Shown: positions 1-64,000 of the stretch, in pieces
Position numbering within the stretch: the stretch's first letter is position 1
Layout: the number at the start of each line of letters is the position of its first letter
NCBI GenBank assembly: GCA_016937995.1
Contig: JAFGVM010000024.1
Coordinates: forward strand, 309-64,308
Reading direction: 5' to 3'
Length of the DNA: 64,000 nucleotides
DNA from: Candidatus Delongbacteria bacterium
GTDB taxonomy: Bacteria > UBA4055
Program-made: the position numbers and the translations under genes
The notes under the pieces: model-generated
Database searches by the model: none
What the model was told of the DNA's origin: nothing
The model's input: only the letters and a program-made list of their open reading frames with translations

Positions 1-260
1 TCCTTGGGATCCATATCTCTTCGCAATATACCCGCTTCCTCTAAAGATGCTACAATTCTTGTCACTCCCCCTGATGTAATATTCAAGCGTTCAGCCAAAT
101 CTTTAACCGATAAAATATCTGCATCAAAATATTGTTTTAAGCAATTTAGTTCTGAACAGGTGACTTTTAATTTTGCTGCGATCTTTTTATCCTTGAATTG
201 ACAATTGATCTTCATCATATTCATTATTTGAGATATTATAGCTATTTTATTTTTATCCAT
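1..260 (-). CDS. MarR-family winged-helix regulator, 5' part (gene runs off left edge)
   Basis: Hand translation from ATG at 260: MDKNKIAIISQIMNMMKINCQFKDKKIAAKLKVTCSELNCLKQYFDADILSVKDLAERLNITSGGVTRIVASLEEAGILRRDMDPK. By hand count 57/86 residues are identical to the MarR ORF at 24045-24530. Track ORF 4..201(+) is its antisense shadow. Confidence 0.8.
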   Translation of the reverse strand, partial: MDKNKIAIISQIMNMMKINCQFKDKKIAAKLKVTCSELNCLKQYFDADILSVKDLAERLNITSGGVTRIVASLEEAGILRRDMDPK

Positions 261-288
261 ATTTTGCGCCTTTTTTAATTCACGATGT

Positions 289-317
289 AATTTATTGACA
301 CTCTCAACTATTGTCAA
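289..317 (-). promoter_or_regulatory. Sigma70-type promoter / putative MarR operator of the left MarR paralog
   Basis: Minus strand reads TTGACA (317-312), a 17-nt spacer, then TAAATT (294-289), about 30 nt before the ATG at 260. The spacer holds the inverted repeat TTGACA-N11-TGTCAA. The sequence is nearly identical to 24557-24585. Confidence 0.55.
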
Positions 318-380
318 GTGAAATATTTGACATTTTAACTTTGTTTTATTTTCGCCTCTCCGTTTTTTCTCATTTTACAC

Positions 381-409
381 TTGACTTTTGCACATATGTT
401 CATTATATT
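381..409 (+). promoter_or_regulatory. Sigma70-type promoter for the DUF134 operon
   Basis: TTGACT (381-386), 17-nt spacer, TATATT (404-409). It lies 23 nt upstream of the ATG at 432, which has a GGAGA RBS. Confidence 0.5.
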
Positions 410-431
410 TCTTCTAAACAACGGAGAATGT

Positions 432-875
432 ATGTCAAGACCTAAAATAAATAGAAGTGTTTTAAAACCACCTATGTTCACTGAATTTAAACCGGTAGGA
501 GTACCGAGCAGGATACTCTCACAGACATTTTTAAGCTTAGATGAATATGAGGCTTTTAGATTAGCTGATCACTTAGGTTTTGGGCATGAAGAAGCATCTG
601 AAGAAATGAATATTTCACGATCAACTTTTACAAGATTGATAGAACAGGCAAGAAAAAAAGTTGCGGGAATGTTGATCAATGGAAACATTCTAACAATCGA
701 AGGCGGGAATATCCATTTCAGAAAAAATACTATCCGCTGTAATTCATGTGGGCATACGTTCATTATAGACATTAATGCAAACATAGTCAAATGTCCGGAA
801 TGTAATTCTGACAGCTTACAAAACTTTGCAGGAAATTTTGGACATGGCAGATGTTGCAGAGGAAGAAATAGATAA
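432..875 (+). CDS. DUF134/UPF0251 family putative DNA-binding protein with C-terminal zinc ribbon
   Basis: MSRPKINRSVLKPPMFTEFKPVGVP...LSLDEYEAFRLADHLG...ISRSTFTRLIEQARKKVA matches the DUF134 sigma70-region-4-like HTH. There is an extra RCNSCGH...KCPECNS ribbon. GGAGA sits at 423-427. The track start at 381 falls inside the predicted -35 box. Confidence 0.8.
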   Translation: MSRPKINRSVLKPPMFTEFKPVGVPSRILSQTFLSLDEYEAFRLADHLGFGHEEASEEMNISRSTFTRLIEQARKKVAGMLINGNILTIEGGNIHFRKNTIRCNSCGHTFIIDINANIVKCPECNSDSLQNFAGNFGHGRCCRGRNR

Positions 876-910
876 AACTGTGCCATTCGTTTGACACAAA
901 GGAGGTAAAA

Positions 911-1219
911 ATGCCAAGAGGTGACAGAACGGGTCCAAACAGTGAAGGCCCAATGACAGGAAGAAGAATGGGATATTGCGCAGGCAACGATCGTCCCGGT
1001 TATACTGAAAGTAACCAATACTTCGGAAGAGGCGGTGGTGGTTTCAGAAGAAGAGGAGGAAGAGGTTTTGGCGGTGGTTTTGGTTTCCGAGGTGAAAATT
1101 TCAACTCTGATTTCACTACAAATGTATCTGAAAAAACATTGCTGGAAAATGAAATAAGAATTCTTAAAGATCAACTGAGTTCGTTGGAGAAGAAACTTAG
1201 TGAGTCGGGAGATAGATAA
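911..1219 (+). CDS. DUF5320 family protein (Gly/Arg-rich, C-terminal coiled coil)
   Basis: The N-terminus MPRGDRTGPNSEGPMTGRRMGYCAG is typical of DUF5320. It has an RGG-like stretch GRGGGGFRRRGGRGFGGGFGFRG and the tail LLENEIRILKDQLSSLEKKL. GGAGG RBS at 901-905. Confidence 0.75.
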   Translation: MPRGDRTGPNSEGPMTGRRMGYCAGNDRPGYTESNQYFGRGGGGFRRRGGRGFGGGFGFRGENFNSDFTTNVSEKTLLENEIRILKDQLSSLEKKLSESGDR

Positions 1220-1220
1220 A

Positions 1221-1469
1221 ATGAGTCTTTTTGGCAATGGTAATCGTAGCGGTAGTAGAAGAGGCCAAGGCAGATCCGCCCAGGGTCAAGATTTAGGTAA
1301 AGGCGGTGGAAAAGGTAGAAATAATGGTAGTGCCTTGGGTACAGGTGGTTCTTGTGCCTGTGCAAAATGCGGTGCTAAAATACCTCACCAGCAAGGGACA
1401 CCATGTACTCAGTTAAAATGCCATGAATGCGGGAACACACTGGTCAGAGAAGAATTATTGAATAAGTAA
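1221..1469 (+). CDS. Small Gly/Arg-rich zinc-ribbon protein (uncharacterised)
   Basis: MSLFGNGNRSGSRRGQGRSAQG...GGSCACAKCGAKIPHQQGTPCTQLKCHECGNTL contains CxCxxC...CxxxxCxxC. The start is abutted to the previous stop (1219). GGGAGA lies upstream. The alternative start at 1200 overlaps the previous gene. Confidence 0.6.
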   Translation: MSLFGNGNRSGSRRGQGRSAQGQDLGKGGGKGRNNGSALGTGGSCACAKCGAKIPHQQGTPCTQLKCHECGNTLVREELLNK

Positions 1470-1476
1470 ATAATTT

Positions 1477-1517
1477 AAACCGTCAGTCTTGAAGGCTGAC
1501 GGTTTATAATTTTTTCT
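1477..1517 (+). terminator. Rho-independent terminator
   Basis: Stem AAACCGTCAG (1477-1486) pairs with CTGACGGTTT (1496-1505), followed by ATAATTTTTTC. Confidence 0.7.
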
Positions 1518-1596
1518 TTGTATAAAAGTAAGAGAGTTAATGTCATTGGTTAAGAAATTGATCAGTGGAATTTAAAAAATTATAAAAGGAAACAAA

Positions 1597-1959
1597 ATGA
1601 AAAAATTATTCGCGGTTCCAACAGAAAACAAAAAGTTATGTGCTCATTTCGGTCATTGCGAGAAATTCGCAATAGTCGAAACTTTTGAAGGTAAGATCGT
1701 AAAAGAAGAATTTGTTGAACCACCTGAGCACCAACCTGGAACATTTCCTAAATTTTTAGCTGATATGGGAGTCAATACTATTATCGCGGGTGGAATGGGG
1801 CAAAAGGCGCAGGATCTCTTCGCAATGAACAATATAGAAGTTTATATGGGTGTTAATTCTGAAGATCCTTCTAAACTGGTTTTAAACTATTTGAACGATC
1901 AGCTTGAAACTGGAGACAATCAGTGTGGACATGGACCTGATCATGTATGTGAACATTAA
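1597..1959 (+). CDS. NifX/NifB-C-terminal-like (dinitrogenase FeMo-cofactor-binding domain) protein, paralog 1
   Basis: The core HFGHCEKFAIVE...TIIAGGMGQKAQDLF is typical of the PF02579-type fold. It has a Cys/His-rich tail GDNQCGHGPDHVCEH. Confidence 0.75.
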   Translation: MKKLFAVPTENKKLCAHFGHCEKFAIVETFEGKIVKEEFVEPPEHQPGTFPKFLADMGVNTIIAGGMGQKAQDLFAMNNIEVYMGVNSEDPSKLVLNYLNDQLETGDNQCGHGPDHVCEH

Positions 1960-1961
1960 GT

Positions 1962-2028
1962 CAGAAGTTAGAAGTTAGAAGTCAGAAGTTGATAACATAT
2001 CTAAAATCTAAATTCTAAAGTCTAAAAT
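1962..2028. repeat. Two blocks of 4 tandem heptamers in an intercistronic spacer
   Basis: (C/T)AGAAGT x4 at 1962-1989 and CTAAA(A/T/G)T x4 at 2001-2028. Confidence 0.7.
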
Positions 2029-2048
2029 AGTATTTGAGGTTAAATATA

Positions 2049-2915
2049 ATGAAAATAGCTATAGCAAGTGGTAAAGGAGGAACTGGAAAAACGACACTTT
2101 CCACCAACTTAGGAAGCTTTTTAGCTGAAAACAATGATGTCGTTTTAGTAGATCTTGATGTTGAAGAACCTAATTCAGGGTTATTTCTAAAAAGTACATT
2201 GATCAAGAAATATGACAAATTTAGAATGGTGCCTGAATGGGATCTTACAAATTGTACTTTATGTGGAAATTGTCAGAAAGTTTGTAATTTTCATGCAGTT
2301 ATTACTCTGAAAACAAAAGTAATGGTCTTTCCTCAGCTTTGTCACGGATGTTATGCCTGTAGTGAGCTATGTCCGAACAATTCTCTTCCTATGAAACAGG
2401 AGAAAATGGGAGAACTAAAACATTTCAAAGTTGGAAAGCTTAATTTTGTTGAGAGCAGATTGGATGTCGGTCAGGAACAAGCTGTCCCACTTATATCCCA
2501 AACGCTTGAATTTGTTGATGAAAAATATACGAAAGAAACAATTAAGTTATATGACTCTCCCCCGGGAACATCTTGTCCGGTGATCGAAGCAACTAAAGAT
2601 GCTGATTTTGTTATCCTCGTAACAGAACCAACGCCCTTTGGATTTCATGACCTGAAACTCGCAATAGATACAATGAGAGTTTTGAAAAAAGAGATTGGAG
2701 TTGTTGTCAATCGTTATGGTATAGGCAATAACGATGTAATTGATTACTGTGAAAAAGAAAATATTCCTGTAATAGCCACTATACCCAATGATAGGAAAAT
2801 TGCAGAACTTTATTCCCGGGGAGAATTATTATACGATAAAATTACTGAAGTAAAAAAAGAATTAGAAAAAATAAGTAAATTTATTTTTGATAGAAATATC
2901 GGAGGTAACAAATGA
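2049..2915 (+). CDS. MinD/ParA-type P-loop ATPase with inserted 2x[4Fe-4S] ferredoxin domain (COG1149-like), copy 1
   Basis: Deviant Walker A IASGKGGTGKTT. Ferredoxin motifs CTLCGNCQKVC and CHGCYACSELCP. ATG at 2049 follows TGAGGT. Confidence 0.85.
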   Translation: MKIAIASGKGGTGKTTLSTNLGSFLAENNDVVLVDLDVEEPNSGLFLKSTLIKKYDKFRMVPEWDLTNCTLCGNCQKVCNFHAVITLKTKVMVFPQLCHGCYACSELCPNNSLPMKQEKMGELKHFKVGKLNFVESRLDVGQEQAVPLISQTLEFVDEKYTKETIKLYDSPPGTSCPVIEATKDADFVILVTEPTPFGFHDLKLAIDTMRVLKKEIGVVVNRYGIGNNDVIDYCEKENIPVIATIPNDRKIAELYSRGELLYDKITEVKKELEKISKFIFDRNIGGNK

Positions 2916-3787
2916 AAGAAATTGTAGTAATCTCCGGTAAAGGTGGAACTGGTAAAACATCTATCACTGCTTCTTTTGCGTATTTAGGCGGAAAAGATGT
3001 TGTTGTTGCTGATTGCGATGTCGATGCAGCTGATATGCATCTTCTGATGGAACCAAAAAAGTCTACTGCTGAAGATTTTTATAGTGGTGTTCTTGCAGAG
3101 ATAGATCAAAATTTATGTGTTAAATGCGGTAAATGTTCAGAAGTTTGTCGCTGGAATGCAATACCTTGTAAAAATGATGAATATACAGTTAACCCATTAG
3201 ACTGTGAAGGATGTGGATATTGTGCTCGTGTTTGTCCAATGGAAGCTATTAGTATGAATGAGCAAAATGTTGGAGAATGGTTTATATCTGAAACAAGAGT
3301 AAACAATACCATGATACATGCAAGACTTGGCATCGGCTCTGAAAACTCTGGAAAACTTGTTGCACATGTTAAGAATAAAGCAAAAATGTTAGCTTTAGAA
3401 ACTAAAAAAGATTTCATTATTGTCGATGGTTCTCCCGGTATTGGTTGTCCTGTTGTATCATCTCTTTCAGGTGCTCATTTTGTGGTTCTTGTAACCGAAC
3501 CTACTGTGGCAGGGCTACACGATCTGAGAAGAGTTTATCAACTTGTAAATAAATTTCAAATTCCTGCAGGATGTATAATTAACAAGGCTGACTTGAATAA
3601 TGAAGTTTCTGATGAAATAAAAGAATTTCTTGATGAGGAAAAAATTGTACATTTAGCTGATCTTCCATATGATGAAAATTTCACTAAGGCTATGACACTG
3701 GGTAAAACAATAGTAGAATATGATAAAAGTAAGTTAAGAGAAACTCTGACAGATACTTGGAACGAGATAAAAAGAATAGTTATGTAA
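2912..3787 (+). CDS. MinD/ParA-type P-loop ATPase with inserted 2x[4Fe-4S] ferredoxin domain (COG1149-like), copy 2
   Basis: ISGKGGTGKTS, CVKCGKCSEVC and CEGCGYCARVCP motifs. There is a 4-nt ATGA overlap with copy 1. Confidence 0.85.
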   Translation: MKEIVVISGKGGTGKTSITASFAYLGGKDVVVADCDVDAADMHLLMEPKKSTAEDFYSGVLAEIDQNLCVKCGKCSEVCRWNAIPCKNDEYTVNPLDCEGCGYCARVCPMEAISMNEQNVGEWFISETRVNNTMIHARLGIGSENSGKLVAHVKNKAKMLALETKKDFIIVDGSPGIGCPVVSSLSGAHFVVLVTEPTVAGLHDLRRVYQLVNKFQIPAGCIINKADLNNEVSDEIKEFLDEEKIVHLADLPYDENFTKAMTLGKTIVEYDKSKLRETLTDTWNEIKRIVM

Positions 3788-3914
3788 GGAACGCAGGGAT
3801 GCGTTCCACAGCGTCTCTTTTTTACGACCAGCAAATGGATCTCCGTATTCCCGATAAATCGGGATAAACCGATGCACGAAGATGACAAAATGTAAGGGCG
3901 TTATTTATAACGCC
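3788..3914. repeat. Cluster of three GC-rich hairpin elements (dispersed family)
   Basis: GGAACGCA-ggga-TGCGTTCC (3788-3807). TCCCGATAAATCGGGA (3849-3864), flanked by an ATGACA box at 3882-3887. GGCGTTA-ttta-TAACGCC (3897-3914). Copies of each type recur elsewhere in the window. Confidence 0.7.
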
Positions 3915-3941
3915 AACTTATTAAAAAAAAGGAGAAATAAA

Positions 3942-4280
3942 ATGAAAATAGCATTTACTACGCAGGGAACTGAATGGGATTCAAAAATGGATCCCCGATT
4001 TGGTAGAGCAGCCTGGATACTTGTATATGATGAAGATACTGACAAATTCTCATCAATAGACAACTCTGATGTTGCCGGGGAAGCTCACGGAGCCGGTCCG
4101 AGAACAGCGCAAAGATTATTCGAATTTCAACCTGATGTTTTGATCACAGGTAATGGTCCGGGTGGAAATGCGGGTACAGCTCTGAAGGAAGCAGGAATTG
4201 TTTCTTACATAGGAGCCGGAGATATGACTGTTAAAGAAGCTTTTAGTGCTTTTAAGAATAACAGTCTTAAAAAGGCATAA
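3942..4280 (+). CDS. NifX/NifB-C-terminal-like protein, paralog 2
   Basis: MKIAFTTQG...DPRFGRAAWILVYD...VLITGNGPGGNAGTAL. AAGGAGA RBS before the ATG at 3942. The track start at 3882 lies in a repeat element. Confidence 0.75.
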   Translation: MKIAFTTQGTEWDSKMDPRFGRAAWILVYDEDTDKFSSIDNSDVAGEAHGAGPRTAQRLFEFQPDVLITGNGPGGNAGTALKEAGIVSYIGAGDMTVKEAFSAFKNNSLKKA

Positions 4281-4344
4281 AAATCAATGAATTTAGAAGA
4301 TGTATATATTCTAAATAGTATAAATAAAATTAGAAGGTAACAAA

Positions 4345-5694
4345 ATGAAGACGGATGTAGTAGTTATAGGCAGTAGCGCAGCCGGAATGGTTGTAGCTGC
4401 AACAGGTAAGAGAGTTCATCCTGAAAAAGATTTTACTGTGGTTACAAAACAACCAAAGACAATGATTCCATGCGGAATTCCATATATCTTTGGTTCTGTT
4501 GAAACCTCGAACAATAATATTCTTCCTGCAGAAAAAGTTTTTGAGCAGGCTGGAATTAAGGTAATACATGATGTGATTACTAAAATTGATCGAAAAAACA
4601 AAACTTGTGAATTAAAAAGCGGGGATAAATTAGAATACGATAAATTGGTCATCGCTACTGGTTCTACACCCCACAAACCTACGTGGCTAAAAGGACTTGA
4701 GAAAAATAATGTTTTCTTTGTTCCAAAGGATAAAATTTATCTTGATGATATGCAGGATCAATTAAAAGATTGTAAAGATATTGTTACGATCGGTGCAGGC
4801 TTCATTGGAGTTGAAATGTCTGATGAACTGAATAAAAACGGTAAGAATGTAACATTGATAGAAAAAATGCCTAATATTCTGGGATTAGCATTTGACAAAG
4901 AAATTTCAGAAAAAGTTGAAAAGATTTTAAAGGAAAGAGGAGTTAATCTTCTGACAGGAATAAGTGTTAAAGAAATTGTAGGATCAGAATCAGCTGAAGG
5001 TGTGCTACTCGATAATGGTGATATTTTAAAAGCAGATGCCATAATTATTTCGATGGGTTACAGACCAGATGTTAAATTAGCTAAAAAAGCAGATATTCCG
5101 TTAAACGATCAAGGATTTATTCGGGTGGATGAATATATGAGAACTTCAGACCCAGATATTTTTGCTATTGGTGACTGTGCTGAAAAAAGAGACTTTGTAA
5201 CTAGAAAACCAAATCCCGTAATGCTTGCTTCAACTGCTTGTGCGGAAGCTCGTACGGCTGGAATGAATCTATTTAAACTTTCTGTTATTAAAACTTTTAG
5301 CGGAACTATCTCTATCTTTTCTACAGCTATAGGAAATAGCGGTTTCGGAGTGGCCGGATTAACAGAATCTCAGGCGATTGCTGAAGGATTTGAAATTGTT
5401 ACAGGATATGCTGAAGGTATTGACCGACATCCAGGTTCTCTTGCAGATTCACACCAGCAGTGTGTTAAATTGATCGTTGGTAAAGAATCAGGTGTAATTC
5501 TCGGTGGAGAAGCTTGCGGTGGTTTATCAACAGGAGAGCTTGTAAATATGATCGGAATTGTTATTCAAAACAGAATGAATATCAATTCACTATTTACTGC
5601 TCAAATAGGTACTCACCCACTCCTAACAGCTTCACCTGCAGGATATCCGTTGTTGAAAGCAGTAGAAAATGCATTAATAAAATGGAGAAAGTAA
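4345..5694 (+). CDS. FAD-dependent pyridine nucleotide-disulfide oxidoreductase, CoA-disulfide reductase / NADH oxidase / NSR-like
   Basis: VVVIGSSAAG FAD fold and TIGAGFIGVEMSDEL NAD(P)H fold. There is a single Cys43 in MIPCGIPY, at the position of the redox-active Cys of the CoADR/Nox family. GDCA motif present. Confidence 0.8.
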   Translation: MKTDVVVIGSSAAGMVVAATGKRVHPEKDFTVVTKQPKTMIPCGIPYIFGSVETSNNNILPAEKVFEQAGIKVIHDVITKIDRKNKTCELKSGDKLEYDKLVIATGSTPHKPTWLKGLEKNNVFFVPKDKIYLDDMQDQLKDCKDIVTIGAGFIGVEMSDELNKNGKNVTLIEKMPNILGLAFDKEISEKVEKILKERGVNLLTGISVKEIVGSESAEGVLLDNGDILKADAIIISMGYRPDVKLAKKADIPLNDQGFIRVDEYMRTSDPDIFAIGDCAEKRDFVTRKPNPVMLASTACAEARTAGMNLFKLSVIKTFSGTISIFSTAIGNSGFGVAGLTESQAIAEGFEIVTGYAEGIDRHPGSLADSHQQCVKLIVGKESGVILGGEACGGLSTGELVNMIGIVIQNRMNINSLFTAQIGTHPLLTASPAGYPLLKAVENALIKWRK

Positions 5695-5730
5695 TTATTT
5701 AAGATATAATATTTGTAAATCGGAGACTAA

Positions 5731-6126
5731 ATGGAATTAATAACAGCATTTGCAACTGATGACGGTAAATTATTTATGGACAGGCATTTCGGTGATGCGA
5801 AGTACTATGATATTTATAGGATTTCTGCATCTGGTATGGAGCTTATTAAAAGAATTGATAATACCACTGAAGAAGAGGAAGAAGAAATTCATGCTGATCC
5901 AAGGAAAGCTAAAGACATTTCAGGGTTACTGAAAGAAGAAAATGTACAAGTTGTTGTTTCTAAAGTTTTTGGTCCGAATATTAAAAGGATAAAGAAAAAT
6001 TTCGTTTGTGTCGTTATGGAGAAAGAAAAAGAAATTTTTGATAGTATCGCGAAAATGCAAAGTTTTTTTGACATTATTGTTAGGGAATGGGAAAAAGGTG
6101 AAGACAGATTGATCTTTAAAATTTAA
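5731..6126 (+). CDS. NifX/NifB-C-terminal-like protein, paralog 3
   Basis: DRHFGDAKYYDIY...VQVVVSKVFGPNIKRI, with an acidic insert TTEEEEEEIH. Confidence 0.65.
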   Translation: MELITAFATDDGKLFMDRHFGDAKYYDIYRISASGMELIKRIDNTTEEEEEEIHADPRKAKDISGLLKEENVQVVVSKVFGPNIKRIKKNFVCVVMEKEKEIFDSIAKMQSFFDIIVREWEKGEDRLIFKI

Positions 6127-6139
6127 TTCAGGTGACAAA

Positions 6140-6583
6140 ATGAAAACTAAAGTCGGTATTATAATTTGTGACCGGTATAAAAGTTGTGCCGGTGGAAAAT
6201 GCTTTAGATCTTTACAGGAAAGAGATGGGGCATTCAGTATTTATCCTAAAGAAGAGGATGTTCAAATAGTTGGATATACTTCTTGCGGTGGTTGTCCCGG
6301 TGGGAATATTGAATATACTCCTGAAGAAATGATCAAGAACGGGGCAAATGTAATTCATCTTGCAACAGGAATGGTTGTCGGATATCCTCCATGCCCCTTT
6401 ATTGATCATTTTAGAAAATTTATTACTGAAAAATATGGAATAAAAGTTATTGTGGGGACTCATCCGATACCTGAGAAATATTATAAGACTCATCATGAAC
6501 TGGGTACATGGAATTCCCCTGAATGGCAGGAGATGATATCTCTTGTTTTACCTGATCAAAAAACCAGATTAAAGTACGATTAA
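6140..6583 (+). CDS. CGGC-domain protein
   Basis: Contains CDRYKSCAGGKC...YTSCGGCPGG. The CGGC signature and many conserved Cys/His fit the PF08821-type family. Confidence 0.8.
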   Translation: MKTKVGIIICDRYKSCAGGKCFRSLQERDGAFSIYPKEEDVQIVGYTSCGGCPGGNIEYTPEEMIKNGANVIHLATGMVVGYPPCPFIDHFRKFITEKYGIKVIVGTHPIPEKYYKTHHELGTWNSPEWQEMISLVLPDQKTRLKYD

Positions 6584-6640
6584 GCTAATCTATTAAAATG
6601 AATTTGTATTTCAGCAGAAACAAAAATTGATATTTAGTGA

Positions 6641-6669
6641 AAAAAGCCCGAAACATTTCGGGCTTTTTG
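6641..6669. terminator. Bidirectional Rho-independent terminator between convergent genes
   Basis: AAAAAGCCCGAAAcaTTTCGGGCTTTTT, with A/T runs on both sides. Confidence 0.8.
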
Positions 6670-6693
6670 CTATTGCAAATATTTTAAAAATAT

Positions 6694-9600
6694 TTACTTC
6701 TCAGAATTTGTAGATTCTATAACCATTCCTTTACTCGAACTACCGGCAGTAACACGATAAAACTTCTTACTATCGCTATGTGGTTCTGACCACGAATTTG
6801 TCGTAAGTTGTAAACCAACTGCTGTCCAGCTTGCTGGGAATACTGCTTCAGGATCTTCACTGCTGTAAACGGTGTAAACAATACCTTTTGTATTGATTGG
6901 CATCTCATCCCAAGTCAAGTTCACATTAGCACCATCATCTGTGATGCTGACACCTGAAGGAGGAATAACTGTGATAAAGGACTGGATCGCTGACCAGTCT
7001 GAAACCTGAGAATCAGCATCAATAGTCTTAATATGGTAATAATATCTGTATCCACCATCTAGAGAGGGAGTTAGCTGAGTAAATGTCTCCCCTGCTTCAG
7101 TTGTATCTGAAAATAAAACAGAGCTGAAAGTATTTACACTGTCAAGTTCGATCGTATATCTAAGATCTTCTGCATGACCGTCAGGATCAGTCGCATTTCC
7201 CCAGCTGATCATAGGAGAACTGTCTGCAATATCATCATTTGCAGGAGAAAATCCTGAAATAGGAGCATTTGGCAATGACCCACCTGTAGTTGGCTTATAT
7301 ATGAAACTAGCAGGAGTCTCTGAGAATATCGTAAACCTGTTTATTCCAAGATAAACCGGCTTCATTCTCCAGTAGTAAGTTGTATTATTAACTAAACTGT
7401 CGAACTGACTTAGAGAATTCAAAGCCTGTCCGATGTAGAATGTTTTACCCTCATTTGTGATCTTACTGCCGGAATTCTTATCAAGCAGCATTGTTTCTTC
7501 GATTGGATTTGAAAACTCAGGATCCTCATCTATCTGAATAACATAATAGTCAAGATACTCGGGATATACATATTCCCATTGAAGCATATCAGCTTCAGTC
7601 ATTCCATCTTTTGAAGTGATCTCAAGATCTCTTGGTGATGGAATAACGAAAGTCGGTGATGAAGCGAATTCAGAACCTGCAAAAGCATGATCAATTGCCT
7701 GAACTTTCCATGAAACGGTTTTCCCACCCTGAGGTAAGAATGTGTAAAAGCCATTTATATTGTAGAAGGTATTTTGAGAAGCATTTCCTATATCAACAAC
7801 TTTTCTATAGCCATCTGTAAGATCTGACATTCCGGCATTAATACTCTCACCTGTAACTTGTACATCAATGTTGTATGATAATCCGTTTTGAGGTGTTTCG
7901 AGATCTAAAGCAGGATTAAAAGATAATTTTAATGAATCATTTTCAATTTTAGTGATCAATCTACTAGGCTTTGAAGGAATAGTATTTGAAATTTCTGAAT
8001 TGTTTCTATATATCTTAGTAATTCTAACATCAGATTCCGTATTTCCTTCAATTAATATGTCAAGGTCACCATCATTATCATAATCTCCCCATAAAGCATG
8101 ACAACTCCTAATTCCAGTTATGCCTGTATTGATACCATTAAAAACACCTGAATCATTTCTATACACTTTGGATACATAACCACTGCCTGAATCACCCGCC
8201 AATATTATGTCAAGATCGCCATCGTTATCAAAATCTCCCCAAGCAGCTGAACAAAGGGAAACGCCTGTTAAACCAGCGTTTATGTCGGTAAAAACACCTG
8301 AATTATTTTGATAAATTTCTGAAATACTATATGGATCTGAATTTATACCACCAGCCAACAAAACATCCAAATCACCGTCATTATCATAATCTCCCCATAC
8401 TGCAGAACCTATAAATACACCTGCCAATCCTGCTCCAATATCTGTAAATTGTCCTGAATCGTTGCGATATATCTTTGAAATATACTCAGATCCGGTATTG
8501 CCGGTTAATAAAATATCAAGGTCTCCATCATTATCATAATCGCCCCAGTCTACTGAACTTTTAGAAACTTCAATTAAACCTGCATTGATATCAGTATATG
8601 TTCCTGAATCATTACGATATACATTCGAAATCATTCCTGAGTTTGCATATCCTGTCAATAAAATATCAAGATCACCATCATTATCATAATCACCCCAGGC
8701 AACAGCCCCGACAGTCACATCTTCTAATCCTGCATTGATATCAGTAAATACTCCTGAATCATTACGATAAATTTTTGAAACATCTCCAGACCCTGTATAT
8801 CCGGTCAATAAGATATCCAAATCTCCGTCATTATCATAATCGCCCCAAGCTACGGAACTCGCATAAACTCCTTCTAATCCTGCATTTATATCGTAAAATA
8901 ATCCCGAATCGTTGCGATAGATTTTTGAAATATCTCCAGACCCTGTATATCCAGTCAATAAAATATCAAGATCACCATCATTATCATAATCACCCCATTC
9001 AGTTGATCCGGTTGCTCCCATTAAACCCGCTTCGATATCATCAAAAGCTCCTACGAATGTAAATGATTGTTCCGTTCCAAAAACTGATCCAGCAAATCCG
9101 TTATCCACAGCCTGAACACTCCAATAATATGTTCCTGAACGTAGATCATGGATCGTGTATGATGTATTCTGATTAATATTTCCTAAGCTTACAACTTTTC
9201 TGTAACCGTTGGAAGCATCGCTCATTGAACTTTTTATTTCATCATTTCCGCTTGTTGTACTAATGTAAAGATTATATGATAGTCCATCCTGAGGAGTTTG
9301 TGCATCCGTTGATTTGTTCCAGGTTAGCGTTGCATCAAATCTGTCCGATACTACAGATAATCCTGTCGGTGCGCTTGGAGGAGTATTCTTTGGTGCAGAA
9401 TTATTTCTGTATATCTTAGAAATACTCCCTGATCCTCCTGTATCACCGCTTAATAAAATATCCAGGTCGCCGTCATTATCATAATCTCCCCAGGCAGCAG
9501 AACTATACTCAACACCTACTAATCCCGCATTTATATCGGTAAATACTCCTGAATTATTACTATATATTTTAGTATAATAAGAACCTGTTAACAAGATATC

Positions 9601-10950
9601 TAAATCTCCATCGTTATCATAATCTCCCCAAGCAGCTGACCCCTCCCATACTCCTTGTAATACAGCATTTACATCATTAAATATACCTGAATCATTTCTG
9701 TAGATTTTTGAAATATAATGAGCAGTTCCTTCATAATAATAACCAGTCAGTAAAATATCAAGATCGCCATCATTATCATAATCTCCCCATGAAACTGAAC
9801 CAGAAGAAACACCTGTTAATGCAGCATTGATATCTGAGAAAACTCCGTTATCATTTCTATATACCTTTGAAATATTACCGGAAGTTATACTTCCTGTAAG
9901 CAATAAATCTAAGTCTCCATCATTATCATAATCTCCCCAAGATACTGAGCTATAAACAGCACCTTGTAAACCTGCATTTATATCAAAAAAACTACCTGAA
10001 TCGTTTCTATATATCTTAGTAATCTTACCTTCAGATTCTGTATAACCTGACAGTACTAAATCAAGATCACCATCATTATCATAATCTCCCCAAGCAACTG
10101 ATCCGGAAGCAGCTCCTGGTAATCCTGCATTTATATCTGTAAAAATTCCAGAATCGTTTCTATATATTTTAGAGACATATACTGACCCTGTATAACCTGA
10201 CAGTACAACATCAAGATCTCCATCGTTATCATAATCTCCCCAAGAAACTGAACCAGAAGAAACACCTGTTAATGCAGCATTGATATCTGAGAAAACTCCG
10301 TTATCATTTCTATATACCTTTGAAATAAATCCTAAATCAGTTATTCCGGTCAATAAGATATCAAGATCCCCGTCATTATCATAATCTCCCCAAGCAACTG
10401 AGCTATCACTTACATCATCTATTCCAGCTTCTATATCTGTAAAATCTCCAAAATATCCTGTAACTATCACATCATCAATATACCAGTCATCACCATCAGT
10501 ATTAGCATAATTCCATCCTAAATACACATCTTGTCCCATATATGCATCAAGTGATATAGTGACCTGCTGATAAGTATCTTCGGGAGGAAGATCTGAATAC
10601 AGACTTGTCCAATGAATCTTATCTGTAGAAACACAAAAATCATGAACATCAGCATGATAATCATAATCAATATTCTCCCAAAATGTCACTTTTACAGAAT
10701 CATATATATCTATAGATATAAGAGGTGTAGTAACCCAGTCATCACTAGTACCCTGACCAGTATGGATCATTGAATATGTTCCTTTATAAGGTCTGTTCGC
10801 ACTTTTGGTAAATCCTCCACCAGTTGTTTGAAGTGACCAACCTGTAGGAGGAAAAGTTCCCTCAAAAGTTTCGAATATCAACTTAGAAGTACCACTTGCC
10901 ATTAAAAAAGTCACTGAACTCATCAGTAGTAGTATTAATGTTTTTTTCAT
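6694..10950 (-). CDS. Secreted 1418-aa FG-GAP/VCBS repeat protein with two 7-bladed propellers, FN3-like domains and an N-terminal choice-of-anchor-J-like domain
   Basis: It has a signal peptide. There are 14 copies of WGD(Y/F)DNDGDLD in two groups of seven, each followed by a module of the form GLSYN...GYRKVV...QA(V/I)D..FAGS. C-terminal FN3-like repeats follow. No T9SS CTD is recognisable. Confidence 0.9.
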   Translation of the reverse strand: MKKTLILLLMSSVTFLMASGTSKLIFETFEGTFPPTGWSLQTTGGGFTKSANRPYKGTYSMIHTGQGTSDDWVTTPLISIDIYDSVKVTFWENIDYDYHADVHDFCVSTDKIHWTSLYSDLPPEDTYQQVTISLDAYMGQDVYLGWNYANTDGDDWYIDDVIVTGYFGDFTDIEAGIDDVSDSSVAWGDYDNDGDLDILLTGITDLGFISKVYRNDNGVFSDINAALTGVSSGSVSWGDYDNDGDLDVVLSGYTGSVYVSKIYRNDSGIFTDINAGLPGAASGSVAWGDYDNDGDLDLVLSGYTESEGKITKIYRNDSGSFFDINAGLQGAVYSSVSWGDYDNDGDLDLLLTGSITSGNISKVYRNDNGVFSDINAALTGVSSGSVSWGDYDNDGDLDILLTGYYYEGTAHYISKIYRNDSGIFNDVNAVLQGVWEGSAAWGDYDNDGDLDILLTGSYYTKIYSNNSGVFTDINAGLVGVEYSSAAWGDYDNDGDLDILLSGDTGGSGSISKIYRNNSAPKNTPPSAPTGLSVVSDRFDATLTWNKSTDAQTPQDGLSYNLYISTTSGNDEIKSSMSDASNGYRKVVSLGNINQNTSYTIHDLRSGTYYWSVQAVDNGFAGSVFGTEQSFTFVGAFDDIEAGLMGATGSTEWGDYDNDGDLDILLTGYTGSGDISKIYRNDSGLFYDINAGLEGVYASSVAWGDYDNDGDLDILLTGYTGSGDVSKIYRNDSGVFTDINAGLEDVTVGAVAWGDYDNDGDLDILLTGYANSGMISNVYRNDSGTYTDINAGLIEVSKSSVDWGDYDNDGDLDILLTGNTGSEYISKIYRNDSGQFTDIGAGLAGVFIGSAVWGDYDNDGDLDVLLAGGINSDPYSISEIYQNNSGVFTDINAGLTGVSLCSAAWGDFDNDGDLDIILAGDSGSGYVSKVYRNDSGVFNGINTGITGIRSCHALWGDYDNDGDLDILIEGNTESDVRITKIYRNNSEISNTIPSKPSRLITKIENDSLKLSFNPALDLETPQNGLSYNIDVQVTGESINAGMSDLTDGYRKVVDIGNASQNTFYNINGFYTFLPQGGKTVSWKVQAIDHAFAGSEFASSPTFVIPSPRDLEITSKDGMTEADMLQWEYVYPEYLDYYVIQIDEDPEFSNPIEETMLLDKNSGSKITNEGKTFYIGQALNSLSQFDSLVNNTTYYWRMKPVYLGINRFTIFSETPASFIYKPTTGGSLPNAPISGFSPANDDIADSSPMISWGNATDPDGHAEDLRYTIELDSVNTFSSVLFSDTTEAGETFTQLTPSLDGGYRYYYHIKTIDADSQVSDWSAIQSFITVIPPSGVSITDDGANVNLTWDEMPINTKGIVYTVYSSEDPEAVFPASWTAVGLQLTTNSWSEPHSDSKKFYRVTAGSSSKGMVIESTNSEK
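7998..9033 (-). repeat. Intragenic repeat array: FG-GAP blades 8-14
   Basis: Approximate bounds from residues about 640-985. Neighbouring blades are near-identical at the DNA level (for example 8761-8850 versus 8881-8970). Confidence 0.8.
9393..10443 (-). repeat. Intragenic repeat array: FG-GAP blades 1-7 (about 150 bp period)
   Basis: Approximate bounds from protein residues about 170-520. Includes an exact 84-bp duplicate (9791-9874 = 10244-10327). Confidence 0.8.
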
Positions 10951-10962
10951 GTCTAGCTCCGA

Positions 10963-12153
10963 TTATTTAATTTCTTCTAGTTCTGTAAGAATGTATTCCA
11001 GATCTCCAAAAGGAGATGATTTTTCAACTATTGTCTTGGCATATACTCCTGGTTTATCATTTATCATCCAGTATTTCACTTTATCTTCTCCGTTGAATCC
11101 TTCAGTTACCGTACAAGTGAACTTACCTGCCGGAACTTCAACATCCTCTACTCCGATTATCTTGTAGTCATAATCAGTAAGTTTTTCTTCAGGGAAAAAG
11201 ATATTGTCGGATTCATTCGATTCATCTTTGATCTTATCTGAGATTTCTGTTGTATCATTTTTTGTTAAACTGAAATTTGTGAAATTAACTCTATAATTTT
11301 CTTCATCGACAATGACTTTAGAAAGAATAGTACTCTTTTTAAAAGCATTAATTTTTTCTATCAATACTCCTCTGCTATACTTTAAATATTTTACACTCTT
11401 TAAATAATTTATCATCTCCTGAAGATCGACCCATGGTAAACTAATCTCGCTGATCTGCTCTTCCTCAAAATCCTCGTAAACAAAAGTTAATCTTTCCAAT
11501 TCGCCGGCATCTGAATTATCCTTCACTGCATTTAAGACAGTACCTTTGCAATCAATAGTCAATTCTGAAGCAGTAATTTTCATTATATTATTCTTCCCTT
11601 TCAAATAACTGTTAAATCCCAACATTGTAAGAGAATTTTCTTTAGGATCAAAAATCCATGTTCCGTTGGTGGTTGAAGTTTCATTTTCATTGTAACTTAT
11701 CATAACAAATTCATCAGGCTCTGTAAATTTCAGCAGATTAGTATATCCGTCATTATCGTTAAACTTCCAAAGACCGAAAAGACCTGATTTTAAATTATTA
11801 AGCTTAATTTTATCCTGATCGATCTTGATGTAAAATAATTTCGCTTCATCTTTAGTCATTATTAACTCAGCATCGGTGTTTTTAATTATTTTGCTCTCAC
11901 CGTTAAAATCTTTATCCAATTCAGATTCAGTAATAATACTATTATCTTCTTTATTGAATTTCCATGTACCGGCATCCATACCCATAATGATCATTTTTCC
12001 GTCGACCTGATATTCTGTAATGTAATAAGGTTCTTGAACATCACCACCTACTTCAGCTTTGGTCATCAACCAGCTTCCAACTATTTTTGCTTCTTGTGCG
12101 TTGATCATGACCGCTAAGATCATTACCGTTAATAGTATTACTGTTTTTTTCAT
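10963..12153 (-). CDS. Secreted protein with repeated lipocalin-like modules (hypothetical)
   Basis: Signal peptide MKKTVILLTVMILAVMINAQ. Recurrent motifs GSWLM / GTWKFNKEDNS / GLWKFNDNDG / GTWIFDPKENS. It ends 12 nt upstream of the FG-GAP gene, so it is probably in the same operon. Confidence 0.6.
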   Translation of the reverse strand: MKKTVILLTVMILAVMINAQEAKIVGSWLMTKAEVGGDVQEPYYITEYQVDGKMIIMGMDAGTWKFNKEDNSIITESELDKDFNGESKIIKNTDAELIMTKDEAKLFYIKIDQDKIKLNNLKSGLFGLWKFNDNDGYTNLLKFTEPDEFVMISYNENETSTTNGTWIFDPKENSLTMLGFNSYLKGKNNIMKITASELTIDCKGTVLNAVKDNSDAGELERLTFVYEDFEEEQISEISLPWVDLQEMINYLKSVKYLKYSRGVLIEKINAFKKSTILSKVIVDEENYRVNFTNFSLTKNDTTEISDKIKDESNESDNIFFPEEKLTDYDYKIIGVEDVEVPAGKFTCTVTEGFNGEDKVKYWMINDKPGVYAKTIVEKSSPFGDLEYILTELEEIK

Positions 12154-12212
12154 TTGTTACATCCTTTTATTAATAATTTTTGAATAATATAAATACTTTT
12201 ATCCCTAAGTCC

Positions 12213-12228
12213 TGTGACTTTAGTCACA
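12213..12228. promoter_or_regulatory. CRP/FNR-family consensus palindrome TGTGA-N6-TCACA
   Basis: TGTGActttagTCACA is a perfect match. On the minus strand its centre lies 29.5 nt upstream of a TATATT -10 candidate (12191-12186), which gives class II (-41.5) geometry ahead of the ATG at 12153. Confidence 0.45.
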
Positions 12229-12372
12229 ATGTTTAGATTATTTTTTTTAAAATAACACATTTTCATTTTAATCAACATTTCGATAATCACACCATCTATC
12301 TATATCAATAGGCTGGAGAATATAAGCATATTTATCAATATTAGGAATTGAAAATTTTAGAATAAATGACAT

Positions 12373-12397
12373 AAAAAATAGCCCCAAATGGAGCTAT
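12373..12397 (-). terminator. Rho-independent terminator ending the Mbx-like operon
   Basis: Minus strand reads AATAGCTCC-attt-GGGGCTATT followed by TTTTTT. Confidence 0.6.
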
Positions 12398-12413
12398 TAG
12401 AAGTTAGATGTAG

Positions 12414-12464
12414 GGGCACAACATCTTGTGCCCGGAAGCGCAAAGGGTTCAAATTGTTGAACCC
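12414..12464. repeat. Two GC-rich hairpin elements (dispersed family)
   Basis: GGGCACAA-catc-TTGTGCCC (12414-12433, preceded by GTAG) and GGGTTCAA-attg-TTGAACCC (12445-12464). Confidence 0.7.
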
Positions 12465-12510
12465 GTACATATTATTTAATTGTCAATTGCAAATTGTCCA
12501 TTATCAATTT

Positions 12511-12957
12511 TTATATATTGATCCCGTAAGGATTTTGAATATATTCCCTGAGTTCTTTCACTTCAGTCTCTGACTGCTCAAGAACCTGTTTTAGAACATC
12601 ACCGATGGATAATATTCCAATTAGCTTTCCATCTTCAACTACAGGAAGATGCCTGACTCTCTTGTTGATCATCACATCCATTGCATAGCTTAATCTTTCA
12701 TCTTTAGTTGCAATGATGAGATCCTCTTTCGGAGTCATAATATCTTTGATCTTCATTGTTTCAGGATGACCGTCACATTTGTAAAGAACATCTCTCTCAG
12801 TTACGATACCCTGAAGTTTTGAACTGCCGTCAGTAACAACTAAAGATCCAACTCTATGTTTTCCGAATAACTCAACCGCTTCTTTTGCAGTACTGTTAAT
12901 ATCGATATTAAAAGTCTCTGTACTTTGTTTCTTCTTTAGTAAATCTGTTAATTTCAT
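12511..12957 (-). CDS. CBS-pair domain protein
   Basis: Two CBS motifs (VGSLVVTDG..LQGIVTERDV and VRHLPVVEDGKLIGILSIGDV). It is the last gene of the Mbx-like operon, 14 nt after the previous stop. Confidence 0.85.
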   Translation of the reverse strand: MKLTDLLKKKQSTETFNIDINSTAKEAVELFGKHRVGSLVVTDGSSKLQGIVTERDVLYKCDGHPETMKIKDIMTPKEDLIIATKDERLSYAMDVMINKRVRHLPVVEDGKLIGILSIGDVLKQVLEQSETEVKELREYIQNPYGINI

Positions 12958-12971
12958 ATCACATCTCCTGT

Positions 12972-14765
12972 TTATTTACTGCTCAAATATTCATCTATAC
13001 CTTTTGCTGCAGTATGACCGTTTGCAATACCGTTGATAACATCAGGACCTTTTATAATATCTCCACCAACGAATAACCAAGGAAGTGATGATTGATATTT
13101 TTCATTAACAACAATCCTGCCTCTATCGCTGAATTCAAGTTTATCTTTAATAGATTCTAGGTAAGATAAGTCCATACCCTGACCGATTGATTCAACAACC
13201 ATATCTGCCGGGAAGAATTTCTTTTGAGCTTCATCAAATTTAGGACTGAATCTTCCTTCTTCATCGAATACTGAAAGACATTTAACAACATTTAGACCTG
13301 TTACTTTACCGTTTTCAATTACAATCTCTTTCGGTCCCCATCCGGGATCAATGATACATTTTTCTTCTCTTGCTTCAACAACCTCTTCCCTGTCAGCAGG
13401 CATAATATCTTCAGTCTCAAGTGAAGTTGCAGTCACATCTACCTTACCATATTTTTTATTCTGCAGTCTTGCTAACGATCTGGTGATATCCATCGCAACA
13501 TTACCACCACCGATAACAACTACTTTTTTATCAACGCGGATCTCATTTCCAAGAGATATCTCTCTCAGAAGATCAGTTGCAAAGTAAACATTCTCATGTT
13601 CAGAACCCGGTATTCTTGTACTTCTACCAAGGTGCAAACCTGTGCCTGAGAAGACCGCATCATAATCTTGTTCAAGTTGTTCTATTGTAATATCTTTACC
13701 TATACGAACATTATATTCTATCTCGACACCGCAGGATAAAATATAGTTAATATCTTTATCGATCTGGTCGTAAGGAAGACGATATTCAGGAATACCGTAT
13801 CTCATCATTCCACCTGCAGCAGGAAGTGCTTCAAATATCTTAATTGCATATCCCATTCTTGATAAGTAATAAGCAGCTGAAAGGCCTGAAGGTCCTGAAC
13901 CTATTATTGCTACTTTTTTACTCTTTGGAGTGATCTCTAAGCCTCGTTCAAGAACTTCTTTATATTTACTCTCAGGAACTTGATCAGCGATATATCTTTT
14001 TAACCAACGAATAGATAAAGGTTCCCCTTTGTGACCGATCGCACAGACAGTTTCACACCTATGAGTACATATTCTACCACATATCTCCGGCAATGGATTA
14101 GTTTCATACATTATTCTGAGACCTTCTTCCATATCGTCATTTCTGATAGCTTTGATATATTCAGGGATAGCCATATGAGCAGGACAAGTTGCAGTACAAA
14201 GGCCACAATCAATACATCTGTCCGCTTCCGCTTCCGCCTGTTCTTTAGAATAACCTTTTACGAATTCAATGAATGATTTATCCCTTTCTTCAGGATGAAG
14301 CTCAGCCATGTCAACTCTATCGTAATTGTTAAGATCATAATTTTTAGGTTTAGTCCACCCAAGTTCATTATTATCCCACTCTTTTTTGTCATATCCGGGA
14401 ATAAATCTGAAAACATCCGGATCAGAATCGATCCAGGTATATTCGTTAGATAAAGTCAGAGAATTTGTCGAACAAACATCAACACATAAAGCACACCAGC
14501 AACACCTGCCGTAATCAACCATTGGCCTTAATCCACTGTCACCGTCTTTAGTTTCAATACCTTCAACAGGAACCATATCTATAGCAGCATTCTGACAAAT
14601 CTCTTCGCATGCTCCACAACCAATACATTTATCCAGCTCGTTTTTGTGGAATCCTCTATATCTTGGAGCACCCGGTCTGTCATTGAACGGATCTTTAACA
14701 GTAACCGGATCCTTAAATACTTTCTTCCAAGCTAAAAATGGTGATAATACATCTTTTATACTCAT
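12972..14765 (-). CDS. Fusion of a NuoI/MbxN-like 2x[4Fe-4S] ferredoxin with a GltD/SudA/NfnB-like NAD(P)H-FAD oxidoreductase
   Basis: N-terminal part: PRYRGFHKNELDKCIGCGACEEIC...YGRCCWCALCVDVC (NuoI-type). The rest: DRCIDCGLCTATCP...NPLPEICGRICTHRCETVC...KVAIIGSGPSGLSAAYYL...AAGGMMRYGIPEYRLP...VVVIGGGNVAMD...FVGGD (GltD-type). Confidence 0.85.
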   Translation of the reverse strand: MSIKDVLSPFLAWKKVFKDPVTVKDPFNDRPGAPRYRGFHKNELDKCIGCGACEEICQNAAIDMVPVEGIETKDGDSGLRPMVDYGRCCWCALCVDVCSTNSLTLSNEYTWIDSDPDVFRFIPGYDKKEWDNNELGWTKPKNYDLNNYDRVDMAELHPEERDKSFIEFVKGYSKEQAEAEADRCIDCGLCTATCPAHMAIPEYIKAIRNDDMEEGLRIMYETNPLPEICGRICTHRCETVCAIGHKGEPLSIRWLKRYIADQVPESKYKEVLERGLEITPKSKKVAIIGSGPSGLSAAYYLSRMGYAIKIFEALPAAGGMMRYGIPEYRLPYDQIDKDINYILSCGVEIEYNVRIGKDITIEQLEQDYDAVFSGTGLHLGRSTRIPGSEHENVYFATDLLREISLGNEIRVDKKVVVIGGGNVAMDITRSLARLQNKKYGKVDVTATSLETEDIMPADREEVVEAREEKCIIDPGWGPKEIVIENGKVTGLNVVKCLSVFDEEGRFSPKFDEAQKKFFPADMVVESIGQGMDLSYLESIKDKLEFSDRGRIVVNEKYQSSLPWLFVGGDIIKGPDVINGIANGHTAAKGIDEYLSSK

Positions 14766-14802
14766 GTTAATCCTCTATATAAAAACTTTCTATTCTTGGT
14801 TT

Positions 14803-14879
14803 AGAGTTTTGAGTTGTTGGTTTTGAGTTATTGGGAACTTATCCTCACAACTCACAACCCGCAACTCACAACTATCTCT
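14803..14879. repeat. Long imperfect hairpin built from heptamer repeats (TTTTGAG / CTCACAA) in an intercistronic spacer
   Basis: The left arm agagttttgagttgttggttttgagttattggg is approximately complementary to the right arm cctcacaactcacaacccgcaactcacaactatctct. It overlaps the stop codon of the NuoD-like gene. Confidence 0.6.
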
Positions 14880-16050
14880 CAATTTCCGGTGGGCATGTAG
14901 CTAATGATACCATCAACGATGAAACATCTGATATATTAGCGTTTACCAATATTTTTTCAAGTAACACCATTGCTGAATTATAACTTGGTCCTCTAAGATT
15001 TATTCTTCTAGGGTATTCAGTACCGTCAGTTACCATATAGAAACCGTATTCACCTCTGGATGATTCTATTCTTTTGTAAGTTTCACCTTTAGGTATTTTC
15101 CAATGAAGAACATTCGGTGTCTTGGCTCTGATCTCACCTTTTTCCGGCATTTTAGCCATGATCTGCCTTATAAGATCTACTGACGCTTGAAGATCATGCC
15201 ATCTTACCCTTGATCTTGCATAAATATCTGAATCTTTCTCAGTATGAGGTTCAAAGTCTAATTTATCATATTTCAAATACGGATAATCTTTTCTGACATC
15301 TCTCATTATTCCAGCTGCTCTGGCATTAGGACCAACAACACTGTATTTATCGATCCAATCCTTTTCAATTACTCCAACACCTTTTGTTCTCTTCTTGAAA
15401 ACAGCATTACTGAACATCAAATTATCTATATCAACGACAAATTCATCAATTTTTTTTAATACTTCTTCCATTCTTTCTTTGAATCCGGAAGGTAATAGTC
15501 CTCTAACTCCACCAGGTGCAATATACATGTGATAAACCCTGCCACCTGTAAGTTCTTCAAATCTGTCCAGCATCAGGTCCCTGATATAAACACCCCACTG
15601 AACTCCCATTCCAAGACTCATAGTCCCACCTTGTCCGGGAACTCCTCTAAGCAGTATAGTTACTCTTGCCATTTCAAGCACTAATGTTCTTAGCCATTCT
15701 GCCATCTCTGGGACCTCAATACCTCCAAGTTCTTCAACAGATGCAGCAAGCAAATATTCATTAATATCAGGCTCGGGAACGCACATTCTGATGCAGATAG
15801 GAAAACACTGGATGAATTTTCTTCTTTCCATCAATTTTTCAAAAGCTCTGTACAGATAACCTACATGTGTCTTTGATTTAATAACTTCATCACCGGAAAC
15901 TGTAAGTTCAAGTGCCATATTTCCTGTAACTCCAGGATGGTTCGGCCCTTGCCAGATCTTTACATATTTTTGGGAATCAAGATCGAAATCTAATGTTCCG
16001 TCATCTTTCATAGTAGGAAATTTTGATCTGTCTTCTTTTATATTGAACAT
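14872..16050 (-). CDS. NuoD / MbxL-like large subunit without canonical NiFe-binding motifs
   Basis: Group-4-hydrogenase/NuoD fold: HVGYLYRAFEKLME, ELTGGRVYHMYIAPGGV, SRGEYGFYMV. The L1 position reads PICIRMCVPEP, not RxCGxCxxxH. The C-terminus reads SLATCPPEIER, not DPCxxCxxR. Confidence 0.8.
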   Translation of the reverse strand: MFNIKEDRSKFPTMKDDGTLDFDLDSQKYVKIWQGPNHPGVTGNMALELTVSGDEVIKSKTHVGYLYRAFEKLMERRKFIQCFPICIRMCVPEPDINEYLLAASVEELGGIEVPEMAEWLRTLVLEMARVTILLRGVPGQGGTMSLGMGVQWGVYIRDLMLDRFEELTGGRVYHMYIAPGGVRGLLPSGFKERMEEVLKKIDEFVVDIDNLMFSNAVFKKRTKGVGVIEKDWIDKYSVVGPNARAAGIMRDVRKDYPYLKYDKLDFEPHTEKDSDIYARSRVRWHDLQASVDLIRQIMAKMPEKGEIRAKTPNVLHWKIPKGETYKRIESSRGEYGFYMVTDGTEYPRRINLRGPSYNSAMVLLEKILVNANISDVSSLMVSLATCPPEIER

Positions 16051-16081
16051 CTACTGTCCTCTAATTTTGTTTTATTATTAT

Positions 16082-16120
16082 GTGCTGTGAGACGTTGCGG
16101 GGCAACGTCTCTACGAGCAC
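16082..16120. repeat. Strong GC-rich hairpin element between the nuoC-like and nuoD-like genes
   Basis: GAGACGTTGC-ggg-GCAACGTCTC (16089-16111), extended by GTGCT/AGCAC. It shares GCAACGTCTCTAC with 24032-24044 and TGTGAGACG with 56412-56420. Confidence 0.75.
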
Positions 16121-16684
16121 CTAACCCTGATCCGGATACAATTTTGATTTCATGTATTCCTTTGTATCATAACTCTTCCTTCCTTCTCTCGGGAAGAAAT
16201 TATCTGTAGCATATTTCAATGTATCAAAATCTCTTCTCATAGGTGGGATATCATCCCAGTCTTCCAGTACAAAATCATCATTAACACCGGGACTGCCGGG
16301 AAAATCGATGCCGAATAATTCTTTAATTTCTCTCTGATCTGTTTGTGCATGTATCCATAGATGATGAATAGAATCCATAACAGGATTATCTCTGTCAATA
16401 TCAACTCGGATAGCAATATCATATTTGTTTACAGGATGATTTAAAATGTATGTCAGCTGAAATTTGTTCTCTTCCAGCCAGTCAACACTTGACAGCATTA
16501 TCAAATGTGTAAAACCTTCAAGCTCTTTCAGATAATTCAGAATATCGACAAGTAATTTTTTCCCGATAGAAAAAAACAGCAGATCATCCCTTTTCTGAAG
16601 AACATCCGTGATCTCATATTTACTTTTTATCTTTTCTAATATTTCATTCATATCTTTTAATCCTATTTTAATTCCTATATCCAT
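16121..16684 (-). CDS. NuoC / MbxK-like subunit
   Basis: LTYILNHP...DIAIRVDI...FGIDFPGSP...DWDDIPPMRRDF is typical of the 30-kDa NuoC family. An alternative start is at 16651. Confidence 0.8.
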   Translation of the reverse strand: MDIGIKIGLKDMNEILEKIKSKYEITDVLQKRDDLLFFSIGKKLLVDILNYLKELEGFTHLIMLSSVDWLEENKFQLTYILNHPVNKYDIAIRVDIDRDNPVMDSIHHLWIHAQTDQREIKELFGIDFPGSPGVNDDFVLEDWDDIPPMRRDFDTLKYATDNFFPREGRKSYDTKEYMKSKLYPDQG

Positions 16685-16814
16685 ATAATCCCAAAATTGC
16701 TTTAAACGAAGATTTACAAGGAAGAGTGATATTACTTCGAAATGGAGCTTGGTTAACCCAAGTGACTTGAGAAGGAATTCACTCTGACGAAGTAAATCAA
16801 AGTTTAAAAAATTT
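16685..16814 (-). other. 130-nt structured spacer inside the operon (crossing complementary segments)
   Basis: On the plus strand AGAGTGA (16723-29) is complementary to TCACTCT (16779-85). TTACTTCG (16732-39) is complementary to CGAAGTAA (16788-95). A CTTGG-ttaac-CCAAG hairpin lies between them. Confidence 0.4.
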
Positions 16815-17459
16815 TTACCAGTTGTAATCGGGCATATCCCATCCTTTGATTACCTTCTTTTGATTAGCCTTATACCAGTCAAATCTCTCAGCATAATCAT
16901 TTGCACCTTCGGCTTTACCTGCTCTGATCCTTTTCTTCAGCTCTACAAACCCTGAAAGAATTGCTTCAGGTCTTGGCATACATCCCGTGATATAAACATC
17001 TACCGGAATATAGTGATCCAGTCTGTTGATAGTATTAAAACTATCATAATACATTCCACCGTTAATCGTACAACTGCCTAATGCTATTATATACTTAGGA
17101 CCCTGCATTTGCTCATAAGCTCTGATAACTCTTTTCAAAGTTTTCACAGCCAAATATCCTGAAATAATAAACACACCTGCTTGTCTTGGAGTAGGTCTCA
17201 TCTGAACACCGTATCTGAACATATCAAATCTTGGAGTTGTCAAAGGCGGTAATTCAATACTACCACACCCTGTTCCCCATCCAAGTACCCATAGAGAATT
17301 CGATCTTGCCCAGTTGAAGAATTTTTCAAGTAACGGATGTGCAGGCTCCTGAACTTCAGGTCTTTTATCACAAAAGTATTCTTTCATCGGATCAACTGTA
17401 AATACTTCACCATCAGGTGCGGTTACAGTTCTCTTTTTTAAATCATCCATTCGAGTCAT
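16815..17459 (-). CDS. NuoB / MbxJ-like small subunit
   Basis: Contains WGTGCGSIEL, LGSCTINGG and ITGCMPRPE (NuoB-type motifs). Only one Cys is present where NuoB has CC. Confidence 0.85.
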   Translation of the reverse strand: MTRMDDLKKRTVTAPDGEVFTVDPMKEYFCDKRPEVQEPAHPLLEKFFNWARSNSLWVLGWGTGCGSIELPPLTTPRFDMFRYGVQMRPTPRQAGVFIISGYLAVKTLKRVIRAYEQMQGPKYIIALGSCTINGGMYYDSFNTINRLDHYIPVDVYITGCMPRPEAILSGFVELKKRIRAGKAEGANDYAERFDWYKANQKKVIKGWDMPDYNW

Positions 17460-17474
17460 TTATTTAAACCTCTA

Positions 17475-18395
17475 TTAGTTAATATATGTCGCATAAATCA
17501 CACCTAAAACACCAATTACTAAAGGTACTTTCACGAACCATGCCACTGATTGATCTACTCTGTATCTCGGAAATACTACTCCAACGAACACTGTGGTAAA
17601 GTATATGAAGAAAGTTTTTACTATAAATTCTATCCAGTTCGTAGCTCCACCAAAGAATAAATTCATAAAAAGTGCAGATTCTACAATATGAAGGATAGCT
17701 CTGTTGGATTGAAGCATTCCAAGATAAGTAGAGTGATATTCAGTTGGTGGACCGATCGGTATTTCCTGAGGTGCCATTACTACATTAAAAGGAGCATGTC
17801 GCATAATTCCGAGAAAAGATAACATTCCTGCTAGAGTCGCAACGGGATTCTGAAATAATGTCCAGTGAAGGATTCCACCTTGTTGTGCTGCTACTATATT
17901 ATAAACTGATAATGTTTGATATTGAATTGCAATAGCAATTATAGCGAGTGTAAATGAAATCTCAACAGTCGTAAATTGTGCAAGCCCTCTACTGATCCCG
18001 ATAGTAGAATTAGGATGTCCCGCTTCTCCGGCACCTAAAGCCATTCCAAGCATTCCGAAAAATTGGAAGTACATTAGTAATACAATATCACCTGTGAATG
18101 AAAAATTCTTAAAATATATTGAACCGAATATCATAGGCATGAATAAGAAAAGTCCTATTCCGCCACCCAATCTGAAAATTGGTCCAAGATAAAACATAAT
18201 ACCATGAGTTATTTGTGATCTTTTAGCCAAATTTTTAATAATGTCAAAATATGACTGATATACCGGAATCCCATATCTTCCTGCTACTCTGGCAACTATC
18301 TTCCTCATAACCCCTGACTGAAGAAGCCCGTAGTTAAAAACTATGAATAAACCTAATAGGGAATATAGTATTCTTGATGTAAGTGTCAATTCCAT
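17475..18395 (-). CDS. NuoH / MbxM-like membrane subunit
   Basis: Polytopic 306-aa protein at the NuoH/HyfC/MbhM-type operon position. It overlaps the upstream gene by 1 nt. Confidence 0.75.
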   Translation of the reverse strand: MELTLTSRILYSLLGLFIVFNYGLLQSGVMRKIVARVAGRYGIPVYQSYFDIIKNLAKRSQITHGIMFYLGPIFRLGGGIGLFLFMPMIFGSIYFKNFSFTGDIVLLMYFQFFGMLGMALGAGEAGHPNSTIGISRGLAQFTTVEISFTLAIIAIAIQYQTLSVYNIVAAQQGGILHWTLFQNPVATLAGMLSFLGIMRHAPFNVVMAPQEIPIGPPTEYHSTYLGMLQSNRAILHIVESALFMNLFFGGATNWIEFIVKTFFIYFTTVFVGVVFPRYRVDQSVAWFVKVPLVIGVLGVIYATYIN

Positions 18396-21300
18396 TAAAA
18401 TATCCCTCCGTTAAGAATAAAGTAGAAAAATACGACAAAACCGATTATGTGCATAATATATACCTGTGCATTACCGTTATAGAATTTTCTGAAGAAATCT
18501 GAACTCGAATGAAAAAGATCAGTTATAAAATTCCAGAAATTTGTTACTAGTGGCAAGACAAGAAAACCAAGAGCTTTTCTGTAATGTGAGAACATATTAT
18601 ATGAAAAATGTGCAGTTTGAGGACTTTCAGGTCTTTCGGCAGAATATACAATGTTGAACATTTCAACTTTTGTTGCTTTCCTGCTTGCAAATAATAGGAA
18701 TCCTAATAAAACAGCGAACATGACACATACTATTATCATTATATAGAACGGATCCCAAACACCGAATAATTTACCATTTACAAAAGTTGATGCGGCATCA
18801 CCATTCCAGACAACAGTGTTCTCAGGTAATATTTCTTTAAAATATAAACCTACTTTCTCCAGTATCATCCTTGGTTTTGATGATAAGACCATCAGAGTAG
18901 CTATTATCAAATATTGAGGTATCAAATACCAAACTGATACTTCTGTCATTTTTCTATGCTTATCTTTTATAGGTCCTAAGAAAATCGAATATATTAGTTT
19001 GAAAAGATATAAGAAAGCTACAACTCCAGAGAAGGCAATAATTGCACCCTGGAAATACCATCCTTTTAAGATAAAAGCGTTATAAAGAAGCCATTTTCCA
19101 CCGAATCCTGCCAATGGAGGAACACCTGACAATGCAATTATACCGATAAGAACTGAAATAAAAGACATCGGCATTTTTTTTATCAAACCACCCATTTCAT
19201 ACATTTTATGAGTTTTGAGTTTTAATACTATCGCACCTACTGCAAGGAATAATAAGGCTTTATACAAGAAATGAGTGATCGAATACCAAATTGCTGCCAG
19301 CCAGCCTACATTTGTCATTATTGCTAGAGCAAATAAGATATAACCTAACTGAGCTATACTTGAATAAGCCAGTAATTTCTTCGCATCTTCCTGGAATGAA
19401 GCTATTAAATTTCCAAGTAAAGCTGTAATTGCTCCTACCCAGCCTAATATGTAAAATAGATTTGAAACATCGTTATTTCTCATTGCTATGAATAGAATTA
19501 TCAGTCCGAATACTCCGGCTTTTAGTAGTACTGCAGAAACCATTGGAGAAACATCACTTTCTGCTTCAGCGTGAGCTCCCGGCAACCAGATATGAAGTCC
19601 GATAGAAGCAGTTTTTGTCATAAAACCCAGTGCAAGAAGTATAAATACCATAGTTGCATAAATATGAACCTCCGACAATGAAGTTAATAAAATACTTCCG
19701 GTTTCAGCTCCGGATAAAGCAAATCCGAATAAGATCAGATAAGCACCACCTGCAGAGAATAATATATAACTCAATGCGTGAGACATTGATCTTTTACCTC
19801 TCAGGATCAGGAAGTACGAACCTGCTGTCATTATTTCCCAGGCAAAAAAGAATTGAAAGAAAGTTTCAGCTTCGATCAATCCGATCAGTCCTACATACAT
19901 CATAGCAGCAACAGGATAGAATCCTATTCTCTTCCCTTTTACGCTATAACCGGGAATAAATGTTAATATTCCACCGACTAAGAATATCAAAGCGAATATC
20001 AGCTTTAAAGTATCTAAACCGGGAACAAGTATATATCCATAGTATGATACGGCGATCATAACCAGTGTATTCTTAATATATACTGGTAAGAAGTCTATTA
20101 AGAATAGTATTCCCACAAATGCTAAAGGTATGAAATTAATTGACAGACCAGCATCAAATGATCTGGTAATATAGAACCCTGCGACATAAAGCAATAGAGT
20201 AACAATATAGACCGGATGTAACTGATGTTGAGGTTTTTCTACTTTTTCTTCACTGTCTTCCAGTTTAAGAATGTAACCGAACCATCTGAATAAATAAAGG
20301 ACTTCAAGTATCGATGCTAATATCACCAGACTTATCCATAAGAACGATCCATTCTCAGCCAGTATCATTACTAAAGACCATTTTGCGGCTAAAGATGGAA
20401 ATGGAGGGAAACCCATCAGTGCTAAGATAAATGTTCCGAACATGAAAATCAGAATAGGATGTTTCTTTATCTTTACCCAGTCTTGAATTTTCTCAGCTTT
20501 TACAATTCCTGACAACCAGAACAAACCTGCTTTAGCTAAGAAATGACTGATAAGTAATCCAAAGAATATTTTCTCAAAATTATCACCGAGTATATCTTTT
20601 GATGCTATTACAAATACCAATAATCCGATCTGACCTATCGAAGAATAACCTAACAATCTATTCGTACTCTTCTGCATAATTGCGAAAAGGTTTGATACTA
20701 CAAAAGTAAGCACACCGATTATAACGATCATCTTTGTTAGATCAATTGATGCTAAAGGAAGTACTTTGTATAGAACAAATAACAAAGCCGTTGCAGATGT
20801 TGCTGAGATCATTGCAGAAATGCCTGTATCAGATCCTTCATAAACATCTAAGGCCCAACCGTTAGCAGGGAAAACTTTTAATTCAATTACAACAGAGAAT
20901 ATCAGTATGAATACGCCAACAAATAATATTTGTGATGAACCTGCAGCTGATACAGCAGCGATCATTCCATCTAAGTTCAAAGTTCCTGTTTTAGAATATA
21001 TAAGGATTATACCAAGAAGTAAAAATACTGATGCAATCCCACCTGCAATCATATATTTAAATCCTGCAGACAGAGATTTTAATCTTAAGTCCATACCTAT
21101 AAGGATATACGTTGCAATTGATGTAATTTCCAGGAAAACAAAAATATTGAATATATCTCTGGTCAATACTAATCCGTTCATTCCGAGTATGAAGAGTAAA
21201 AATACTACTAATGCCTGAATTCCGTTCTCTGCAAAATATTTAAACGAATAGATCGCTCCAAGTAAAGCACCAAAATTGATCAATGTAATTAGAACCGCTT

Positions 21301-21538
21301 CATTTAACCCCATCTGTAAATTGATCGACATCGGAGGTTTAAATCCGGCAGTGAAGATCTGTACAGCTTGTTGACCATCGATCAGAAAAGCTGACAACCA
21401 TTGGTAACTGATCGCAGTAACTGCTATTATTCCTAAAAAGAATATTGTTACTGTTACTTTTATTCCGGCCTTATTTATTGACGGCAATAAAAATCCAAGA
21501 CCTAGTAAGATTGCTATTATATATATTGGATTTACCAT
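18395..21538 (-). CDS. Fused double MrpD/NuoN-type antiporter-like subunit (MbxH+H' equivalent), 1047 aa
   Basis: There are two proton-conducting-transporter modules. The first has GWALDVYEGSDTG...LLGYSSIGQIG. The second has WLPGAHAEAESDVSPMVSAVLLKAG...LLAYSSIAQLG. Confidence 0.85.
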   Translation of the reverse strand: MVNPIYIIAILLGLGFLLPSINKAGIKVTVTIFFLGIIAVTAISYQWLSAFLIDGQQAVQIFTAGFKPPMSINLQMGLNEAVLITLINFGALLGAIYSFKYFAENGIQALVVFLLFILGMNGLVLTRDIFNIFVFLEITSIATYILIGMDLRLKSLSAGFKYMIAGGIASVFLLLGIILIYSKTGTLNLDGMIAAVSAAGSSQILFVGVFILIFSVVIELKVFPANGWALDVYEGSDTGISAMISATSATALLFVLYKVLPLASIDLTKMIVIIGVLTFVVSNLFAIMQKSTNRLLGYSSIGQIGLLVFVIASKDILGDNFEKIFFGLLISHFLAKAGLFWLSGIVKAEKIQDWVKIKKHPILIFMFGTFILALMGFPPFPSLAAKWSLVMILAENGSFLWISLVILASILEVLYLFRWFGYILKLEDSEEKVEKPQHQLHPVYIVTLLLYVAGFYITRSFDAGLSINFIPLAFVGILFLIDFLPVYIKNTLVMIAVSYYGYILVPGLDTLKLIFALIFLVGGILTFIPGYSVKGKRIGFYPVAAMMYVGLIGLIEAETFFQFFFAWEIMTAGSYFLILRGKRSMSHALSYILFSAGGAYLILFGFALSGAETGSILLTSLSEVHIYATMVFILLALGFMTKTASIGLHIWLPGAHAEAESDVSPMVSAVLLKAGVFGLIILFIAMRNNDVSNLFYILGWVGAITALLGNLIASFQEDAKKLLAYSSIAQLGYILFALAIMTNVGWLAAIWYSITHFLYKALLFLAVGAIVLKLKTHKMYEMGGLIKKMPMSFISVLIGIIALSGVPPLAGFGGKWLLYNAFILKGWYFQGAIIAFSGVVAFLYLFKLIYSIFLGPIKDKHRKMTEVSVWYLIPQYLIIATLMVLSSKPRMILEKVGLYFKEILPENTVVWNGDAASTFVNGKLFGVWDPFYIMIIVCVMFAVLLGFLLFASRKATKVEMFNIVYSAERPESPQTAHFSYNMFSHYRKALGFLVLPLVTNFWNFITDLFHSSSDFFRKFYNGNAQVYIMHIIGFVVFFYFILNGGIF

Positions 21539-21894
21539 TTTAAGTCCTTGTAATCGTTAATTGACAATGATTTCTTCTGTTGGTATAATCTTATTACGAA
21601 GGTTAGCATCAGAGCATTTACCGCCACGCCAATAACAATAGCTGTAAGAACCAGTGCCTGAGGTACAGGATCAACTATTAACGAAGATGCCTTGCTAAGC
21701 TCTACCGCAGAGTCTAAGATAGGAGCAGTTCTTCCGTCTATAAATCCAAAAGCGACCATCACAAGCTGAACACCTGTCTCTACTATTGCTAATCCTAAAA
21801 TTATCTTTATCATATTCTTTTGGGTCAACATTCCCCAGAAACCTATCAATATGAGAGCAAATCCTGTTATATGAACTATAGTTGTTATATTCAT
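21532..21894 (-). CDS. MrpC/MnhC (NuoK-like) subunit
   Basis: 120 aa with 3 TM segments, including GLAIVETGVQLVMVAF. The operon position fits MrpC. Confidence 0.75.
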   Translation of the reverse strand: MNITTIVHITGFALILIGFWGMLTQKNMIKIILGLAIVETGVQLVMVAFGFIDGRTAPILDSAVELSKASSLIVDPVPQALVLTAIVIGVAVNALMLTFVIRLYQQKKSLSINDYKDLKW

Positions 21895-22592
21895 TCAAGC
21901 TCCCCCTTCATATTGTCCAATATACTCGCCAGTTCAGTTCCTACTTTCAATCCTACAAGTGTATAGATCAGTGGTATAGTTCCAGCACTTAAAATAGTTC
22001 CAAAAGTTCCAAGTGGTAAAATTCTATTATCCAGGAAGTTATCTGCTCCGAGTATAACGAGACCTAAAACACCGATAAGGACATAGAAGATTCCCGAAAA
22101 TGATTCTATTAAAACAAATACTTTATGATTGATCTTAAATGAACTATCTGCCAAGAACATTAACATTACAGCAGATGCTATAGCTGCTCCACCCTGAAAT
22201 CCACCACCAGGTGATAAATGCCCATTTATGAATATATATGCACCAAACATTGTTATTATTGGTACCAACAGTTTTGAACCTGTCTTCAATATTTCACTGG
22301 CTGCTCTATTCTTTATTCCTGAATCATTTTTCTTTTTCTTTCTTCTGAGTAATAAAGCAATACCAGTTCCTGCCATAAATAATACAGTAACTTCACCCAG
22401 TGTATCTAAGCCTCTATAAGTTACAACAATTGCAGTAACCAGATTCATTGCTCCAAGATCTGATGCTCCCTGTTCTGCATAAGTCTTTGCAACACCTGTC
22501 AGATCATAATTCGGTGCAACATTCGTCGCTACTTTTAATAATATGAAAAACAGTGATATTACTAATAATAAAGGTATCAGTCTTTTAATCAT
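21891..22592 (-). CDS. MrpB/MnhB-domain subunit
   Basis: NLVTAIVVTYRGLDTLGEVTVLF is the MnhB signature. ATG at 22592 is preceded by GGAGGA. The track start at 22628 overlaps the previous gene more deeply. Confidence 0.75.
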   Translation of the reverse strand: MIKRLIPLLLVISLFFILLKVATNVAPNYDLTGVAKTYAEQGASDLGAMNLVTAIVVTYRGLDTLGEVTVLFMAGTGIALLLRRKKKKNDSGIKNRAASEILKTGSKLLVPIITMFGAYIFINGHLSPGGGFQGGAAIASAVMLMFLADSSFKINHKVFVLIESFSGIFYVLIGVLGLVILGADNFLDNRILPLGTFGTILSAGTIPLIYTLVGLKVGTELASILDNMKGELE

Positions 22593-22845
22593 TTTCTTCC
22601 TCCACATCTTTTGTTTTGTGAAGTGCATATAAAAATATCAAAGTAGATAAACCTGCACCGATAGCAGCTTCTGTCATTGCAACATCAGGTGCCTGCATCA
22701 ATAGATACAATATACTTGCAAATAAACTTACTACTCCTACTGCGATGATCGAAGATATCAAATCCTTCACATGCATTGCTAATACTGCCGCAATGATCAT
22801 TGCTAAACCCATCAGTATGAAAATGCCTTGTTGTAATTCCATCAA
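22585..22845 (-). CDS. MrpB N-terminal-like (DUF4040/MbhD-like) subunit
   Basis: 86 aa with 3 TM segments, including LLMQAPDVAMTEAAIGAGLST. There is a 4-nt overlap with the mrpG-like gene. Confidence 0.7.
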   Translation of the reverse strand: MMELQQGIFILMGLAMIIAAVLAMHVKDLISSIIAVGVVSLFASILYLLMQAPDVAMTEAAIGAGLSTLIFLYALHKTKDVEEEND

Positions 22846-23186
22846 TCTACCTCCACTTCGGTACTTTCTTTCTCTTTCAGCTTATCAGCTACAGAACCTT
22901 TTGTCAAAGGAATTCCTTTGAAATGTGCTGCTCTAGCTAATGCATGACTTGAAATAGGATTTGTTAAAGCTATGAACATTATTATTACGAGTATCTGACC
23001 GATCCATTCGTAATGACAGATTCCGATTCCTAATAATGTTAAAATTGTTCCTAAAGTAGTTGCTTTAGTTCCTGCCTGCATCCTGTTGTAAAGATCTGGC
23101 ATTCTAAATACTCCCAAAGCTCCGAGAAATAAGAATATTGAACCTATTAATGTTATTATTGATCCTAAAATTCTGTACCATTCCAT
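22842..23186 (-). CDS. MrpG/MnhG subunit
   Basis: Contains GALGVFRMPDLYNRMQAGTKATTLG...ISSHALARAA. Confidence 0.8.
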   Translation of the reverse strand: MEWYRILGSIITLIGSIFLFLGALGVFRMPDLYNRMQAGTKATTLGTILTLLGIGICHYEWIGQILVIIMFIALTNPISSHALARAAHFKGIPLTKGSVADKLKEKESTEVEVD

Positions 23187-23187
23187 T

Positions 23188-23457
23188 TTATAGCCCCCCT
23201 TCTAAATAACGGGCTACTGCGACTACACCTATGAAACTTAAGATAGCATAGACCATTCCTACATCCAGGAATATCACCCTTTCTGACATACACGCTATCA
23301 GTGTAATTAATGAAATGGAAATCACTGTAAATGTATCCAGCGCTACGACTCTATCTGCCATACTTGGACCTATGATCAGTCTCAGTGTCGCAAGTATTAT
23401 CCCTGCTGATACAAAATAAGTTGATATTTGTAATAATATCTCCGGTAAGTTAGCCAA
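23188..23457 (-). CDS. MrpF/MnhF subunit
   Basis: Contains LRLIIGPSMADRVVALDT...VVAVARYLE. Confidence 0.8.
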   Translation of the reverse strand: MANLPEILLQISTYFVSAGIILATLRLIIGPSMADRVVALDTFTVISISLITLIACMSERVIFLDVGMVYAILSFIGVVAVARYLEGGL

Positions 23458-23938
23458 AGATCACCTCCAGATATTTTTCGAAATTTGCCACGATTTTCTC
23501 TGTTGCTGTTTTTTCATCGATATTAGTAACATCGATCCAGTGTATATATAATATATCTTCATCTATATCTACTGTCAAAGTTCCGGGAGTTAATGTTATT
23601 GAATTTGCCAATATCATTCGACCCATTGCTGATTTCAATTTTGTTTTCACTGTAACTATCCCTGGATTGATAGGGATCTTAGGAGAAACAACTCTTCGAG
23701 CTACATCGAAATTTGCCTTTATTATTTCAATGAATAGGAATATTACATACCAGATAGAATATATCCACTTTTTGGGAGACAACATTGGTTTGAACAACGA
23801 TCTGTTATAGATAATACTGATAACTAAAGCTATGAAGGCAATTATCAATATATTATACAAATCAGTAGTACCTGTCCAAATAAAATAGAACAATGTGAGA
23901 ATCCCCGTCGAAAATATCACCTTTATAATTCTATCCAT
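23450..23938 (-). CDS. MrpE/MnhE subunit
   Basis: Contains ANSITLTPGTLTVDI..ILYIHWI. ATG at 23938 follows GAGGT. The longer track ORF (to 24076) reads through intergenic repeat elements. Confidence 0.75.
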   Translation of the reverse strand: MDRIIKVIFSTGILTLFYFIWTGTTDLYNILIIAFIALVISIIYNRSLFKPMLSPKKWIYSIWYVIFLFIEIIKANFDVARRVVSPKIPINPGIVTVKTKLKSAMGRMILANSITLTPGTLTVDIDEDILYIHWIDVTNIDEKTATEKIVANFEKYLEVIFG

Positions 23939-23967
23939 ATATACCTCTAAATCGTTATTTGTTGTTT

Positions 23968-24044
23968 TGTCATTGCGATCCCGATAAATCGGGAGTGGCA
24001 ATCTTGTTTTCGTAATTGTAAGACCTTGCAGCGCAACGTCTCTA
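23968..24044. repeat. Two hairpin elements in the MarR-mrpE spacer
   Basis: TGTCATTGCGA-[TCCCGATAAATCGGGA]-GTGGCAATC (23968-24003) and AGACcTTGC-agc-GCAAcGTCT (24021-24041), which abuts the MarR stop codon. Confidence 0.75.
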
Positions 24045-24530
24045 CTAACAATTATCGTTTCCTGACAAATTCTCACTGAATTTTTCTTTGTCCCTTTGCA
24101 ACTTTGATGACCACACTTTATTAAGAAGATTTAGACCATTATATATTGTATCCTGATCTTGTTCATTAACTTCATCAAAGAGATCTTTGCAATAATTTAT
24201 GGTTATCTTTTTTAATTCTTTAACAAATACATTTCCTTTATCGGTCAGAGTAACATTTATTCCTCTTCTGTCATCTGGGGCCATATCTCTGCGCAATAGA
24301 CCTGCTTCTTCCAAAGCAGCAACGATCCTTGTAACTCCACCGGAAGTTATATTCAATCTCTCGGCCAGATCCTTGACAGATATACTTTCTGATTCAAAAT
24401 ACTGCTTCAGACAATTTAATTCAGAGCAAGTAAGATCCATTGATCTTGCAACTTTTTTATCTTTTAATTGACAATAAAGCTTCATTGAGCTTATTATGTT
24501 TGAAATTTCGTTTACCCGACTTTGATTCAT
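24045..24530 (-). CDS. MarR-family regulator heading the Mbx-like operon
   Basis: wHTH segment SVKDLAERLNITSGGVTRIVAALEEAGLLRRDMAPDDRRGINVTLTDKG. Three N-terminal Cys (LYCQL, TCSELNC) are conserved with the paralog at 1-260. Confidence 0.85.
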   Translation of the reverse strand: MNQSRVNEISNIISSMKLYCQLKDKKVARSMDLTCSELNCLKQYFESESISVKDLAERLNITSGGVTRIVAALEEAGLLRRDMAPDDRRGINVTLTDKGNVFVKELKKITINYCKDLFDEVNEQDQDTIYNGLNLLNKVWSSKLQRDKEKFSENLSGNDNC

Positions 24531-24556
24531 TTTAGCACCTTAATTATTTACCAACT

Positions 24557-24585
24557 AATTTATTGATCTGCTCAACAATTGTCAA
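24557..24585 (-). promoter_or_regulatory. Sigma70-type promoter / putative MarR operator of the Mbx-like operon
   Basis: Minus strand reads TTGACA (24585-24580), a 17-nt spacer, then TAAATT (24562-24557). By hand count 23 of 29 positions are identical to 289-317. Confidence 0.55.
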
Positions 24586-24633
24586 GTTTTTATTTTACTT
24601 TTTTTAATTGTTGTTTTGAAAATATTTTCACAC

Positions 24634-24662
24634 TTGTAAAATTCATACTTAAGAATTATATT
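24634..24662 (+). promoter_or_regulatory. Candidate promoter for the sigma54-EBP/lptE pair
   Basis: TTGTAA, 17-nt spacer, TATATT. It lies 42 nt before the ATG at 24705. Confidence 0.35.
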
Positions 24663-24704
24663 ACATACCTTACTTATCGCGACAATTAAAATTAGAGAAA
24701 CAAC

Positions 24705-25859
24705 ATGGCTCACGATTCATCGAATACAGATTTTGGTAAAAATTTCAATGATCTTGATATAATCGGAAAATCCGAACGTATTAACGAGGTTGTAACTATA
24801 GTGAAAACTATAGCACCAACTGATATTTCTGTACTCATTACAGGTGAAAGTGGAACAGGTAAAGAAGTTTTTGCTAACTTGATCCATAAATTAAGTCCCA
24901 GAAAAAATGAAAAATTCATCCCTATCAACTGTGGAGCCATACCGGAGGGATTAATTGAAAGTGAACTTTTCGGTCATGAAAAAGGATCTTTTACAAGTGC
25001 ATCGGATAAAAGAAAAGGTTATTTTGAGTCTGCTGACAAAGGAACGATCTTTCTTGATGAGATAAGTGAGCTCCCTCTTGCAAGTCAGGTCAAACTTCTA
25101 CGTGTTCTGGAGAATGGTTCCTTTATGCGTGTTGGAGGTTCAACGAACATCAATGTTAATGTAAGGATCGTAGCAGCTTCAAACAAAGTTCTTGCCAGAA
25201 TGGTGGAAAAAGGTACTTTTAGAGAAGACCTTTATTTCCGTTTAAAAGCTGTTTCGATCGAATTACCTCCATTGAGAGAAAGACTTGAGGATATACCGTT
25301 ATTTGTAAGTATTTTTTCAAAATTCTCTGCAGAAAAGCACAACCGTAATCAACTTATTTTCGAAATGGATGCTATATCAGAACTTGTAAACCATCCCTGG
25401 AAAGGTAATATCAGAGAATTGAAAAATTTTGTTGATATGCTCACTGTAATGGAAACAATGAAAGTAATAAACGGTGATACTATTAGAAAATATTTCAAAG
25501 GTAGGCCGAACTCTTCAAATCTTCCCGTAAAGCTTAATAAATTTGGTGAAGAGAATGAGAGAGAACTTATTTTCAGAACTTTGCTGGAAATCAAGAACGA
25601 TCTCAACCAGATCAAAAGGTATATTTTAAAATCAGGTAAAAAAGAAATCATTTCTGACTATTCATATGAAGATGAACTTAATGGTTATTCAGATGATAAT
25701 GTTATTATAACTCCCTACGAACATGGAGACAGTGAGAAAGAGGAAATTATCTCACTTCTGAAAAAATATCGTGGCAACAGAAGAAAGACTGCTGAAGAGA
25801 TGAATATATCTGAAAGAACACTTTACCGTAAGATCACTAAACACGGGATCACTTTATGA
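24705..25859 (+). CDS. Sigma-54-dependent transcriptional activator (AAA+ plus Fis-type HTH, no N-terminal sensor domain)
   Basis: GESGTGKE Walker A. ESELFGHEKGSFTSA, where the GAFTGA loop reads GSFTSA. FLDEI Walker B. The C-terminal HTH is RRKTAEEMNISERTLYRKI. Confidence 0.85.
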   Translation: MAHDSSNTDFGKNFNDLDIIGKSERINEVVTIVKTIAPTDISVLITGESGTGKEVFANLIHKLSPRKNEKFIPINCGAIPEGLIESELFGHEKGSFTSASDKRKGYFESADKGTIFLDEISELPLASQVKLLRVLENGSFMRVGGSTNINVNVRIVAASNKVLARMVEKGTFREDLYFRLKAVSIELPPLRERLEDIPLFVSIFSKFSAEKHNRNQLIFEMDAISELVNHPWKGNIRELKNFVDMLTVMETMKVINGDTIRKYFKGRPNSSNLPVKLNKFGEENERELIFRTLLEIKNDLNQIKRYILKSGKKEIISDYSYEDELNGYSDDNVIITPYEHGDSEKEEIISLLKKYRGNRRKTAEEMNISERTLYRKITKHGITL

Positions 25860-26356
25860 GATCTGTAATTCCAGTAATAATTTTCATGATCTTTCTTCAA
25901 TCGTGCACATACTATTCTTTCACGGGTAAAAGTATTCCGCCTCATGTAAAAACCGTTCAAGTTCTTCTTTTTGATGATAATACAAGCAGGTATGATCTAT
26001 CACTCCCACAGGTCATCAATGAAAAAATACTTTACTACATAGATGATTACAGATTAATGGACATCGATGATTCTAAAGATGCTGACTCTAAGGTTTTTGG
26101 TACTATTCAATTATTCGATGAATCAATAGCATCCCAGACAGATGATGAGGTTGCTCAACAAAGATCTTTGAGAATAAGGTTGTCAATAAGCTTTTATGAT
26201 AATATCAAAGAGGAATTTATTGTAAAGGACTATTCAGTAACACATACAGAGAATTATGACGAAAATGGTGGAGATACTGCAAGAGAAGAAGCATTTCAAG
26301 AGCTAATCGAGAGAATTGGAGAGAACTCAGTAATTGCACTCAGTTCGAATTGGTAG
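25856..26356 (+). CDS. lptE: LptE-like LPS-assembly lipoprotein
   Basis: Lipobox FLQSC followed by TYYSFTGKSIPPHVKTVQV, as in FCB-group LptE. There is a 4-nt overlap with the EBP gene. Confidence 0.6.
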   Translation: MRSVIPVIIFMIFLQSCTYYSFTGKSIPPHVKTVQVLLFDDNTSRYDLSLPQVINEKILYYIDDYRLMDIDDSKDADSKVFGTIQLFDESIASQTDDEVAQQRSLRIRLSISFYDNIKEEFIVKDYSVTHTENYDENGGDTAREEAFQELIERIGENSVIALSSNW

Positions 26357-26359
26357 TCA

Positions 26360-26545
26360 TCTGTCACGATGGCATAAGTATTATCACCCTGAATTTATTT
26401 CAGGGTCTAAACGATTTAAAAGATAGATACTGTCCCGATGTATCGGGATCAGCATGTCAGAACAGTAAATCCAACTGTCATCCTCGTGCTTGACACGGGG
26501 ATCCACTTTTTTATGGATATCCGGATCTAGTCCGAATATGACAAA
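26360..26545. repeat. Array of four hairpin elements, including a 68-nt composite palindrome
   Basis: Hairpins at 26386-26406, 26433-26448 and 26476-26504, plus an inverted partner at 26515-26543. Confidence 0.75.
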
Positions 26546-26574
26546 CATTAACTACATCACAAAGGAGTCAAACC

Positions 26575-27057
26575 ATGCATACAGAAATTGTTAAATTAGA
26601 TTTCCCTGAAGATGCAAACATCATCCTGGGCCAATCACATTTTATTAAAACTGTCGAAGATATTTATGAAGCTATGGTAAATACAGTACCAAATATAAAG
26701 TTCGGTGTTGCTTTCTGTGAAGCTTCAGGTGAATGTCTGGTCAGATATCACGGAAATGATGAAGAACTTACAAAGATAGCTACAGATAATGCTTATAAAA
26801 TTTCAGCCGGTCACAGTTTCATAATTGTTATGAGAGATGGTTTCCCGATAAATGTTTTAGGTAGGATCAAAGATGTACCTGAGGTATGCAGGATATTCTG
26901 TGCAACTGCTAATCCAACCGAAGTGATAATTGCTTCTACTCATCAAGGTCGTGGAATTATGGGAGTTATTGACGGTTTTGCACCAAAGGGTATTGAAAAG
27001 GAAGATGGGAAAAAATGGCGAAAAGATTTTTTGAGAACTATCGGGTATAAATTATAG
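26575..27057 (+). CDS. Adenosine-specific kinase family protein (PF04008-like)
   Basis: Contains [44 protein letters not shown]. Confidence 0.65.
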
Positions 27058-27088
27058 TTGTGGGTTATGGATCTTTGGTTGTGAGTTT

Positions 27089-27114
27089 AGGTTGCATTAA
27101 TGCAACCTTTTTTT
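27089..27114. terminator. Bidirectional terminator
   Basis: AGGTTGCAT-ta-ATGCAACCT followed by TTTTTT. It lies between convergent genes. Confidence 0.75.
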
Positions 27115-27115
27115 A

Positions 27116-28072
27116 TTAAAAAATCGCTTTAGCTATCTTTTTAATATTCCGACTCATCCCCAAAGTATAATAATGCAACCCCGGAACACCAGCCTCAGCC
27201 AATTCCTTCGACTGCATAATAGCCCATTCAACTCCTACGACTCTGGCTTCTTTATTCGTCTTGCACTTCTTTACCTCAGAAACAAGTTCTTCAGGTAGAT
27301 GTATCTTAAAAGTAGGTTCAAGTAAATTAATATCATTTATAGCTGAAATAGGCTTAATGCCAGGTATAATAGGAACAGTGATCCCGATATCTCTGCAGGC
27401 TTTTACAAAATTGAAATAATCTTTATTATCAAAGAACATCTGAGTTACAATATAATCAGCACCTTTCTCAACTTTCATTTTAAGAAATTCAAGATCAGAT
27501 TGCATATCCAAAGCTTCTTTATGTATCTCAGGGTAACCCGCAACACCGATGCAGAAATCAGTTTTGATCATATCAAATATTTCTTTTGTGAGATATTCAC
27601 CATTATTCATCTTAACGATCTGCTCAACAAGCTCACTTGCGTTTGAATAACCATTTTTCTCAGGTATAAACTCAGCACTTCTTTTTGAATCACCTCTCAA
27701 TGCAAGTATGTTTTTTACTCCGAGAAAATTGAGATCGATTAAAGTATCTTCAGTTTCATCCTTATTAGTTCCGCCGCAGATCAAATGAGAAACGACAGGG
27801 ATTGTATATTTGTTCTGTATAGCTGCAGCTATAGCTACAGTCCCCGGTCTTTTTCTTATCAGTTTATTTATGACCGAACCGTCATTTTGTGTGACCTGCA
27901 TTATTTCTGCCTGATGGTAAGTAATGTTTATATAAGCAGGGTTAAATTCTATGAGAGGATCAATTGAATTATAAAGTTTCTCAATACTATGACCTTTCAC
28001 AGGAGGCAATAACTCAAATGTAAATAACGGTTTTCCGGAATTATTATTATTTATTAGATCGATCACTTTCAT
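27116..28072 (-). CDS. metF: Methylenetetrahydrofolate reductase
   Basis: Contains FTFELLPPVKGHS...HLICGG...ILALRGD...GVAGYPE...DYIVTQMFFD. Confidence 0.9.
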   Translation of the reverse strand: MKVIDLINNNNSGKPLFTFELLPPVKGHSIEKLYNSIDPLIEFNPAYINITYHQAEIMQVTQNDGSVINKLIRKRPGTVAIAAAIQNKYTIPVVSHLICGGTNKDETEDTLIDLNFLGVKNILALRGDSKRSAEFIPEKNGYSNASELVEQIVKMNNGEYLTKEIFDMIKTDFCIGVAGYPEIHKEALDMQSDLEFLKMKVEKGADYIVTQMFFDNKDYFNFVKACRDIGITVPIIPGIKPISAINDINLLEPTFKIHLPEELVSEVKKCKTNKEARVVGVEWAIMQSKELAEAGVPGLHYYTLGMSRNIKKIAKAIF

Positions 28073-28091
28073 TTTAATGCCTTGTTTTTCT

Positions 28092-28160
28092 TGTCATTGC
28101 GAGGATATTTAATCCGTGGCAATCTTTTTTTAAAAGAGGGGACGACTTGAAGGCGTCCCC
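28092..28160. repeat. Two hairpin elements in the metH-metF spacer
   Basis: TGTCATTGCGA-[GGATatttaATCC]-GTGGCAATC (28092-28124) and GGGGACG-acttgaagg-CGTCCCC (28138-28160, followed by TAC). Confidence 0.75.
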
Positions 28161-28193
28161 TACATTTTTAATTATTCATTATCAATTATTAAT

Positions 28194-31100
28194 TTATTTT
28201 CCCCTTACGGTAAAATATTTTGCTTCTTTATTTGCAAGGTACAATCCACATACAGACGAAACCGGATCCATTGCGTAATTTTCTGTCAATGTCACACCTA
28301 AATTCTCTGTTACACCTAAGAGATCAAATATTTTTCGCTTTTCACTATGGTCTGGACAACTTGGATAACCGTAAGCGGGACGAATTCCCTGCTCTTTATT
28401 TGGGGAATATCCCCATATCTCTGTTCTTATCTTTGTAAAAAGCAACTCTGAGAATGCTTCAACTAATCTATCTGCCAATGTTTGAAGCAATAGTGCTTTG
28501 TAGTTGTCGTTATCAGCCTTAAATTTATTTATCCATTTATCTAAACCTAAGCCCGTAGTGATAACAAATGCACCTATGTAATCTTTTTTATTTGCATCTA
28601 CTGGTGCAACAAAGTCAGATAAGCATAAATTCGGTTTGTCAACCAGAAACTGCTGATCCCTTTGATTGCTCAACACTGTTATAACCTTATCTCTATTCTC
28701 ATCTTTGAATATTTTAATATCATCTTCATCTGAGTTTGCAGGAAACAACCCGTAAACTGCATCTGCTGTTATCATATTATTTTCAATTATTTCAGAGAAC
28801 ATTTTATTTGCATCATTGATCAGTTTTGCAGCCTCTTCCCACTTAGCCGGGTCCTGTAGTATTTCAGGATATTTTCCATTTAATTCCCAGGCATGCAGAA
28901 ACTGAGTCCAGTTGATATGTTCTGAAATTTCTTTCAGATCATAATTTCTATGTATTTCAATTCCTAGTGGAGGTGTTTTTATTGAAAAATCATCCCAATT
29001 TATCTTAAATCTGTTATCTCTTGCTTCTGAGATAGTAATATATTTCTTATCCTGTTTTGAAAAGTAGTTTTCTCTGATATGTTTGTATTTGACCGCAAGA
29101 TCCTGAATATACTTATCTCTGTTAAAAGACATCAGTTCATTTACAACATTCACTGCCTGTGTTGCATCTCTAACATAGACTACAGGAGCATCATAAAGTG
29201 GATCGATCTTGATTGCTGTATGTATCTGAGAAGTTGCAGCACCACCTATCATCAAAGGTATATTTAAATTTGCTCTTTGTAATTCTGAAGCAAGGTGTGA
29301 CATCTCATTTAGAGATGGTGATATTAATCCGCTTAAACCGATAACATCCGGTTGTTCTCTGACAGCAGATTCGATTATCTTATCAGAAGTGACCATCACT
29401 CCAAGATCAATAATTTCATAGTTGTTACAAGAGAGCACAACTCCTACTATATTCTTCCCAATATCGTGAACATCTCCTTTCACAGTTGCCATTAATATCT
29501 TACCTGAAGTACTTGACTCCTTTGTTGATGATCTTTCAAGCTCGATCAAAGGAGTTAAATAAGCAACAGCTTTCTTCATAACTCTTGCACTTTTAATTAC
29601 TTGTGGAAGGAACATCTTCCCTGTCCTGAACAGATCTCCGACCTTGTTCATACCATCCATCAAAGGTCCTTCTATGACAGCATTGGAATCATTTAAACTG
29701 TTATATATTTCGTCAAGATCCTCCTCAATATGCTCAGTTATTCCACTTACCACTGAGTGAGCTATTCTATCATTAACTGTAAATGATCTCCATTCTTTTA
29801 TCTTTTCCTCAGCAGAAGCAGCTATGTCAATATTATTGGCATAAGATACAAGCCTTTCAGTAGCATCTTTTCGTTTATTGAGGACAACATCTTCAACCAG
29901 ATTTAAAAATTCTACAGGGATATCATCGTAAATAGTGAGAGACTCAGGATTTACGATTCCCATATCAAGACCTGCCTTTATGGCATGATGAAGAAATACT
30001 GAGTGCATCGCTTCCCTGACAACGTTATTTCCTCTAAAAGAGAAAGATAGGTTACTGACCCCGCCACTTACTTTTGAATAAGGAAGATTTTCTTTTATCC
30101 ATTTAGTGGCTTCAATGAAATTCACAGCATAATTATTATGTTCTTCCATACCTGTTGCTATTGAAAGTATATTCGGATCAAAAATTATATTTTCAGGTGG
30201 GAATTTTATCTTTTCTGTTAGTAGTTTATATGAACGTTCCGCAATTTTAATTTTTCTTTCATAACTGGCAGCCTGCCCATTTTCATCAAAGAGCATAACA
30301 ACTATTGCCGCACCGTAGTTATGGATCTTTTTTGCTCTATCCAAAAATACCTTCTCTCCTTCTTTCAGGCTGATGGAGTTTACTATAGACCTACCCTGAA
30401 CACATTTTAATCCTGCTTCGATCACTGACCACTCGGAAGAATCTATCATTACCGGAAGTCTGGACACTTCATGTTCAGTAGCTAAAAGATTTAGAAACTC
30501 TATCATTTTAGTCTCGGAATCAAGCATTGCATCATCCATGCAGATATCAATGACCTGTGCCCCGCCTTCGACCTGATCCCTGGCTACTGAAATGGCTTTT
30601 TCATAATTCCCTTTGGTGATCAATTTGAGAAATTTCTTAGATCCTGCAACGTTCGTTCTCTCCCCGATATTAACAAAATTACTTTCATGAGTAACATTCT
30701 GTGTCTCAAGACCGCAATATCTGCTTATTCTATTTTGTTGAGGGATCTTTCGCGGTTTATATTTTTTTGCTACGGATGCTATCTCTTTGATATGCTCCGG
30801 TCTTGTTCCACAACATCCACCGATTATGTTAACAAATTCATTCTGCATATAGTCTTCGGCAATAGCAGCCATTTCTTTACCGCTTTGGCTGTAATTACCA
30901 AGCTGATCAGGAAATCCTGCGTTAGGGTGAGCGCTAACATAACATTTGGCTATCTTTGACAATTCTTCAACATAAGTTCTAAGCTCTTTGGCACCGGTCG
31001 AGCAGTTCAGGCCAATGCTGAATAGATTTGCATGTTCAAGTGAATAATAAAATGCATCCAGAGTCTGACCTGCCAGTGTTCTACCTTCTGTCAGAGTACC

Positions 31101-31748
31101 TGATACCATTATGGGTAATTCAATATTTTTCTCTGTAAAAATATCAGTAATGACACTTAAGACCGCTTTTGCATTAAGTGTATCAAAAACAGTTTCAACA
31201 AGCAGAACATCAACACCTCCATCGATCAGTCCCTTTAACTGATCAGAGTATGCTTCCTTCACATCATCGAAAGTAAGATCCCTTTTTATCGGATCATCAC
31301 TTCCGGTCGCGATTGATAATGATTTACTTGAAGGTCCAACCGATCCTGCGACAAATTTACTTTCTCCGGGATTATCTTTGAGATAATTTTCAACAGATCT
31401 CCTTGCCAATAGAGCAGACTCGTAGTTTATTCTATAACACTGATCCTCTACCTTATATTCAAGCAAAGATATCTTATTGGAATTAAAAGAATTTGTTTCA
31501 ATAATATCAGCACCCGCTGACAAATATTTACTGTGGATCTCACAGATTATTGCTGGCTGAGTGATACTTAAAAGATCATTATTCCCTTTCTGATCTATTG
31601 GGACATCTGAAAATTCATCTCCACGAAAGTCTGGTTCTGTTAATTTATAAGATTGGATCATTGTTCCCATAGCTCCATCAAGAACAAGGATCCTTTTCTG
31701 TATTTCATCCCTAATATTCATAGACACTGATCTTTTTCGTGACATCAT
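28194..31748 (-). CDS. metH: Cobalamin-dependent methionine synthase (full length)
   Basis: [14 protein letters not shown] (Hcy domain), a pterin-binding domain, [12 protein letters not shown] (B12 domain) and a C-terminal AdoMet-activation domain. The start is uncertain (31748 or 31721). Either choice overlaps the upstream gene. Confidence 0.9.
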
Positions 31749-32865
31749 TGGTTACATAAAGCCTATTTCCAGAAAGCAGGAATGACTCATCCCGTCCTAC
31801 AACATCAAGAATAATTCTGTTCAGAAAGACTCCATCTTTAAAAAGATCAACATAATGAGTAGTTTCATTTTCCGCAGTTCTATTCAGAGAAGGGAGTGCC
31901 CATATACGGTCATATTTATCAACATAAATCATATTTACAGCTTTTTTATAATATGTTTTTGTAGTGTCAACAGGTGAACCACCGATTCTCGATATAAATT
32001 CGTTCATTTGCCCGACTTCATAAGAATTATAAGGTAATTTTTCATATTCCTTTTCGATGACATACTGCATATTACCTCTCGAATTTTTCACTTCTATTGA
32101 ATAACTGTCACTCTCATTATTTGCAATGTAGAAATTTCCATCTTTCTGAAAATAAGTCGTGAACATATCCGGAATGAAAAAATCAGGGTCTTCAATTGCA
32201 TATTTGATCTCTTTTATCACTTTTGTAACTTTAAATCTGTCGGATAATATGCATATATCGTTGTTCATATATCTTAAACTGTCGCTTTTATCTACATACT
32301 TAACTGATTGAAATGAAGCTAGATTTGTTTTCCCGTCAGATGTCATATATTGAGGAGTATTCGTACTCATCAGTATTTGAGCACTTATATATGTTCCATT
32401 AGTTAGATAACGGATAAACCTTCTGGGATTTTCATCATAAACGACCAAAGTATCATACATCAGGGCCATTTCAGTAGGATTAAAAAAATGTTCAACGTTC
32501 TTTCCTTTATTACCGATCAATTTATCAAATTTGCCAGAGTTATTATACTTCTTTATAACCGCTTTCTCTTTATCCAGAACATATATGTTCTCATTGTAGT
32601 CTGTTATGATCTTAGTTACAGCTTCAAAGCCTGAGCTTGAATCCGGTAAGCTTGGATCAGTACCGTCTATTTCGAACAGTTTAACAGGATCAATATTTAC
32701 CACTTCGGTTCCTTTGGCTTTGTTGTAATAATGTTTTACACCGTTGATTTCTTTAACAGTGTAATTAGGTTCAACAGAACATGACAAAACTAGCAATAAA
32801 GCTATAGCAGAAAAAATTATCAATAGGTTCTTATACATGATCCAACTCCTTTTAATTTTGTTCAA
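31711..32865 (-). CDS. Beta-propeller lipoprotein (6-bladed/NHL-like family, hypothetical)
   Basis: Lipobox LLLVLSCS. It is a distant paralog of 47006-48172. An alternative start is at 32838. Confidence 0.6.
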
Positions 32866-32945
32866 ATATATTCAAACTTGCCGATTTTTTCAAGTAAACA
32901 ATTATTTAAAGGGTAATACAAGATATTCGGGAAATGGTACAGATC

Positions 32946-35900
32946 TTAAAATTCCATCCTGATCTCTATTCTCAGTTCATGAAACGGTTTAGTATCATAG
33001 GAATAGTATCTACCTGTATAATAAAAATTTCCTTTGATACTTTTGCTGAAGTTATAGTTCGCAGTTGAATTCCAGCTGTAACTCAAACCTTTACCCAAAC
33101 CGCTATTCATCATGTAAGGAATATTTGCAGAATCCGTTGTGATATTGATAATTTTAAATGAGGATCTGATTATACCATTTCTGTGAAATGAAAATTTTAT
33201 CGAAGGGTTTAAGCTGACCTCCTGAGTTGTTATCTTTCTTATTAGTTCCTCTTCCAGTCCATATCCAAGATCGAACAAAAGTCTTATTTGCTTGTTGATA
33301 TCATAAAAAGTACTGATGTTCAATTTATTCCTGCTCAATTCATCGGTGATAAATCTGGGATTGATCTGATATTTTAAGTAATTGGATCTCTGAAAGTTCA
33401 AATTTATGCTGAGATCAGAAATTTTTGTTCTAAATTCTAATGTTTGATCGGTAATTTCGTCTTTTTCACCAGAGTATACATACTCATTCATAAGTTTTCG
33501 AAGGAATTTTACACTGTAATTAATTCCGGTCGTACCTTTTTTAATAAAATACAGTTTTGTATCAGATTCAATGATCCCGAAAACTGTCGAATCATTCTGA
33601 AATGTGGGTATTTTCAATAATACGATATCCAAAGGTGTTTCTGTCAGTGACCTTTCTTCAATATTAACATTTTGCTCCAGATCTATCCTGGATAACCAGT
33701 ACATTATGTTATCGTTATTCGCAATATCCGGTATGTCAAAAAAAGTTCTGAGGTTGAATTTTACTCCGGTCGCAGCCTTTGGATCATCTAAACTGATTAT
33801 ATAAAAATTATAATTTCCAAATTCATCCGGTATATATTCACCATCAACATACCTGTAATCTCCTGTACCATCCTCAACCTCGTAAAAATGTCTGATCTTG
33901 TTATAGACAAGCGTTCTCTCTGTCTCATAGCCCAAGAATATCCTGTAATTACTCTTATAGTTGTAGTTTGATCTGGCACTGATCAGATTATAGTAGCTGT
34001 CCGAGGAATCTTTAACTGTGTTCGAGACCCAGTTCCACATAACTTCAGATATAAGATTTGTACTGTATCTTCCCTTGTATTCCATCAAATTAGATATCTG
34101 ATATTTTTGCTCTTTCCAGGCATGGTCTTGTTCGCTGAAAATATTATACTCGATTCTGTTCTTCAAATTGTGTGAATCATGAGTAAAGTTCGTCAACAAT
34201 CCATATTTATCCTCCATACTCCCTGCTGTTAAAGTATCATTAACATTCAACTTCTTTTCTTTACCTGTGAAAGGGGTGATCCTGAATTGAAATAGGTCAA
34301 AGTAAATACCGGTATAGTATTTTTCTAAAGTATCTTCGTCGGTTCCAGACTTACTTATCCTGTTCGTATAGGCTAATTGGTAACCATACTTTTTAAAATC
34401 CCCCAAAAGGTCTAGATCCGCTTTCTGAGTCTCAATAGCTTCGGATAGTTTGTAGTAGGAAAGATCTATTTTATTATTAAGGAAAGTACCTAGGGTATGC
34501 TCTACAGAAAACATATATTTTTCATAGCTGATAGAATCCTGATCAATATCAATACCGAAATTATCATTAAAATTTGAATCAGATAATCTTTCAGGAAGAA
34601 TTAATTTATTATTGTAATATTTTCTTGAAATTGAAAATTTGTATTTACCTGTATTTTTATCAAATATTTTCAGATCTTTAGTTCGTAATGATATCTTTTC
34701 GTGATCACCGAAACCGTCAAAATTTACTTTTGAATTCTTTGCCAGCTTGTTTTTTTGATAGCTTGAAGATACTGTTTCAGCTGTAAAAGAAAAAACTTCT
34801 CCTTCGTAATTCAGATTTGCATGCAGTGTGCTTAGATCAGTAGGTAAAGGTAAATGCTTCAATGGTAAGTAATTACCGTTCAAAGGATCGTAAACGTAGT
34901 ATACAGTTCCAGTGCTGTCATATTCCATCACATAATCACCAGAATCTTCGAATCTGGAAAATACGATATCATACTCCCCCAGGTCTTTACCTGTATATTC
35001 GTAATATAATGAATCAGGTGAAATATTATAATCCCCTTTGTTCAAACCAAGAAAGGTTATTCCTGAGATATACGAATTATTCAAATCCGTTCCTGCATCT
35101 CTAATTATTTGTATTTCTTCTTCTGTACCATCGAAAGATAATGGATTTTTTTCATCATCGGTCTCGGTATAATAGTCTGTCTGAACAGTTAACTTATCGT
35201 TTATGAACTTGTTCTCTGAATATATTCCGTAAACATACTTTTTGTAATCCACACTGGTGAACTCGATATCCACTGTTACTTTGTCTCCCTGATGGACAGG
35301 TCTCAGAGGTGTGAAAAATATCTGATTACTGAAATAATCAATGTAGTAATCCGAACCTTTGATAAGCTTAACACCGTTCAGATAAACATCTTCACTTCCC
35401 GGGATGATCTCTTTCAGATCGATTATGTTATTATCCAGATCATACGGTCCCTGTATACCTTCAAGAACCGTAAGTTCAATACTCTTGTAAGAAGAACTCT
35501 CTGATGAAACAAAAGCATCCAAATTATTACTTTTATAGTTAGTCTTAAACAGCACTCCTGAAAGATCTTTATTGATATCCCCGAACTCACCTCTTGAGCT
35601 GTATTTTAAATTATAATTTCCCATCCTCGAGATAAAGTTAGGATGTTTGAACTGGATATAAATATTATCGATCTCTGATAAGATCTCACTTGTTCCCTCC
35701 TCGGTCATTGCAAGATTATCATCACTCAGAACTGCCTCAGCTTCTAAATTTTCACTCAACTCTCCATTAAGATTTAAATTAAACCCGGATACTATGTCCA
35801 CACCGGAATCAGCATTAAATTTCACACCTCTGTAAATTAAACCTGAGCGCTTCAATTTACTTTCACTCTGTTCATCTTCGGTCACGATAGAGAATTCCTC

Positions 35901-36053
35901 CTGTGACAGTGGGTCATTCAGAATTATCTCTTTGATCTCATACCTGCGGTATATTTTGTCAAAGTCAAGACCTACAACACCGGTGGAATCATTTTCACTT
36001 GCAATTGCAGATATCAGGTGGAATAAAATATTTAGAATGAATAATCTCTTCAA
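32946..36053 (-). CDS. Large putative outer-membrane beta-barrel protein (1035 aa, hypothetical)
   Basis: It has a signal peptide, alternating beta-strand-like sequence rich in Y/N/S, and a terminal ...ELRIEIRMEF with a C-terminal Phe typical of OMPs. I recognise no TonB-plug motifs. Confidence 0.55.
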   Translation of the reverse strand: MKRLFILNILFHLISAIASENDSTGVVGLDFDKIYRRYEIKEIILNDPLSQEEFSIVTEDEQSESKLKRSGLIYRGVKFNADSGVDIVSGFNLNLNGELSENLEAEAVLSDDNLAMTEEGTSEILSEIDNIYIQFKHPNFISRMGNYNLKYSSRGEFGDINKDLSGVLFKTNYKSNNLDAFVSSESSSYKSIELTVLEGIQGPYDLDNNIIDLKEIIPGSEDVYLNGVKLIKGSDYYIDYFSNQIFFTPLRPVHQGDKVTVDIEFTSVDYKKYVYGIYSENKFINDKLTVQTDYYTETDDEKNPLSFDGTEEEIQIIRDAGTDLNNSYISGITFLGLNKGDYNISPDSLYYEYTGKDLGEYDIVFSRFEDSGDYVMEYDSTGTVYYVYDPLNGNYLPLKHLPLPTDLSTLHANLNYEGEVFSFTAETVSSSYQKNKLAKNSKVNFDGFGDHEKISLRTKDLKIFDKNTGKYKFSISRKYYNNKLILPERLSDSNFNDNFGIDIDQDSISYEKYMFSVEHTLGTFLNNKIDLSYYKLSEAIETQKADLDLLGDFKKYGYQLAYTNRISKSGTDEDTLEKYYTGIYFDLFQFRITPFTGKEKKLNVNDTLTAGSMEDKYGLLTNFTHDSHNLKNRIEYNIFSEQDHAWKEQKYQISNLMEYKGRYSTNLISEVMWNWVSNTVKDSSDSYYNLISARSNYNYKSNYRIFLGYETERTLVYNKIRHFYEVEDGTGDYRYVDGEYIPDEFGNYNFYIISLDDPKAATGVKFNLRTFFDIPDIANNDNIMYWLSRIDLEQNVNIEERSLTETPLDIVLLKIPTFQNDSTVFGIIESDTKLYFIKKGTTGINYSVKFLRKLMNEYVYSGEKDEITDQTLEFRTKISDLSINLNFQRSNYLKYQINPRFITDELSRNKLNISTFYDINKQIRLLFDLGYGLEEELIRKITTQEVSLNPSIKFSFHRNGIIRSSFKIINITTDSANIPYMMNSGLGKGLSYSWNSTANYNFSKSIKGNFYYTGRYYSYDTKPFHELRIEIRMEF

Positions 36054-36333
36054 ATAAAACCTTGTTAAATTTCATTGATTCTGTCGGTATAGAGTATAGG
36101 AAACCTGTTTTAGTTTTGTATTATTGCCTATTTAACTTACAAAGTTCACGGTTTGTTTGTATATTTAATCCTTAATTGTAAATTATCCATTCCGTATTGT
36201 CAATTATTTTAACTTAATTTCTGATTTTAATTTTTCCTTGCTAAAAAAATAAAATTGAACTATTTTTGTCATGGAATAGTAATAGCATTAGCTACTGGCT
36301 CAAAATAATCAATAATGAATTAGAGGAAAAAAC

Positions 36334-37536
36334 ATGTTGAAACGAATATTATTACTGGCATTGATAACTGTTTCTATAGTATCTGCAAAAGTAAATGTGG
36401 GATTTTATTCCTTATCACAATCTTCCGGTAACCCAAACGGACAGTGGATGGGTTATGCTTTGATGGATATTATCACAGATAAGTTTTCTGGGATAGAAGG
36501 GATCAATATTGTAAGAGATGACGACATCTATGCTTTCTTGAAACAAAATGGTACTCCTTTTGTCAATACCGGCAATATTGCTTCTTTCGATACTGTGAAA
36601 GAACACTTTAAACTTGATTTCATTGTAACTGGAAGCTATACTCTAAACCCTGATCAAAGCTTACCTGTCAATATCTTAGTTCACAGCTTTCAAGACACAA
36701 CTACCTCAAGTCCAATTGTAATACAGGGTTATTCAAATGACCTTTTCACAATAGTTTCATATGTAGTTATGCCTATCGGAAAGAATTTAAAAATGGAACT
36801 TAATCCTACTCAGGTCGCTAAACTTAAAACTATTGACCTAACTTCAAACAAAGGAAACCTTTCAAATGTTTATAAGGGAAAAATGGCAATGAGACAAAAC
36901 CAGCCTCAAATTGCAATGTCTTTCTTTGAAGCAGCTTACAAGGAAAATCCTGAAAGCACTTTAGCAAAAAAACAATTTACTGAAGCTTTGGGAGCTTCTT
37001 ACGGAACAGGATTCTTTGCTTTTAACTTAATGGAAGCTGAAGGTGGAAATGTTTCAGGATTCAGAAAACAATTTCTATTATCAAATAAAATAATTCAGGG
37101 ATTCAGTGCTTTCGTAAAAGGATCTAATCTGATTCCTAAGAACGGAGCAACATATTTTGATATAGAATTAAACATTGGAATAGATCTTTCTGACTACGCT
37201 TATCAAATGGCAAAAACAACTATCCAGAATTTTTCAAGCGGAACAAGTGAGATCGATGATGGAGTCTATAATCCTAATGCTGGTAATATGACCAATGAGA
37301 CTGAAATGTTCGTAAAAAATATTTCAGCTGCAAAAATAGTTGTGACCCTACTGGACAATAAAGGCAATGCAATCTTAGCTTCTGAAAGATCGTTTGGTAC
37401 AGCATTTAATTTGACAAATATTGTTACCGTTAAGGACTTTGTTAAAAACACTAACCGTCAGGCAACTATTTATTTCCCTTCTATCGCACGCGAAGTTGTT
37501 AAAAATATTGACAAAGTGGAAGTCACCGTAAAATAG
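36334..37536 (+). CDS. Secreted hypothetical protein
   Basis: It has a signal peptide. The N-terminal VGFYSL.N.SGNPNGQWMGYALMDIITDKFS resembles LpoB/CsgG/TolB-N-like periplasmic modules. Confidence 0.5.
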   Translation: MLKRILLLALITVSIVSAKVNVGFYSLSQSSGNPNGQWMGYALMDIITDKFSGIEGINIVRDDDIYAFLKQNGTPFVNTGNIASFDTVKEHFKLDFIVTGSYTLNPDQSLPVNILVHSFQDTTTSSPIVIQGYSNDLFTIVSYVVMPIGKNLKMELNPTQVAKLKTIDLTSNKGNLSNVYKGKMAMRQNQPQIAMSFFEAAYKENPESTLAKKQFTEALGASYGTGFFAFNLMEAEGGNVSGFRKQFLLSNKIIQGFSAFVKGSNLIPKNGATYFDIELNIGIDLSDYAYQMAKTTIQNFSSGTSEIDDGVYNPNAGNMTNETEMFVKNISAAKIVVTLLDNKGNAILASERSFGTAFNLTNIVTVKDFVKNTNRQATIYFPSIAREVVKNIDKVEVTVK

Positions 37537-37549
37537 TTTTTTATAATCT

Positions 37550-37584
37550 GGACCGTTCATGTTTGTGAACGGTCCTTTTTTTTT
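37550..37584 (+). terminator. Rho-independent terminator
   Basis: GGACCGTTCA-tgtttg-TGAACGGTCC followed by TTTTTTTTT. Confidence 0.85.
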
Positions 37585-37783
37585 AGAGTATACAATGAAA
37601 ATCCGTAACTCATCATACTGCAGATCGGTCAAAAAGTCGCGAAGACTGAAAAAAATAAGATATCCTTAAGTATATTCCTCAATTAAATACACCTGCAAAA
37701 ACAAGCAATTTTTCTTTGTTCATTTATATATGATGATCAGAGATTTTCATAAACAATTTTAAATTTAATAAACGGAGTAAAAA

Positions 37784-39319
37784 ATGGCTTTAGTAATTGA
37801 TGGTTCAGGATTAACTATTGATAAAGTAGTAAGTGTTGCAAGATTCAATGAAAAAATTGAACTTCACCCTGATGCGATCGAAAGGATCAATGTTTGTAGA
37901 GCAATGCTTGAAAGAAAGATAGATGCTCACGAGATAATGTACGGGGTTAACACAGGTATCGGAGAATTTTCAGAAGTTGTACTGAACGATGATCAGGTTC
38001 AGGATTTTCAAAAATATTTGATCTATAACCATGCTGCTGGTATAGGTGATCCTGCCCCTATCGAATATGTTCGTGGTGCAATGCTTGGAAGAGTCAATGT
38101 TCATGCTCACGGAAACTCAGGTTGCCGTTTAGTGATAACTCAGACTTTGGTGGATCTATTAAATAAAGGTGTAACTCCATTCGTATGTCAGAAAGGTTCA
38201 GTCGGTGCATCAGGTGACCTTGCTCCAATGTCTCAGGTAGCTCTGCTTATGATGGGTGAAGGAAAAGCTTATTATCAGGGTGAATTAATGCCTGCAAAAG
38301 AAGCAATGGAAAAAGCTGGAATACCTGTTCCCGGTCTTCATGCAAGAGACGGATTGGCAACTATCAATGGATCGAACCTTTTAACTGCAATGAGCGCTAT
38401 CTTCTTATATGATGCTAAAAGATGGTTAAAACAGGCTGAAATAGCTGCTGCAATGTCTTTAGAAGCTCTAAAAGCTAATATGAAGCCTTACTCAAGATTA
38501 TTACATGAAGTAAGAGGTTTCAGTGGCGCTGTAAGAAGTGCTGAATCGATCAACAAGATAGTTTCAGGTGGTGATCTTAAAGAGCAAAAAGTAAAATGTA
38601 AAGTTCAGGATGCATATTCAATGAGATCTACTCCACAGGTTATCGGTGCTGCTCATGACGCACTTGCATATGCTCAGTCTCAAGTTGAGATCGAATTGAA
38701 CGGTGTCGGTGATAATCCTATCTTCTTCCCTGACAAGAATCTTCAACTGTCAGGTGCTAATTTCCAGGGAACTCCTGTTGCGGTCCCAATGGACATGGCA
38801 GGTTATTGTATCACTATGGTAAGTGTAATGTCTGAGAGAAGAATGAACCGACTTAACAATCCTGCTTTAAGCGTTGGTCTTCCTGCTTTCTTGACAAAAG
38901 GTGCTGGAATGTTCTCAGGTCTTATGCTAAGTCAGTATACAGCTGATATGCAGATCGTAGAGCAAAGGATTCTTTCAGCTCCTGCTTGTATCCAGTCTAT
39001 CCCTGCTGCTGCTGATCAGGAAGATTTCGTTTCTATGGGTATGAACACAGCAATCAAGAACTTCCAGATACTTGATAATGCTTATGGTATTCTTGGTATT
39101 GAATTCATGGCAGCTGCACAGGCCCTTGATTTCAGAAAAGAAGAATATTCATTCGGTCACGGAACTCAGAAAGCTAAAGATATAATCAGAAAGTATGTTG
39201 ATTTCCTTGATATTGACAGACCTCTTTATGATGATCATACCAATATGAAAGAACTTGTTAAGTCAGGTGAGATCCTTGATGAAGTTGAAAAAGTTACAGG
39301 TGATCTGGCAAAATACTAG
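37784..39319 (+). CDS. hutH: Histidine ammonia-lyase family (MIO-dependent) enzyme
   Basis: GSVGASGDLAPMS is the MIO-forming ASG motif. IYNHAAGIG lies at the substrate-selectivity region. 511 aa. Confidence 0.75.
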   Translation: MALVIDGSGLTIDKVVSVARFNEKIELHPDAIERINVCRAMLERKIDAHEIMYGVNTGIGEFSEVVLNDDQVQDFQKYLIYNHAAGIGDPAPIEYVRGAMLGRVNVHAHGNSGCRLVITQTLVDLLNKGVTPFVCQKGSVGASGDLAPMSQVALLMMGEGKAYYQGELMPAKEAMEKAGIPVPGLHARDGLATINGSNLLTAMSAIFLYDAKRWLKQAEIAAAMSLEALKANMKPYSRLLHEVRGFSGAVRSAESINKIVSGGDLKEQKVKCKVQDAYSMRSTPQVIGAAHDALAYAQSQVEIELNGVGDNPIFFPDKNLQLSGANFQGTPVAVPMDMAGYCITMVSVMSERRMNRLNNPALSVGLPAFLTKGAGMFSGLMLSQYTADMQIVEQRILSAPACIQSIPAAADQEDFVSMGMNTAIKNFQILDNAYGILGIEFMAAAQALDFRKEEYSFGHGTQKAKDIIRKYVDFLDIDRPLYDDHTNMKELVKSGEILDEVEKVTGDLAKY

Positions 39320-39337
39320 AAAATTATCCTAAAAATA

Positions 39338-39367
39338 CAAAAGCCGCAATTTGCGGCTTTTTTTTTT
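39338..39367 (+). terminator. Rho-independent terminator
   Basis: AAAAGCCGCAAtTTGCGGCTTTTTTTTTT. Confidence 0.85.
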
Positions 39368-39477
39368 AATACAATACCTTTTATTATCACTTATAAAAAA
39401 TCATTGCTCACTATATTGGCTTGTTAAAAGAAATTATTTCCTTCCATTTCACCTTAAATTCATTATATTTAATCCTG

Positions 39478-40068
39478 ATGAAAAACGAAACTCTAAAATA
39501 TATTATACCAATTATTTTTCTTTATATTGTATGCTTATCTGCTTTATCATTCCCTGATAATACAGGAAAGATCGTATTCAATGAAGATGATATGATCGTA
39601 CGTCTTATTGAGAAAAAAGGCTCAGACATTAAAACTGCTGAGGCATTATTTCTGGTTGATTCGTCACCGATAAAATGCCACAAGATCATTAATAACGTTC
39701 TTAATTACCCCAGCTTCATGCCTGATATTGAAAAGACCACATTTGTAAAAAAAACTGCCCGGGGTACAGAATACGACTTTGTTTACGATGCTCCAATATT
39801 CGACATAGAATATACTCTGCTGCTGAAAGATTCTCTTAAGAACGGAATTTACCATATTGAGTGGAGTTATATCAAAGGTGAACTGAATGAGAATAACGGA
39901 AGCTGGGAAATTATGACAAATCCGGAAGACAGCACTGAAACTTTGATCAAGTACAAAATATACCTTGACCCCGGAACTATCCTCCCTGACTGGCTTATGA
40001 ACCGGTTAACTGCAGGTTCAATACCAGATATGATCTATTCGATAAGAAAAAAGGTGAAGCAGAAATGA
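39478..40068 (+). CDS. SRPBCC/START-like lipid-binding domain protein with signal anchor
   Basis: The YPSFMPDIEKT...YTLLL...GSWEI...T.IKYKIYLDPG pattern fits the polyketide-cyclase/START fold. I chose the ATG at 39478. The track start at 39421 is a TTG. Confidence 0.5.
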   Translation: MKNETLKYIIPIIFLYIVCLSALSFPDNTGKIVFNEDDMIVRLIEKKGSDIKTAEALFLVDSSPIKCHKIINNVLNYPSFMPDIEKTTFVKKTARGTEYDFVYDAPIFDIEYTLLLKDSLKNGIYHIEWSYIKGELNENNGSWEIMTNPEDSTETLIKYKIYLDPGTILPDWLMNRLTAGSIPDMIYSIRKKVKQK

Positions 40069-40874
40069 ATTTCAAGACCTTAATTATAACTCTGATCATT
40101 TTCAATTCAGTATATTCCCAGAAAAAAGACCCTTATCTGGATAAATATGCTATGATATCACCTGATTATTACAAGAATTATCTTTTTGATAGCGGAGATC
40201 TTATTATTTCTCCTCTTGACTGGTCTTGGAAAAATTATGCAGTTCTCGGGCTTGTTACAGGTGCAGCTATGATAACTTATAACAATGATGAATATATTTC
40301 GGATATTTTCCGTTCAAATAAGAACGACATCAATGATAATATCGCTTTTGCAGCAGAAAAACTCGGGAACGGGTTCTATGTTACCGGAGGATTGGTAACA
40401 TCATATTTAGTATCCAACATGATCGATAATGATAGACTAAGAAGAACTTCTTTACTTGCTTTGGAAAGTTTTGCAATTACAGGTATATTCGCTCAATCAT
40501 TTAAACATTTGATCCACAGGCACAGACCTTATGAAAATGACGGTCCCTATGAATTCGATGGTCCATCATTTTCAAACAGTTCACTTTCACTTCCTTCCGG
40601 TCACTCAGCAACTGTTTTCTCAACTGCAAAGATCATAAACGGATGCTATAGTGAGAACAAGTTTTTACCGTATATAACTTACCCTTTGGCATTTATTACA
40701 GCTGTATCAAGGATTTATGACAATAAGCACTGGCCTTCGGATATTCTTCTGGGTGCAGCATTCGGGTATTATTCAGCATCAGTAATTCTCGATTCACAGA
40801 AAAAGAAAGCTTTTCAGTTTGCTCTGATCCCTTCCACTGAAAATGTAACATTAAACCTCAGCTATAATTTTTAA
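40065..40874 (+). CDS. PAP2-family phosphatase
   Basis: KHLIHRHRP, PSGHSA and SRIYDNKHWPSD are the three PAP2 motifs. There is a 4-nt overlap with the upstream gene. Confidence 0.8.
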   Translation: MNFKTLIITLIIFNSVYSQKKDPYLDKYAMISPDYYKNYLFDSGDLIISPLDWSWKNYAVLGLVTGAAMITYNNDEYISDIFRSNKNDINDNIAFAAEKLGNGFYVTGGLVTSYLVSNMIDNDRLRRTSLLALESFAITGIFAQSFKHLIHRHRPYENDGPYEFDGPSFSNSSLSLPSGHSATVFSTAKIINGCYSENKFLPYITYPLAFITAVSRIYDNKHWPSDILLGAAFGYYSASVILDSQKKKAFQFALIPSTENVTLNLSYNF

Positions 40875-40877
40875 GAT

Positions 40878-41864
40878 ATGAAAAGAGCTTCGATAATTCT
40901 AATATTCTTTACTGTTTTACTTTCTGGACAACTACTGAAAACAGTTGACAGATCGATGCTTTACAGACTATCCGACAACGAATATTACTCATATAATAAA
41001 CCCAACTGGGGCACTCCTTTCTCAAATGTTCCTGTTGATTTTGTAAAATTCTATGAAATTGGGTTCACTAAAAAGAATATTCCCGCTATGGTGCTGATCG
41101 GCGTTTCCACTGCTTTTATGATCATTAATGATGAGGACATTCTGGTAAGTGTTCAGGAATTCAGTGAAGATATTGGCCTTGACAGGGAAAATAATCTTAA
41201 GACCCTGATATCTATCGATGGTAAAAACATATTCCGGGCACCAACAGACCTTAGCTCTTCTTTATATTACATTGGTGACGGATGGTTGCATATTTCAATT
41301 GCGGCAAGCTTCCTGACTTACGGATCAATAACAAGTGATAACAGAGCACTGCAGACTGCAAGTCAGCTGGCTGAAGGACTGATGACCACAGGCATAACAA
41401 CACAATTCCTTAAACATATCACCGGAAGAGAAAGTCCTTCTGTGCGAACTCGGGATGGTGGTAGATGGATACCGTTCCCGAATCAGATCGATTATCATGA
41501 AAATGTACCTCATTATGATGCTTATCCTTCAGGACATCTGGCTACTGCAATGATGACCTACACCGTTATTCATGAAAATTATCCTGAGTATAAATTCATT
41601 AAACCGTTATCTTATATTGCAATGGGACTTCTATCTTATCAGATGATAAATAACGGGGTTCACTGGATAAGCGATTATCCTCTTTCAATTGGAATAGGGT
41701 ATCTTTTCGGGAAAATAGCTGTTGATAGAGGCCGGAGATCTGTAGCTGCAAATGAAATAAATGGTCGAAAGGTCGAAAATGAAGCACATTATGGGATAAA
41801 ATTGTTCCCTTACTTAAGCCCTTATGGTGATCTCGGTATCACTGCCACTTATTCTCTGCATTAG
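40878..41864 (+). CDS. PAP2-like membrane protein with a degenerate motif 3
   Basis: KHITGRESP and PSGHLA are present. The third motif reads YQMINNGVHWISD, so the SR is missing. Confidence 0.6.
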   Translation: MKRASIILIFFTVLLSGQLLKTVDRSMLYRLSDNEYYSYNKPNWGTPFSNVPVDFVKFYEIGFTKKNIPAMVLIGVSTAFMIINDEDILVSVQEFSEDIGLDRENNLKTLISIDGKNIFRAPTDLSSSLYYIGDGWLHISIAASFLTYGSITSDNRALQTASQLAEGLMTTGITTQFLKHITGRESPSVRTRDGGRWIPFPNQIDYHENVPHYDAYPSGHLATAMMTYTVIHENYPEYKFIKPLSYIAMGLLSYQMINNGVHWISDYPLSIGIGYLFGKIAVDRGRRSVAANEINGRKVENEAHYGIKLFPYLSPYGDLGITATYSLH

Positions 41865-41879
41865 AATCATCTAAAATTA

Positions 41880-42536
41880 TTAAACCACATCCCAGATCGG
41901 CACTTCTAAAAACTCAGCCAATAAATTCGCATCTTCTCTTAACTTTGCAAGATTTCCATGATCGACCACGTTTATCCTGCTGCTGTCCTTTAGAACAAGA
42001 TTCAGTTCATAGCTGTAATAATGACTTTTGTCTGTGTGACAATATTCTGATAATATCTGAATTGCATGAATCTGATCTAGCTCCGAGTGTACTTTGATCG
42101 AATCAATATTGAAAACTTCTCTGGGACTTTTCCTTCCCTTCCAGAAATATCCCTGATTTTTATCAAAAACTATCGGAGCCGTCATATGCCTGTACATAAA
42201 ATAACCTACTATAGTAAAAATAGTTCCAAATATAAATGGAATGATCATAGGGACTTCAAACTCAGTTTTACTAGTACTCATAAATACAGAAAAACCAATG
42301 AGTACACCAAGACCCGCCATGGCAAATACTAATGAAAATATTATTGCTGCTACAGAACCCTTAAATTCATACCTCTGATTTCCATAATTAATCAGTTTAT
42401 GAGTTCTGAAGTTAGACCCACCTCTTTTGGCCGGTCCCCACTCCGTTCTGTCAGCTACAGGATCTGCAAACCTTGAAGGATCAATAATAACTTTTTCACG
42501 ACGTCTAAGTAACGCTTGTTTTATCTTTTCAAACAT
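41880..42536 (-). CDS. Hypothetical 2-TM membrane protein
   Basis: Clean 218-aa ORF with two central hydrophobic helices. I recognise no family. Confidence 0.45.
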   Translation of the reverse strand: MFEKIKQALLRRREKVIIDPSRFADPVADRTEWGPAKRGGSNFRTHKLINYGNQRYEFKGSVAAIIFSLVFAMAGLGVLIGFSVFMSTSKTEFEVPMIIPFIFGTIFTIVGYFMYRHMTAPIVFDKNQGYFWKGRKSPREVFNIDSIKVHSELDQIHAIQILSEYCHTDKSHYYSYELNLVLKDSSRINVVDHGNLAKLREDANLLAEFLEVPIWDVV

Positions 42537-42741
42537 AATTTCTCCTTAAAATTAATGTAATAATTTATCGAACTGAAATAATATATTCTATTTAGTACTC
42601 ATAGTCAAAATCATAATAATAAAATTTTCATAAATATATGTTGCGTTTATTTATTTCATGATTTATATTACACGCTCGATGGGCTTAGGCATAAATTCCA
42701 TCCGAAAGGTAATTAATAATTTGAATAAATGAGGTTACAAA

Positions 42742-42972
42742 ATGTCAAAAGTATGTGATATTTGCGGAAAAGGACCTGTTTTCGGTGGTTCTGTTTGCAG
42801 AAGAGGTATGGCAAAGAAAAAAGGTGGTGTTGGTATAAATATCACAGGAAGATCAAAAAGAATGTTCTACCCGAATATTCAGACCGTTAGAGTTATGCAG
42901 GAAGATTCAAGAGTAAAATTAAATGTTTGTACAAGTTGTGTTAAAGCAGGAAAAACAATAGTAGTTAAATAA
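42742..42972 (+). CDS. rpmB: 50S ribosomal protein L28
   Basis: MSKVCDICGKGPVFGGSVCRRGMAKKKGGVG...RMFYPNIQ. GAGG RBS. Confidence 0.9.
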   Translation: MSKVCDICGKGPVFGGSVCRRGMAKKKGGVGINITGRSKRMFYPNIQTVRVMQEDSRVKLNVCTSCVKAGKTIVVK

Positions 42973-42973
42973 T

Positions 42974-43885
42974 TTATTGCGGTCTTGTTTTATATCTTTT
43001 ATGGATCCACCAGTATTGTGTTGGATCCTTTTTTATTTCAACTTCTATCATCTTTGTGTACCTGGTGACAAGTCTAAGTACTTTTTCATCTTTATCAATA
43101 TCCATATTTAAAATATCATCATACTTGACTTCAATAAAGTAATTATCATGCTTTGTAAGATCATCCTTCCTTCTTCTGGTTACCGCAAGTAACATGGGAA
43201 GTGAATATTTTATGGCCAGAACCGCAGGATTCTGATGAGTTGAGGCAAGTTTACCGAAAAATGGAACGAACATACCTTTTCTTCCTGCATTCTGATCGGA
43301 TAGAAGTGCTATAAAATATTTTTCTTTGATCGCTTTTATCAGAGTTCTCATTTCTTTTCTATGTATGACCAAGAAACCTGAATTCTTTCTTGGAATATCA
43401 ATTAATTCCTCTGTTAATTTGTTCTTCTGATTTGCAACAACAACAGCTGAGAGCAGACCTATACATGTTCCGTAATGTGCCCCACCTTCAAAGAATCCGT
43501 AATGACCTCCCACAACAATACACGATCTGTCAGTTTTAAGGACTTTATCCACATTTTCTCTACTTTGTTCATCCGTCAAAATATTTTTTAACTTTTCTTC
43601 TTTGGAAAGGTACATATATTTATAACTTTCGAACATGCTCATAAGTATCTGCTGATACATTTCATTTCTTATCTTTTTTTTAGATAAAATATCCATTTCA
43701 GGATAAGCAGTGGTAAGATTATCCAAAACCACTTTGTCTCTGACCTTATACAGAAAAGTTATCATCACAGCTAAATATTTTGCACTAAATACAACTAATT
43801 TTAAAGGTAATACTCTTATCATCCACTGAAATATAAGCATTACATAATATTCAAAATAATGAGAGGTTCTATACTTCATATTCAC
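42974..43885 (-). CDS. Lipid A biosynthesis (LpxL/HtrB-type) lysophospholipid acyltransferase
   Basis: N-terminal TM anchor. GGHYGFFEG is an HxxxxE catalytic motif. Contains LLSDQNAG. Confidence 0.7.
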   Translation of the reverse strand: MNMKYRTSHYFEYYVMLIFQWMIRVLPLKLVVFSAKYLAVMITFLYKVRDKVVLDNLTTAYPEMDILSKKKIRNEMYQQILMSMFESYKYMYLSKEEKLKNILTDEQSRENVDKVLKTDRSCIVVGGHYGFFEGGAHYGTCIGLLSAVVVANQKNKLTEELIDIPRKNSGFLVIHRKEMRTLIKAIKEKYFIALLSDQNAGRKGMFVPFFGKLASTHQNPAVLAIKYSLPMLLAVTRRRKDDLTKHDNYFIEVKYDDILNMDIDKDEKVLRLVTRYTKMIEVEIKKDPTQYWWIHKRYKTRPQ

Positions 43886-43888
43886 CTA

Positions 43889-43920
43889 TAAACAAAGAGA
43901 GCAGGTCGTTACCTGCTCTC
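43889..43920 (-). terminator. Terminator-like hairpin between gcvPA and the acyltransferase gene
   Basis: Minus strand reads GAGAGCAGGT-aacg-ACCTGCTCTC followed by TTTGTTT. Confidence 0.55.
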
Positions 43921-43928
43921 CTTAATCC

Positions 43929-45275
43929 TTAAAGTCCGTTCGACACTTCTTTTAAATATTTAACATAATCATCAATTTCTTCTTTGCTTCTTTTTTCAGT
44001 AACAGCGACCAGAAATTCATCATTGTTCATTTTGAAATCCTCTAGAGGGATTCCTGCAAAGATACCTTTTTCCACCATCTGAGCCATCAGTTTTTTAACC
44101 GGGAATTTTGTCTTGACTACAAATTCTTTAAAGAAAGGCTTCTTATATTTAATTTCAAAACCATCCACCTTCGCTATCTCGTTTGCAAGATAATGACTTC
44201 TCCAGTAACAATTCTCAGCAACCTCTTTCAGACCTTCCTCACCCATTGTACTTAGGTAAATACCCGCTGTTAATGCACAAAGGGCCTGATTAGAACATAT
44301 ATTTGAGGTAGCTTTATCTCTTCTGATATGCTGCTCTCTGGTTTGCATTGTCAGAACAAATCCTCTTTTACCATCGGTATCTTCAGTAACACCTACAACT
44401 CTTCCAGGTATTTTTCTCATAAGTTGCTTTGTAGTGGCAAATATGCCTAAGTAAGGACCTCCAAAACCCTGAGGCAGACCCAAACTTTGTCCCTCTGCAA
44501 CAACTATATCTGCACCATATTTACCCGGATTTTTGAATAATCCGATACTAATAGGATCAATGGATACAATTAATATCGCTTTATGTGAATGAACAAGATC
44601 AGCAAGACCTTCCATGTCTTCCAGATTACCATAAAAATTAGGTGTCTGAACGATCACACAAGCAGTTGTATCATCGATCTTATTTTCATAACTTTTCAAG
44701 AGAACAGTTCCCTCGTTCTCTTCTACGAATTCTATCTTATAATCCATTGAACTTGTAAAAGTTTTAACAACCTCAATATTGGCTGGGTTTACTGTGGATG
44801 CGATCAATATTTTGGTTCTTTTTGTTTGTCTGCAAGCTAATATAGCAGCTTCAGCCATTGAAGAAGCTCCATCATACATTGATGCGTTGCTAACATCCAT
44901 ACCGGTAAGGTTACAGATCATTGTCTGATATTCATAGATCGATTGAAGTGTTCCCTGACTAACTTCAGCCTGATAAGGTGTATAGGCTGTTTGGAATTCA
45001 GGACGACCTGCAATTGTACCTGTTATTGACGGAATGTAATGATCGTAAGATCCACCACCAAGATACGAAGTAATATTTGCAGTATTTAAATTTTTACCGA
45101 CTAACCTCCGCATTTCCTTTGTGATCTCATATTCACTTATACCATCAGGTAAATTGATCTTACACTCTTTTTTAAATTCTTCAGGGATATCCTTAAGTAG
45201 ATCGTTAAAATTTGAAACTCCGATAGCTTCGAGCATTTCTTTTCTGTCTTTGTCTGTGTTTGAAATATATGGCAT
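43929..45275 (-). CDS. gcvPA: Glycine dehydrogenase (decarboxylating) subunit 1
   Basis: Contains MPYISNTDKDRKEMLEAIGV...FQTAYTPYQAEVSQGTLQ. 448 aa. Confidence 0.9.
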   Translation of the reverse strand: MPYISNTDKDRKEMLEAIGVSNFNDLLKDIPEEFKKECKINLPDGISEYEITKEMRRLVGKNLNTANITSYLGGGSYDHYIPSITGTIAGRPEFQTAYTPYQAEVSQGTLQSIYEYQTMICNLTGMDVSNASMYDGASSMAEAAILACRQTKRTKILIASTVNPANIEVVKTFTSSMDYKIEFVEENEGTVLLKSYENKIDDTTACVIVQTPNFYGNLEDMEGLADLVHSHKAILIVSIDPISIGLFKNPGKYGADIVVAEGQSLGLPQGFGGPYLGIFATTKQLMRKIPGRVVGVTEDTDGKRGFVLTMQTREQHIRRDKATSNICSNQALCALTAGIYLSTMGEEGLKEVAENCYWRSHYLANEIAKVDGFEIKYKKPFFKEFVVKTKFPVKKLMAQMVEKGIFAGIPLEDFKMNNDEFLVAVTEKRSKEEIDDYVKYLKEVSNGL

Positions 45276-45303
45276 TTCTATTACCTGCTTTATGAATTTT
45301 AGA

Positions 45304-45681
45304 CTATCCTATTTTTTCTTCGTAAGCATCTGCTTTCAACAACCCTTCAAGTTCAGAAGTATCAGAAAGTTTGATCTTTACGATCCAACCACCTTCGTAA
45401 CAGTCACTGTTCACTAATTCAGGACTGTCTTCAAGATTTTCATTGATCTCAACAATTTCTCCCGAAACAGGAGAATAAATATCAGAGGCAGCTTTTACTG
45501 CTTCGATAACTCCAATGCTGTCACCTTTTGAAAAAGTATCTCCTACTGCAGGAAGTTCAACGTAAGTAATATCACCTAATTGCTCCTGAGCATATTCTGT
45601 AACTCCGATTACTGCAACATCACCTTCAACTTTACAATATTCATGATCCTCAGTGTAAAGAAGTCCCTGTGGAAAATTCAT
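45304..45681 (-). CDS. gcvH: Glycine cleavage system H protein
   Basis: The lipoyl-Lys motif is in [17 protein letters not shown]. Also contains YTEDHEY and GDITYVELP. Confidence 0.9.
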
Positions 45682-45709
45682 TTTTTACTCCTTAAAAATT
45701 AATTTATTA

Positions 45710-46837
45710 TTACTTTGAACCGTAATCACCTAATTCATAGTTATTACCGTCTGACGAATCAAGACCCTTTAATCTTCTTTCAAAATCGGTTGGTGTTGAA
45801 GATGCTTTCAAAGCTTCTTCATAGGATATTAATCCCTTGTCATACAATCTGAATACACTCTGATCGAAAGTATGCATTCCATAAATTGTTTCACCTTTTT
45901 CAATGGACATTTTAATGTCTGCTGCTTTTTCAGGATCGATTATAGCTTCTTTGATAGTTTCATTTGTTATCAATATTTCTGTTGCAGGAACACGGCCGTC
46001 ACCATCTCTTGTCTGGATCAATCTTTGAGAAACGATCGCTTTTAATGTTACTGCTAAAAGATTTCTGATCTCATTCTGAAGATCACCCGGGAAGAATGAT
46101 AGTATCCTGCCAATGGTTTGAGCAGCATCAGTTGTGTGTAAAGTTGTAAATACCAGGTGACCGGTATTTGCAGCTCTTATAGCTGTATACATACTTTCAC
46201 TGTCCCTTATCTCACCGATCATAATGATATCAGGGTCCTGTCTTAGCAAATATCTTAATGAACCTTCATATGATTCTGTATCACTTCCAACTTCTCTCTG
46301 ATGGATAATTGATTTATTATCTCTGAATAAAAACTCGATCGGATCTTCAATAGTTATAATATTTGCTCTTTTATTCTGGTTGACATATTCCAGCATGGCA
46401 GCAATAGTTGTGGATTTACCGGATCCAACCGTTCCTGTTACTATGACCAGACCTCTCTGGTTCATAGACACTTTTTTCAATACATCAGGTAAATGTAATT
46501 CATCTATGGTCTTAATGTCAAAAGGTATAGCCCTGATAGCGATTGCAATAGTACCTCTTTGCTTATAAACATTTACTCTGAATCGTCCAACTCCTTTTAC
46601 ACCGAATCCGAAATCGACCTCTTTCTTTTCTGCAAAAACCAACTTTTCCTTTTTACCCATAAGTTCATTTGCGATCGTGATCATTTCATCCATATTGACT
46701 GATTCCTCACCCCAGTCAATAAGTTCACTGTTAACTCTGAAGATAGGCTTGATACCAACCTTTAAATGAATATCAGATCCACCATTTTCTAAAAGTGCTG
46801 CGAACATTCTATTAAGATCTATCATATGGACTCCCAA
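45710..46837 (-). CDS. pilT: Type IV pilus twitching-motility ATPase PilT
   Basis: Contains GGSDIHL, GTVGSGKSTT, IITIEDPIEF, LRQDPDIIMIGEIRD and LVFTTLHT. The likely start is at 46825. Confidence 0.85.
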   Translation of the reverse strand: MGVHMIDLNRMFAALLENGGSDIHLKVGIKPIFRVNSELIDWGEESVNMDEMITIANELMGKKEKLVFAEKKEVDFGFGVKGVGRFRVNVYKQRGTIAIAIRAIPFDIKTIDELHLPDVLKKVSMNQRGLVIVTGTVGSGKSTTIAAMLEYVNQNKRANIITIEDPIEFLFRDNKSIIHQREVGSDTESYEGSLRYLLRQDPDIIMIGEIRDSESMYTAIRAANTGHLVFTTLHTTDAAQTIGRILSFFPGDLQNEIRNLLAVTLKAIVSQRLIQTRDGDGRVPATEILITNETIKEAIIDPEKAADIKMSIEKGETIYGMHTFDQSVFRLYDKGLISYEEALKASSTPTDFERRLKGLDSSDGNNYELGDYGSK

Positions 46838-46923
46838 TAAGGTTATTACTTAGAATACTGAATATAAATTCATATTAAACATTAATCAATGATATTTTAT
46901 TAAATTATGCACATAGTTAAAAT

Positions 46924-46950
46924 AAAAAAAAGAGCACTTTTTGTGCTCTT
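46924..46950 (-). terminator. Rho-independent terminator
   Basis: Minus strand reads AGAGCAC-aaaaa-GTGCTCT followed by TTTTTTTT. Confidence 0.8.
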
Positions 46951-47005
46951 AAATTCCACAATTGAACAATTAAAGATCTATGATTCTGAATTTATACTCC
47001 CGTTT

Positions 47006-48172
47006 TTAGAAGTCATATATTTTTACAGAGTTTGATTCCGTATCTGTTGAATAGATTCTGTTACCTTTGATCTGGATCATTCCTGTGATCATATTTCCTT
47101 CTGAATCCCTAAGTTCGATAGTATTCTGATATATTCCATCTTTAAATATTTCAAGCTTAACAAGTTCGATATCGTCACCATCTTTGATCTCCTGTGCTTT
47201 TGCCACCCATAACCTTCCTGCGCCATCAAAATACATACCGCTTATAACTTTTTTATAGGTTTCCTCGAATTTTACATCTTTCATAAATTGTTTCACATTT
47301 TCATCACCAAATGACTGTATCCTTTCATTTGCCATCTCAAGTTCTTTCTCGGTATATTTAACTTTTCTGTAAGGAGAGTGTATCTTGTATTTTTCATTTC
47401 CTGACAGATCGTAAGCTACGATCTCAAAATCATCGAGCCCGCTTTTTGCGACGAATATTTCCCTGTCGTTAAAAGCAATTGACGGAAAATCGTTACCCAT
47501 TGTCATCATCTTTGACATATCTGTTGGATCAAAATCTATGTCTTTTCCCCAGATCTTTTTCTTCTCATCAAAATTATCGCTCAATATCTTCAATGAATTT
47601 TTCAGAATGATCTTTCCATCCTTTTGTTCTACCTGGGTAACATAGCTTAAAATATCATCCGATGTCATTACCACAGGCATTGTCATCATACCTATACCTT
47701 TTGACATGGTATTGACCTTTTCGATAAAATTGCCGTCTGTATCGAATACATTAACTGATTGTGTCATCGGATCTGGTACATAGACCTTATTTTTACCTGC
47801 AGCAAAACCAACATTGAACATACTGAATTCACCTGGGCCTTTGCCCTGCTTGCCGAATTTTGTTACGAGCTTACCTTCTGTGTTAAACTTTCTTATTGAA
47901 AAAGTTCCTGCATCACCTGCGTAAATACTTCCATCATCAGATACGCTGATCATCTGTAATCTCTGAAAATTCTCAGTGCTGTCTTCAGCGATATCATTAA
48001 TCGTGATAATCAGTTCAGGTATAATTTTCAGGTCCGGATCAGCAGGTTCCAACGTATTTTTAAATACTTCTGTTTCACTAGCAACTTTCTTATTTTCTGA
48101 ACTATTTTTGTTACCGTTACTGCAGCTCATAATAAAAGCTATTATGCTTATGACAATTACAATTCTCTTCAT
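47006..48172 (-). CDS. Beta-propeller lipoprotein (6-bladed/NHL-like family, hypothetical)
   Basis: Lipobox AFIMSCS. Contains FGKQGKGPGEF and repeated D..GN.Y blades. Paralog of 31711-32865. Confidence 0.6.
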   Translation of the reverse strand: MKRIVIVISIIAFIMSCSNGNKNSSENKKVASETEVFKNTLEPADPDLKIIPELIITINDIAEDSTENFQRLQMISVSDDGSIYAGDAGTFSIRKFNTEGKLVTKFGKQGKGPGEFSMFNVGFAAGKNKVYVPDPMTQSVNVFDTDGNFIEKVNTMSKGIGMMTMPVVMTSDDILSYVTQVEQKDGKIILKNSLKILSDNFDEKKKIWGKDIDFDPTDMSKMMTMGNDFPSIAFNDREIFVAKSGLDDFEIVAYDLSGNEKYKIHSPYRKVKYTEKELEMANERIQSFGDENVKQFMKDVKFEETYKKVISGMYFDGAGRLWVAKAQEIKDGDDIELVKLEIFKDGIYQNTIELRDSEGNMITGMIQIKGNRIYSTDTESNSVKIYDF

Positions 48173-48289
48173 TTTTTTCCCTGTTTTTTTTAGGCTTTCA
48201 ATAAGCTAATAATTCCCGCGTCACAAATCAAGATAATTATGTTTTAAGATCGTGTGTATATTTTATTGCACAGGTCAATAAAATATTAT

Positions 48290-48315
48290 AAAAAAAGGCA
48301 GAATGATCTCTGCCT
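48290..48315 (-). terminator. Rho-independent terminator
   Basis: Minus strand reads AGGCAGA-gatcat-TCTGCCT followed by TTTTTT. Confidence 0.75.
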
Positions 48316-48338
48316 TTTATCTTAAAAGTTTTCGTCAT

Positions 48339-49847
48339 CTACTCACTCAAAAGTTTGTTCACACTGTCAAGAAGAAGTTTTTTACCTCTGATGTTCTTGT
48401 ATCGAATAATTCCATTCTTATCAACAAGGAATGTTGAAGGAATACCTGAGACCTTGAAATTTGCAACATTAGGATCCTTCCATGCCTGACCACTATAAAT
48501 ATGCTTCCACATAATTTTATTTTCGGTAACGTATTTATCAGCATCCTCTTTTGCATTATCAAGGTTTACACCGATAACTTCAAACCCTTTTTCATTCAAT
48601 TCTGTATACACTTCTATAACATTCGGCATTTCCATTTTACAAGGGCCACACCATGCTGCCCAGAAGTCGATCAAATAAACTTTACCCGCAAAAAAATTCT
48701 CATCGTATTCTGTCGAGTCTAAAAGTGTACCTGCTAATGATGGAACCTTTTCACCAATGGTCGGTGCACTGTTCTCAATCTCTTTCAGCATGTTTATATA
48801 CTTCATTTCTTTGTAAAGATTTTCTGCAAAGATCGCTTCAGTAACTCTGTATGATAAATATCTGTCCCCGGATGAAACATTAACATACTTTTCCAAAGAG
48901 TTCAATCCCTGTTTGATATTACCTAAAGACACCTGTATCTTGGCATCAACATAATCTATCAACGGGTTTAACTCATTATTTGCTTTTGCCTGATCGATAT
49001 AGTTTATAGCCTTGTCCGGCAGATCAAGATCAACATAATACTCTGCTATATCAGAGTTAGTTAAAGCATCAGGATTGTTCTTCATAAAAGTTTCCATCAG
49101 ATCCTGAGCTTTTACCTTGTCCTCTTTTTCAATATAATAACTGAAAAGAGCTGCAAAAGCATTGGTATTTGCAGGATTTTTTACAAGAATAATGCCGTTC
49201 AGCAAAGCAGATTCTTCCGGTTTGTTAAGCATCTTGAAAAGATAGCTTAAAATATCAAAACTGTAATTGTTAGTAGGGTCTTTGATTATTGACAGATATA
49301 TAAGTTTTGCAGGTTTGAAAAGGTCATCTTTCTGACCGTCAAGATAGATCATTGCAAGACCTAAATAGTTGTAAGCGTTCTCTTTGTCCTTCTTTAACTC
49401 ACTTACGAAATAATCTTTACCAAGATCAAAACCAAGGCTCATACCGTAAAGGTACTTATTGACAGCGTTCGTACTGTCTTTTTCGTAAGTTTCATTCGTA
49501 AATTTCTTTACTGCATCGTTACCCATTCTGCTCAAAAACTGAAGTTTTACTACTTTGAAAATATATGAGTCAGGATATTTTTCTAATAATGAGTCCAGGT
49601 CCTTATCAAGTTTTGCGTAGTCATCTTTGTAGCTTTCGAAGATAATCTGATCTTCGGGCACGACCATTAATTCTGTGTTTATTTTTGAAAGATCTATTTC
49701 GATATCACTAAGAAGTTTATCGATATACTGATCTGTTGTTAATGCAGACTCTTTTTTAGAACAACCGATTACCATTGTGATCAACAACAAAGTAACCAAC
49801 ATTCCTGTTAAAATATTTTTCATTTTTTCTCCGATTAATTTTTTCAT
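48339..49847 (-). CDS. TPR-domain lipoprotein fused to a TlpA-like thioredoxin (thiol:disulfide oxidoreductase)
   Basis: The C-terminal part has VYLIDFWAAWCGPCKMEMP (WCxxC). The N-terminal part has TPR-like repeats. The lipobox VIGCS favours the start at 49823. Confidence 0.8.
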   Translation of the reverse strand: MKKLIGEKMKNILTGMLVTLLLITMVIGCSKKESALTTDQYIDKLLSDIEIDLSKINTELMVVPEDQIIFESYKDDYAKLDKDLDSLLEKYPDSYIFKVVKLQFLSRMGNDAVKKFTNETYEKDSTNAVNKYLYGMSLGFDLGKDYFVSELKKDKENAYNYLGLAMIYLDGQKDDLFKPAKLIYLSIIKDPTNNYSFDILSYLFKMLNKPEESALLNGIILVKNPANTNAFAALFSYYIEKEDKVKAQDLMETFMKNNPDALTNSDIAEYYVDLDLPDKAINYIDQAKANNELNPLIDYVDAKIQVSLGNIKQGLNSLEKYVNVSSGDRYLSYRVTEAIFAENLYKEMKYINMLKEIENSAPTIGEKVPSLAGTLLDSTEYDENFFAGKVYLIDFWAAWCGPCKMEMPNVIEVYTELNEKGFEVIGVNLDNAKEDADKYVTENKIMWKHIYSGQAWKDPNVANFKVSGIPSTFLVDKNGIIRYKNIRGKKLLLDSVNKLLSE

Positions 49848-50030
49848 ATTGGCACAATATAAAACAACGTAGCGTATTATACAAAGGAAAAAGAAGTAAA
49901 TTAGTGGATAGTGCCCTTCTAAGACAAAAAAATAATTTTATGTTCTTGCCGCAATATTTCTTCTTTTTACCCTTTCTAATCACATATATATTATATATAT
50001 TCTCCTAATAATAAAACTAAGGGGGCAATT

Positions 50031-50186
50031 GTGTCTTATCGTAGAGAAACCATTAAAACTGGTATCAGCTTTGGTTCAGCTTTAGCTATCGCTATTTCGT
50101 TCACAGTTAATAAGTCGATATTATGGGCAATCCTTCACGGAATTTTCTCATGGTTCTATGTGATTTATTATGCGATAGTTTACTAA
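50031..50186 (+). CDS. Small 51-aa two-TM membrane protein, not in the ORF track
   Basis: GTG start 5 nt after AAGGGGG. Translation: MSYRRETIKTGISFGSALAIAISFTVNKSILWAILHGIFSWFYVIYYAIVY. It resembles small conserved 2-TM proteins, possibly Imm17-like, but the family is unverified. Confidence 0.55.
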   Translation: MSYRRETIKTGISFGSALAIAISFTVNKSILWAILHGIFSWFYVIYYAIVY

Positions 50187-50209
50187 CATAACCCAAGAAG
50201 AATCAGTCA

Positions 50210-52159
50210 ATGAAATTTATAAAATTTTTATCCGCTGTAATCTTATTAACAATAGTGTTTCTTTCCTGTACTCCAATGTCAGGAGAAAGACCTTTCTATA
50301 AAAAGAATGAATTAGAGATCCAGAACGATAAGTCCAATGATATTGTCAATCGGAACGGCCGGAACAGTATAGAGAAAGACCTTTTGCTTTCACTTAGGGA
50401 AGATCCTGAGAATCTTGATATCAAGAAAAAACTTGGACTGCTTTATTATAAAAAAAGCAATTATAAGACTTCCATGAAACTGTTCCAGTCAATTTTCAGT
50501 AAAGACAGTTCAGTATTCGATATAACATTGTCTCAGAAAAATTTTGACCATTACTATTGCTTCGTATCATCATTAATCAGACTGGGCAAGTATAATTCAG
50601 CAAGAAAATACCTTTTCAACAACTTGAACGTTGAGCTGTTGAACGAGGAGAACCTTGTAAAATATAACTTCCTTCTGATCGAACTGGATTATAAGACAGG
50701 TGCTTATTCAAATATTGCCGAGAGAATAAATTCGATACTATCAAAACAGTCTGTCAACAAAGACCTTAAACTCAACCTTTACTATATTCTTGCTGATTCA
50801 GAATTAAAAAGCAATAATCACTTACTCTCTCTAGACAACATTGATTACCTTATCGGGAACGATAAAAACGGTACTTATTTGAAGAAAGCAAAGAGGTTAC
50901 TTGACTCAATAGTCAGCAGTTCAACGGATTATTTTCTTAAAGTGTGGCAGGGCAGAATTACTGACACATACCGTCTGATAGCCTCAAAATCGGAAGCAAA
51001 TATTAGCTTTAAGAACAAAGTCATGAGAGCTATCAATATCCTGGAAAATTCTTCAGTTTCAGTAGAGACAAAGGTTGAAAATACTGACCGTTCACAACTT
51101 TCTAAGATCAGAATTTATACTGATAAAGATTACACAACGGTAATGTTCGCCTCCAATGATACAATTAACTATGTAAATCCTCCACATTTTGATGGTAAAA
51201 CTCTGACCTTAAAATTGAAGGATAAGGATATTTTCTCAGACAAGAAATCTATCACACCGCCTGAAGGTTCAGGAATAACAAAATTTACATGGACTGAAGA
51301 AAATAATTTGATCGTATTTAAGATCGAACTTTCCGAAAATTCTGAGATGAGCCTTGAACAACTTTCAGGTTATTTTGAAGAAAAAAAAGACGCAGATGAT
51401 AAATTCGCATTAAAATTAAGTATCAAACTTCCTGAGATGAACTATGCTGATGATCTTGATCCTGCATATCAGAACGATGACAGATATACAATAGTACTTG
51501 ATCCTGGACACGGTGGAGATGATTATGGGGCAATGGGTGTGCTAACTAAGGAAAACGGTGAAAAATATTCCGAGAAAGAAATGAACCTTATGCTTTGTCA
51601 GGAATTTAAAAAATATTTGGAAGCGAAAGGTTATCGGGTTTTCCTTACACGTGATAAAGATTATTATCCAAGTCTTCATGAAAGGAACAGGATCGCTCAG
51701 AACAGGAATGCTGATATGTTCCTGTCTATTCATTTAAACTCAGCGCATAAAAAATATAAGAAATACTGGCAGAGCGACCGTTATTACGGTTGTGAAATGA
51801 TCGTAAGGAATACCGAGGGTGTACAACCTCAATTTATAAATTTTGAAAATCTGAGTAAAAATGAATGGCAGAAGAAAAGGTCAAAAGCATTAAAAGAACA
51901 CAAAAGACTGTCAACTATTCTTAACAGAACTATCCCCGGAACACTTGATAAACCTTTTAACAAGCAGAGAAAAATAAAATACAAGAACCTGAGCATCTTC
52001 TCCGGAATGACAATACCCCATGCTTTGATAGAAACCGGATTTATAATAAATAACAAAACGGTGAAATATCTTTCATCAGAAAAAGGTCAGGAGAAACTGT
52101 TCCGTGGGATATTGAAGGGAATTGAGGAATACAGAAATACTTCCTTTGCTCAAAAGTAA
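50210..52159 (+). CDS. N-acetylmuramoyl-L-alanine amidase (Amidase_3) with N-terminal TPR/AMIN-like region
   Basis: Contains IVLDPGHGGDDYGA, FLSIHLNS and ALIETGFI. Confidence 0.8.
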   Translation: MKFIKFLSAVILLTIVFLSCTPMSGERPFYKKNELEIQNDKSNDIVNRNGRNSIEKDLLLSLREDPENLDIKKKLGLLYYKKSNYKTSMKLFQSIFSKDSSVFDITLSQKNFDHYYCFVSSLIRLGKYNSARKYLFNNLNVELLNEENLVKYNFLLIELDYKTGAYSNIAERINSILSKQSVNKDLKLNLYYILADSELKSNNHLLSLDNIDYLIGNDKNGTYLKKAKRLLDSIVSSSTDYFLKVWQGRITDTYRLIASKSEANISFKNKVMRAINILENSSVSVETKVENTDRSQLSKIRIYTDKDYTTVMFASNDTINYVNPPHFDGKTLTLKLKDKDIFSDKKSITPPEGSGITKFTWTEENNLIVFKIELSENSEMSLEQLSGYFEEKKDADDKFALKLSIKLPEMNYADDLDPAYQNDDRYTIVLDPGHGGDDYGAMGVLTKENGEKYSEKEMNLMLCQEFKKYLEAKGYRVFLTRDKDYYPSLHERNRIAQNRNADMFLSIHLNSAHKKYKKYWQSDRYYGCEMIVRNTEGVQPQFINFENLSKNEWQKKRSKALKEHKRLSTILNRTIPGTLDKPFNKQRKIKYKNLSIFSGMTIPHALIETGFIINNKTVKYLSSEKGQEKLFRGILKGIEEYRNTSFAQK

Positions 52160-52169
52160 TTTAATATTT

Positions 52170-53411
52170 ATGAAAAGTGCTATAATAATAAATATCGGGG
52201 ATGAACTTCTTTCTGGTCATACAGTTAACACCAATGCTTCCTTCATCAGTCTGAAATTATATAATGCCGGTATTATCACTTCTGAGATAAGGGTCCTACC
52301 TGATACTGAGGATGCTTTATTAGACATTATAGCTGAGGTTGTTGGAAATTTCTCAACAATAATAATAAGCGGAGGACTTGGTCCGACCCATGATGATAAG
52401 ACTAAGAGCATTCTTTGTAAATTTTTTGGATCTGAATTAAAATTCAATGATGAAATTTGGGACAATATACGATCTTTGTTCGCCAACAGAAATATCAAGA
52501 TATCAGAGATAAATAAGGAACAGGCATTATTCCCACACAACGCAAAACCGCTAAATAATATTTACGGAACAGCTCCGGGTATTCATTACTCTGCTAAGGG
52601 TTCAGAAATCTTCGCACTGCCTGGAGTACCGACTGAGATGAAAGCAATGATAACCGGTCATGTACTCCCTTTTTTGGTTAAGAGCAACAAGAATTATATA
52701 GTTTTCAGGGATATCAATACATACAACATTCCGGAAAGCACCCTTTACGAAATATTGTCGTCATACAAGGAATTCCCTTTCGGTACTGAGATCGCATTTC
52801 TGCCTAAAGGATATGGAGTTACCGTACGGATCAAAGCAATGGGAACCGATAAAGAACTCATTACTCACAAAGTTGATTCCGCAGTTAAAATAATTTCTTC
52901 AAGGATAGGCAACAATATAATTGGCTATAATATCGAAGAACCTGCATTAAGAGTTTATGAAATTTTGTCGGAAAGAGCTTTGACTATCAGTTTTGCTGAA
53001 AGCTGTACCGGCGGTCTGGTTTCTAAAAAGATCACTGACATACCAGGATCAAGCAGAGTTTTCAAAGAAGGTTTTATAACATATTCAAACGACAGTAAAT
53101 TCAAACAATTATCAGTTAATCCGGTTACTCTATCCCAGAATGGAGCGGTCAGTTATGAAACTGTGGATGAAATGCTTGACGGCTTACTTGCTGTGACCGA
53201 AGCAGATATTGTTTGTGCAATTTCAGGTATAGCCGGTCCGGATGGAGGAACTCCTGAGAAACCGGTGGGTACAATCTATATCGGTTGTGCTCTTAGAAAG
53301 AATAATAAAAGAACTGTTAAACTTCATTCTGTTCTTGGTGACAGAATGTCCATCAGGGAAAGATCAGCAAATAAATTGTTCATACAGGTAATAGAACTGC
53401 TAACAAAATAA
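52170..53411 (+). CDS. cinA: CinA family protein (MoCF-binding domain plus PncC-type nicotinamide-nucleotide amidase)
   Basis: Contains AIIINIGDELLSGHTVNTNA, ISGGLGPTHDD and FAESCTGG...ISGIAGPDGG. I chose the ATG at 52170. Confidence 0.85.
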   Translation: MKSAIIINIGDELLSGHTVNTNASFISLKLYNAGIITSEIRVLPDTEDALLDIIAEVVGNFSTIIISGGLGPTHDDKTKSILCKFFGSELKFNDEIWDNIRSLFANRNIKISEINKEQALFPHNAKPLNNIYGTAPGIHYSAKGSEIFALPGVPTEMKAMITGHVLPFLVKSNKNYIVFRDINTYNIPESTLYEILSSYKEFPFGTEIAFLPKGYGVTVRIKAMGTDKELITHKVDSAVKIISSRIGNNIIGYNIEEPALRVYEILSERALTISFAESCTGGLVSKKITDIPGSSRVFKEGFITYSNDSKFKQLSVNPVTLSQNGAVSYETVDEMLDGLLAVTEADIVCAISGIAGPDGGTPEKPVGTIYIGCALRKNNKRTVKLHSVLGDRMSIRERSANKLFIQVIELLTK

Positions 53412-53418
53412 GAGTATT

Positions 53419-54144
53419 ATGAAAAAAATATATTTCATATCAGATGTGCATCTGGCTCTGGACAGAGAGAAAGATACTATTGATAGAAAAAATAAACTGC
53501 TCTCGTTCCTGGAATACATAGAGGATGAAGCATCAAAGATAGTCTTTGCCGGTGACCTGTTTGATTTCTGGTTTGAATGGTACTATGTTATTCCCGGATT
53601 CCATTTTGATCTCTTTTCTAAATTTAAAGAAATGATAAAAAATGGAATAGAAATTGTTTATCTAACAGGAAATCACGATTTCCATTTAAGTGATTTTTTA
53701 ACCAAAGAAATAGGTATGAACTGTATTGATGAGACTTATACCTTTGAAGTTGGAGAAAAAAAATTCTTTGTCGCACATGGTGACGGTTACGCTAAAGTGG
53801 ACTCAGGATACAGGTTCCTTAAAAAGATATTAAGAAGTAAAATTTCAAATTTCCTTTTCAAAACCTTAATCCATCCCGACCTGGGTATTCTGTTCGCAAA
53901 ATTAACATCAGGATCAAGCAGAAAATACAGAACTATTGACAGATCAAAATGGAGAGATGAATACCTTGATTTTGCAAAGACCAAATTTATGGAAAATTTC
54001 AATTATGTTATACTGGGACATCTGCATGATCCTGTTATAGAAGAGGTAAATGGTAATTTTTATCTGAACACCGGTGACTGGATCAACCATTTTTCATATG
54101 GAGTCTTTGACGGTGAAGAACTGGAATTGAAATACTATAAATAA
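53419..54144 (+). CDS. lpxH: UDP-2,3-diacylglucosamine diphosphatase (calcineurin-like metallophosphoesterase)
   Basis: Contains FISDVHL, AGDLFDFWFEW, LTGNHDF and AHGDG. Confidence 0.7.
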   Translation: MKKIYFISDVHLALDREKDTIDRKNKLLSFLEYIEDEASKIVFAGDLFDFWFEWYYVIPGFHFDLFSKFKEMIKNGIEIVYLTGNHDFHLSDFLTKEIGMNCIDETYTFEVGEKKFFVAHGDGYAKVDSGYRFLKKILRSKISNFLFKTLIHPDLGILFAKLTSGSSRKYRTIDRSKWRDEYLDFAKTKFMENFNYVILGHLHDPVIEEVNGNFYLNTGDWINHFSYGVFDGEELELKYYK

Positions 54145-54145
54145 T

Positions 54146-54191
54146 TATCCCGGCGGGATATGACAACATAAACCGCAGGTTTAGATCTGCG
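54146..54191. repeat. Hairpin elements of the dispersed family
   Basis: TATCCCG-g-CGGGATA is followed by ATGACAA (reverse orientation of the TGTCAT box type). There is also CCGCAG-gtttagat-CTGCGG. Confidence 0.6.
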
Positions 54192-54208
54192 GAGATAAAG
54201 GAAAAACC

Positions 54209-56401
54209 ATGGCAGTAGAAAAAAAGAAGAAAGTAAATGTAATTAAAGCACTATTGGTAATGTTCTCGGGAGCAATAGTTCTGTCAGCTATATCAGTTTT
54301 AGCACTCTACATCTATATTTCAAGCCTGATGGCGGATCTACCTGAATTCAAAAAACTTGAAAAATATGAACCAAACCTGATCACTAAATTGTATTCTTCA
54401 GACGGTGTACTCATTAAAGAGCTATACTCTGAGAATAGAAATCCGGTTGACCTTGATAGTATACCTAAGCATGTAACTCAGGCTTTAATATCAACTGAGG
54501 ACAGAGCTTTCGGTGAGCATTGGGGCTTTAATACAAGAAGGACCGTACAGGCGGCCATGATGGCAATTCCCAGAAAGCTTGTAGGTAAAAATGTTCATGG
54601 TGCTTCTACCATAACACAGCAGCTAGCAAGAAACCTTTACAATGAGATCGGCTTTAAGAAAAATGTTGAAAGAAAGATCAAAGAGCTTCTAACATCTATT
54701 GAGCTTGAGAAAATGTATTCAAAGAAAGAGATCATGGAGATGTATCTGACCCAGTGTCTTTTTGGAGAAGGAACTTACGGAATTCAGTCTAGTGCAAAGA
54801 GAATGTTCGGTAAAAACGCCTCTGAATTACTTGTTGAGGAATCTGCTCTTTTGATAGCACAATTAAAAGCTCCGGCACACTATAATCCTTTCAAAAAACC
54901 TGAAAATGCTCTTAACAGAAGAAATCTTGTTCTCTACAATATGCTGACAATGGGATATATCGGTGAAGATGAGTACGACTCTGTGAAGCAGTTACCGATA
55001 GTTCTTAATGAAATAACGAGAAAAGAGATCGGCATTGCCCCTTATTTCACTGAGAATATCAGAAAAAAATTGAGGGATATGCAGGATGAATATGATTTTG
55101 AATATCTCAGGGACGGACTTAAGGTCTATACAACTTTGGATTCAAGGATCCAGGCAATAGCCGACACATGCGTTCAGGCTTATATTCCTATCGTTACATC
55201 AAGTACTAAACAAAGGTTCATAAAAGATACCCGTAAGGGTCTTAAGAAATACGTTCATGCGAATTATGATTCAACAAGATGGAAATTCAAAATGAGCGAC
55301 AGCCTGATGATAGACTCTCTGGTAGAGGCAAAACTTAAACCTCAAATGGCTCTGATGGCCATAAATCCAAAGAACGGTAATATTCTGGCAATGGTCGGTG
55401 GAACTGACTTTAAAAATCATAAATTCAATACAGCAACTCAGGCATGGAGACAACCCGGTTCGATCTTTAAACCAATAGTATATCTTACCGCTCTGGATAA
55501 CGGTTATTCTCCTGCAACAACTTTGATAAATCAGCCTGTTGTAGTTACGATGCCCGATGGTTCAAGATGGCAGCCTGGAAACTATGATAAGACCAACATG
55601 GGCGGCTATATATCACTGAGAGAAGCTTTAAGACAGTCACTCAACCTTATATCTGTAAGACTGATAATGGAGCTTATTACTCCAAGGGAAGTTATTACTT
55701 ACGCAAGAAAACTTGGAATTAATACAAAATATGTTATGGCGTATAATTCAATTGCACTTGGAGCAGGAGCTCTGAGACCGCTGGATATTCTGACTGCTTA
55801 TTCTACCATTGCAAACCGGGGAACACATATCAAACCTCTTGACATTTTAAAGATAGAAGACAAGAACGGAAATACAATTAGAGAATTCCAACCTGACAGG
55901 AACGTCGCTATTTCAAAGGAAACCGCTTACATGATAACCAACATGATGGAAGATGTTGTTAATGCAAGTGACGGAACCGGTAGAAGACTTAGATTCATGT
56001 ATGATTTTAGAAGACCTGTAGCAGGTAAAACAGGTACGACCAACGATTTTACTGATGCCTGGTTCTGTGGATTTACTCCACAGATAGCAGTAGTGGTCTG
56101 GGTCGGATTGCTGGATCCCGCTTTTAAGCTCGGGAACGGGGCTACTGGTTCTAATACGGCTTTACCTTTGTGGGGAAAATTTATAAAACAGCTTTATGAT
56201 GAGATGAACTGGCCCGTTGAAGATTTTCAGGTACCTGAAGGAATTGTTGAAGTAGAGGTTTGCAAAGACAGTATGAAACCTGCCGGTCCTTATTGTCCTA
56301 GAACATACAAGGAAATATTCAACGAAAAATATATTCCGTCTGAGAAATGTGATATACATACTCCAAGGAATATTGACAGCGACGATTCGGGTAGATTCTA
56401 A
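54209..56401 (+). CDS. mrcA: Class A penicillin-binding protein (PBP1A: transglycosylase/transpeptidase)
   Basis: Contains STEDRAFGEHWG, GASTITQQLA, SIFKP, SLN and KTGTTND. Confidence 0.9.
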   Translation: MAVEKKKKVNVIKALLVMFSGAIVLSAISVLALYIYISSLMADLPEFKKLEKYEPNLITKLYSSDGVLIKELYSENRNPVDLDSIPKHVTQALISTEDRAFGEHWGFNTRRTVQAAMMAIPRKLVGKNVHGASTITQQLARNLYNEIGFKKNVERKIKELLTSIELEKMYSKKEIMEMYLTQCLFGEGTYGIQSSAKRMFGKNASELLVEESALLIAQLKAPAHYNPFKKPENALNRRNLVLYNMLTMGYIGEDEYDSVKQLPIVLNEITRKEIGIAPYFTENIRKKLRDMQDEYDFEYLRDGLKVYTTLDSRIQAIADTCVQAYIPIVTSSTKQRFIKDTRKGLKKYVHANYDSTRWKFKMSDSLMIDSLVEAKLKPQMALMAINPKNGNILAMVGGTDFKNHKFNTATQAWRQPGSIFKPIVYLTALDNGYSPATTLINQPVVVTMPDGSRWQPGNYDKTNMGGYISLREALRQSLNLISVRLIMELITPREVITYARKLGINTKYVMAYNSIALGAGALRPLDILTAYSTIANRGTHIKPLDILKIEDKNGNTIREFQPDRNVAISKETAYMITNMMEDVVNASDGTGRRLRFMYDFRRPVAGKTGTTNDFTDAWFCGFTPQIAVVVWVGLLDPAFKLGNGATGSNTALPLWGKFIKQLYDEMNWPVEDFQVPEGIVEVEVCKDSMKPAGPYCPRTYKEIFNEKYIPSEKCDIHTPRNIDSDDSGRF

Positions 56402-56407
56402 TTTTAT

Positions 56408-56489
56408 CCGTTGTGAGACGCAAAGTGCTGCGTCAATTCGGAAACCCTTGAAAATTGGACATTCGTAAAGGAACGCATTCCTGCGTTCC
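56408..56489. repeat. Hairpin elements between convergent genes
   Basis: TGTGA-GACGCA-aagtgc-TGCGTC (56417-56434) and GGAACGCA-ttcc-TGCGTTCC (56470-56489). The second has the same stem as 3788-3807 but a different loop. Confidence 0.75.
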
Positions 56490-56506
56490 CTACTGTCCAC
56501 TAGTCA

Positions 56507-59500
56507 CTATTTAATAATTACAAATTTCCCGACAAATTCATAATCACTATCCACATCCTGTACGCTGAATAGATATATCCCAGATACTACTGCCTGATTG
56601 TTATCATTTATCAGATTCCAGTAAGCTCCGTTCTCTCCAAACATCCACTGAGCATTTATTCTTGCATTACCATTATGCCCTATAGTTTTTACCAGATCCC
56701 CAGCTAAAGTATAGATTTTTATAACACAATTCAACGGCAGGTTCATAAACACAATTTTTCTATCCTGCTCAACCCAGTAATCCTGACCGTCAAAGTTCTC
56801 CCATCCTAAATTTTCATAATCTGCATCATCACGATAAGGATTCGGTACAACTATGACTTCCTTTCTTCCTGATATCTTCGTTGGAATGATAGATATCCCG
56901 TTTATAGCTGGACTGGATTTTAATGCAGGAACTCCGCTCTTCGGTTCACCGTTATCTGAAGCTGTAACCGCAATAAATTTCTCTTTTGCATATAGCTGAT
57001 CATGCAGTATGAACTTATATCTGTGGAATTTTATCATCCGGACAGAATCAGAAATATTTATCTCAACAGAGTCAGGAGAAGATGAGTAGGAATACATCTG
57101 ATTAACGCTATGGTCTGAGTACAATGATGTGTTATCTCCGTAAGGAACAAGCTGCCATATCTTCCCTTCAGAGGAAAAGGTCCGAGGGTAATTATCGGGA
57201 TGAGCTGTCAGGCTGTCTTCGGGAAAAGGAATATCAAAGAATTCTTTATCATCCACAACATTGCTGTAGACATAATTTATTTTATCAACACCAAATATAT
57301 CAACATAGTTAATTGAATTGGAATTTGGTGATATCATTATCTGATAACCTTCAAAGTCTTTTCTTCTTGAGAAAGTATCGGTAAAATGCTCAGGTCCGGA
57401 TAATCCATAGCTTCCATCGTCTTTTAAATTGAATTCATGTGATGACCATTCAACTATTACATCATTTTTATCATAAGAAATTTTTATCTTGGGTGAAGGT
57501 GGAGGTGGCGGCCCTGTAAAATCAGGCACTCCGTCACCTGTATCTATTTTATCATTACCATAACCGTATCGAACCCATGTTCCCTGTGGTTGAAGACCAT
57601 TCAATTTATCATACTTTACCATATATCCATAACCATCACCGTTAAAGGAAGAACCCGTGATACCAAAGATACCTTCAGGATCTTCCGTTTTTCTTCCAAA
57701 AGGTAATAATTCGTCCTCATTATTTGCAGTATTCCCATAAATATCTGTAAATTCTGAAGAGAAAGTCGTGAGTTCAAAATCACCCTCTCCCTCATCTGCA
57801 CCTGTATAATTCCTTCCCAGCCACCAGCAGTATGTATCCTCAGATAACATAACATCCGAGAAAAGCCCGTCCTTACCAACATCTTCACCGAACCAGCCGT
57901 CAGTCTTTGTCGATCCATATTTTGTTACAGGTGTATCGAACATAGGAATATCATATACTCTTTCAGCCCATATAACGTTATTCAGTGCATCATACCAGCC
58001 TTTATCGTAAAGAGAAACATCCAGACCGTCATCAAGATCGACAATATTCTCATTGGCATAGTTAGGGTCCTGATCCAGAGAAGTATGGAAATTTTCATTG
58101 ACGATAAATGCCAAAGTAAGTTTTAGAGAGTCTCCGTAAGCAAACCGCCATGCTACTTTATCCAAAACTTCATCGACAACACCGTTCCGGTCAGAATCCT
58201 TTGCAACACTTATCGTTGATTCTGTACCTAATGGACCGAATGACAGCAGATATCTTTCATCCATACCGTTCGCAATATCATTTAGATCACTAATATCACC
58301 GTCGGGAACTTCACCTGCCTGCTCATCACCCGAAACTATCCATTTTTGCCATTTTGCTGCTTGAGCAAACGGAGTATTTTCCATATATGACGGGTCATTG
58401 TACGATCCATTATACACTTCCCTTATCTTCGTCTGATCATAATCGAACTCATCGTTCGACATTACCATATATTTACCACGGTCAGCTATTGGTCTTCCCT
58501 CAGTTCTCCCGTTATACATGAATTGACCTGCATCATTTACAAGACCGTCATAATTTGTATCATCATATCCTTTATGCTTAGGAGTAAGATCATAATTCCA
58601 GTCAGAATGCAATCCTGTTTTCCAGTGAGGACCCCAGTCCAAACTTTCATCATCAGAGTCATAAACGAATATATTGAATGAATATCTTAATGAAGGATTA
58701 GGATTTCTCAATACTCTAAGAGTTGCTACTCCGGTTGCACCGTCAAGAACAGAACCGGAACCCGGTTCAATAGGATTGTCATAACCACCTGTATAATTCC
58801 TGCCGTCGTTATCTGCTGACCATGCAAAGTTTAGATCAACAGTTTTTCTATCACTGGTGGCAGGATCAATGTAATTATCCCATTTTTGAATAAAACCGCA
58901 TAGATCATCTGCATGCCTCCAGTCCCAGTCTCCACCGATCATACCAATATCAGAATCAACGTACATGCCCATAAAAAAGTCATAAATATCCTTTCCATCC
59001 TGATTTCTATTGTAAAGTGTATAATCTATTATCACGAATTTTTTTGCATAATTGTATGACCATGCATAACTTTTCTGCCTTATTTCAAGACCCAAAGGAA
59101 TATGGTCCCTTTTATCATAGTCATCCTGACCGGTATAAGGATCCCGGAGAACGTATTTATCCGTGTACATTGTATTGAACTGCTCCTCTGCTGTCGCAGC
59201 AGGATCATAAACATCCTGGAACAAACAATTGATCTTTCCCTCAACATTGGATGTTTCTCTGATATGCCCTAAAGTTGTCCCGGCCGGATCCTCCTCGAAA
59301 TTTATCGGCCACATTTCCCTTGGCATTGGGTCTCCTTGCCATCCCTCATATGAAGTAGATACGAGAGGACCCTGAAAAACAGTTGCATCAACACCGTTAA
59401 TATTAACAGTTAATGAATCCAGATAACCTCCGCACCACAATGATCCCACCCAGATAAAATTAGTACCTGAACCACCGGGCATTTCTCCCATTACAACAGG

Positions 59501-59743
59501 TTTACCGGTACATGGATCATCATAATACAACCACGGGTCTCCGAACCAGCCTGAGTTCGATACATTCAACCATAATAATCCTGCTCTGTGAACACGGTAT
59601 TCATGAACCGGTTTAATGGCTTTTAATGAAAGTTCATTCCCGGAAATTACTTTTTTGTCAATGAGTTCAGATCTGTCAGCTACTCCTGACAGGTTATATA
59701 TAAAGAATAATAAAAGCAGTATAGTTGTCTTCAAAACATTCAT
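56507..59743 (-). CDS. Large secreted hypothetical protein with T9SS-type C-terminal sorting domain
   Basis: A signal peptide follows the ATG at 59743. It has a poly-Pro linker GPPPPPSP and an FN3-like segment. The C-terminus is VVPNPY...IKIYTLAGDLV...GIYLFSVQD...GKFVIIK. Confidence 0.7.
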   Translation of the reverse strand: MNVLKTTILLLLFFIYNLSGVADRSELIDKKVISGNELSLKAIKPVHEYRVHRAGLLWLNVSNSGWFGDPWLYYDDPCTGKPVVMGEMPGGSGTNFIWVGSLWCGGYLDSLTVNINGVDATVFQGPLVSTSYEGWQGDPMPREMWPINFEEDPAGTTLGHIRETSNVEGKINCLFQDVYDPAATAEEQFNTMYTDKYVLRDPYTGQDDYDKRDHIPLGLEIRQKSYAWSYNYAKKFVIIDYTLYNRNQDGKDIYDFFMGMYVDSDIGMIGGDWDWRHADDLCGFIQKWDNYIDPATSDRKTVDLNFAWSADNDGRNYTGGYDNPIEPGSGSVLDGATGVATLRVLRNPNPSLRYSFNIFVYDSDDESLDWGPHWKTGLHSDWNYDLTPKHKGYDDTNYDGLVNDAGQFMYNGRTEGRPIADRGKYMVMSNDEFDYDQTKIREVYNGSYNDPSYMENTPFAQAAKWQKWIVSGDEQAGEVPDGDISDLNDIANGMDERYLLSFGPLGTESTISVAKDSDRNGVVDEVLDKVAWRFAYGDSLKLTLAFIVNENFHTSLDQDPNYANENIVDLDDGLDVSLYDKGWYDALNNVIWAERVYDIPMFDTPVTKYGSTKTDGWFGEDVGKDGLFSDVMLSEDTYCWWLGRNYTGADEGEGDFELTTFSSEFTDIYGNTANNEDELLPFGRKTEDPEGIFGITGSSFNGDGYGYMVKYDKLNGLQPQGTWVRYGYGNDKIDTGDGVPDFTGPPPPPSPKIKISYDKNDVIVEWSSHEFNLKDDGSYGLSGPEHFTDTFSRRKDFEGYQIMISPNSNSINYVDIFGVDKINYVYSNVVDDKEFFDIPFPEDSLTAHPDNYPRTFSSEGKIWQLVPYGDNTSLYSDHSVNQMYSYSSSPDSVEINISDSVRMIKFHRYKFILHDQLYAKEKFIAVTASDNGEPKSGVPALKSSPAINGISIIPTKISGRKEVIVVPNPYRDDADYENLGWENFDGQDYWVEQDRKIVFMNLPLNCVIKIYTLAGDLVKTIGHNGNARINAQWMFGENGAYWNLINDNNQAVVSGIYLFSVQDVDSDYEFVGKFVIIK

Positions 59744-59892
59744 AAAATAACCTTCTTCATCTATTATGGTGGGTATATAAACAAATCTATGAAAACAAAA
59801 GAACAATTCAAATTAAAAAATCCATCATGTTAATAGTTGTAAAATAATTATATTAGTTGTATATTTTAAAAAAATATATTGGAATAGTAAAT

Positions 59893-60843
59893 ATGAAAAT
59901 CAACCCGATTGTTCAAGTAATTAAATATATTTATGCCTCTTTCAGAAAGGATATACGTACAAAGTTCATTTTTTTTATCATCGGTATAATCCTTTGGTTG
60001 AACATAAATCTGGAAAAGGATTTTGAAACTAATATTGTTGTGCCTATTAAGGTCACTAATCTTCCGTCAAATAAAACTCTATTGCATCCCATACCACAGC
60101 TTGCCAAGATCAAAGTCCGCTCAAAAGGAAAATCTCTGGTAATGACCGATATTAAGAATTCTTTATACTTTGAGATAGATCTTTCATCGAACAAAGATAC
60201 TGTTATTCAAAGACTGAACTCTGACCTTTTTGTTAATCTTACCTCCAAAGAACTTGAACCTTTATTCATATTCTATCCGCAAGAAGTTGTAGTAGTTCTC
60301 GACGATCTTTTAAAGAAGAAGGTCCCGGTAAAGTGCAATACAAAATACACTCTTGCTCCAGGTTATGTTTTCTCAGGTAAATTTAAACAGGATCCTGATT
60401 CGATCATAATTTCCGGACCTGAAGAAAAGGTCAGGCTGATAAACAATGTTCAAACCAAACTTGATATATCCGAACAACTTACTACTGATTATTCAAAAAA
60501 TGTAAATCTGATCCTAAGAGATACAAATTCGATCAAATATTCAAGAAAGACAGTTTCTCTGTTCCACAGGATCGTAAGGAAAGGATTCTACACTTTCAAA
60601 GTACCGGTTAAAATAGTTAACAAACAGCTTAACCAGAATGTTATTGTTAATCCTGTTGCAGTAGAAATTGAGATCTCAGGTCCTGTCAACGAACTTCAGA
60701 AGATAAATTCGAAGGACTTTGTAATCTTAGCCGATCTTAACAATATCGATGAAATATCCGAAACAGTCCCTCTTACTATCGAAACAGGGATCGAGCTTGA
60801 ATGGATAGCAAAAACTAAGGTGGCAAAAATAATCAAATATTAA
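59893..60843 (+). CDS. YbbR-like domain protein
   Basis: N-terminal TM segment followed by repeated VPIKV.N.P modules. Confidence 0.45.
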   Translation: MKINPIVQVIKYIYASFRKDIRTKFIFFIIGIILWLNINLEKDFETNIVVPIKVTNLPSNKTLLHPIPQLAKIKVRSKGKSLVMTDIKNSLYFEIDLSSNKDTVIQRLNSDLFVNLTSKELEPLFIFYPQEVVVVLDDLLKKKVPVKCNTKYTLAPGYVFSGKFKQDPDSIIISGPEEKVRLINNVQTKLDISEQLTTDYSKNVNLILRDTNSIKYSRKTVSLFHRIVRKGFYTFKVPVKIVNKQLNQNVIVNPVAVEIEISGPVNELQKINSKDFVILADLNNIDEISETVPLTIETGIELEWIAKTKVAKIIKY

Positions 60844-60886
60844 ATGTCAATACGGTCTTGACATTTGTCAATTTTTTGTTTAACTT
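60844..60886 (+). promoter_or_regulatory. Hairpin plus candidate promoter upstream of nfeD-floA
   Basis: ATGTCAA-tacggtc-TTGACAT hairpin. TTGACA (60858-63), 17-nt spacer, TAACTT (60881-86). Confidence 0.3.
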
Positions 60887-60925
60887 ACTGTCGTATCTAA
60901 GTTAGATCTTAATTTTGGAGGTAAT

Positions 60926-62230
60926 ATGAACAAAATATTTACACTGTTTGTAATGATACTTTCTTTTTCGCTTTTCGCAGAAAAGATTTACTGGGTGAAT
61001 GTGAGTGGAATGATCGATAATGGGGTTTCAACTTACATTGACAGAAGTATTGTGAGCGCAAAAGCAGATGATGCTGACTACATTATCTTTGAGATCAATA
61101 CATTTGGTGGTAGAGTTGATTCTGCAACAAAAATTAAAGACAGTATCATCAATTCGCCTATCCCCACAATTGCATACGTTAACAAAAGAGCGATCAGTGC
61201 TGGAGCTTTGATCGCATTAAGTTGTAAAACGATCATAATGACTGACGGCAGTTCTATTGGGGCGGCAACTGTAGTTGATGATAAAGGTGAAAAACAATCG
61301 GAAAAAGCACAGTCATACTTCAGGTCCGAGATCGGTTCTACCGCTGAGACAAATGGAAGAAGCAAGGAGATCGCAAGAGCTATGGTGGACGAGGATATCG
61401 AGATAGACAGTGTGATCACGAAAGGAAAATTACTCACTTTAACCTCCAAAGAAGCATTTAAATTATCAATGTGTGATACTATCGTCAAGAATACCGAAGA
61501 TCTTTACTCTTTCTTGAACATTTCGGATCCCACAGTGATAAAGGTAGAAATGACAATGGCTGACAGGATAGTAAGATTTTTAACAAATCCTATCGTCAGT
61601 TCATTACTGATGACCCTGGCTTTTTTAGGTTTGATCTTTGAAGTTAAAACAGCTGGTTGGGGTGTGGGTGGAACCGTAGGTATCATAGCACTTGTTCTCT
61701 TCTTCGGATCTCACTACATTTATAACCTAGCAGACCATATTGAGATAATAATCTTCCTTGTAAGTATAATACTGCTGTCACTGGAGGTATTCGTTATCCC
61801 GGGATTCGGAATTGCCGGAATTCTTGGTATCCTGGGAATATTCACTTCATTTTTTCTTACTCTTGTCGGATCAGATCCTTCAGGTGATGAACTTATAAAT
61901 GCCGGAGCTACGCTAAGTGGATCGTTCATTCTGTCAATAGTGGGAATATATATGATGACCAAATATCTGCCTGAGTCCAAATTCCTTGATTTCATTATAA
62001 TAAGGAACAAAGAGAAACGCGGTGACGGAGTTAAGAACACCAAACATTTTGAAGAGCTTATAGGTAAGAGCGGTATTGCTACAACAGATCTTCGGTTAGC
62101 AGGTAAGATAAAGATCGACGACACGGTATACCAAGCTGTTTCCAAGCATGAATATATTAACGCAAATGAATCTGTTACGGTCTCAAAAGTAGAAGGAAAT
62201 AAAATTTTTGTAATAAAAAAAGAAAATTAA
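60926..62230 (+). CDS. nfeD: NfeD-family membrane-bound ClpP-class serine protease
   Basis: N-terminal ClpP-like domain (IFEINTFGGRVDSA...AISAGALIAL), central TM helices and a C-terminal NfeD OB-fold. Confidence 0.8.
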   Translation: MNKIFTLFVMILSFSLFAEKIYWVNVSGMIDNGVSTYIDRSIVSAKADDADYIIFEINTFGGRVDSATKIKDSIINSPIPTIAYVNKRAISAGALIALSCKTIIMTDGSSIGAATVVDDKGEKQSEKAQSYFRSEIGSTAETNGRSKEIARAMVDEDIEIDSVITKGKLLTLTSKEAFKLSMCDTIVKNTEDLYSFLNISDPTVIKVEMTMADRIVRFLTNPIVSSLLMTLAFLGLIFEVKTAGWGVGGTVGIIALVLFFGSHYIYNLADHIEIIIFLVSIILLSLEVFVIPGFGIAGILGILGIFTSFFLTLVGSDPSGDELINAGATLSGSFILSIVGIYMMTKYLPESKFLDFIIIRNKEKRGDGVKNTKHFEELIGKSGIATTDLRLAGKIKIDDTVYQAVSKHEYINANESVTVSKVEGNKIFVIKKEN

Positions 62231-62245
62231 ACAAAGGAGAACAAA

Positions 62246-63220
62246 ATGCCAACACCAGTTCTAATTATCATCATTGGCGTAGTTTCACTGATCGGTTTCT
62301 CGATATTTATTTCATTCGTACCGATCCCGTTGTGGATCAACGCTCTCTTCGCAGGAGTTAAAGTATCTCTTGCATCTCTAGTGGGAATGAGATTAAGAAA
62401 AGTACCTCCATTCATAATCGTGAATGCCCTGATCACTGCTGTCAAAGCAGGATTGACGTTAACTACTAATGATCTTGAGACACATTATCTTTCAGGTGGA
62501 AATGTTCCGAGAGTTGTTAATGCATTGATCGCAGCTGATAAAGCAAATATCGAACTTGATTTCGGTATGGCCTGCGGTATTGACCTAGCAGGTAGAAACA
62601 TTCTTGAAGCAATTCAGACTTCAGTAAACCCGAGAGTTATCGATGCTCCTGTTACAGGCAAGATCGGTGCTGTTGCAAAAGACGGTATCCAGCTTTTTGC
62701 AAAAGCAAGGGTTACTGTAAGAACTAATATCCAGACATTGGTCGGTGGTGCTACAGAAGAGACTATCATTGCCCGTGTTGGTGAAGGTATCGTTTCTGCT
62801 ATCGGTTCATCAGAATCCTATAAAGTCGTTCTCGAGAATCCTGACAATATTTCAAAGAAAGTTCTTGCTAGAGGATTAGACGCCGGTACAGCATTTGAGA
62901 TCCTGTCGATTGATATTGCAGACGTTGATGTTGGAAAGAACGTTGGTGCTGAACTTCAAGCTGATCAGGCTACTTCTGACCTGAAAGTTGCACAGGCGAA
63001 AGCTGAAACAAGAAGAGCTATGGCAGTTGCTGAGGAGCAGGAGATGCAGGCAAGAGTGGTTGAGATGAAATCTAAAGTTGTAGAAGCTGAAGCTGAAGTT
63101 CCAAAAGCTATGGCTCAGGCTTTCAGAGAAGGTAATCTCGGTATCATGGATTATTATAAAATGAAAAATATTCAATCAGATACTAACATGAGAGATAACA
63201 TCGCAGATGTTAAAAGTTAG
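62246..63220 (+). CDS. floA: Flotillin-like protein FloA (YqfA/UPF0365)
   Basis: Contains [27 protein letters not shown]...[27 protein letters not shown]...[24 protein letters not shown]. Confidence 0.9.
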
Positions 63221-63237
63221 GGATCAGTGATATTTCA

Positions 63238-63266
63238 GGTAAGGGTGGAATACCTCTGCCCTTACC
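63238..63266 (+). other. Stem-loop after floA
   Basis: GGTAAGGG (63238-45) pairs with CCCTTACC (63259-66) around a 13-nt loop. There is no clear T tract. Confidence 0.4.
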
Positions 63267-63297
63267 GTCTTGTTTAAACTTATTAGAAGGTTCTATC

Positions 63298-63903
63298 ATG
63301 GAAAAAATAGTAATATTTGTAATAATAATGATCATTTCATCATATTTTTCAAAGAAAAAAAAGCAGGCACAGGTATCGAGACATGAATCCAGTACTACAT
63401 TCTATGATAGCAATGGTAATATAATTTCCAAACCTCATACATCATCAAAACAGCAGCATTCATATCCTTCCAAAACGGTAAAATCTAATACTCAGCAACC
63501 TCAAAATATGAGTGAAGCTTTGAACGAACTTAAAAACATTTTCACAAATACAACACAGCAAAAACCTGTTCATAAACCTACTTCGGTATTTGAGAATTCT
63601 GATACGGTTTACGAAGTACATAATCATCCAGTTTCAATTGAAGATAATAATTCAGAGTATTCCGAAAATAAATATCAACAAGTTGAGTCTAACTACGATA
63701 CTTATATGCAGAAAAACAAAACAGACAGGATCAACAAAGAAAATTCTGCATTTAATCCTCCCATTAAAGAAAAAAATAGTTCATACACTATTAAGGCTAA
63801 AAGCGTTACTCATAAAAAAGATATCCTTTCTAATTTATTTGACAGTAGAAACAACCTGAAAAAAGCGGTTATAATTACTGAAGTTTTCAACAAAAAATAT
63901 TAG
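63298..63903 (+). CDS. Membrane-anchored low-complexity (Q/N/S/K-rich) hypothetical protein
   Basis: N-terminal TM segment MEKIVIFVIIMIISSYF followed by a disordered-looking sequence. Third gene after nfeD-floA. Confidence 0.5.
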   Translation: MEKIVIFVIIMIISSYFSKKKKQAQVSRHESSTTFYDSNGNIISKPHTSSKQQHSYPSKTVKSNTQQPQNMSEALNELKNIFTNTTQQKPVHKPTSVFENSDTVYEVHNHPVSIEDNNSEYSENKYQQVESNYDTYMQKNKTDRINKENSAFNPPIKEKNSSYTIKAKSVTHKKDILSNLFDSRNNLKKAVIITEVFNKKY

Positions 63904-63914
63904 GAATTGACATA

Positions 63915-64000
63915 ATGTACATTGAAGAGAGACCATGGGGATCGTTCACCATTCTGGAAGATACCGATACTTACAAGACCAAAAGGATTACAGTAAGACC
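63915..64000 (+). CDS. Cupin-type mannose-6-phosphate isomerase-like protein, 5' fragment
   Basis: MYIEERPWGSFTILEDTDTYKTKRITVRP matches the ERPWG.F...K.I.V.PG start of type II PMI/cupin domains. It is truncated by the window edge. Confidence 0.55.
   Translation, partial: MYIEERPWGSFTILEDTDTYKTKRITVR

Follow-up and report, generated by a model that had tools for sequence, protein, structure and literature searches.

Ten co-directional genes (g1 to g10) occupy positions 432 to 6583 of the plus strand in the stretch of DNA analysed here (64 kb, hereafter the window), and they raise two questions, namely whether they belong together and what such a set would do in the cell. A preliminary description had listed them as a functionally uncharacterised cluster whose families co-occur in many anaerobes, and had put forward the handling of a metal/sulfur cofactor as its role, a general idea that is still the best reading.

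Gene content and conservation of the cluster

All ten genes have been confirmed as open reading frames, and the same ten were obtained when genes were called independently on the identical contig (L001). The family calls made earlier have held, as profile searches scored all the Pfam-assigned families above the Pfam cut-offs (g3 being without a Pfam family), and, as had been stated, no nitrogenase genes occur within the window. The co-occurrence in anaerobes has been corroborated by neighbourhood analysis, in which the order DUF134, DUF5320, zinc ribbon, NifX, MinDFd, MinDFd, NifX was collinear across about 80 genomes of many phyla. Because this order of families recurs in two genome sets, independent of each other and of about 80 genomes apiece, the adjacency of the cluster genes is far beyond chance, and the ten genes are genuinely an operon group, one that is widely conserved among anaerobes.

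Recurrent additions to this collinear core are a CoADR-like flavoprotein, a third NifX-like protein and a CGGC protein. At loci seeded with g6, DUF134 is present in 35 of 44, and DUF5320, the zinc-ribbon protein and a NifX-like protein termed NifXa in 31 of 44 each, while the g7-type protein (NifXb) follows the ATPase pair directly in 49 of 52; downstream, the g9 subfamily recurs in 22 loci, and 14 of 34 loci have a CGGC gene no further than 7.5 kb away. The commonest neighbours of loci seeded with g8 are the orange protein (ORP) families, and g1 to g3 and g8 to g10 are recurrent companions of an ORP core. That the genes could instead be independent of each other, and side by side here merely by chance, might be argued from two terminator-like hairpins within the cluster and from the MarR gene and the downstream gene, which are not conserved as neighbours. 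The collinearity across phyla, gene fusions and a common operator speak against this view and leave it practically no probability; it has been rejected, as ruled out by the neighbourhood analysis.

Relationship to the orange protein complex

The core of the cluster, here in a Cloacimonadota version, is the gene set behind the 'orange protein (ORP) complex', on which work has been done in Desulfovibrio (PMC6345978, PMC8359166). The cluster is thus not wholly uncharacterised, as had been supposed, although no experiments on these proteins outside Desulfovibrio were found in the literature searched. Orp3 and Orp4 are paralogous MinD-like proteins with two [4Fe-4S] motifs, which are obtained together with Orp8 on purification and have MrpORP as their maturation factor (PMC6345978). 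The window likewise contains a paralogous pair of MinD-type ATPases, each with a 2x[4Fe-4S] insert, as well as an ORP-type NifX-like protein matching D. gigas ORP (PDB 2WFB). However, the C-terminal domain of MrpORP, fused to an Mrp/NBP35 ATPase in Desulfovibrio, stands alone in the window (g4), which has neither the Mrp/NBP35 carrier domain or fusion nor the sigma-54/OrpR control of the Desulfovibrio system, and which extends the ORP core by a CoA-disulfide-reductase-like enzyme. A true MrpORP (505.9 bits, cut-off 450) is found in a related cluster, L064, whose proteins include one-to-one best matches to g1 and g3 to g8, with 32-56% identity.

Judged by their sequences, g4 is a copy of the Cys/His-bearing domain of MrpORP that stands by itself, g7 is an ORP-type NifX-like carrier, and g5 and g6 are an anciently duplicated MinD/NifH-like ATPase pair. 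The first of these (g4, 1597..1959, plus strand) is a Nitro_FeMo-Co ('Di-Nase') protein (PF02579, 71 bits, cut-off 26.3) that matches positions 266-365 of the NCBIfam model NF041136 for MrpORP, i.e., its C-terminal 100, with 122.7 bits, and is 44.5% identical to the MrpORP C-terminal domain of L064. It carries LCAHFGHCE and C-terminal Cys/His motifs; CxHFGHCE and the C-terminal Cys/His motifs have been assigned to a [3Fe-4S]-binding domain (PMC6345978). Gene g7 (3942..4280, plus strand; PF02579, 45.9 bits, cut-off 26.3) encodes an Orp8-like protein without Cys and with the motif DPRFGRA, which matches D. gigas ORP 2WFB (E=4.7e-11) and TM1290 1RDU (2.1e-11). The third NifX-like protein, g9 (5731..6126, plus strand; PF02579, 38.1 bits, cut-off 26.3), shows a HFGDAKYY motif and an acidic insert, and scores 33.5 bits against the TIGR02663 nifX model, under its cut-off of 112.

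The ATPases g5 (2049..2915) and g6 (2912..3787), on the plus strand and with a 4-nt overlap (ATGA), both combine a CbiA/MinD domain of the deviant-Walker-A type with an inserted ferredoxin domain bearing two Fer4 motifs. In MinDFd ATPases, SGKGGTGKT and the eight ferredoxin Cys are invariant, as is one extra Cys that g5 (Cys176) and g6 each carry in the switch-II motif DxxPGxxCPV. Their best matches are, respectively, the first (44%) and the second (49%) MinDFd of L064, and g5 is provisionally labelled Orp3-like and g6 Orp4-like, labels that were made without Desulfovibrio sequences in the comparison.

Companion proteins

The DUF134 helix-turn-helix protein g1 (432..875, plus strand; PF02001, 76.7 bits, cut-off 27) ends in a CxxC...CxxC zinc ribbon and an H-G-x-C-C tail, and comparison of DUF134 homologues shows its recognition helix, SRxTFxR, to be invariant. 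The zinc ribbon, previously described as an addition, is indeed present, but its CxxC-x14-CxxC pattern occurs in 61 of 63 DUF134 homologues from such clusters, and it is therefore a trait of the subfamily and not peculiar to the window. The DUF5320 protein g2 (911..1219, plus strand; PF17253, 87 bits, cut-off 27) shows the conserved motif MPRGDRTGP..GYC at its N-terminus, is rich in Gly, Arg and Phe in the middle (GRGGGGFRRRGGRGFGGGFGFRG) and has a C-terminal coiled coil. The small protein g3 (1221..1469, plus strand) is rich in Gly and Arg at its N-terminus, and the six Cys and one His of its ribbon follow the pattern CxCxxCG-x4-H-x5-C-x4-CxxCG, the motif of a conserved family that also occurs in MrpORP-type clusters. 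In other genomes, DUF5320 is fused to an ORP-type NifX domain (L064), and g3-type proteins are fused to NifX domains (L032, L038) or to DUF134 (L034, L035, L065); such fusions tie the DUF5320 and zinc-ribbon proteins to NifX domains, in an IssA-like architecture.

Gene g8 (4345..5694, plus strand; Pyr_redox_2, 215 bits, and Pyr_redox_dim) encodes a single-Cys (Cys43, PCGIPY) pyridine-nucleotide-disulfide oxidoreductase of the CoADR/persulfide-reductase/Nox group, and forms part of a distinct, highly conserved clade; its 236 bits against the CoADR equivalog models are well under their cut-offs of 458 and 579. This flavoprotein had been presented as embedded in the cluster here, which is correct, but the feature is not peculiar to the window: of 52 related loci, 17 have a CoADR-like gene, belonging to one or other of two clades, behind the second NifX and at most 2.6 kb away, and a g8 orthologue standing alone still carries the cluster operator. 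The CGGC-domain protein g10 (6140..6583, plus strand; PF08821, 103 bits, cut-off 27) has six Cys and three His conserved, and a flavodoxin-like alpha/beta fold is predicted (AF2 model, pLDDT 94); a fold search among solved structures gave no structural relative and no functional hint.

Transcriptional control

A sigma-70-type promoter precedes the cluster on the plus strand (381..409), with -35 TTGACT (381-386) and -10 TATATT (404-409); no sigma-54 promoter was found. The 17-nt spacer upstream of DUF134 is filled by a 16-bp palindromic operator, TTGCACATATGTTCAT (388..403, unstranded), with the consensus ATG[A/C]ACATATGT[G/T]CAT. A relaxed form of this motif gave 78 matches in 1.98 Mb, 57 of them upstream of DUF134, and the operator precedes DUF134 in 53 of the 64 loci having this gene. 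It is also found upstream of DUF5320-headed clusters and of stand-alone CoADR+NifX pairs (L011, L012, L015, L063). When 596 Gb of genome_contigs were scanned with the motif only, 120 loci were obtained, in 71 of which a cluster gene is the first to follow downstream, with 24 more holding cluster genes; the motif thus occurs almost only at ORP-type clusters. The operator was not found in the literature searched. Taking into account that DUF134 and the palindrome are co-inherited across phyla, we infer that the DUF134 protein is likely a repressor acting through it, with g1 as a putative autoregulated repressor, although another widespread regulator may act at this site.

Downstream, an intrinsic-terminator-like hairpin with a 14-bp stem and a T run follows g3 (1476..1516, plus strand) and another terminator-like hairpin follows g6 (3795..3828, plus strand), dividing the ten genes into units of three, three and four. 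Because of these internal terminators, the ten genes may not form one transcript.

A MarR promoter had been proposed to link the cluster to the Mbx-like operon of the window. The 5' part of a MarR-family regulator gene (PF01047; 179 aa in full on L001) lies at 1..260 on the minus strand, divergent from the cluster, and is 67% identical to a paralogue at 24045-24530, with four Cys common to both. This paralogue heads, outside the cluster, the Mbx-like operon (12511..24530, minus strand), which comprises Mnh E/G/B and NuoK/L-M/H/B/C/D-like genes, the NuoD-like subunit having no CxxC, as well as a CBS protein and a Fer4+Fer4_20+Pyr_redox_2 SudA-like fusion. Both MarR genes have in common a promoter region with an imperfect palindrome, TTGACA-N11-TGTCAA (288..320, minus strand, with a promoter-like site at 317-289; 24556-24587 for the paralogue), and the 17-mer CTCAACWATTGTCAAGT occurs at two places in the window, these two MarR promoters only. 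The paralogy and the common promoter are therefore real, but the link is weaker than stated, as the shared sequence is MarR's own promoter and the cluster has a separate promoter and operator. The cluster promoter region is conserved in L102, a 90%-identical relative without MarR, and a MarR gene beside the cluster was not detected at the 159 related loci searched, L102 included, this adjacency being found in the window only. The g8 flavoprotein itself provides a better connection with the Mbx-like operon: its orthologues lie directly downstream of such operons in four genomes (L073, L043, L055, L071), all from other phyla.

Alternative functions

The cluster might serve to store an Fe-S mineral, as a bacterial equivalent of the response of archaea to elemental sulfur. 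In excess sulfide or polysulfide, NifX-like proteins and their Gly/Arg-rich partners would sequester iron and sulfide in a thioferrate-like polymer, as Pyrococcus IssA/SipA; the CoADR-like enzyme would reduce sulfur or persulfide with NAD(P)H in the manner of NSR, the NAD(P)H being regenerated from ferredoxin by the Mbx-like complex and its SudA-like module, and the two Cys-bearing MarR paralogues would take the role of SurR. IssA consists of an IPR003731 (NifX-type) domain and a cationic, glycine-/aromatic-rich tail binding thioferrate (PMC5524996), an architecture mirrored in relatives by the NifX-DUF5320 fusion of L064 and a NifX domain with a GGGRG-repeat tail in L078, and in keeping with the middle of g2. 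However, domain and tail are separate proteins in the window, MrpORP has no cationic tail, according to Pardoux et al. (PMC6345978), and g7 is nearer to ORP (46 bits) than to IssA-type MTH1175 (35 bits). In Thermococcales, S0 jointly induces SipA, SipB, NSR, SuDH and a membrane complex (PMC4463584), to which correspond the MarR-headed Mbx-like operon ending in a SudA-like fusion, the g8 orthologues behind such operons and the four Cys kept in both MarR paralogues; yet MarR was not detected beside any other cluster examined, and most ORP-type clusters are without an Mbx-like operon in the flanks examined. We regard such a sulfur response as possible but rather unlikely.

A role in handling or detoxifying thiometallates (Mo/W-Cu-S) is improbable. 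Sulfidic habitats turn molybdate and tungstate into thiometallates, which trap copper. On this view, binding of such clusters would fall to the ORP-type protein and their processing to the ATPases. D. gigas ORP, to which g7 is homologous, has been described with a non-covalent S2MoS2CuS2MoS2 cluster (cited in PMC6345978), and extended clusters in other phyla contain detoxification-like genes on the same strand (ArsP_2 permease, methyltransferase, glyoxalase, metallo-beta-lactamase, cupin). None of these shell genes is present in the window, though, genes for Mo/W or Cu transport or for molybdopterin are not among the annotated recurrent neighbour families, the Mo-Cu cluster may be an isolation product, and the remaining components bind Fe-S (PMC6345978). 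Even less credit is given to the placing of septum or chromosome by the MinD-like ATPases in anaerobes without MinCDE. A cell-division role has been proposed for the Desulfovibrio ORP complex, with polar localisation of MrpORP (PMC3897727, PMC4672049, PMC6345978), and g5 and g6 have a Walker A of the MinD/ParA type, but they reach 62-72 bits against MinD models with cut-offs of about 202-213. Moreover, every companion either binds metal or sulfur or is a redox protein, the genes recurring next to related loci comprise no division gene, and co-regulation in related genomes extends, for example, to a flavoprotein, a radical SAM enzyme and PLP enzymes.

A proposed role in metal-sulfide cluster handling

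Taken as a whole, the locus is probably best explained as an ORP-type cluster for the ATP- and redox-dependent handling of metal-sulfide clusters, controlled by DUF134. Thus, transcription would start at the single sigma-70-type promoter, where DUF134 would bind the spacer palindrome as an autoregulated repressor. Using ATP and low-potential electrons, a g5/g6 heterodimer would load, remodel or transfer inorganic metal-sulfide species (Fe-S or thiometallate clusters) carried by the small proteins of the NifX type. Partners of the NifX domains would be the DUF5320 and zinc-ribbon proteins, both Gly/Arg-rich; fusions in other genomes join them to such domains as an IssA-like 'NifX domain plus cationic glycine-rich tail'. 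With NAD(P)H, g8 would reduce CoA disulfide, CoA persulfide or polysulfide, supplying sulfide or keeping the Cys-rich g3 and g10 reduced. We infer that this group of genes most likely handles metal-sulfide clusters by means of ATP and redox reactions, in which the ligands of the NifX-like proteins could be Fe-S, Mo/W-Cu-S or thioferrate.

Gene content of the cluster

The ten co-directional genes that the preliminary description placed at 432-6583 were all found as open reading frames on the + strand. These are g1 (432-875; DUF134), g2 (911-1219; DUF5320), g3 (1221-1469; small ribbon protein), g4 (1597-1959; Nitro_FeMo-Co), g5 (2049-2915) and g6 (2912-3787), both CbiA/MinD proteins with two Fer4 motifs and overlapping by 4 nt, g7 (3942-4280; Nitro_FeMo-Co), g8 (4345-5694; Pyr_redox_2 plus a dimerisation domain), g9 (5731-6126; Nitro_FeMo-Co), and g10 (6140-6583; CGGC). 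An independent gene call on a public contig identical to the window (L001; Logan SRR13394436) gives the same ten genes and a full-length divergent MarR gene. The nearest homologues are found in Candidatus Cloacimonadota MAGs, with 89-90% identity.

The family assignments previously made from the sequence alone all hold in Pfam, with scores of 76.7 bits for DUF134 (PF02001), 87 for DUF5320 (PF17253), and 103 for CGGC (PF08821), the cut-off being 27 in each case; Nitro_FeMo-Co is matched by g4, g7, and g9 (71, 45.9, and 38.1 bits, cut-off 26.3) and Pyr_redox_2 by g8 (215 bits). The g3 product has no Pfam family and is a member of a conserved family with six cysteines and one histidine. Nitrogenase genes are absent from the 64-kb window, as had been stated. 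The literature search returned essentially nothing on DUF134, DUF5320, or CGGC, and the AF2 model of g10 (pLDDT 94) gave only generic flavodoxin-like matches when compared with the PDB by Foldseek (E>1e-3, query-normalised TM-scores 0.32-0.47).

Terminator-like hairpins follow g3 (1476-1506, 14-bp stem) and g6 (3795-3818), thus suggesting a division into three units, g1-g3, g4-g6, and g7-g10, in which case the expression of the distal genes would need read-through or unrecognised internal promoters. An Rfam scan of positions 1-7000 (E<=1) for riboswitches or other RNA elements in the intergenic gaps gave sub-threshold noise only. Convergent with the cluster lies a gene for a 1418-aa secreted FG-GAP/VCBS repeat protein (6694-10950, - strand), whose repeats are near-identical at the protein level (WGDYDNDGDLD), and five large ORFs of the window, of 384-1099 aa, match no Pfam family above the thresholds applied (10963-12153, 31711-32865, 32946-36053, 36334-37536, and 56507-59806).

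Relationship to the ORP complex

The orange protein (ORP) complex has been described as specific to anaerobes and important for anaerobic growth. The complex and its operons were reportedly described by Fievet et al. 2011 in Desulfovibrio vulgaris Hildenborough (DVU2103-DVU2109), and we know of no biochemical role assigned to the complex since then. The DUF134 gene adjoining the orp cluster of this strain is presumably DVU2107. The complex includes Orp3 and Orp4, a paralogous pair of MinD-like proteins, each having two [4Fe-4S] ferredoxin motifs, as well as Orp9; Orp3, Orp4, and Orp8 co-purify, and both the ATPases and the Di-Nase domain of the Desulfovibrio homologues bind Fe-S clusters (PMC6345978). 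The orp genes form two divergent operons dependent on sigma-54 and OrpR, whose expression is confined to low redox potential (PMC8359166). A physical association of the proteins, with Mo-Cu-S or Fe-S clusters bound to them, counts among the defining traits of the complex.

The comparison of the window with DVU2103-2109 was made through the Desulfovibrio gigas orange protein structure 2WFB, the NCBIfam MrpORP model, and later papers. The decisive lead came from g4, which matches over the C-terminal 100 positions the NCBIfam model 'iron-sulfur cluster carrier protein MrpORP' (NF041136) with 122.7 bits, the cut-off being 450. This protein carries the CxHFGHCE and C-terminal Cys/His motifs, which Pardoux et al. 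assigned to a [3Fe-4S]-binding domain (PMC6345978). The g7 product aligns with 2WFB (E=4.7e-11, 46 bits, residues 2-107), and g5 and g6 agree with the published description of Orp3 and Orp4. The chain is closed by a deltaproteobacterial locus (L064, the same as L082) encoding a bona fide MrpORP (505.9 bits, above the cut-off of 450), which is accompanied by a MinD-ferredoxin pair, an ORP-type NifX, a g3-like ribbon protein, DUF134, DUF5320, and a g8 orthologue. One-to-one, reciprocal-style best hits connect the window with this locus: g5 with its first ATPase (44% identity), g6 with the second (49%), g4 with the C-terminal domain of MrpORP (44.5%), g8 with the CoADR-like flavoprotein (56%), and g1 with DUF134 (40%). 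A scan seeded with this MrpORP retrieved only close deltaproteobacterial MAG relatives. Taking into account these correspondences of g4, g5, g6, and g7 and the MrpORP-bearing locus, the window holds, judging from protein comparison, very probably an ORP-type cluster, and the earlier view of a nameless, uncharacterised cluster has to be given up for its core, which is an already known kind of system.

The window shares with the Desulfovibrio complex the pair of paralogous MinD-type ATPases, both bearing two [4Fe-4S] ferredoxin motifs, an ORP-type single-domain Nitro_FeMo-Co protein together with further small proteins of this family, the Cys/His 'Di-Nase' domain of MrpORP, and a restriction to anaerobes; a DUF134 gene adjoins the cluster, as in the MrpORP-bearing locus. 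However, the Mrp/NBP35 ATPase domain is missing, g4 being a free Di-Nase domain: no Mrp/NBP35 gene is present in the cluster, nor was such a protein found among the Pfam-scanned ORFs of the window, all but four smaller ones. Moreover, the genes form one co-directional array instead of two divergent operons, their control region has a sigma-70-type promoter, a palindromic operator, and a divergent MarR gene instead of a sigma-54 promoter and OrpR, and DUF5320, the Zn-ribbon protein, the CoADR-like flavoprotein, the third NifX-like protein, and CGGC are additional. This version is not described in the literature searched. It is distinguished by the proposed DUF134-operator control, the DUF5320 and ribbon partners, the add-on of CoADR-like, NifX, and CGGC proteins, and the absence of the Mrp fusion and of sigma-54 control.

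Conservation across genomes

Two independent locus sets were collected from one-genome-per-species contigs and annotated with profile HMMs built from the window proteins. The set seeded with g6 (79 loci) covers, among other phyla, Cloacimonadota, Bacteroidota, Calditrichota, Spirochaetota, Chlorobiota, Fidelibacterota, and Aminicenantes, and displays the collinear order DUF134, DUF5320, Zn ribbon, NifXa (the g4 type), two MinD-ferredoxin ATPases, and NifXb (the g7 type). Where the upstream flank was long enough, DUF134 is present in 35 of 44 loci, and DUF5320, Zn ribbon, and NifXa in 31 each; NifXb follows the ATPase pair in 49/52 loci. A CoADR-like gene, belonging to one of two clades, lies within 2.6 kb downstream in 17/52, and CGGC is found at no more than 7.5 kb in 14/34. 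In the set seeded with g8 (80 loci, Thermoplasmatota included), the ORP-type families are the top unsupervised neighbour clusters within about 4 kb on either side, with MinD-ferredoxin ATPases at 19 loci, NifX subfamilies at 11, 9, and 5, CGGC at 10, DUF134 at 9, and DUF5320 at 8.

The compact version of the window differs from that of Bacteroidota and other phyla, in which the ORP core heads long same-strand arrays (L104-L180, e.g., L138, L140, L144, L146, and L180). Their members include a cupin, a DTD-like protein, a methyltransferase, a glyoxalase, a metallo-beta-lactamase, ARMT1/DUF89, CGGC, a radical SAM enzyme, an ArsP_2 permease, and PLP enzymes, a mixture that resembles a damage-control or detoxification set for thiols (perhaps CoA); CGGC often adjoins the ARMT1 and radical SAM genes. 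Two paralogous ORP-type clusters, whose copies are about 70% identical, occur within single Cloacimonadota MAGs (GH32, L002 and L133; AUK116, L102 and L113), whereas the window has only one, and the cluster HMMs found no second ORP-type gene set elsewhere in it.

Promoter, operator, and DUF134

In many phyla, DUF134 genes are preceded by -35 and -10 elements that stand 17 nt apart, and this spacer is occupied throughout by the palindrome ATG[A/C]ACATATGT[G/T]CAT. The copy in the window, TTGCACATATGTTCAT, is located at 388-403, between TTGACT (381-386) and TATATT (404-409), and no second copy exists elsewhere in the window. Promoter-like matches numbered 19, which does not exceed the 24 expected from shuffles, and the one at 381-409 is alone among them in being supported by both the operator and conservation in a 90%-identical relative (L102).

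The fetched loci, 1.98 Mb in all, contain 78 copies of the motif in a relaxed form; 57 of these lie upstream of DUF134 and cover 53 of the 64 DUF134-bearing loci. Five further occurrences precede a DUF5320 gene heading the cluster, and five precede CoADR-like genes, four of the latter being stand-alone pairs of CoADR-like and NifX genes in Bacteroidales. As an unbiased test, the exact 19-mer was scanned over all genome contigs, giving at least 120 loci. Among the matches listed, a cluster-family gene is the first downstream gene in 71 of 120 loci (50 times DUF134, 12 times DUF5320, five times the Zn-ribbon protein, and four times NifX). Cluster genes are present elsewhere in the stretch at 24 more, six are matches at the edge of a contig, and 19 are unrelated, which is roughly the chance number calculated for the whole collection, although these 120 need not be all the matches in it. 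Tandem double operators were observed upstream of DUF134 at five loci (L034, L035, L065, L136, and L174), their half-sites differing slightly, e.g., GAACCATGGTTC.

Since the operator travels with the cluster across phyla, its regulator is probably encoded in the cluster, where DUF134, with a recognition helix that is invariant among homologues, appears as the only DNA-binding candidate. Nothing on the motif was found in the literature searched. A reading of the palindrome as the LexA 'Cheo box' (GAAC-N4-GTTC) was rejected on two grounds, the variation of the A/C and G/T positions to GCAC...GTGC and the association of the motif with a single gene cluster. Control of the Desulfovibrio type, by sigma-54 and OrpR, was also discarded, as the site TGGCAC-N5-TTGC does not occur in the window, the upstream gene is MarR, and the promoter is of the sigma-70 type.

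The MarR pair and the Mbx-like operon

A link between the cluster and the Mbx-like operon had been proposed on the basis of a paralogous MarR promoter. The paralogy is real, as the partial MarR gene at 260-1 and that at 24530-24045 share 67% identity, and the DNA upstream of them shows similarity over about 90 nt. The second gene (PF01047, 47.9 bits vs 24.6; the full-length MarR of the identical contig L001 also carries this domain) is the first of the Mbx-like operon. However, the DNA common to both is the promoter of the MarR genes themselves, with its palindrome, and not that of the ORP-type cluster. Because the separate cluster promoter is kept in L102, where the upstream gene is not MarR, and no MarR was detected at the 159 other loci searched, the link is weak; it appears lineage-specific and suggestive at best. 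A MarR operator serving as a cluster-wide signal was likewise rejected, the 17-mer being present only at the two MarR promoters and no MarR having been detected at the related loci. Four cysteines are conserved in both paralogues, which would be compatible with thiol- or metal-based sensing.

The Mbx/Mrp-type membrane complex operon extends over 12511-24530 (- strand), with MarR at its head. Its NuoD-like subunit lacks the NiFe-site cysteines, and a GltD/SudA-like NAD(P)H flavoprotein module has been joined by fusion to its NuoI-like ferredoxin subunit (597 aa, 12972-14765), behind which comes a CBS protein. Such a composition points to an ion-translocating ferredoxin:NAD(P)+ oxidoreductase. 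A sigma-54 activator gene at 24705-25859 (+ strand) is divergent from the second MarR gene, its product with AAA+ and HTH_8 domains and without an N-terminal sensor or receiver domain.

The flavoprotein g8

At four loci from Deltaproteobacteria, Bipolaricaulota, and Thermotogae (L073, L043, L055, and L071), an Mbx-like operon is followed immediately by a g8 orthologue, and the last subunit of this operon is the same Fer4, Fer4_20, and Pyr_redox_2 (SudA-like) fusion as that of the window at 12972-14765. The g8 product finds its best matches among archaeal CoADR and persulfide reductases (165-170 bits, 85-90% average alignment confidence), sharing with Pyrococcus horikoshii CoADR (3KD9/4FX9), Archaeoglobus fulgidus NoxA-3 (6PFZ), and CoA-persulfide reductase (8A56) the FAD/NAD(P)H two-dinucleotide fold and the dimerisation domain. 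As in these enzymes, there is a single redox-active N-terminal cysteine, Cys43 in PCGIPY, which aligns with CG(I/L)PY of PhCoADR and AfNoxA-3 and is kept in 99% of clade A and 92% of clade B, the two CoADR-like clades. Unlike this group of CoA-disulfide, CoA-persulfide, and NAD(P)H sulfur reductases, however, g8 has no rhodanese domain, remains below the equivalog cut-offs (235.9 and 235.4 bits, against 458 for NF007123 and 578.8 for TIGR03385), and belongs to a clade of its own, with 53-89% identity across bacteria and archaea (Thermoplasmatota).

Other genes also recur beside g8 orthologues. In Geopsychrobacteraceae, a NifU_N-Mrp/NBP35 fusion of 419-441 aa, stop to stop, is found directly upstream (L021, 8652-9908, and also L019, L032, and L038), and a plain ApbC/Mrp-like gene occupies this place in L034 and L035. 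At nine loci, mostly of Thermoplasmatota (L057, 11317-12956, and eight others), a radical SAM gene follows the g8 orthologue in place of ORP genes, with a methyltransferase as well in a few. Regulators are also recurrent neighbours, namely XylR_N/V4R-type sigma-54 activators (8 loci) and Crp/Fnr proteins (7 loci).

Proposed function and alternative explanations

It is proposed that g5 and g6 would form an ATP-driven heterodimer equipped with ferredoxin domains, which would load, remodel, or transfer inorganic metal-sulfide on g4, g7, and g9, the Gly/Arg-rich g2 and g3 proteins assisting these NifX-like carriers. The g8 flavoprotein could reduce CoA disulfide, CoA persulfide, or polysulfide with NAD(P)H, thereby supplying sulfide or maintaining thiols, possibly those of the Cys-rich g10, and DUF134 would repress the whole unit until a signal, be it redox state, metal, or sulfide, is sensed. 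We consider this mechanism evenly poised between being right and wrong.

Chance adjacency of the genes is at odds with their collinear order and with their recurrence in two independent locus sets, which bear out the earlier claim that the families co-occur as a cluster. A role in cell division might be read from the MinD-type fold of g5 and g6, but both fall far below the cut-offs for septum-site ATPases (62.2 and 71.6 vs 201.75 for TIGR01969; 44.2 and 47.0 vs 212.9 for TIGR01968). They resemble NifH, Nbp35-Cfd1, and CooC, dimeric ATPases with a deviant Walker A and cysteine at the switch-II interface. SGKGGTGKT, the eight ferredoxin cysteines, and a further cysteine in DxxPGxxCPV are kept in 187/187 MinD-ferredoxin sequences, and the position of the latter may correspond to that of the interface cluster or metal ligands in those ATPases, from which g5 and g6 differ in their inserted di-cluster ferredoxin and in having only one invariant interface cysteine per subunit. 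Thiometallates, rather than Fe-S clusters, could be what the NifX-like proteins handle. The FeMo-co carriers NifX, NafY, and the NifB C-terminal domain are likewise small alpha/beta carriers of inorganic clusters with a Nitro_FeMo-Co domain; in contrast, the window has no nif genes, and g9 reaches only 33.5 bits with nifX (TIGR02663), under the equivalog cut-off of 112.

The remaining alternative is an Fe-S mineral store, operating within a sulfur response and similar to IssA (SipA) of Pyrococcus furiosus, which consists of a NifX-type domain and a thioferrate-binding cationic glycine/aromatic tail (PMC5524996). The likeness lies in the pairing of a NifX-type domain with cationic sequence enriched in Gly, Arg, and aromatic residues, in an anaerobic, sulfide-rich setting. 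In the window, however, the two are not on one polypeptide, as the cationic segments belong to the separate proteins g2 and g3, with a coiled coil or a Cys ribbon, and the NifX-type domains to g7, g4, and g9. In relatives they are joined: an ORP-type NifX carries a GGGRG-repeat tail in L078, and NifX is fused to DUF5320 in L064 and to a g3-type ribbon in L032 and L038; DUF134 is also fused to such a ribbon (L034, L035, and L065). Therefore, DUF5320 and g3 can be taken as partners of NifX domains, and the IssA architecture as recreated in relatives. A wider reading would make DUF134 the dedicated, cluster-borne repressor of a pan-phylum 'ORP regulon' and, jointly, the ORP core, g8-type flavoprotein, and SudA-fused Mbx-like complex a bacterial analogue of the archaeal sulfur response. 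The Mbx-SudA complex would perform ferredoxin-driven, ion-translocating NAD(P)H production, the flavoprotein would use NAD(P)H to reduce sulfane sulfur or CoA persulfide, and NifX-like carriers, aided by IssA-like cationic partners, would capture, store, or recycle the iron sulfide that results. As a whole, we regard this combined reading as rather improbable.

Significance

No new principle is demonstrated by the ORP-type cluster. It indicates that the widespread DUF134/DUF5320/NifX/MinD-ferredoxin cluster is the ORP system in another regulatory and accessory setting, and several handles are opened: a precise operator with a candidate repressor, fusions of DUF proteins to NifX domains, a conserved flavoprotein partner with the same operator, and the recurrent physical link between this flavoprotein and Mbx-like respiratory complexes. 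If the cluster does handle Fe-S or metal sulfide, a large part of the anaerobic bacteria would possess a pathway for cluster trafficking or storage beside ISC, SUF, and NIF.

What the first reader, a model, noticed from the sequence alone, without database searches (positions are those of the whole stretch)
12511..24530. Bacterial Mrp-Mbx/MBS-type membrane oxidoreductase operon that fits neither complex I nor a standard hydrogenase
Thirteen co-directional minus-strand genes, several overlapping by 1-8 nt. In order: MarR, MrpE, MrpF, MrpG, MrpB-N-like, MrpB, MrpC, a 1047-aa double MrpD-type subunit, NuoH-like, NuoB-like, NuoC-like, NuoD-like, a NuoI-like::GltD-like fusion, and a CBS pair. This order reproduces the archaeal mbx/mbs (A to N) layout rather than nuo or ech. 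The window has no NuoE/F/G, NuoA/J, hyp maturation genes or hydrogenase endopeptidase, and the NuoD-like subunit lacks canonical NiFe ligands. The substrate reduced at the NuoB/NuoD interface is therefore open. Polysulfide, by analogy with archaeal MBS, is only a guess.
Basis: partly seen in the sequence, partly recalled or inferred. Interest (0 to 1): 0.8.

Follow-up and report, generated by a model that had tools for sequence, protein, structure and literature searches.

The report
Bacterial MBS-type sulfur-respiration complex, flavoprotein-fused
This operon encodes a bacterial relative of the archaeal membrane-bound sulfur reductase (MBS/Mbx), an evolutionary cousin of respiratory complex I, with its own NAD(P)H-type flavoprotein fused on; the kind was already noted in Thermotoga, is far more widespread than reported, and has never been tested biochemically.

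Summary
Fourteen co-directional minus-strand genes (24530 to 12511) read MarR, MbxA-B-C-D-E-G, a fused H-H', M-J-K-L, NuoI::GltD, and a CBS pair.

All seven subunits compared with solved structures match P. furiosus MBS (6U8Y) best, ahead of complex I, MBH or FHL. The residue signatures are MBS-type:
- two of the four NiFe cysteines remain;
- the quinone ligands H38 and Y87 are absent;
- the proximal cluster has three Cys on the short MBS loop.

It is also not a new kind. Mbx-like operons with a GltD-related subunit were described in Thermotoga and proteobacteria in 2015, and T. maritima mbx is induced by sulfur.

New here:
- gene order is identical in all related loci that extend across the cluster (two sets of 80);
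- 63 of 80 distant bacterial loci carry the fusion;
- the site that binds the NADPH phosphate comes in two forms, YRRR or, as in this window, an invariant Leu-Glu, which suggests NADH;
- many relatives add a DHODH-like gene that the window lacks.

Best mechanism: NAD(P)H to FAD, through five [4Fe-4S] clusters, to sulfane sulfur, coupled to ion pumping (confidence 0.45). The donor, acceptor and direction are untested.

The parts
24045..24530 (-). MarR-family regulator, first gene of the co-directional block. It is not conserved next to the operon in relatives.
   Evidence: Pfam MarR, 1.3e-12. Absent from the related loci. A sigma-70-like TTGACA-17-TAAATT at 24585-24557 and an AAGGTG ribosome-binding site lie upstream; the promoter match is no better than chance.
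23450..23938 (-). MbxA/MbsA (MrpE-like). The mechanical ORF runs to the GTG at 24076; the probable start is the ATG at 23938.
   Evidence: Pfam MNHE, 8e-40, covering residues 59-204 of the long ORF. GAGGT ribosome-binding site plus ATG at 23938.
23188..23457 (-). MbxB/MbsB (MrpF-like)
   Evidence: Pfam MrpF_PhaF, 4e-18. Position conserved in relatives.
22842..23186 (-). MbxC/MbsC (MrpG-like)
   Evidence: Pfam PhaG_MnhG_YufB, 5e-26.
22585..22845 (-). MbxD/MbsD (MbhD-like, related to the C-terminal part of MrpA)
   Evidence: Pfam MbhD, 1e-21.
21891..22628 (-). MbxE(F)/MbsE (MbhE plus MnhB domains, MrpB-like)
   Evidence: Pfam MnhB, 4e-25, and MbhE, 2e-9.
21532..21894 (-). MbxG/MbsG (MrpC/NuoK-like)
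   Evidence: Pfam Oxidored_q2, 1e-23.
18395..21538 (-). Fused MbsH-MbsH' (two MrpD/Nqo13-14-like antiporter subunits in one 1047-aa protein). The C-terminal extension corresponds to helix HL and Loop 1.
   Evidence: PDB: residues 7-310 match 6u8y_H; residues 474-1032 match 6u8y_X, the 618-aa antiporter-like MBS chain taken here to be MbsH'. H' residues E568, K642, K673 and K815 are invariant in 54/54. The H half keeps E137, E219 and K386, but Pf K250 is T/A/S. It is a single ORF in 53 relatives of the close clade, and two genes in most distant relatives.
17475..18395 (-). MbsM (NuoH-like membrane anchor of the peripheral arm)
   Evidence: PDB best hit 6u8y_M, 139.5 bits, against MbhM 68.5 and NuoH 57.9.
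16815..17459 (-). MbsJ (NuoB-like). It carries the proximal [4Fe-4S] cluster with only three Cys available: C65, C130, C160.
   Evidence: PDB best hit 6u8y_J, 210.9 bits, against NdhK 139 and MbhJ 97.5, aligned without gaps through the cluster loop. The three Cys are invariant (one exception at C160). The Pf C25 position is Gly in 63/63.
16121..16684 (-). MbsK (NuoC-like)
   Evidence: Pfam Complex1_30kDa, 1e-22. PDB best hit 6u8y_K.
14872..16050 (-). MbsL (NuoD/NiFe-large-subunit-like). It has no NiFe site and no quinone ligands.
   Evidence: PDB best hit 6u8y_L, 292 bits, full length, against Nqo4 175, MbhL 121 and HycE 86. Motifs RMCVPEPD and TCPPEIE match Pf RICVPEPD and NCPPDIDR. Nqo4 H38 aligns with Thr and Y87 with Val. 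Falls in the MBS-type clade.
12972..14765 (-). MbsN::NfnB/GltD-type flavoprotein fusion. Residues 1-125 form a 2x[4Fe-4S] NuoI-like domain. Residues ~150-597 form a 2x[4Fe-4S] + FAD + NAD(P)-binding module.
   Evidence: N-terminus best hit 6u8y_N, 7e-23; C-terminus best hits NfnL 5jca_L, 6e-78, and NfnB 4ylf_B. NCBIfam PRK13984 covers residues 1-596. 17 invariant Cys. GxGxxG and GGGNVAMD are conserved. The NfnB YRR segment is S448-L449-E450 here, with L449, E450 and E452 invariant in 80/80. R329, the flavin-N5 Arg, is kept.
12511..12957 (-). Stand-alone CBS-pair protein, a probable adenine-nucleotide-sensing accessory or regulator and the last gene of the unit.
   Evidence: Pfam CBS x2, 3e-24. 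Found in the same position in 26 related loci, directly after N or after a DHODH-like gene.
12377..12398 (-). Terminator-like hairpin (9 bp stem plus T-run) after the CBS gene; probable end of the transcription unit.
   Evidence: No comparable minus-strand site lies in any intergenic gap inside the cluster.

Best explanation
SHOWN. The cluster encodes a bacterial member of the MBS/Mbx branch of the complex-I superfamily.
- It has a Mrp-derived membrane arm (A, B, C, D, E, G and a fused H-H').
- It has a NuoH-like anchor (M) and a peripheral arm (J, K, L, N).
- Subunit N is fused to an NfnB/GltD-type module with FAD, a dinucleotide-binding fold and two further [4Fe-4S] sites.
- It has no NiFe site and no quinone-ligand pair.
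- Its proximal cluster can have only three cysteine ligands, as in the P. furiosus MBS structure.

INFERRED, the mechanism I commit to.
1. A reduced pyridine nucleotide is oxidised at the FAD. I predict NADH rather than NADPH in this subfamily, because the two Arg that bind the 2'-phosphate in NfnB are replaced by an invariant Leu-Glu.
2. Electrons pass one at a time through the two GltD-type clusters and the two MbsN-type clusters to the three-Cys proximal cluster on MbsJ.
3. The open iron of that cluster reductively cleaves a sulfane S-S bond (polysulfide or an organic per- or polysulfide) in the hydrophobic L/J/M chamber.
4. The redox chemistry in the chamber drives H+ translocation by the H-H' protein and Na+/H+ exchange by the Mrp-like module.

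The enzyme would therefore be an ion-translocating NAD(P)H:sulfane-sulfur oxidoreductase. In function it would parallel complex I, with a different NAD(P)H-dehydrogenase module and sulfur in place of quinone. Reduced ferredoxin may feed the same cluster chain. The CBS-pair protein probably tunes activity to the adenylate state.
For: Identity.
- Gene order matches mbxABCDFGHH'MJKLN.
- H, H', M, J, K, L and the N-terminal part of N each match P. furiosus MBS chains best.
- The motif-labelled tree places L with Pf MbsL and apart from NuoD and the NiFe hydrogenases.

Catalytic site.
- J keeps the Cys equivalent to Pf C28, C93 and C123 in 61-62 of 62 relatives, on a loop of MBS length. The non-liganding C25 is Gly in 63/63.
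- The MBS structure paper assigns catalysis to this three-Cys cluster and shows that C25 and L C85/C385 are dispensable (PMC7684303). This matches the variability of C90 and C386 here.
- The quinone ligands H38 and Y87 are Thr and Val.

Electron input.
- All 16 cluster cysteines, the FAD GxGxxG motif, the second Rossmann motif and the flavin-N5 Arg are invariant or nearly so.
- The fusion is the best-conserved subunit, at 66-92% identity.
- NfnB-like modules serve as the NADPH entry point in NfnABC (PMC11829005).
- Two conserved Arg bind the NADP phosphate in NfnB (PMC6405883). Here they are L449-E450, invariant in 80/80.
- A Rex-type NADH-sensing regulator sits upstream in 5 related loci.

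Sulfur link.
- T. maritima mbxA rises 4.4-fold with S0, together with nsr (PMC9431562).
- A CoADR/NSR-family gene lies about 7 kb away in the window.
- Many related MAGs come from sulfidic caves and sediments.
Against: - No bacterial member has been assayed. The donor, acceptor, direction and coupling ion are all inferred.
- Thermodynamics are tight. NADH (-320 mV) to polysulfide (about -260 mV) yields only about 12 kJ per 2 e- under standard conditions, against about 42 kJ for ferredoxin-driven MBS (PMC8165549). Yet the full two-antiporter-subunit plus Mrp machinery is retained.
- The H half lacks the central TM8 lysine.
- The NADH prediction rests on a motif analogy only.
- 46 close relatives add a DHODH-like flavoprotein right after the fusion. 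The flavoprotein arm may therefore have a further substrate site that this model ignores.
- The family also occurs in sulfur-oxidising Gammaproteobacteria, where the reaction may run in the opposite direction.
Confidence: 0.45

Rival explanations
1. Ion-translocating ferredoxin:NAD(P)+ oxidoreductase, the original 'Mbx' model and functionally like Rnf. Reduced ferredoxin donates to the cluster chain and the fused flavoprotein reduces NAD(P)+. A cytoplasmic NSR/CoADR then uses the NAD(P)H to reduce sulfur.
For: - This is how bacterial Mbx is usually annotated in the literature (PMC4758237, 10.1101/322537, PMC4596419).
- The fused module provides a physical NAD(P) site.
- Ferredoxin to NAD(P)+ gives a larger driving force than NADH to polysulfide.
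- An NSR-family gene is nearby.
- nsr and mbx are co-induced by S0 in T. maritima (PMC9431562).
- In Nfn, ferredoxin docks near the distal cluster of NfnB (PMC6405883).
Against: - The model was abandoned for the archaeal enzyme once MBS was shown to reduce polysulfide directly (PMC7684303).
- Electrons going from ferredoxin to FAD need never reach the proximal cluster or chamber, which is where coupling to the membrane arm occurs in this superfamily. Yet the three-Cys cluster and the L/J/M module are strictly conserved.
Confidence: 0.2
2. A redox hub, possibly flavin-bifurcating. NAD(P)H and ferredoxin both exchange electrons with the chain. The NfnB-type FAD would split the NAD(P)H electron pair between a high-potential sink (sulfur at the proximal cluster, or the DHODH-like FMN subunit in relatives) and a low-potential one (ferredoxin).
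For: - The module is closest to the bifurcating NfnL/NfnB proteins (6e-78) and keeps the flavin-N5 Arg considered important for bifurcation (PMC6405883).
- 46 relatives add a DHODH-like flavoprotein directly after the fusion, which could form a second branch.
Against: - The window has no NfnA-like or DHODH-like partner, so only one exit path from the FAD is visible.
- Both cluster motifs differ from those published for NfnB (Cx2Cx4Cx3C and GRVCPQExQCx3C; PMC6405883). Here they are a canonical CxxCxxCxxxC and a four-Cys Cx3Cx3Cx3C, closer to a plain electron wire.
- NfnB-like domains in NfnABC do not bifurcate (PMC11829005).
Confidence: 0.12
3. An alternative NAD(P)H:menaquinone oxidoreductase: complex I chemistry with a GltD-type input module.
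For: - The chamber is hydrophobic and in MBS is as wide as that of complex I (PMC7684303).
- NADH to menaquinone would comfortably power two antiporter-like subunits.
- From general knowledge, many carriers (Bacteroidota) make menaquinone.
Against: - The quinone headgroup ligands H38 and Y87 are Thr and Val, and the NuoD-type DRxDY...GExD signature is absent.
- L and J score far higher against MBS than against any complex I or NDH-1 subunit.
- The tandem-Cys N2 motif is absent.
Confidence: 0.08
4. The same enzyme running in reverse: ion-gradient-driven oxidation of sulfide or polysulfide to reduce NAD(P)+.
For: Fused MBS-type operons occur in many sulfur-oxidising, CO2-fixing Gammaproteobacteria and Hydrogenophilales. 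The potential gap to NAD+ is small.
Against: The window's neighbours and closest relatives (MAGs labelled Delongbacteria, Bacteroidales, Spirochaetia, Fermentibacteria) are, from general knowledge of these groups, fermentative anaerobes. The window shows no sulfur-oxidation or carbon-fixation genes.
Confidence: 0.05
5. An ordinary energy-converting (group 4) [NiFe] hydrogenase.
For: Overall subunit homology to MBH and Ech.
Against: - Only two of the four NiFe cysteines are present, and those two vary among relatives.
- No hyp genes or maturation protease in 64 kb.
- MbhL scores 121 bits against 292 for MbsL.
Confidence: 0.01

Closest known systems
[quoted passage not shown]
   Same: - One-to-one subunit set and gene order.
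- Best PDB match for H, H', M, J, K, L and the N-terminal part of N.
- Three-Cys proximal cluster on the same short loop.
- Two vestigial NiFe Cys in L and no quinone ligands.
- H' has a C-terminal helix-HL/Loop-1 extension.
   Different: - N is fused to a 450-aa FAD/NAD(P)/2x[4Fe-4S] module, so the chain has five clusters plus a flavin. The donor is probably a pyridine nucleotide rather than, or as well as, ferredoxin.
- H and H' are one polypeptide.
- The non-liganding Cys (Pf C25) is Gly.
- The H half lacks the TM8 Lys.
- A CBS-pair gene is added.
- Identity is only about 38-48%.
- The host is bacterial and probably mesophilic (probably Delongbacteria).
Bacterial 'MBX' / mbx-like operons of Thermotogae (T. 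maritima; Mesotoga Theba_1796-1808) and proteobacteria (Degli Esposti 2015)
   Same: Same kind: an Mrp-Mbx gene set whose NuoI position carries a gltD-related flavoprotein. Thermotogae loci fetched here (L087, L088) have the same A..L order and an N::GltD fusion.
   Different: - The Thermotogae loci L087 and L088 have the canonical YRRR (NADPH-type) site, separate H and H' genes, and the C-T-G-C form of the J motif.
- Their L subunit is about 40% identical to the window's.
- The window belongs to a distinct Leu-Glu-type subfamily with fused H-H'.
- T. maritima itself was not retrieved, so that comparison rests on the literature.
Respiratory complex I (Nuo/Nqo) and cyanobacterial NDH-1
   Same: An L-shaped design is inferred from homologous Q-module subunits (NuoB/C/D/H/I-like) and antiporter-like pumps. 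If the mechanism is right, it also couples NAD(P)H oxidation to ion pumping.
   Different: - No NuoE/F/G: the NAD(P)H module is NfnB/GltD-type, an independent recruitment.
- No NuoA/J/L-type subunits; it has the Mrp E/F/G/B-like subunits instead.
- No H38/Y87 quinone ligands and no tandem-Cys N2 motif.
NfnB/NfnL, the NfnB-like domain of NfnABC/Stn, and GltD
   Same: The C-terminal 450 residues share the full fold signature: two cluster motifs, the FAD GxGxxG, the second Rossmann motif and the flavin-N5 Arg. E-values are 1e-77 to 1e-80.
   Different: - Fused to a NuoI-type dicluster domain, with no NfnA partner.
- Cluster motifs are CxxCxxCxxxC and Cx3Cx3Cx3C, not the published NfnB motifs Cx2Cx4Cx3C and GRVCPQExQCx3C.
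- The 2'-phosphate Arg pair is replaced by Leu-Glu, with a 6-residue insertion before it.
Dihydropyrimidine dehydrogenase PreT/PreA (relevant to the 46 relatives with a DHODH-like gene)
   Same: A GltD-like subunit followed by a DHODH-family TIM-barrel flavoprotein.
   Different: - The window lacks the DHODH-like gene.
- In relatives it belongs to the unassigned family NF005741. Pfam found only the DHO_dh domain there and no Fer4 domain; from memory, PreA carries a ferredoxin domain.
- No evidence for pyrimidine chemistry.

Membership tests
MBS/Mbx-type membrane-bound sulfane reductase | 13-subunit gene set in the order A-B-C-D-E(F)-G-H-H'-M-J-K-L-N | tested here: met
   Same order in related loci. 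H and H' are fused, and N carries an extra domain.
MBS/Mbx-type membrane-bound sulfane reductase | Catalytic-arm subunits closer to MBS than to MBH, FHL or complex I | tested here: met
   - L: 292 bits against 175, 121 and 86.
- J: 211 against 139 and 97.
- M: 139.5 against 68.5 and 58.
- K: best hit 6u8y_K.
- N-terminus of N: best hit 6u8y_N.
- Tree clade with Pf MbsL, moderate support, 63/100.
MBS/Mbx-type membrane-bound sulfane reductase | Proximal [4Fe-4S] with three Cys ligands on a loop three residues shorter than in MBH (PMC7684303) | tested here: met
   Gap-free alignment to MbsJ through the motif. C65, C130 and C160 are conserved and the fourth Cys position is Gly in 63/63. The actual coordination needs a structure.
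MBS/Mbx-type membrane-bound sulfane reductase | L retains two of the four NiFe Cys (Pf C85, C385) and lacks the quinone ligands H38 and Y87 | tested here: met
   C90 and C386 are present; the other two positions are Glu; H38 is Thr and Y87 is Val. The two Cys are lost in about 28% of close relatives, consistent with their being non-catalytic.
MBS/Mbx-type membrane-bound sulfane reductase | Two proton-pump subunits with the conserved charged axis (H: E138, K250, H330; H': E128, K248, H336) | tested here: inconclusive
   H' keeps E, K, K, K but H336 is Tyr. H keeps E137, E219 and K386, but K250 is T/A/S and H330 does not align.
MBS/Mbx-type membrane-bound sulfane reductase | Ferredoxin-dependent polysulfide or DMTS reductase activity coupled to a Na+ gradient | not testable with these tools
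   Biochemical property. Only indirect support: S0 induction of T. maritima mbxA (PMC9431562).
Group 4 energy-converting [NiFe] hydrogenase (MBH, Ech, Hyc/Hyf) | Large subunit with RxCGxC and DPCxxC motifs (four Cys) | tested here: not met
   RMCVPE and TCPPE: two of four.
Group 4 energy-converting [NiFe] hydrogenase (MBH, Ech, Hyc/Hyf) | hyp maturation genes and an endopeptidase in the genome | tested here: inconclusive
   None in the 64-kb window. The rest of the genome is not available.
Respiratory complex I (NADH:quinone oxidoreductase) | NuoE/F/G N-module, NuoA/J/L, NuoD H38/Y87 and the tandem-Cys N2 motif in NuoB | tested here: not met
   No such genes in the window. T42 and V91 stand at the ligand positions. 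The motif is G-T-G-C-G rather than C-C.
NfnB/GltD-type pyridine-nucleotide:iron-sulfur flavoprotein | Two [4Fe-4S] motifs, the FAD GxGxxG motif and a second dinucleotide fold | tested here: met
   Fer4_20, 1e-30, and Pyr_redox_2, 2e-23. 5jca_L, 6e-78. 8 invariant Cys; GSGPSG and GGGNVAMD conserved.
NfnB/GltD-type pyridine-nucleotide:iron-sulfur flavoprotein | Two conserved Arg that bind the 2'-phosphate of NADP(H) (PMC6405883) | tested here: not met
   The YRR segment is S-L-E here, with L449 and E450 invariant in 80/80. YRRR is kept in 24 of 63 more distant fused relatives. The paper gives no residue numbers, so equating its two Arg with the YRR pair is my inference from their position in the fold.
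Mrp-type Na+/H+ antiporter | Stand-alone MrpA-G set with no redox arm | tested here: not met
   MrpE, F, G, B, C and D homologues are present, but they are joined to NuoH/B/C/D/I-like genes in one conserved operon.

The most novel reading that the evidence does not exclude
The flavoprotein-fused MBS-type complexes may form a large, unrecognised class of bacterial respiratory enzymes. They independently acquired an NAD(P)H-dehydrogenase module (NfnB/GltD-type instead of NuoEFG) and use a three-Cys iron-sulfur cluster to reduce sulfane sulfur while pumping ions, a sulfur-respiring counterpart of complex I.
- They would come in NADH-type (Leu-Glu) and NADPH-type (YRRR) paralogues, which can coexist in one genome.
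- Many Bacteroidota versions would be extended by a DHODH-like flavoprotein.
- In sulfur-oxidising Gammaproteobacteria (Thiodiazotropha, Sedimenticola, Thiomargarita) they would run backwards, giving gradient-driven sulfide-to-NAD(P)H electron flow for CO2 fixation.
Probability: 0.3. Interest if true: 0.8.

Novelty: new member of a known kind. Interest (0 to 1): 0.5.

Why it matters
MBS is viewed as the evolutionary link between energy-converting hydrogenases and complex I, and it is the only example of S-S bond reduction catalysed by an iron-sulfur cluster. All the biochemistry comes from one hyperthermophilic archaeon.

This work shows three things:
- The same catalytic core is widespread in bacteria, apparently including mesophiles. 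The alignment-based search hit its 600-match limit in one-genome-per-species data.
- In bacteria the core is usually fused to a pyridine-nucleotide flavoprotein.
- That fusion comes in two nucleotide-site forms.

If the inferred mechanism holds, many fermentative and sulfur-cycling bacteria of sediments, digesters and symbioses have an unannotated, energy-conserving route between NAD(P)H and zero-valent sulfur. That would change redox and ATP budgets in metabolic models. It would also provide a second, independent example of how a complex-I-type machine acquired NADH as a substrate. At present the subunits are annotated as 'NADH-quinone oxidoreductase' or 'FAD-dependent oxidoreductase / glutamate synthase small chain', which is misleading.

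Tried and rejected
- **Sigma-70 promoter scan.** 56 sites against 54.8 expected, so it is uninformative.
- **Sigma-54 promoter.** I searched because a sigma-54 activator lies divergently upstream. There is no site in the shared intergenic region, and window-wide the count is below chance.
- **P0123 as a handle on outgroup organisms.** No relatives among the representative genomes. Replaced by an alignment query.
- **The listing of cluster members for the outgroup representatives.** No names for the nearest ones.
- **First tree attempt.** Timed out. The redone NJ tree supports the MBS-type placement only moderately; the exact five-taxon clade appears in 3/100 replicates because other archaeal Mbx-like and long-branch sequences join it.
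- **T. maritima's own operon.** I could not retrieve it directly, so that comparison relies on the literature and on other Thermotogae loci (L087, L088, L130, L135).
- **Rfam and tRNA scans.** Nothing found.
- **Two literature searches ('Mbx-like/NfnB', 'MbxN/MbsN').** Only irrelevant hits.
- **Structure prediction of the fusion.** Considered and not run. The tool returns no coordinates, so inter-cluster distances, which are the only decisive read-out, could not be measured.
- **Hydrogenase and complex I readings.** Rejected on residue evidence.
- **A DHODH-like gene elsewhere in the window.** Rejected by tblastn.

Full report

Yes. All genes are on the minus strand, in this order:
- MarR
- MrpE-like (A), MrpF-like (B), MrpG-like (C), MbhD-like (D), MbhE/MnhB-like (E), MrpC/NuoK-like (G)
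- a 1047-aa double MrpD-type protein
- NuoH-like (M), NuoB-like (J), NuoC-like (K), NuoD-like (L)
- a 597-aa NuoI-like::GltD-like fusion
- a CBS pair

That is 14 genes. The membrane-arm genes overlap by 1-8 nt or are 1 nt apart. The peripheral-arm genes are separated by 14-130 nt. The long GTG-initiated MrpE ORF that overlaps marR is probably an artefact. A GAGGT ribosome-binding site and an ATG at 23938 give a 162-aa protein that matches the extent of the MNHE domain.

A terminator-like hairpin follows the CBS gene at 12398-12377, and no comparable site lies in any internal gap. Consensus promoter scans were at chance level. The rest of the window encodes housekeeping functions. It has no hyp genes, hydrogenase protease, NuoE/F/G or NuoA/J.

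**2. What is it?**

I compared seven subunits with the sequences of all solved structures. Each has its P. furiosus MBS counterpart (6U8Y) as best hit.

| Subunit | MBS counterpart | Next-best comparisons |
|---|---|---|
| L | 292 bits, full length | 175 T. thermophilus Nqo4; 121 MbhL; 86 HycE |
| J | 211 bits | 139 NdhK; 97 MbhJ |
| M | 139.5 bits | 68.5 MbhM; 58 NuoH |
| K | best hit 6u8y_K | |
| N, N-terminal 125 residues | best hit 6u8y_N | |
| Large protein, residues 7-310 | 6u8y_H (MbsH) | |
| Large protein, residues 474-1032 | 6u8y_X (618-aa chain, taken as MbsH'), including the C-terminal extension | |

I also ran an exhaustive search of 1.84 billion cluster representatives with L, followed by a motif-labelled alignment. 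It separates three classes:
- NiFe hydrogenases: RxCGxC...DPCxxC.
- NuoD-type proteins: DRxDY...GExD, with the H38/Y87 quinone ligands.
- A small MBS-type class: R-[IM]-C-V-[PV]-x-P-[DE]...C-[PS]-P-[DE]-I-[DE]. It contains the window protein, Pf MbsL and a few representatives.

A neighbour-joining tree places the window sequence with Pf MbsL and archaeal Mbx-like sequences. It sits apart from the large NuoD group and from the hydrogenases. Support is moderate: in 63 of 100 bootstraps all five MBS-signature sequences fall in a clade of eight or fewer taxa.

**3. Residue-level tests against the MBS structure paper (PMC7684303)**

That paper defines MBS by four features:
- Two of the four NiFe cysteines are retained in L (C85, C385). 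Mutagenesis shows they are non-catalytic.
- The quinone ligands are absent.
- The proximal [4Fe-4S] cluster on J has only three cysteine ligands (C28, C93, C123). The loop is three residues shorter than in MBH, which leaves C25 unable to bind.
- The open iron of that cluster is proposed as the catalytic site.

The window compares as follows:
- L has C90 and C386 at the C85 and C385 positions and Glu at the other two.
- Nqo4 H38 and Y87 align with Thr and Val.
- J aligns to MbsJ without gaps through the motif (GWGTGCGSIE against FCTGCGGIE). It keeps the three liganding cysteines and has Gly in place of C25.

Conservation across the close relatives (62 J-like and 75 L-like sequences):
- The three J cysteines are invariant, with one exception at the third.
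- The C25 position is Gly in all 63 sequences (the relatives plus the window).
- The two vestigial L cysteines are lost in about 28% of sequences.

This is what one expects if the three-Cys cluster is the functional element and the other cysteines are dispensable.

The pump test is mixed. The H' half keeps E568, K642, K673 and K815 (54/54). The H half keeps E137, E219 and K386, but Thr, Ala or Ser replaces the central TM8 lysine throughout the clade.

**4. The fused flavoprotein**

Residues ~150-597 of the N subunit match the NADPH-binding large subunit of Nfn and related proteins: P. furiosus NfnL, T. maritima NfnB, and the NfnB-like domains of NfnABC and Stn. E-values are about 1e-77 to 1e-80. 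GltD matches more weakly.

Conserved elements in the fusion:
- All eight cysteines of its two cluster motifs
- The eight cysteines of the NuoI-like domain, plus one extra (C89)
- The FAD GxGxxG motif
- The second Rossmann motif, GGGNVAMD
- The flavin-N5 arginine (R329)

It differs from NfnB in two ways.
- **Cluster motifs.** They are a canonical CxxCxxCxxxC and a four-Cys Cx3Cx3Cx3C. The published NfnB motifs are Cx2Cx4Cx3C and GRVCPQExQCx3C (PMC6405883). This suggests an ordinary electron wire rather than the very low-potential bifurcating branch.
- **Nucleotide site.** The segment Y-R-R-[ST] at the end of the second strand of the NAD(P) fold reads [S/C/A]-L-E-x-E. L449, E450 and E452 are invariant in 80/80, and a six-residue insertion precedes the segment.

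The Nfn review states that two conserved arginines bind the extra phosphate of NADP+ in NfnB (PMC6405883). Equating those two arginines with this pair is my inference from their position. An acidic residue at that position is the classical mark of NADH preference, from general knowledge of Rossmann folds. I therefore predict that this subfamily uses NADH. This is not tested.

The fusion is the best-conserved protein of the operon, at 66-92% identity across phyla, against 40-60% for the Mrp-like subunits.

**5. Distribution and variants**

*First set.* A scan of one genome per species found the whole fusion at 66-92% identity in MAGs labelled Delongbacteria (92-95% for several subunits, so probably the window's source lineage), many Bacteroidales, Marinilabiliales and Draconibacterium, Spirochaetia, Fermentibacteria, Cloacimonadota, Marinimicrobia and Chlorobiota.
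- Every locus that reaches far enough has the same A-B-C-D-E-G-HH-M-J-K-L-N::GltD order, with H and H' fused.
- The protein database holds many clusters of this fusion. Their names are generic: 'FAD-dependent oxidoreductase', 'oxidoreductase', 'glutamate synthase small chain'. The cultured Prolixibacter bellariivorans is among the carriers.
- NCBIfam has a full-length model named only 'putative oxidoreductase'.

*Second set.* A search with an alignment of MBS-signature L subunits hit the 600-match limit. It reached Caloramator, Thermotogae, Brevinematales, Synergistota, WOR-3, Hydrothermia, Planctomycetota, Sumerlaeota, Melioribacter, Sulfurovum, several archaeal groups and many sulfur-oxidising Gammaproteobacteria (Thiodiazotropha, Sedimenticola, Thiomargarita, Chromatiales, Thiohalobacterales).
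- In 63 of those 80 loci N is fused to the GltD-type module.
- Clearly unfused N (12 loci) is seen mainly in archaea, Caloramator-type Firmicutes, a Synergistota MAG and Sulfurovum.
- H and H' are separate genes in most.

*Nucleotide site.* It is YRRR in 24 loci (including the Thermotogae loci L087 and L088, WOR-3, Hydrothermia, Melioribacter and some Bacteroidales). It is the window-like [S/A/C]-[L/M]-E in about 37 loci, including all the Gammaproteobacteria.
- One MAG (Fermentibacteraceae AUK191) carries both types: L025/L047 and L120. Because it is a MAG, this needs confirmation.
- The window's L, J and NuoI-like parts are closest to loci whose GltD module is YRRR-type and only about 49% identical. 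Its GltD module is closest (63-65%) to other Leu-Glu-type modules. This hints at module exchange or very uneven rates.

*Accessory genes.*
- 46 loci of the first set have a gene of the unassigned NCBIfam family NF005741 ('dihydroorotate dehydrogenase-like protein') directly after the fusion, sometimes followed by the CBS gene.
- The window and 15 others go straight to CBS, and the window has no such gene anywhere.
- GltD-like plus DHODH-like is the subunit pairing of dihydropyrimidine dehydrogenase. In those relatives the flavoprotein arm may therefore have a further redox site.
- Upstream regulators differ between lineages: Crp/Fnr in 24 loci, Rex in 5, TetR in 3, and MarR plus a divergent sigma-54 activator in the window.

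**6. What the literature already says**

[quoted passage not shown] He proposed it as the NAD(P)+ reduction site and noted the vestigial cysteines.
- The T. maritima 13-subunit MBX is called an MBS homologue. mbxA rises 4.4-fold on S0 addition, together with nsr (PMC9431562).
- Mesotoga (10.1101/322537) and Caldanaerobacter/Thermoanaerobacter (PMC4596419) papers annotate Mbx as a ferredoxin:NADP oxidoreductase by analogy.
- In the searchable library I found no biochemical characterisation of any bacterial member. I also found no description of the broad distribution outside thermophiles, the two nucleotide-site types, the H-H' fusion or the DHODH-like accessory. The library lacks most subscription-journal papers, for example Schut et al. 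2013.

**7. How it most likely works**

Shown:
- The subunit composition
- The cofactor-binding motifs: one FAD, one dinucleotide site and five [4Fe-4S] sites
- The MBS-type catalytic signature
- The absence of NiFe and quinone sites

Inferred:
1. NAD(P)H, predicted to be NADH here, is oxidised at the FAD.
2. Electrons travel through the four clusters of the fusion to the three-Cys proximal cluster.
3. That cluster reduces a sulfane S-S bond in the L/J/M chamber.
4. This chemistry is coupled, through the loop system described for MBS, to H+ pumping by H-H' and Na+/H+ exchange by the Mrp-like module.

Circumstantial support:
- S0 induction in Thermotoga (PMC9431562)
- A CoADR/NSR-family flavoprotein about 7 kb away in the window
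- Rex regulators in some relatives
- The sulfidic habitats of many carriers

The main weakness is energetic. NADH to polysulfide offers only about 12 kJ per two electrons under standard conditions, and ferredoxin-driven MBS has about 42 kJ (PMC8165549). Three possibilities remain open: ferredoxin co-donation; the old Fd:NAD(P)+ model, which lacks an obvious coupling site; or a higher-potential acceptor. I give the main model 0.45. The rivals are Fd:NAD(P)+ oxidoreductase 0.20, redox hub or bifurcation 0.12, quinone reductase 0.08, reverse operation in this organism 0.05, and hydrogenase 0.01.

**8. Verdict**

It is a new member of a known kind, not a new kind. Its value is that the kind is much larger and more structured than reported, is systematically mis-annotated, and remains biochemically uncharacterised. 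The open question (donor, acceptor, direction) can be tested directly in cultured carriers. Interest 0.5.

Noticed in passing
window 4345-5694 (+), within the plus-strand cluster 381-6583: A CoA-disulfide-reductase/NSR-family flavoprotein (Pyrococcus CoADR 4fx9/3kd9 about 4e-48; CoA-persulfide reductase 8a56; NCBIfam CoA-disulfide reductase 7e-70, below cut-off). Around it lie DUF134, three NifX/NifB-like Nitro_FeMo-Co proteins, two MinD/ParA-type ATPases with 2x[4Fe-4S] inserts, and a CGGC-domain protein. NSR is the cytoplasmic partner of MBS/MBX in Pyrococcus and T. maritima.
   Followed up: partly
related loci, e.g. L058:11825-12865 (+); 46 loci of L001-L080; also L096, L112, L117, L128, L129, L134, L138, L140: A DHODH-like TIM-barrel gene (NCBIfam NF005741 'dihydroorotate dehydrogenase-like protein', 389 bits) sits directly next to the operon, usually a few nt after the N::GltD fusion. 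The window has no copy. GltD-like plus DHODH-like mirrors dihydropyrimidine dehydrogenase PreT/PreA. Its role in an MBS-type complex is unexplained.
   Followed up: partly
fusion residues 444-457 (window 13395-13436); loci L081-L160: The site that binds the NADPH 2'-phosphate in NfnB has two forms among fused MBS-type operons: YRRR (24 loci) and [S/A/C]-[L/M]-E (about 37 loci, including the window and all sulfur-oxidising Gammaproteobacteria). MAG AUK191 (L025/L047 and L120) appears to carry both.
   Followed up: partly
loci L090-L125 (e.g. L095 Thiodiazotropha, L103 Sedimenticola, L109 Thiomargarita, L108 Hydrogenophilales): Complete flavoprotein-fused MBS-type operons occur in chemolithoautotrophic sulfur oxidisers and symbionts. 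A sulfur reductase is unexpected there, so the enzyme may run in reverse.
   Followed up: no
L049 (Neomarinimicrobiota MAG018), downstream of the first operon: A second, divergent Mbx-like membrane-arm gene set (A-B-C-D-E-G-H, 33-53% identity) starts right after the first operon's CBS gene.
   Followed up: no
window 18395-21538 (-), residue 250 of the fused H-H' protein: The central TM8 lysine of the MbsH-like half (Pf K250) is Thr/Ala/Ser in all 54 sequences of the clade, and the H' half keeps its full set of charged residues. The H half may not be a canonical proton channel.
   Followed up: partly
window 12972-14765 (-), fusion residues C89 and C496: Two cysteines outside the recognised cluster motifs are invariant in 79/79 relatives (C89 next to the second NuoI-type motif; C496 in the FAD/NAD domain). 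NfnL has Met at the position of C496. Function unknown.
   Followed up: no
window 24705-25859 (+) and 25856-26356 (+): A divergently transcribed sigma-54 activator with no N-terminal sensor or receiver domain (the AAA+ domain starts at residue 19), followed by an overlapping 166-aa ORF with no Pfam match. No sigma-54 promoter was found in the shared intergenic region.
   Followed up: partly
window 32946-36053 (-), 56507-59806 (-), 31711-32865 (-), 36334-37536 (+), 10963-12153 (-): Several long ORFs (1035, 1099, 384, 400 and 396 aa) have no Pfam hit at E<1e-5. Next to them is a 1418-aa FG-GAP repeat protein (6694-10950).
   Followed up: no
loci L113, L130, L132, L133, L135, L144-L147, L149, L151, L153, L154: A subgroup of bacterial MBS-type L subunits has lost both vestigial NiFe cysteines (motifs RxNVxxPD...[VTA]APEID). 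It keeps the C-T-G-C form of the J motif and the fusion.
   Followed up: no

Follow-up and report, generated by a model that had tools for sequence, protein, structure and literature searches.

How could pyridine nucleotides exchange electrons with a membrane-bound ion pump of the Mrp/Mbx type that has no NuoEFG? The question is raised by a gene in a 64,000-nucleotide stretch of DNA from a Candidatus Delongbacteria bacterium (contig JAFGVM010000024.1, positions 309 to 64,308), which we call the window and whose own numbering is used throughout. A preliminary description had read the product of this gene as a NuoI/MbxN-like ferredoxin subunit fused to a glutamate-synthase-type NAD(P)H-FAD module, and had offered three mechanisms: an NAD(P)H-driven pump, a ferredoxin:NAD(P)+ coupling device analogous to Rnf, and a bifurcating module.

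Anatomy and distribution of the fusion protein

The open reading frame starts with ATG and encodes 597 aa in three parts. The motifs APRYRGFH, CIGCGACEEIC and CCWCALCVDVC, which had been quoted for it, are all found in its translation. The gene and its parts are as follows.

12972..14765, minus strand: fusion gene, MbsN/MbxN (NuoI-type) plus GltD/NfnB-class NAD(P)H-FAD-2x[4Fe-4S] module (Pfam, NCBIfam and PDB matches)
14397..14765, minus strand: MbsN-type module, residues 1-123 (6U8Y_N match, archaeal MbsN alignment, Cys conservation)
14322..14396, minus strand: inter-module linker, residues 124-148, about 25 aa (between the end of MbsN homology and the start of NfnB homology)
12972..14321, minus strand: GltD/NfnB-class module, residues 149-597 plus stop codon (Fer4_20, FAD fold, NAD(P)H fold)
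13416..13424, minus strand: S448-L449-E450 motif closing strand beta-2 in the NAD(P)H fold (PDB-chain comparison, 81 homologs, predicted structure)

Pfam, NCBIfam and PDB matches agree with the two-module anatomy of a 2x[4Fe-4S] subunit and a GltD-type module. Pfam assigns Fer4_7 to residues 46-101, Fer4_20 to 162-266 (9.6e-31) and Pyr_redox_2 to 283-577 (1.7e-23), and in NCBIfam the NuoI models cover residues 5-125 (1.5e-27) and the GltD/GltA models approximately 150-597. A single NCBIfam model, NF010590/PRK13984 (putative oxidoreductase), matches residues 1-596 of 597 at 908.3 bits, with a curated cut-off of 946. In the PDB, where no chain spans the fusion, the N-terminal part is closest to MbsN of the Pyrococcus furiosus MBS complex (6U8Y_N, 7.8e-24), with weaker matches to NuoI of complex I (around 1e-14) and to MbhN (1e-7). 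The C-terminal part matches chains of the GltD/NfnB class with E-values from 1e-77 to 1e-36, i.e., around 1e-77 for NfnB-type chains and 1e-50 for GltD.

The N-terminal module carries eight cysteines (C47, 50, 53, 57, 88, 91, 94 and 98) in two CxxCxxCxxxC(P) motifs, accounting for two [4Fe-4S] clusters, and the N-terminal PxT..P..YRG(F)H segment, which in NuoI and MbsN packs on the NuoD/NuoH-type subunits. Residues P20, T22, P26, Y36, R37 and G38 are invariant between the fused module and unfused archaeal MbsN, whose homology extends to the invariant P123, and the NfnB homology begins at residue 149. For the linker, which had been sought around residues 130-180, alignment with unfused archaeal MbsN thus gives residues 124-148. 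Unfused MbsN has a variable C-terminal tail where the fused homologs have this segment, whose length is conserved among them. Judged by these features, the N-terminal module is a genuine MbxN/NuoI-type connecting subunit and an ortholog of MbsN, and the alternative that it is a GltD extension fails. The C-terminal module contains the two-cluster Fer4_20 domain (C184, 187, 190 and 194; C229, 233, 237 and 241), an FAD fold of the GxGxxG type (G289-G294) and an NAD(P)H fold of the GGGxxAxD type (G419-D426).

The fusion is real and is found in hundreds of bacterial species. The best 120 homologs, which stem from independent assemblies, are all 593-610 aa long and align with 99-100% of the query; the closest database relative is 92% identical. 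The fused N-terminus and Fer4_20 region (residues 1-270) was confirmed in at least 254 species-level genomes. All 16 cluster cysteines are invariant in 81 of 81 homologs; rows P0145 and P0160 of alignment A1, which are frameshifted or garbled predictions, were left out. Fusion loci occur in more than 10 phyla, including Bacteroidota, Spirochaetota, Cloacimonadota, Proteobacteria, Acidobacteriota and Thermotogota. Among the carriers are Bacteroidales from sediment and gut, Cloacimonadota, spirochaetes, marine Rhodobacteraceae and sulfur-oxidising Gammaproteobacteria and symbionts (Thiodiazotropha, Sedimenticolaceae, Endoriftia), and the fusion is present in cultured isolates of Prolixibacter, Thermosipho, Tropicimonas, Sinisalibacter and Aliiruegeria. 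In a representative search, the truly unfused relatives were archaeal. Several clusters with representatives of about 170-215 aa were rejected as fragments of fused proteins, the same clusters containing members of 621-628 aa.

There is next to no chance that the gene is an artefact, whether two neighbouring genes joined by misassembly or a frameshift or an ordinary GltD extended by an unrelated ferredoxin, because many independent assemblies and cultured isolates contain full-length homologs, the locus and the linker length are conserved, and orthology to MbsN reaches past the ferredoxin core to P123.

The bacterial fusion was probably discussed by Schut and colleagues in 2013. The preliminary description had left room for novelty, which the record takes away: the fusion itself is already known from the description of Thermotoga and proteobacterial mbx-like operons in which a gltD-related flavoprotein takes the place of NuoI (Degli Esposti, 2015; PMC4758237), the full-length model PRK13984 exists, and the Thermosipho melanesiensis protein ABR31076.1 is 54% identical across the full length. 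The literature yielded neither biochemistry nor a structure for any fused bacterial complex.

Operon context and catalytic signature

The fusion gene ends an Mrp/Mbx operon with the order MnhE-F-G-MbxD-MnhB-MnhC-HH'-NuoH-B-C-D, and no NuoE, NuoF, NuoG or NfnA-like gene was found in this operon. In order of transcription, with the fusion gene lying between MbsL and the CBS-pair gene, the unit consists of:

24585..24557, minus strand: promoter-like site 5' of the MarR-family gene
24045..24530, minus strand: MarR-family regulator, first gene of the transcription unit (domain match)
23450..24076, minus strand: MnhE/MbsA (Pfam MNHE match from residue 59)
23188..23457, minus strand: MnhF/MbsB (profile match)
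22842..23186, minus strand: MnhG/MbsC (profile match)
22585..22845, minus strand: MbxD/MbsD, DUF4040-type (profile match)
21891..22628, minus strand: MnhB/MbsE (profile match)
21532..21894, minus strand: MnhC/MbsG, NuoK-like (profile match)
18395..21538, minus strand: fused MbsH and MbsH', two MrpD/NuoN/M-like antiporter-type subunits, 1047 aa (PRK08377 at 4-459, PRK08668 at 459-1038)
17475..18395, minus strand: MbsM, NuoH-like membrane anchor (profile match)
16815..17459, minus strand: MbsJ, NuoB-like (6U8Y_J match, 1.8e-61)
16121..16684, minus strand: MbsK, NuoC-like (profile match)
14872..16050, minus strand: MbsL, NuoD-like, 392 aa (6U8Y_L match, 4.9e-86; column counts)
12511..12957, minus strand: CBS-pair protein, 148 aa (starts 14 bp past the fusion gene stop)
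12377..12398, minus strand: terminator-like hairpin and T-run at the operon end

The true start of MnhE/MbsA is probably the ATG at residue 47 (around 23938), giving about 162 aa, because the Pfam MNHE match begins at residue 59 and the Prolixibacter ortholog has 164 aa. The CBS-pair gene is probably co-transcribed with the fusion gene.

All 13 MBS subunit types are present in the order A-B-C-D-E-G-H-H'-M-J-K-L-N, with H and H' fused, as they also are in Prolixibacter and Cloacimonadota. The context is strictly conserved: at 84 of 84 loci with sufficient flanking (upstream) DNA, the fusion gene closes the same 12-gene Mrp/Mbx operon as its last redox gene. What follows it is lineage-specific. 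Directly 3' of the fusion gene, 20 of 56 loci have a ferritin/rubrerythrin-like gene, 13 have a DHOD-like FMN protein (PRK07565) and nine have a CBS-pair gene; the window has the CBS gene alone. An NfnA-like gene was found neither in the operon at the 84 loci nor directly downstream in the window or the 56 loci.

The partner subunits are orthologs of those of the P. furiosus membrane-bound sulfane reductase (MBS, 6U8Y) and point to an MBS-type enzyme. For MbsL, MbsJ and MbsN in the window, the best PDB match is in each case the corresponding P. furiosus 6U8Y chain. The hallmark of MBS is a proximal cluster bound by three cysteines (C28, C93 and C123), with C25 a non-ligand (PMC7684303). In the window, MbsJ has only three cysteines for its proximal [4Fe-4S] cluster (C65, C130 and C160); across 62 of 62 sequences the position of C25 is Gly and the equivalents of C28, C93 and C123 are invariant. 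MbsL lacks the quinone ligands of complex I, with T42 and V91 at the positions of Nqo4 H38 and Y87, and the same replacements are found in the family (Thr for H38 in 71 of 77 sequences, Val for Y87 in 77 of 77). The NiFe site is absent as well, leaving only the vestigial C90 and C386. Such vestigial cysteines vary, the C85 equivalent being Cys in 56 of 77 sequences and the C385 equivalent in 32 of 77, and in MBS they are dispensable. Quinone reduction was rejected since the equivalents of H38 and Y87 are missing, and hydrogenase activity since the full NiFe cysteine ligand set is missing; as judged from these residues, quinone and protons are excluded as acceptors. We are confident that the product of the gene is an MbsN/MbxN subunit, from a bacterial Mrp-Mbx complex that is the counterpart of archaeal MBS, permanently fused to a GltD/NfnB-class flavoprotein, and that it belongs to a widespread family of known architecture.

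Proposed electron transfer and alternative functions

The two-module anatomy, the genuine MbxN/NuoI part and the NuoEFG-free operon make the proposed wiring of pyridine nucleotides into the iron-sulfur chain a sound reading of the sequence. The NADPH-dependent enzymes E. coli GltD, NfnI-L and 9BOV_A have Y-R-R, the motif for the 2'-phosphate of NADPH, where the fusion protein has S448-L449-E450. Because SLE replaces YRR, the Delongbacteria copy is predicted, by this rule of thumb, to prefer NADH. Among the 81 homologs, 52 have (S/A/C)LE and 29 have YRR, and sister lineages with the latter would use NADPH; Prolixibacter bellariivorans is of the xLE type. In an AlphaFold2 model built with 25 close homologs, the SLE segment lies at the end of beta-2 with a pLDDT of around 90; the N-terminal module has a pLDDT below 35 and the pTM is 0.63, which is too poor for inter-cluster distances.

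Of the three proposed mechanisms, the NAD(P)H-driven pump fits best. It starts from what is directly observed: both modules with all their cofactor ligands, the link to the operon and an active-site signature of the MBS type. The GltD module would be a one-polypeptide stand-in for the NuoEFG N-module of complex I. A hydride would pass from NADH to FAD, and single electrons would then move along four [4Fe-4S] clusters, first the GltD-module pair and then the MbsN-module pair, to the three-Cys proximal cluster of MbsJ at the MbsJ/L/M interface. There, an MBS-type acceptor would be reduced, by analogy with MBS most likely sulfane sulfur or polysulfide, and the reduction would drive Na+/H+ translocation by the Mrp-like membrane arm. 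We infer the path, acceptor, direction and coupling of this chain from NADH through FAD and four [4Fe-4S] clusters to the MBS-type catalytic cluster, and hold the model tentatively, at a little under an even chance. Since the NADH-driven reaction would be near equilibrium, it may also reverse, with ion-motive force driving NAD(P)+ reduction.

Ferredoxin has a potential of about -480 mV and NADH of -320 mV. With NADH in place of ferredoxin in MBS, we estimate that about 11 kJ/mol would be left. This is similar to the value for MBH, which still pumps; reported values per two electrons are 42 kJ/mol for MBS with ferredoxin and 12 kJ/mol for MBH (PMC8165549). Elemental sulfur induces mbx of Thermotoga maritima 4.4-fold (PMC9431562) and also induces the MBS cluster of bacterium 3DAC (PMC10356935). 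MBS/Mbx-type complexes are defined in part by ferredoxin-dependent polysulfide (sulfane) reductase activity with Na+/H+ translocation, to which these inductions relate indirectly.

The genome distribution places the family also in aerobic Rhodobacteraceae and sulfur oxidisers, organisms with little ferredoxin-based catabolism; this favours NAD(P)H over ferredoxin as the cytoplasmic partner.

Some observations run counter to the pump model. Under standard conditions, electron transfer from NADH to polysulfide offers little driving force; many lineages of hosts (Bacteroidales, Rhodobacteraceae) are not known to reduce sulfur; the vestigial MbsL cysteines vary, dispensable though they are in MBS; and the lineage-varying accessory genes (ferritin/rubrerythrin-like, DHOD-like FMN, CBS) hint at other or additional partners.

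A more far-reaching version of the pump model, which we regard as speculative and give perhaps one chance in four, sees the complex as a reversible ion-translocating NAD(P)H:sulfane-sulfur oxidoreductase and a widespread minimal analogue of complex I. A GltD-type polypeptide would have independently replaced NuoEFG, and lineages using NADH (xLE) and NADPH (YRR) would have diverged. Fermenters would dump electrons from NAD(P)H onto sulfane sulfur while exporting Na+/H+, and the sulfur oxidisers Thiodiazotropha, Sedimenticolaceae and Endoriftia would run the complex backwards, using ion-motive force to form NAD(P)H with electrons from reduced sulfur.

The original hypothesis for Mbx was an Rnf-like ferredoxin:NAD(P)+ oxidoreductase, in which electrons would flow from ferredoxin through the iron-sulfur chain and FAD to NAD(P)+ and drive ion export. 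The gltD-like subunit has been taken as the site of NAD(P)+ reduction (Degli Esposti, 2015; PMC4758237), and the Mesotoga genome paper casts Mbx as a Na+-exporting ferredoxin:NAD(P)+ oxidoreductase. Many hosts are fermenters that produce reduced ferredoxin, the driving force from ferredoxin to NAD+ exceeds that from NADH to polysulfide, and GltD/NfnB modules are reversible (PMC8097209). However, coupling in MBS, MBH and complex I is tied to the chemistry at the proximal cluster and to the three-loop interface, and a ferredoxin-to-NAD+ reaction would bypass this site because ferredoxin, which docks at MbsN in MBS, and FAD are both at the distal end of the chain. Nor would there be a function for the catalytic-type cluster with its three invariant cysteines and for its pocket. 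Furthermore, the archaeal Mbx for which the hypothesis was first made proved to be a sulfane reductase, a characterised Rnf is already present in T. maritima, and the aerobic and sulfur-oxidising hosts mentioned above fit poorly. We consider an Rnf-like role unlikely, at somewhat more than one chance in five.

The flavoprotein module could instead have a mainly protective or regulatory role, passing electrons from NAD(P)H to a rubrerythrin/ferritin-like peroxidase that shields the oxygen-sensitive clusters or to a DHOD-like FMN protein, with the main flow going from ferredoxin to sulfur as in archaeal MBS. The frequency of such genes next to the fusion gene (20 and 13 of 56 loci) agrees with this, as does homolog P0135 (764 aa), which has a C-terminal ferritin-like extension; a terminal rubrerythrin was also pointed out earlier (PMC4758237). 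Yet these accessory genes are lineage-specific and missing in the window, whereas the fusion with its 16 cysteines is universal, and the permanent covalent link to MbsN suggests that the module is central to the entry or exit of electrons. Such a side function therefore appears improbable.

Even less probable is a dual-donor or bifurcating/confurcating enzyme, in which electron flow between NAD(P)H, ferredoxin and the acceptor near the membrane would divide or converge at the NfnB-like FAD. The C-terminal module is indeed closer to bifurcating NfnB-/Stn-type chains than to GltD, and the FAD of NfnB is a proven bifurcation site (PMC8097209). Bifurcation, however, needs a second, high-potential exit from FAD, in Nfn the [2Fe-2S] cluster and FAD of NfnA, for which no gene is present at 84 loci. 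In addition, the second iron-sulfur motif has four cysteines including C229, as in E. coli GltD, which does not bifurcate; in place of C229 there is Thr in NfnI-L and Ile in 9BOV_A.

If the pump model is true, the fusion is a second, independent pyridine-nucleotide plug-in to a complex I-type ion pump, present in hundreds of mesophilic bacterial species. This bears on the origin of the NADH module of complex I and on what the 'Mrp-Mbx' clusters do that appear in metabolic reconstructions, e.g., that of Endoriftia, which gives their direction as unknown.

Comparison with known systems

The bacterial mbx-like operons of Thermotogota and Proteobacteria belong to the same family and have the same operon order as the Delongbacteria locus, which differs in its host, in having (S/A/C)LE instead of YRR and in the CBS-pair gene, instead of rubrerythrin, downstream. 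With P. furiosus MBS (6U8Y) the locus shares 13 subunit types, gene order, the duplicated H subunit and the three-Cys proximal cluster, and both lack quinone ligands and a NiFe site. In the Delongbacteria complex, however, H and H' form one 1047-aa protein and C25 of MbsJ is lost. The archaeal MbsN is unfused (202-230 aa) and fed by ferredoxin, whereas the Delongbacteria MbsN carries the NAD(P)H-FAD module.

This module has the same fold, FAD and 2x[4Fe-4S] content as NfnB/SudA/StnA-type proteins and GltD/DPD (PreT), and shares the four-Cys second motif with GltD. It differs from the NADPH-type GltD and NfnB in having SLE for YRR at the 2'-phosphate site. Unlike NfnB, GltD and PreT, it has no NfnA, GltB or PreA partner but a covalently attached NuoI-type di-cluster domain. 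Rnf offers a possible physiological analogy as an ion-motive link between NAD(H) and a second redox pool; there is no homology, and the architecture of the fusion complex fits an Rnf-type reaction poorly.

The closest parallel in logic is the N-module of complex I together with NuoI. In complex I, electrons pass from NADH to a flavin and along an iron-sulfur chain to a NuoB-type cluster by the membrane arm, as they would in the fusion complex under the model proposed here. The acceptor would be a non-quinone, equivalents of H38 and Y87 being absent. The flavoprotein fold is unrelated to that of the FMN-containing NuoF, belonging to the two-dinucleotide-binding GltD class with FAD, and one polypeptide would do the work of the three subunits NuoE, NuoF and NuoG.

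Architecture of the fusion protein

All motifs quoted in the preliminary description are present in a single ORF, and the claimed two-module protein is confirmed.

Features of the fusion gene and its transcription unit
12972..14765, minus strand: fusion ORF, 597 aa
Residues 46-101 of the fusion protein: di-cluster ferredoxin domain (Pfam)
Residues 162-266 of the fusion protein: Fer4_20 domain (Pfam)
Residues 283-577 of the fusion protein: Pyr_redox_2 domain (Pfam)
12398..12377: terminator-like hairpin of the minus-strand unit

NuoI models of NCBIfam cover residues 5-125 and GltD/GltA models about 150-597, and a curated NCBIfam model (NF010590/PRK13984, 'putative oxidoreductase') spans residues 1-596 with 908 bits, the cut-off being 946. 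The best PDB match of the N-terminal part is MbsN of the membrane-bound sulfane reductase (MBS) of P. furiosus (6U8Y_N, 7.8e-24), with weaker matches to complex I NuoI (~1e-14) and MbhN (1e-7). For the C-terminal part, NfnB/Stn-type chains (~1e-77) rank above GltD (1e-50) and DPD (1e-36). No solved chain in the PDB search spans the whole fusion.

Unfused relatives of the N-terminal module are archaeal, i.e., MbsN of Thermococcus and Pyrococcus (202-230 aa) and proteins of Thermoprotei (186-192 aa) and Odin/Asgard archaea (188-213 aa). The alignment shows homology with unfused MbsN from the N-terminus to the invariant P123, beyond which the archaeal proteins carry a variable tail. Since homology to NfnB starts at residue 149 in the PDB search, the junction, which the preliminary description had left to comparison with unfused homologs, is a linker of some 25 residues (124-148) that joins two complete modules.

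The best 120 database homologs, from numerous separate assemblies, are all 593-610 aa long with 99-100% coverage; at 92% identity, one from a Candidatus Delongbacteria MAG is closest. A Thermosipho melanesiensis protein matches over its full length with 54% identity. When one genome per species was scanned with fusion residues 1-270 (MbsN-type module plus Fer4_20 region), the two were found fused in at least 254 genomes, including those of cultured Prolixibacter, Tropicimonas, Sinisalibacter and Aliiruegeria. None of the 16 Cys that bind clusters varies among the 81 aligned sequences. A chimera of two genes was rejected in view of the full-length homologs from independent assemblies, the cultured carriers and the invariant Cys.

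Operon structure and class of complex

The fusion gene is the final redox gene of a minus-strand unit (24530 to 12511), preceded by a promoter-like site, with the order MarR, MnhE, MnhF, MnhG, MbxD, MnhB, MnhC, fused MrpD-MrpD (MbsH + H', 1047 aa), NuoH-, NuoB-, NuoC- and NuoD-like genes, fusion and CBS-pair gene. The series from MnhE to NuoD precedes the fusion gene in unchanged order in 84/84 loci with flanking DNA available. Hosts are Bacteroidota, Chlorobiota, Spirochaetota, Cloacimonadota, Fermentibacterota, Alpha-, Beta- and Gammaproteobacteria, Acidobacteriota, Calditrichota, Halanaerobiales, Leptospira and Delongbacteria.

As listed, the MnhE ORF (23450-24076, minus strand) begins with GTG, encodes 208 aa and overlaps with MarR (24045-24530, minus strand). 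Translation probably begins instead at the ATG of residue 47 (about 23938), for a protein of ~162 aa; its counterpart in Prolixibacter has 164 aa. Near the N-terminus of the MarR protein, a C-x4-C pair (CSELNC) might, speculatively, be a redox or sulfur sensor. Divergent from the unit lies a gene for a sigma-54 enhancer-binding protein (24705-25859, plus strand), which lacks a sensor domain at the N-terminus and has its AAA+ domain from residue 19 onward.

The PDB search identified the NuoD-like subunit as an MbsL ortholog (4.9e-86, full length) and the NuoB-like subunit as an MbsJ ortholog (1.8e-61), both matches being far stronger than those to complex I or MBH. In MBS, the proximal [4Fe-4S] cluster is bound by only three MbsJ Cys (C28, C93, C123), C25 being close yet dispensable, and MbsL retains two vestigial NiFe Cys and lacks the complex I quinone ligands (PMC7684303). 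Among the window and its relatives, none of the three ligand Cys varies, Gly takes the place of C25 in 62/62 sequences, and in MbsL the equivalent of Y87 is Val in 77/77 and that of H38 is Thr in 71/77. The vestigial NiFe Cys are variable among the relatives. By these column counts, the catalytic signature of MBS is present in the bacterial complexes and, if anything, purer there; with this signature in MbsJ and MbsL, quinone reductase and hydrogenase identities were rejected.

Nucleotide preference and mechanism

Both Rossmann folds of the GltD-type module are intact. At the beta-2 end of the NAD(P)H fold, the window has S448-L449-E450 where NADPH-dependent GltD, NfnB and 9BOV_A have Y-R-R. 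In Rossmann folds, an acidic residue at this position indicates NAD and an Arg pair NADP. This general rule predicts NADH as the preferred substrate of the window enzyme and a division of the family, with YRR in 29 and (S/A/C)LE in 52 of 81 homologs, into NADH and NADPH lineages.

The best-supported reading of the mechanism is electron transfer from NAD(P)H to an MBS-type acceptor with ion translocation. NAD(P)H would reduce FAD, and the two [4Fe-4S] clusters of the GltD module, followed by the two of the MbsN module, would conduct electrons to the three-Cys MbsJ cluster. There, an acceptor of the MBS type, with sulfane sulfur the most likely candidate, would be reduced, which would power ion translocation by the Mrp-like arm. 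The GltD module would thus be the N-module in a single polypeptide.

The potential of ferredoxin is about -480 mV and that of NADH -320 mV. Per two electrons, MBS with ferredoxin has 42 kJ/mol available and MBH 12 (PMC8165549). With NADH in place of ferredoxin, ~11 kJ/mol of the MBS value remains, which is tight yet feasible, and so near to equilibrium the reaction may be reversible. Expression data from related systems lend indirect support to a sulfur link: T. maritima mbxA is 4.4-fold up with S0 (PMC9431562), S0 induces the MBS cluster in bacterium 3DAC (PMC10356935), and in Endoriftia, sulfur-globule proteins and rTCA genes are co-expressed with the 'putative Mrp-Mbx', whose direction the source gives as unknown.

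An Rnf-like Fd:NAD(P)+ oxidoreductase is possible, but with both substrates at the arm's distal end, electrons would not pass the coupling site, and the conserved catalytic-type cluster would have no role. Bifurcation at the flavoprotein is unlikely, since the operon encodes no NfnA-like branch and the FeS ligands are GltD-like: the second motif, like that of E. coli GltD, comprises four Cys, whereas its first position is Thr in NfnI-L and Ile in 9BOV_A. The interpretation in the preliminary description is supported in part, with the NAD(P)H-driven pump favored over its Rnf-like and bifurcating options.

Neighboring genes and relation to known systems

Downstream neighbors were counted in the 56 loci whose sequence extends 2.5 kb or more past the fusion gene. 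A ferritin/rubrerythrin-like gene (~150 aa) follows directly in 20/56 (e.g., loci L003, at 3313-3636, and L082), and in one homolog (P0135, 764 aa) the GltD module continues at its C-terminus into a ferritin-like extension. In 13/56, including loci L001 (11987-12970) and L027, a DHOD-like FMN protein (NF005741/PRK07565, 365 bits) follows after 20-190 bp. The fusion and this protein between them have the domains found in dihydropyrimidine dehydrogenase or glutamate synthase, a hint that these lineages possess a second substrate site, based on FMN. A CBS-pair gene follows in 9/56, among them Cloacimonadota, some Bacteroidales and the window, where the stand-alone protein (12511-12957, minus strand) starts 14 bp past the fusion stop; this protein may regulate the complex by sensing adenine nucleotides.

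Compared with window 12972-24076, the operon of another Delongbacteria genome (L064; UBA12480, DMTS01000005.1) looks mosaic. Its Mrp half (MnhE, F, G, MbxD, MnhB, MnhC) is 68-90% identical, its redox half (HH', NuoH, B, C, D, fusion) only 45-62%, and its fusion motif is of the YRR type versus SLE. This suggests that two Mbx lineages exchanged modules, with the boundary at MnhC/HH'.

Elsewhere in the window, 7 kb from the mbx operon, a 449-aa pyridine-nucleotide-disulfide oxidoreductase (4345-5694, plus strand) belongs to the CoA-disulfide reductase/NSR/NADH oxidase family, with 6PFZ, 4FX9 and 3KD9 as best PDB matches and the catalytic Cys kept. In P. furiosus and T. maritima, NSR is the partner of MBS/MBX that responds to S0 (PMC9431562). 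Two tandem MinD/ParA-type P-loop ATPases (2034-3787, plus strand) each contain an inserted 2x[4Fe-4S] ferredoxin domain. On the minus strand are a very large FG-GAP-repeat protein (6694-10950, 1418 aa), MTHFR adjoining a full-length cobalamin-dependent methionine synthase, MetH (27116-31748), and a 1035-aa ORF (32946-36053) that, like its 384- and 400-aa neighbors, has no Pfam match.

Searches of the literature and PDB found no biochemical or structural study of any fused complex. The fusion as such was already known, both from the full-length NCBIfam model and from Degli Esposti (2015), who described a gltD-related flavoprotein that replaces NuoI in mbx-like operons of Thermotoga and proteobacteria and provides the NAD(P)+ site, rubrerythrin often being the terminal gene of the operon (PMC4758237). 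Beyond this, the present analysis shows how broad the family is and how strictly it is tied to the operon, that the three-Cys proximal cluster is universal, and that the motif is split between xLE and YRR.
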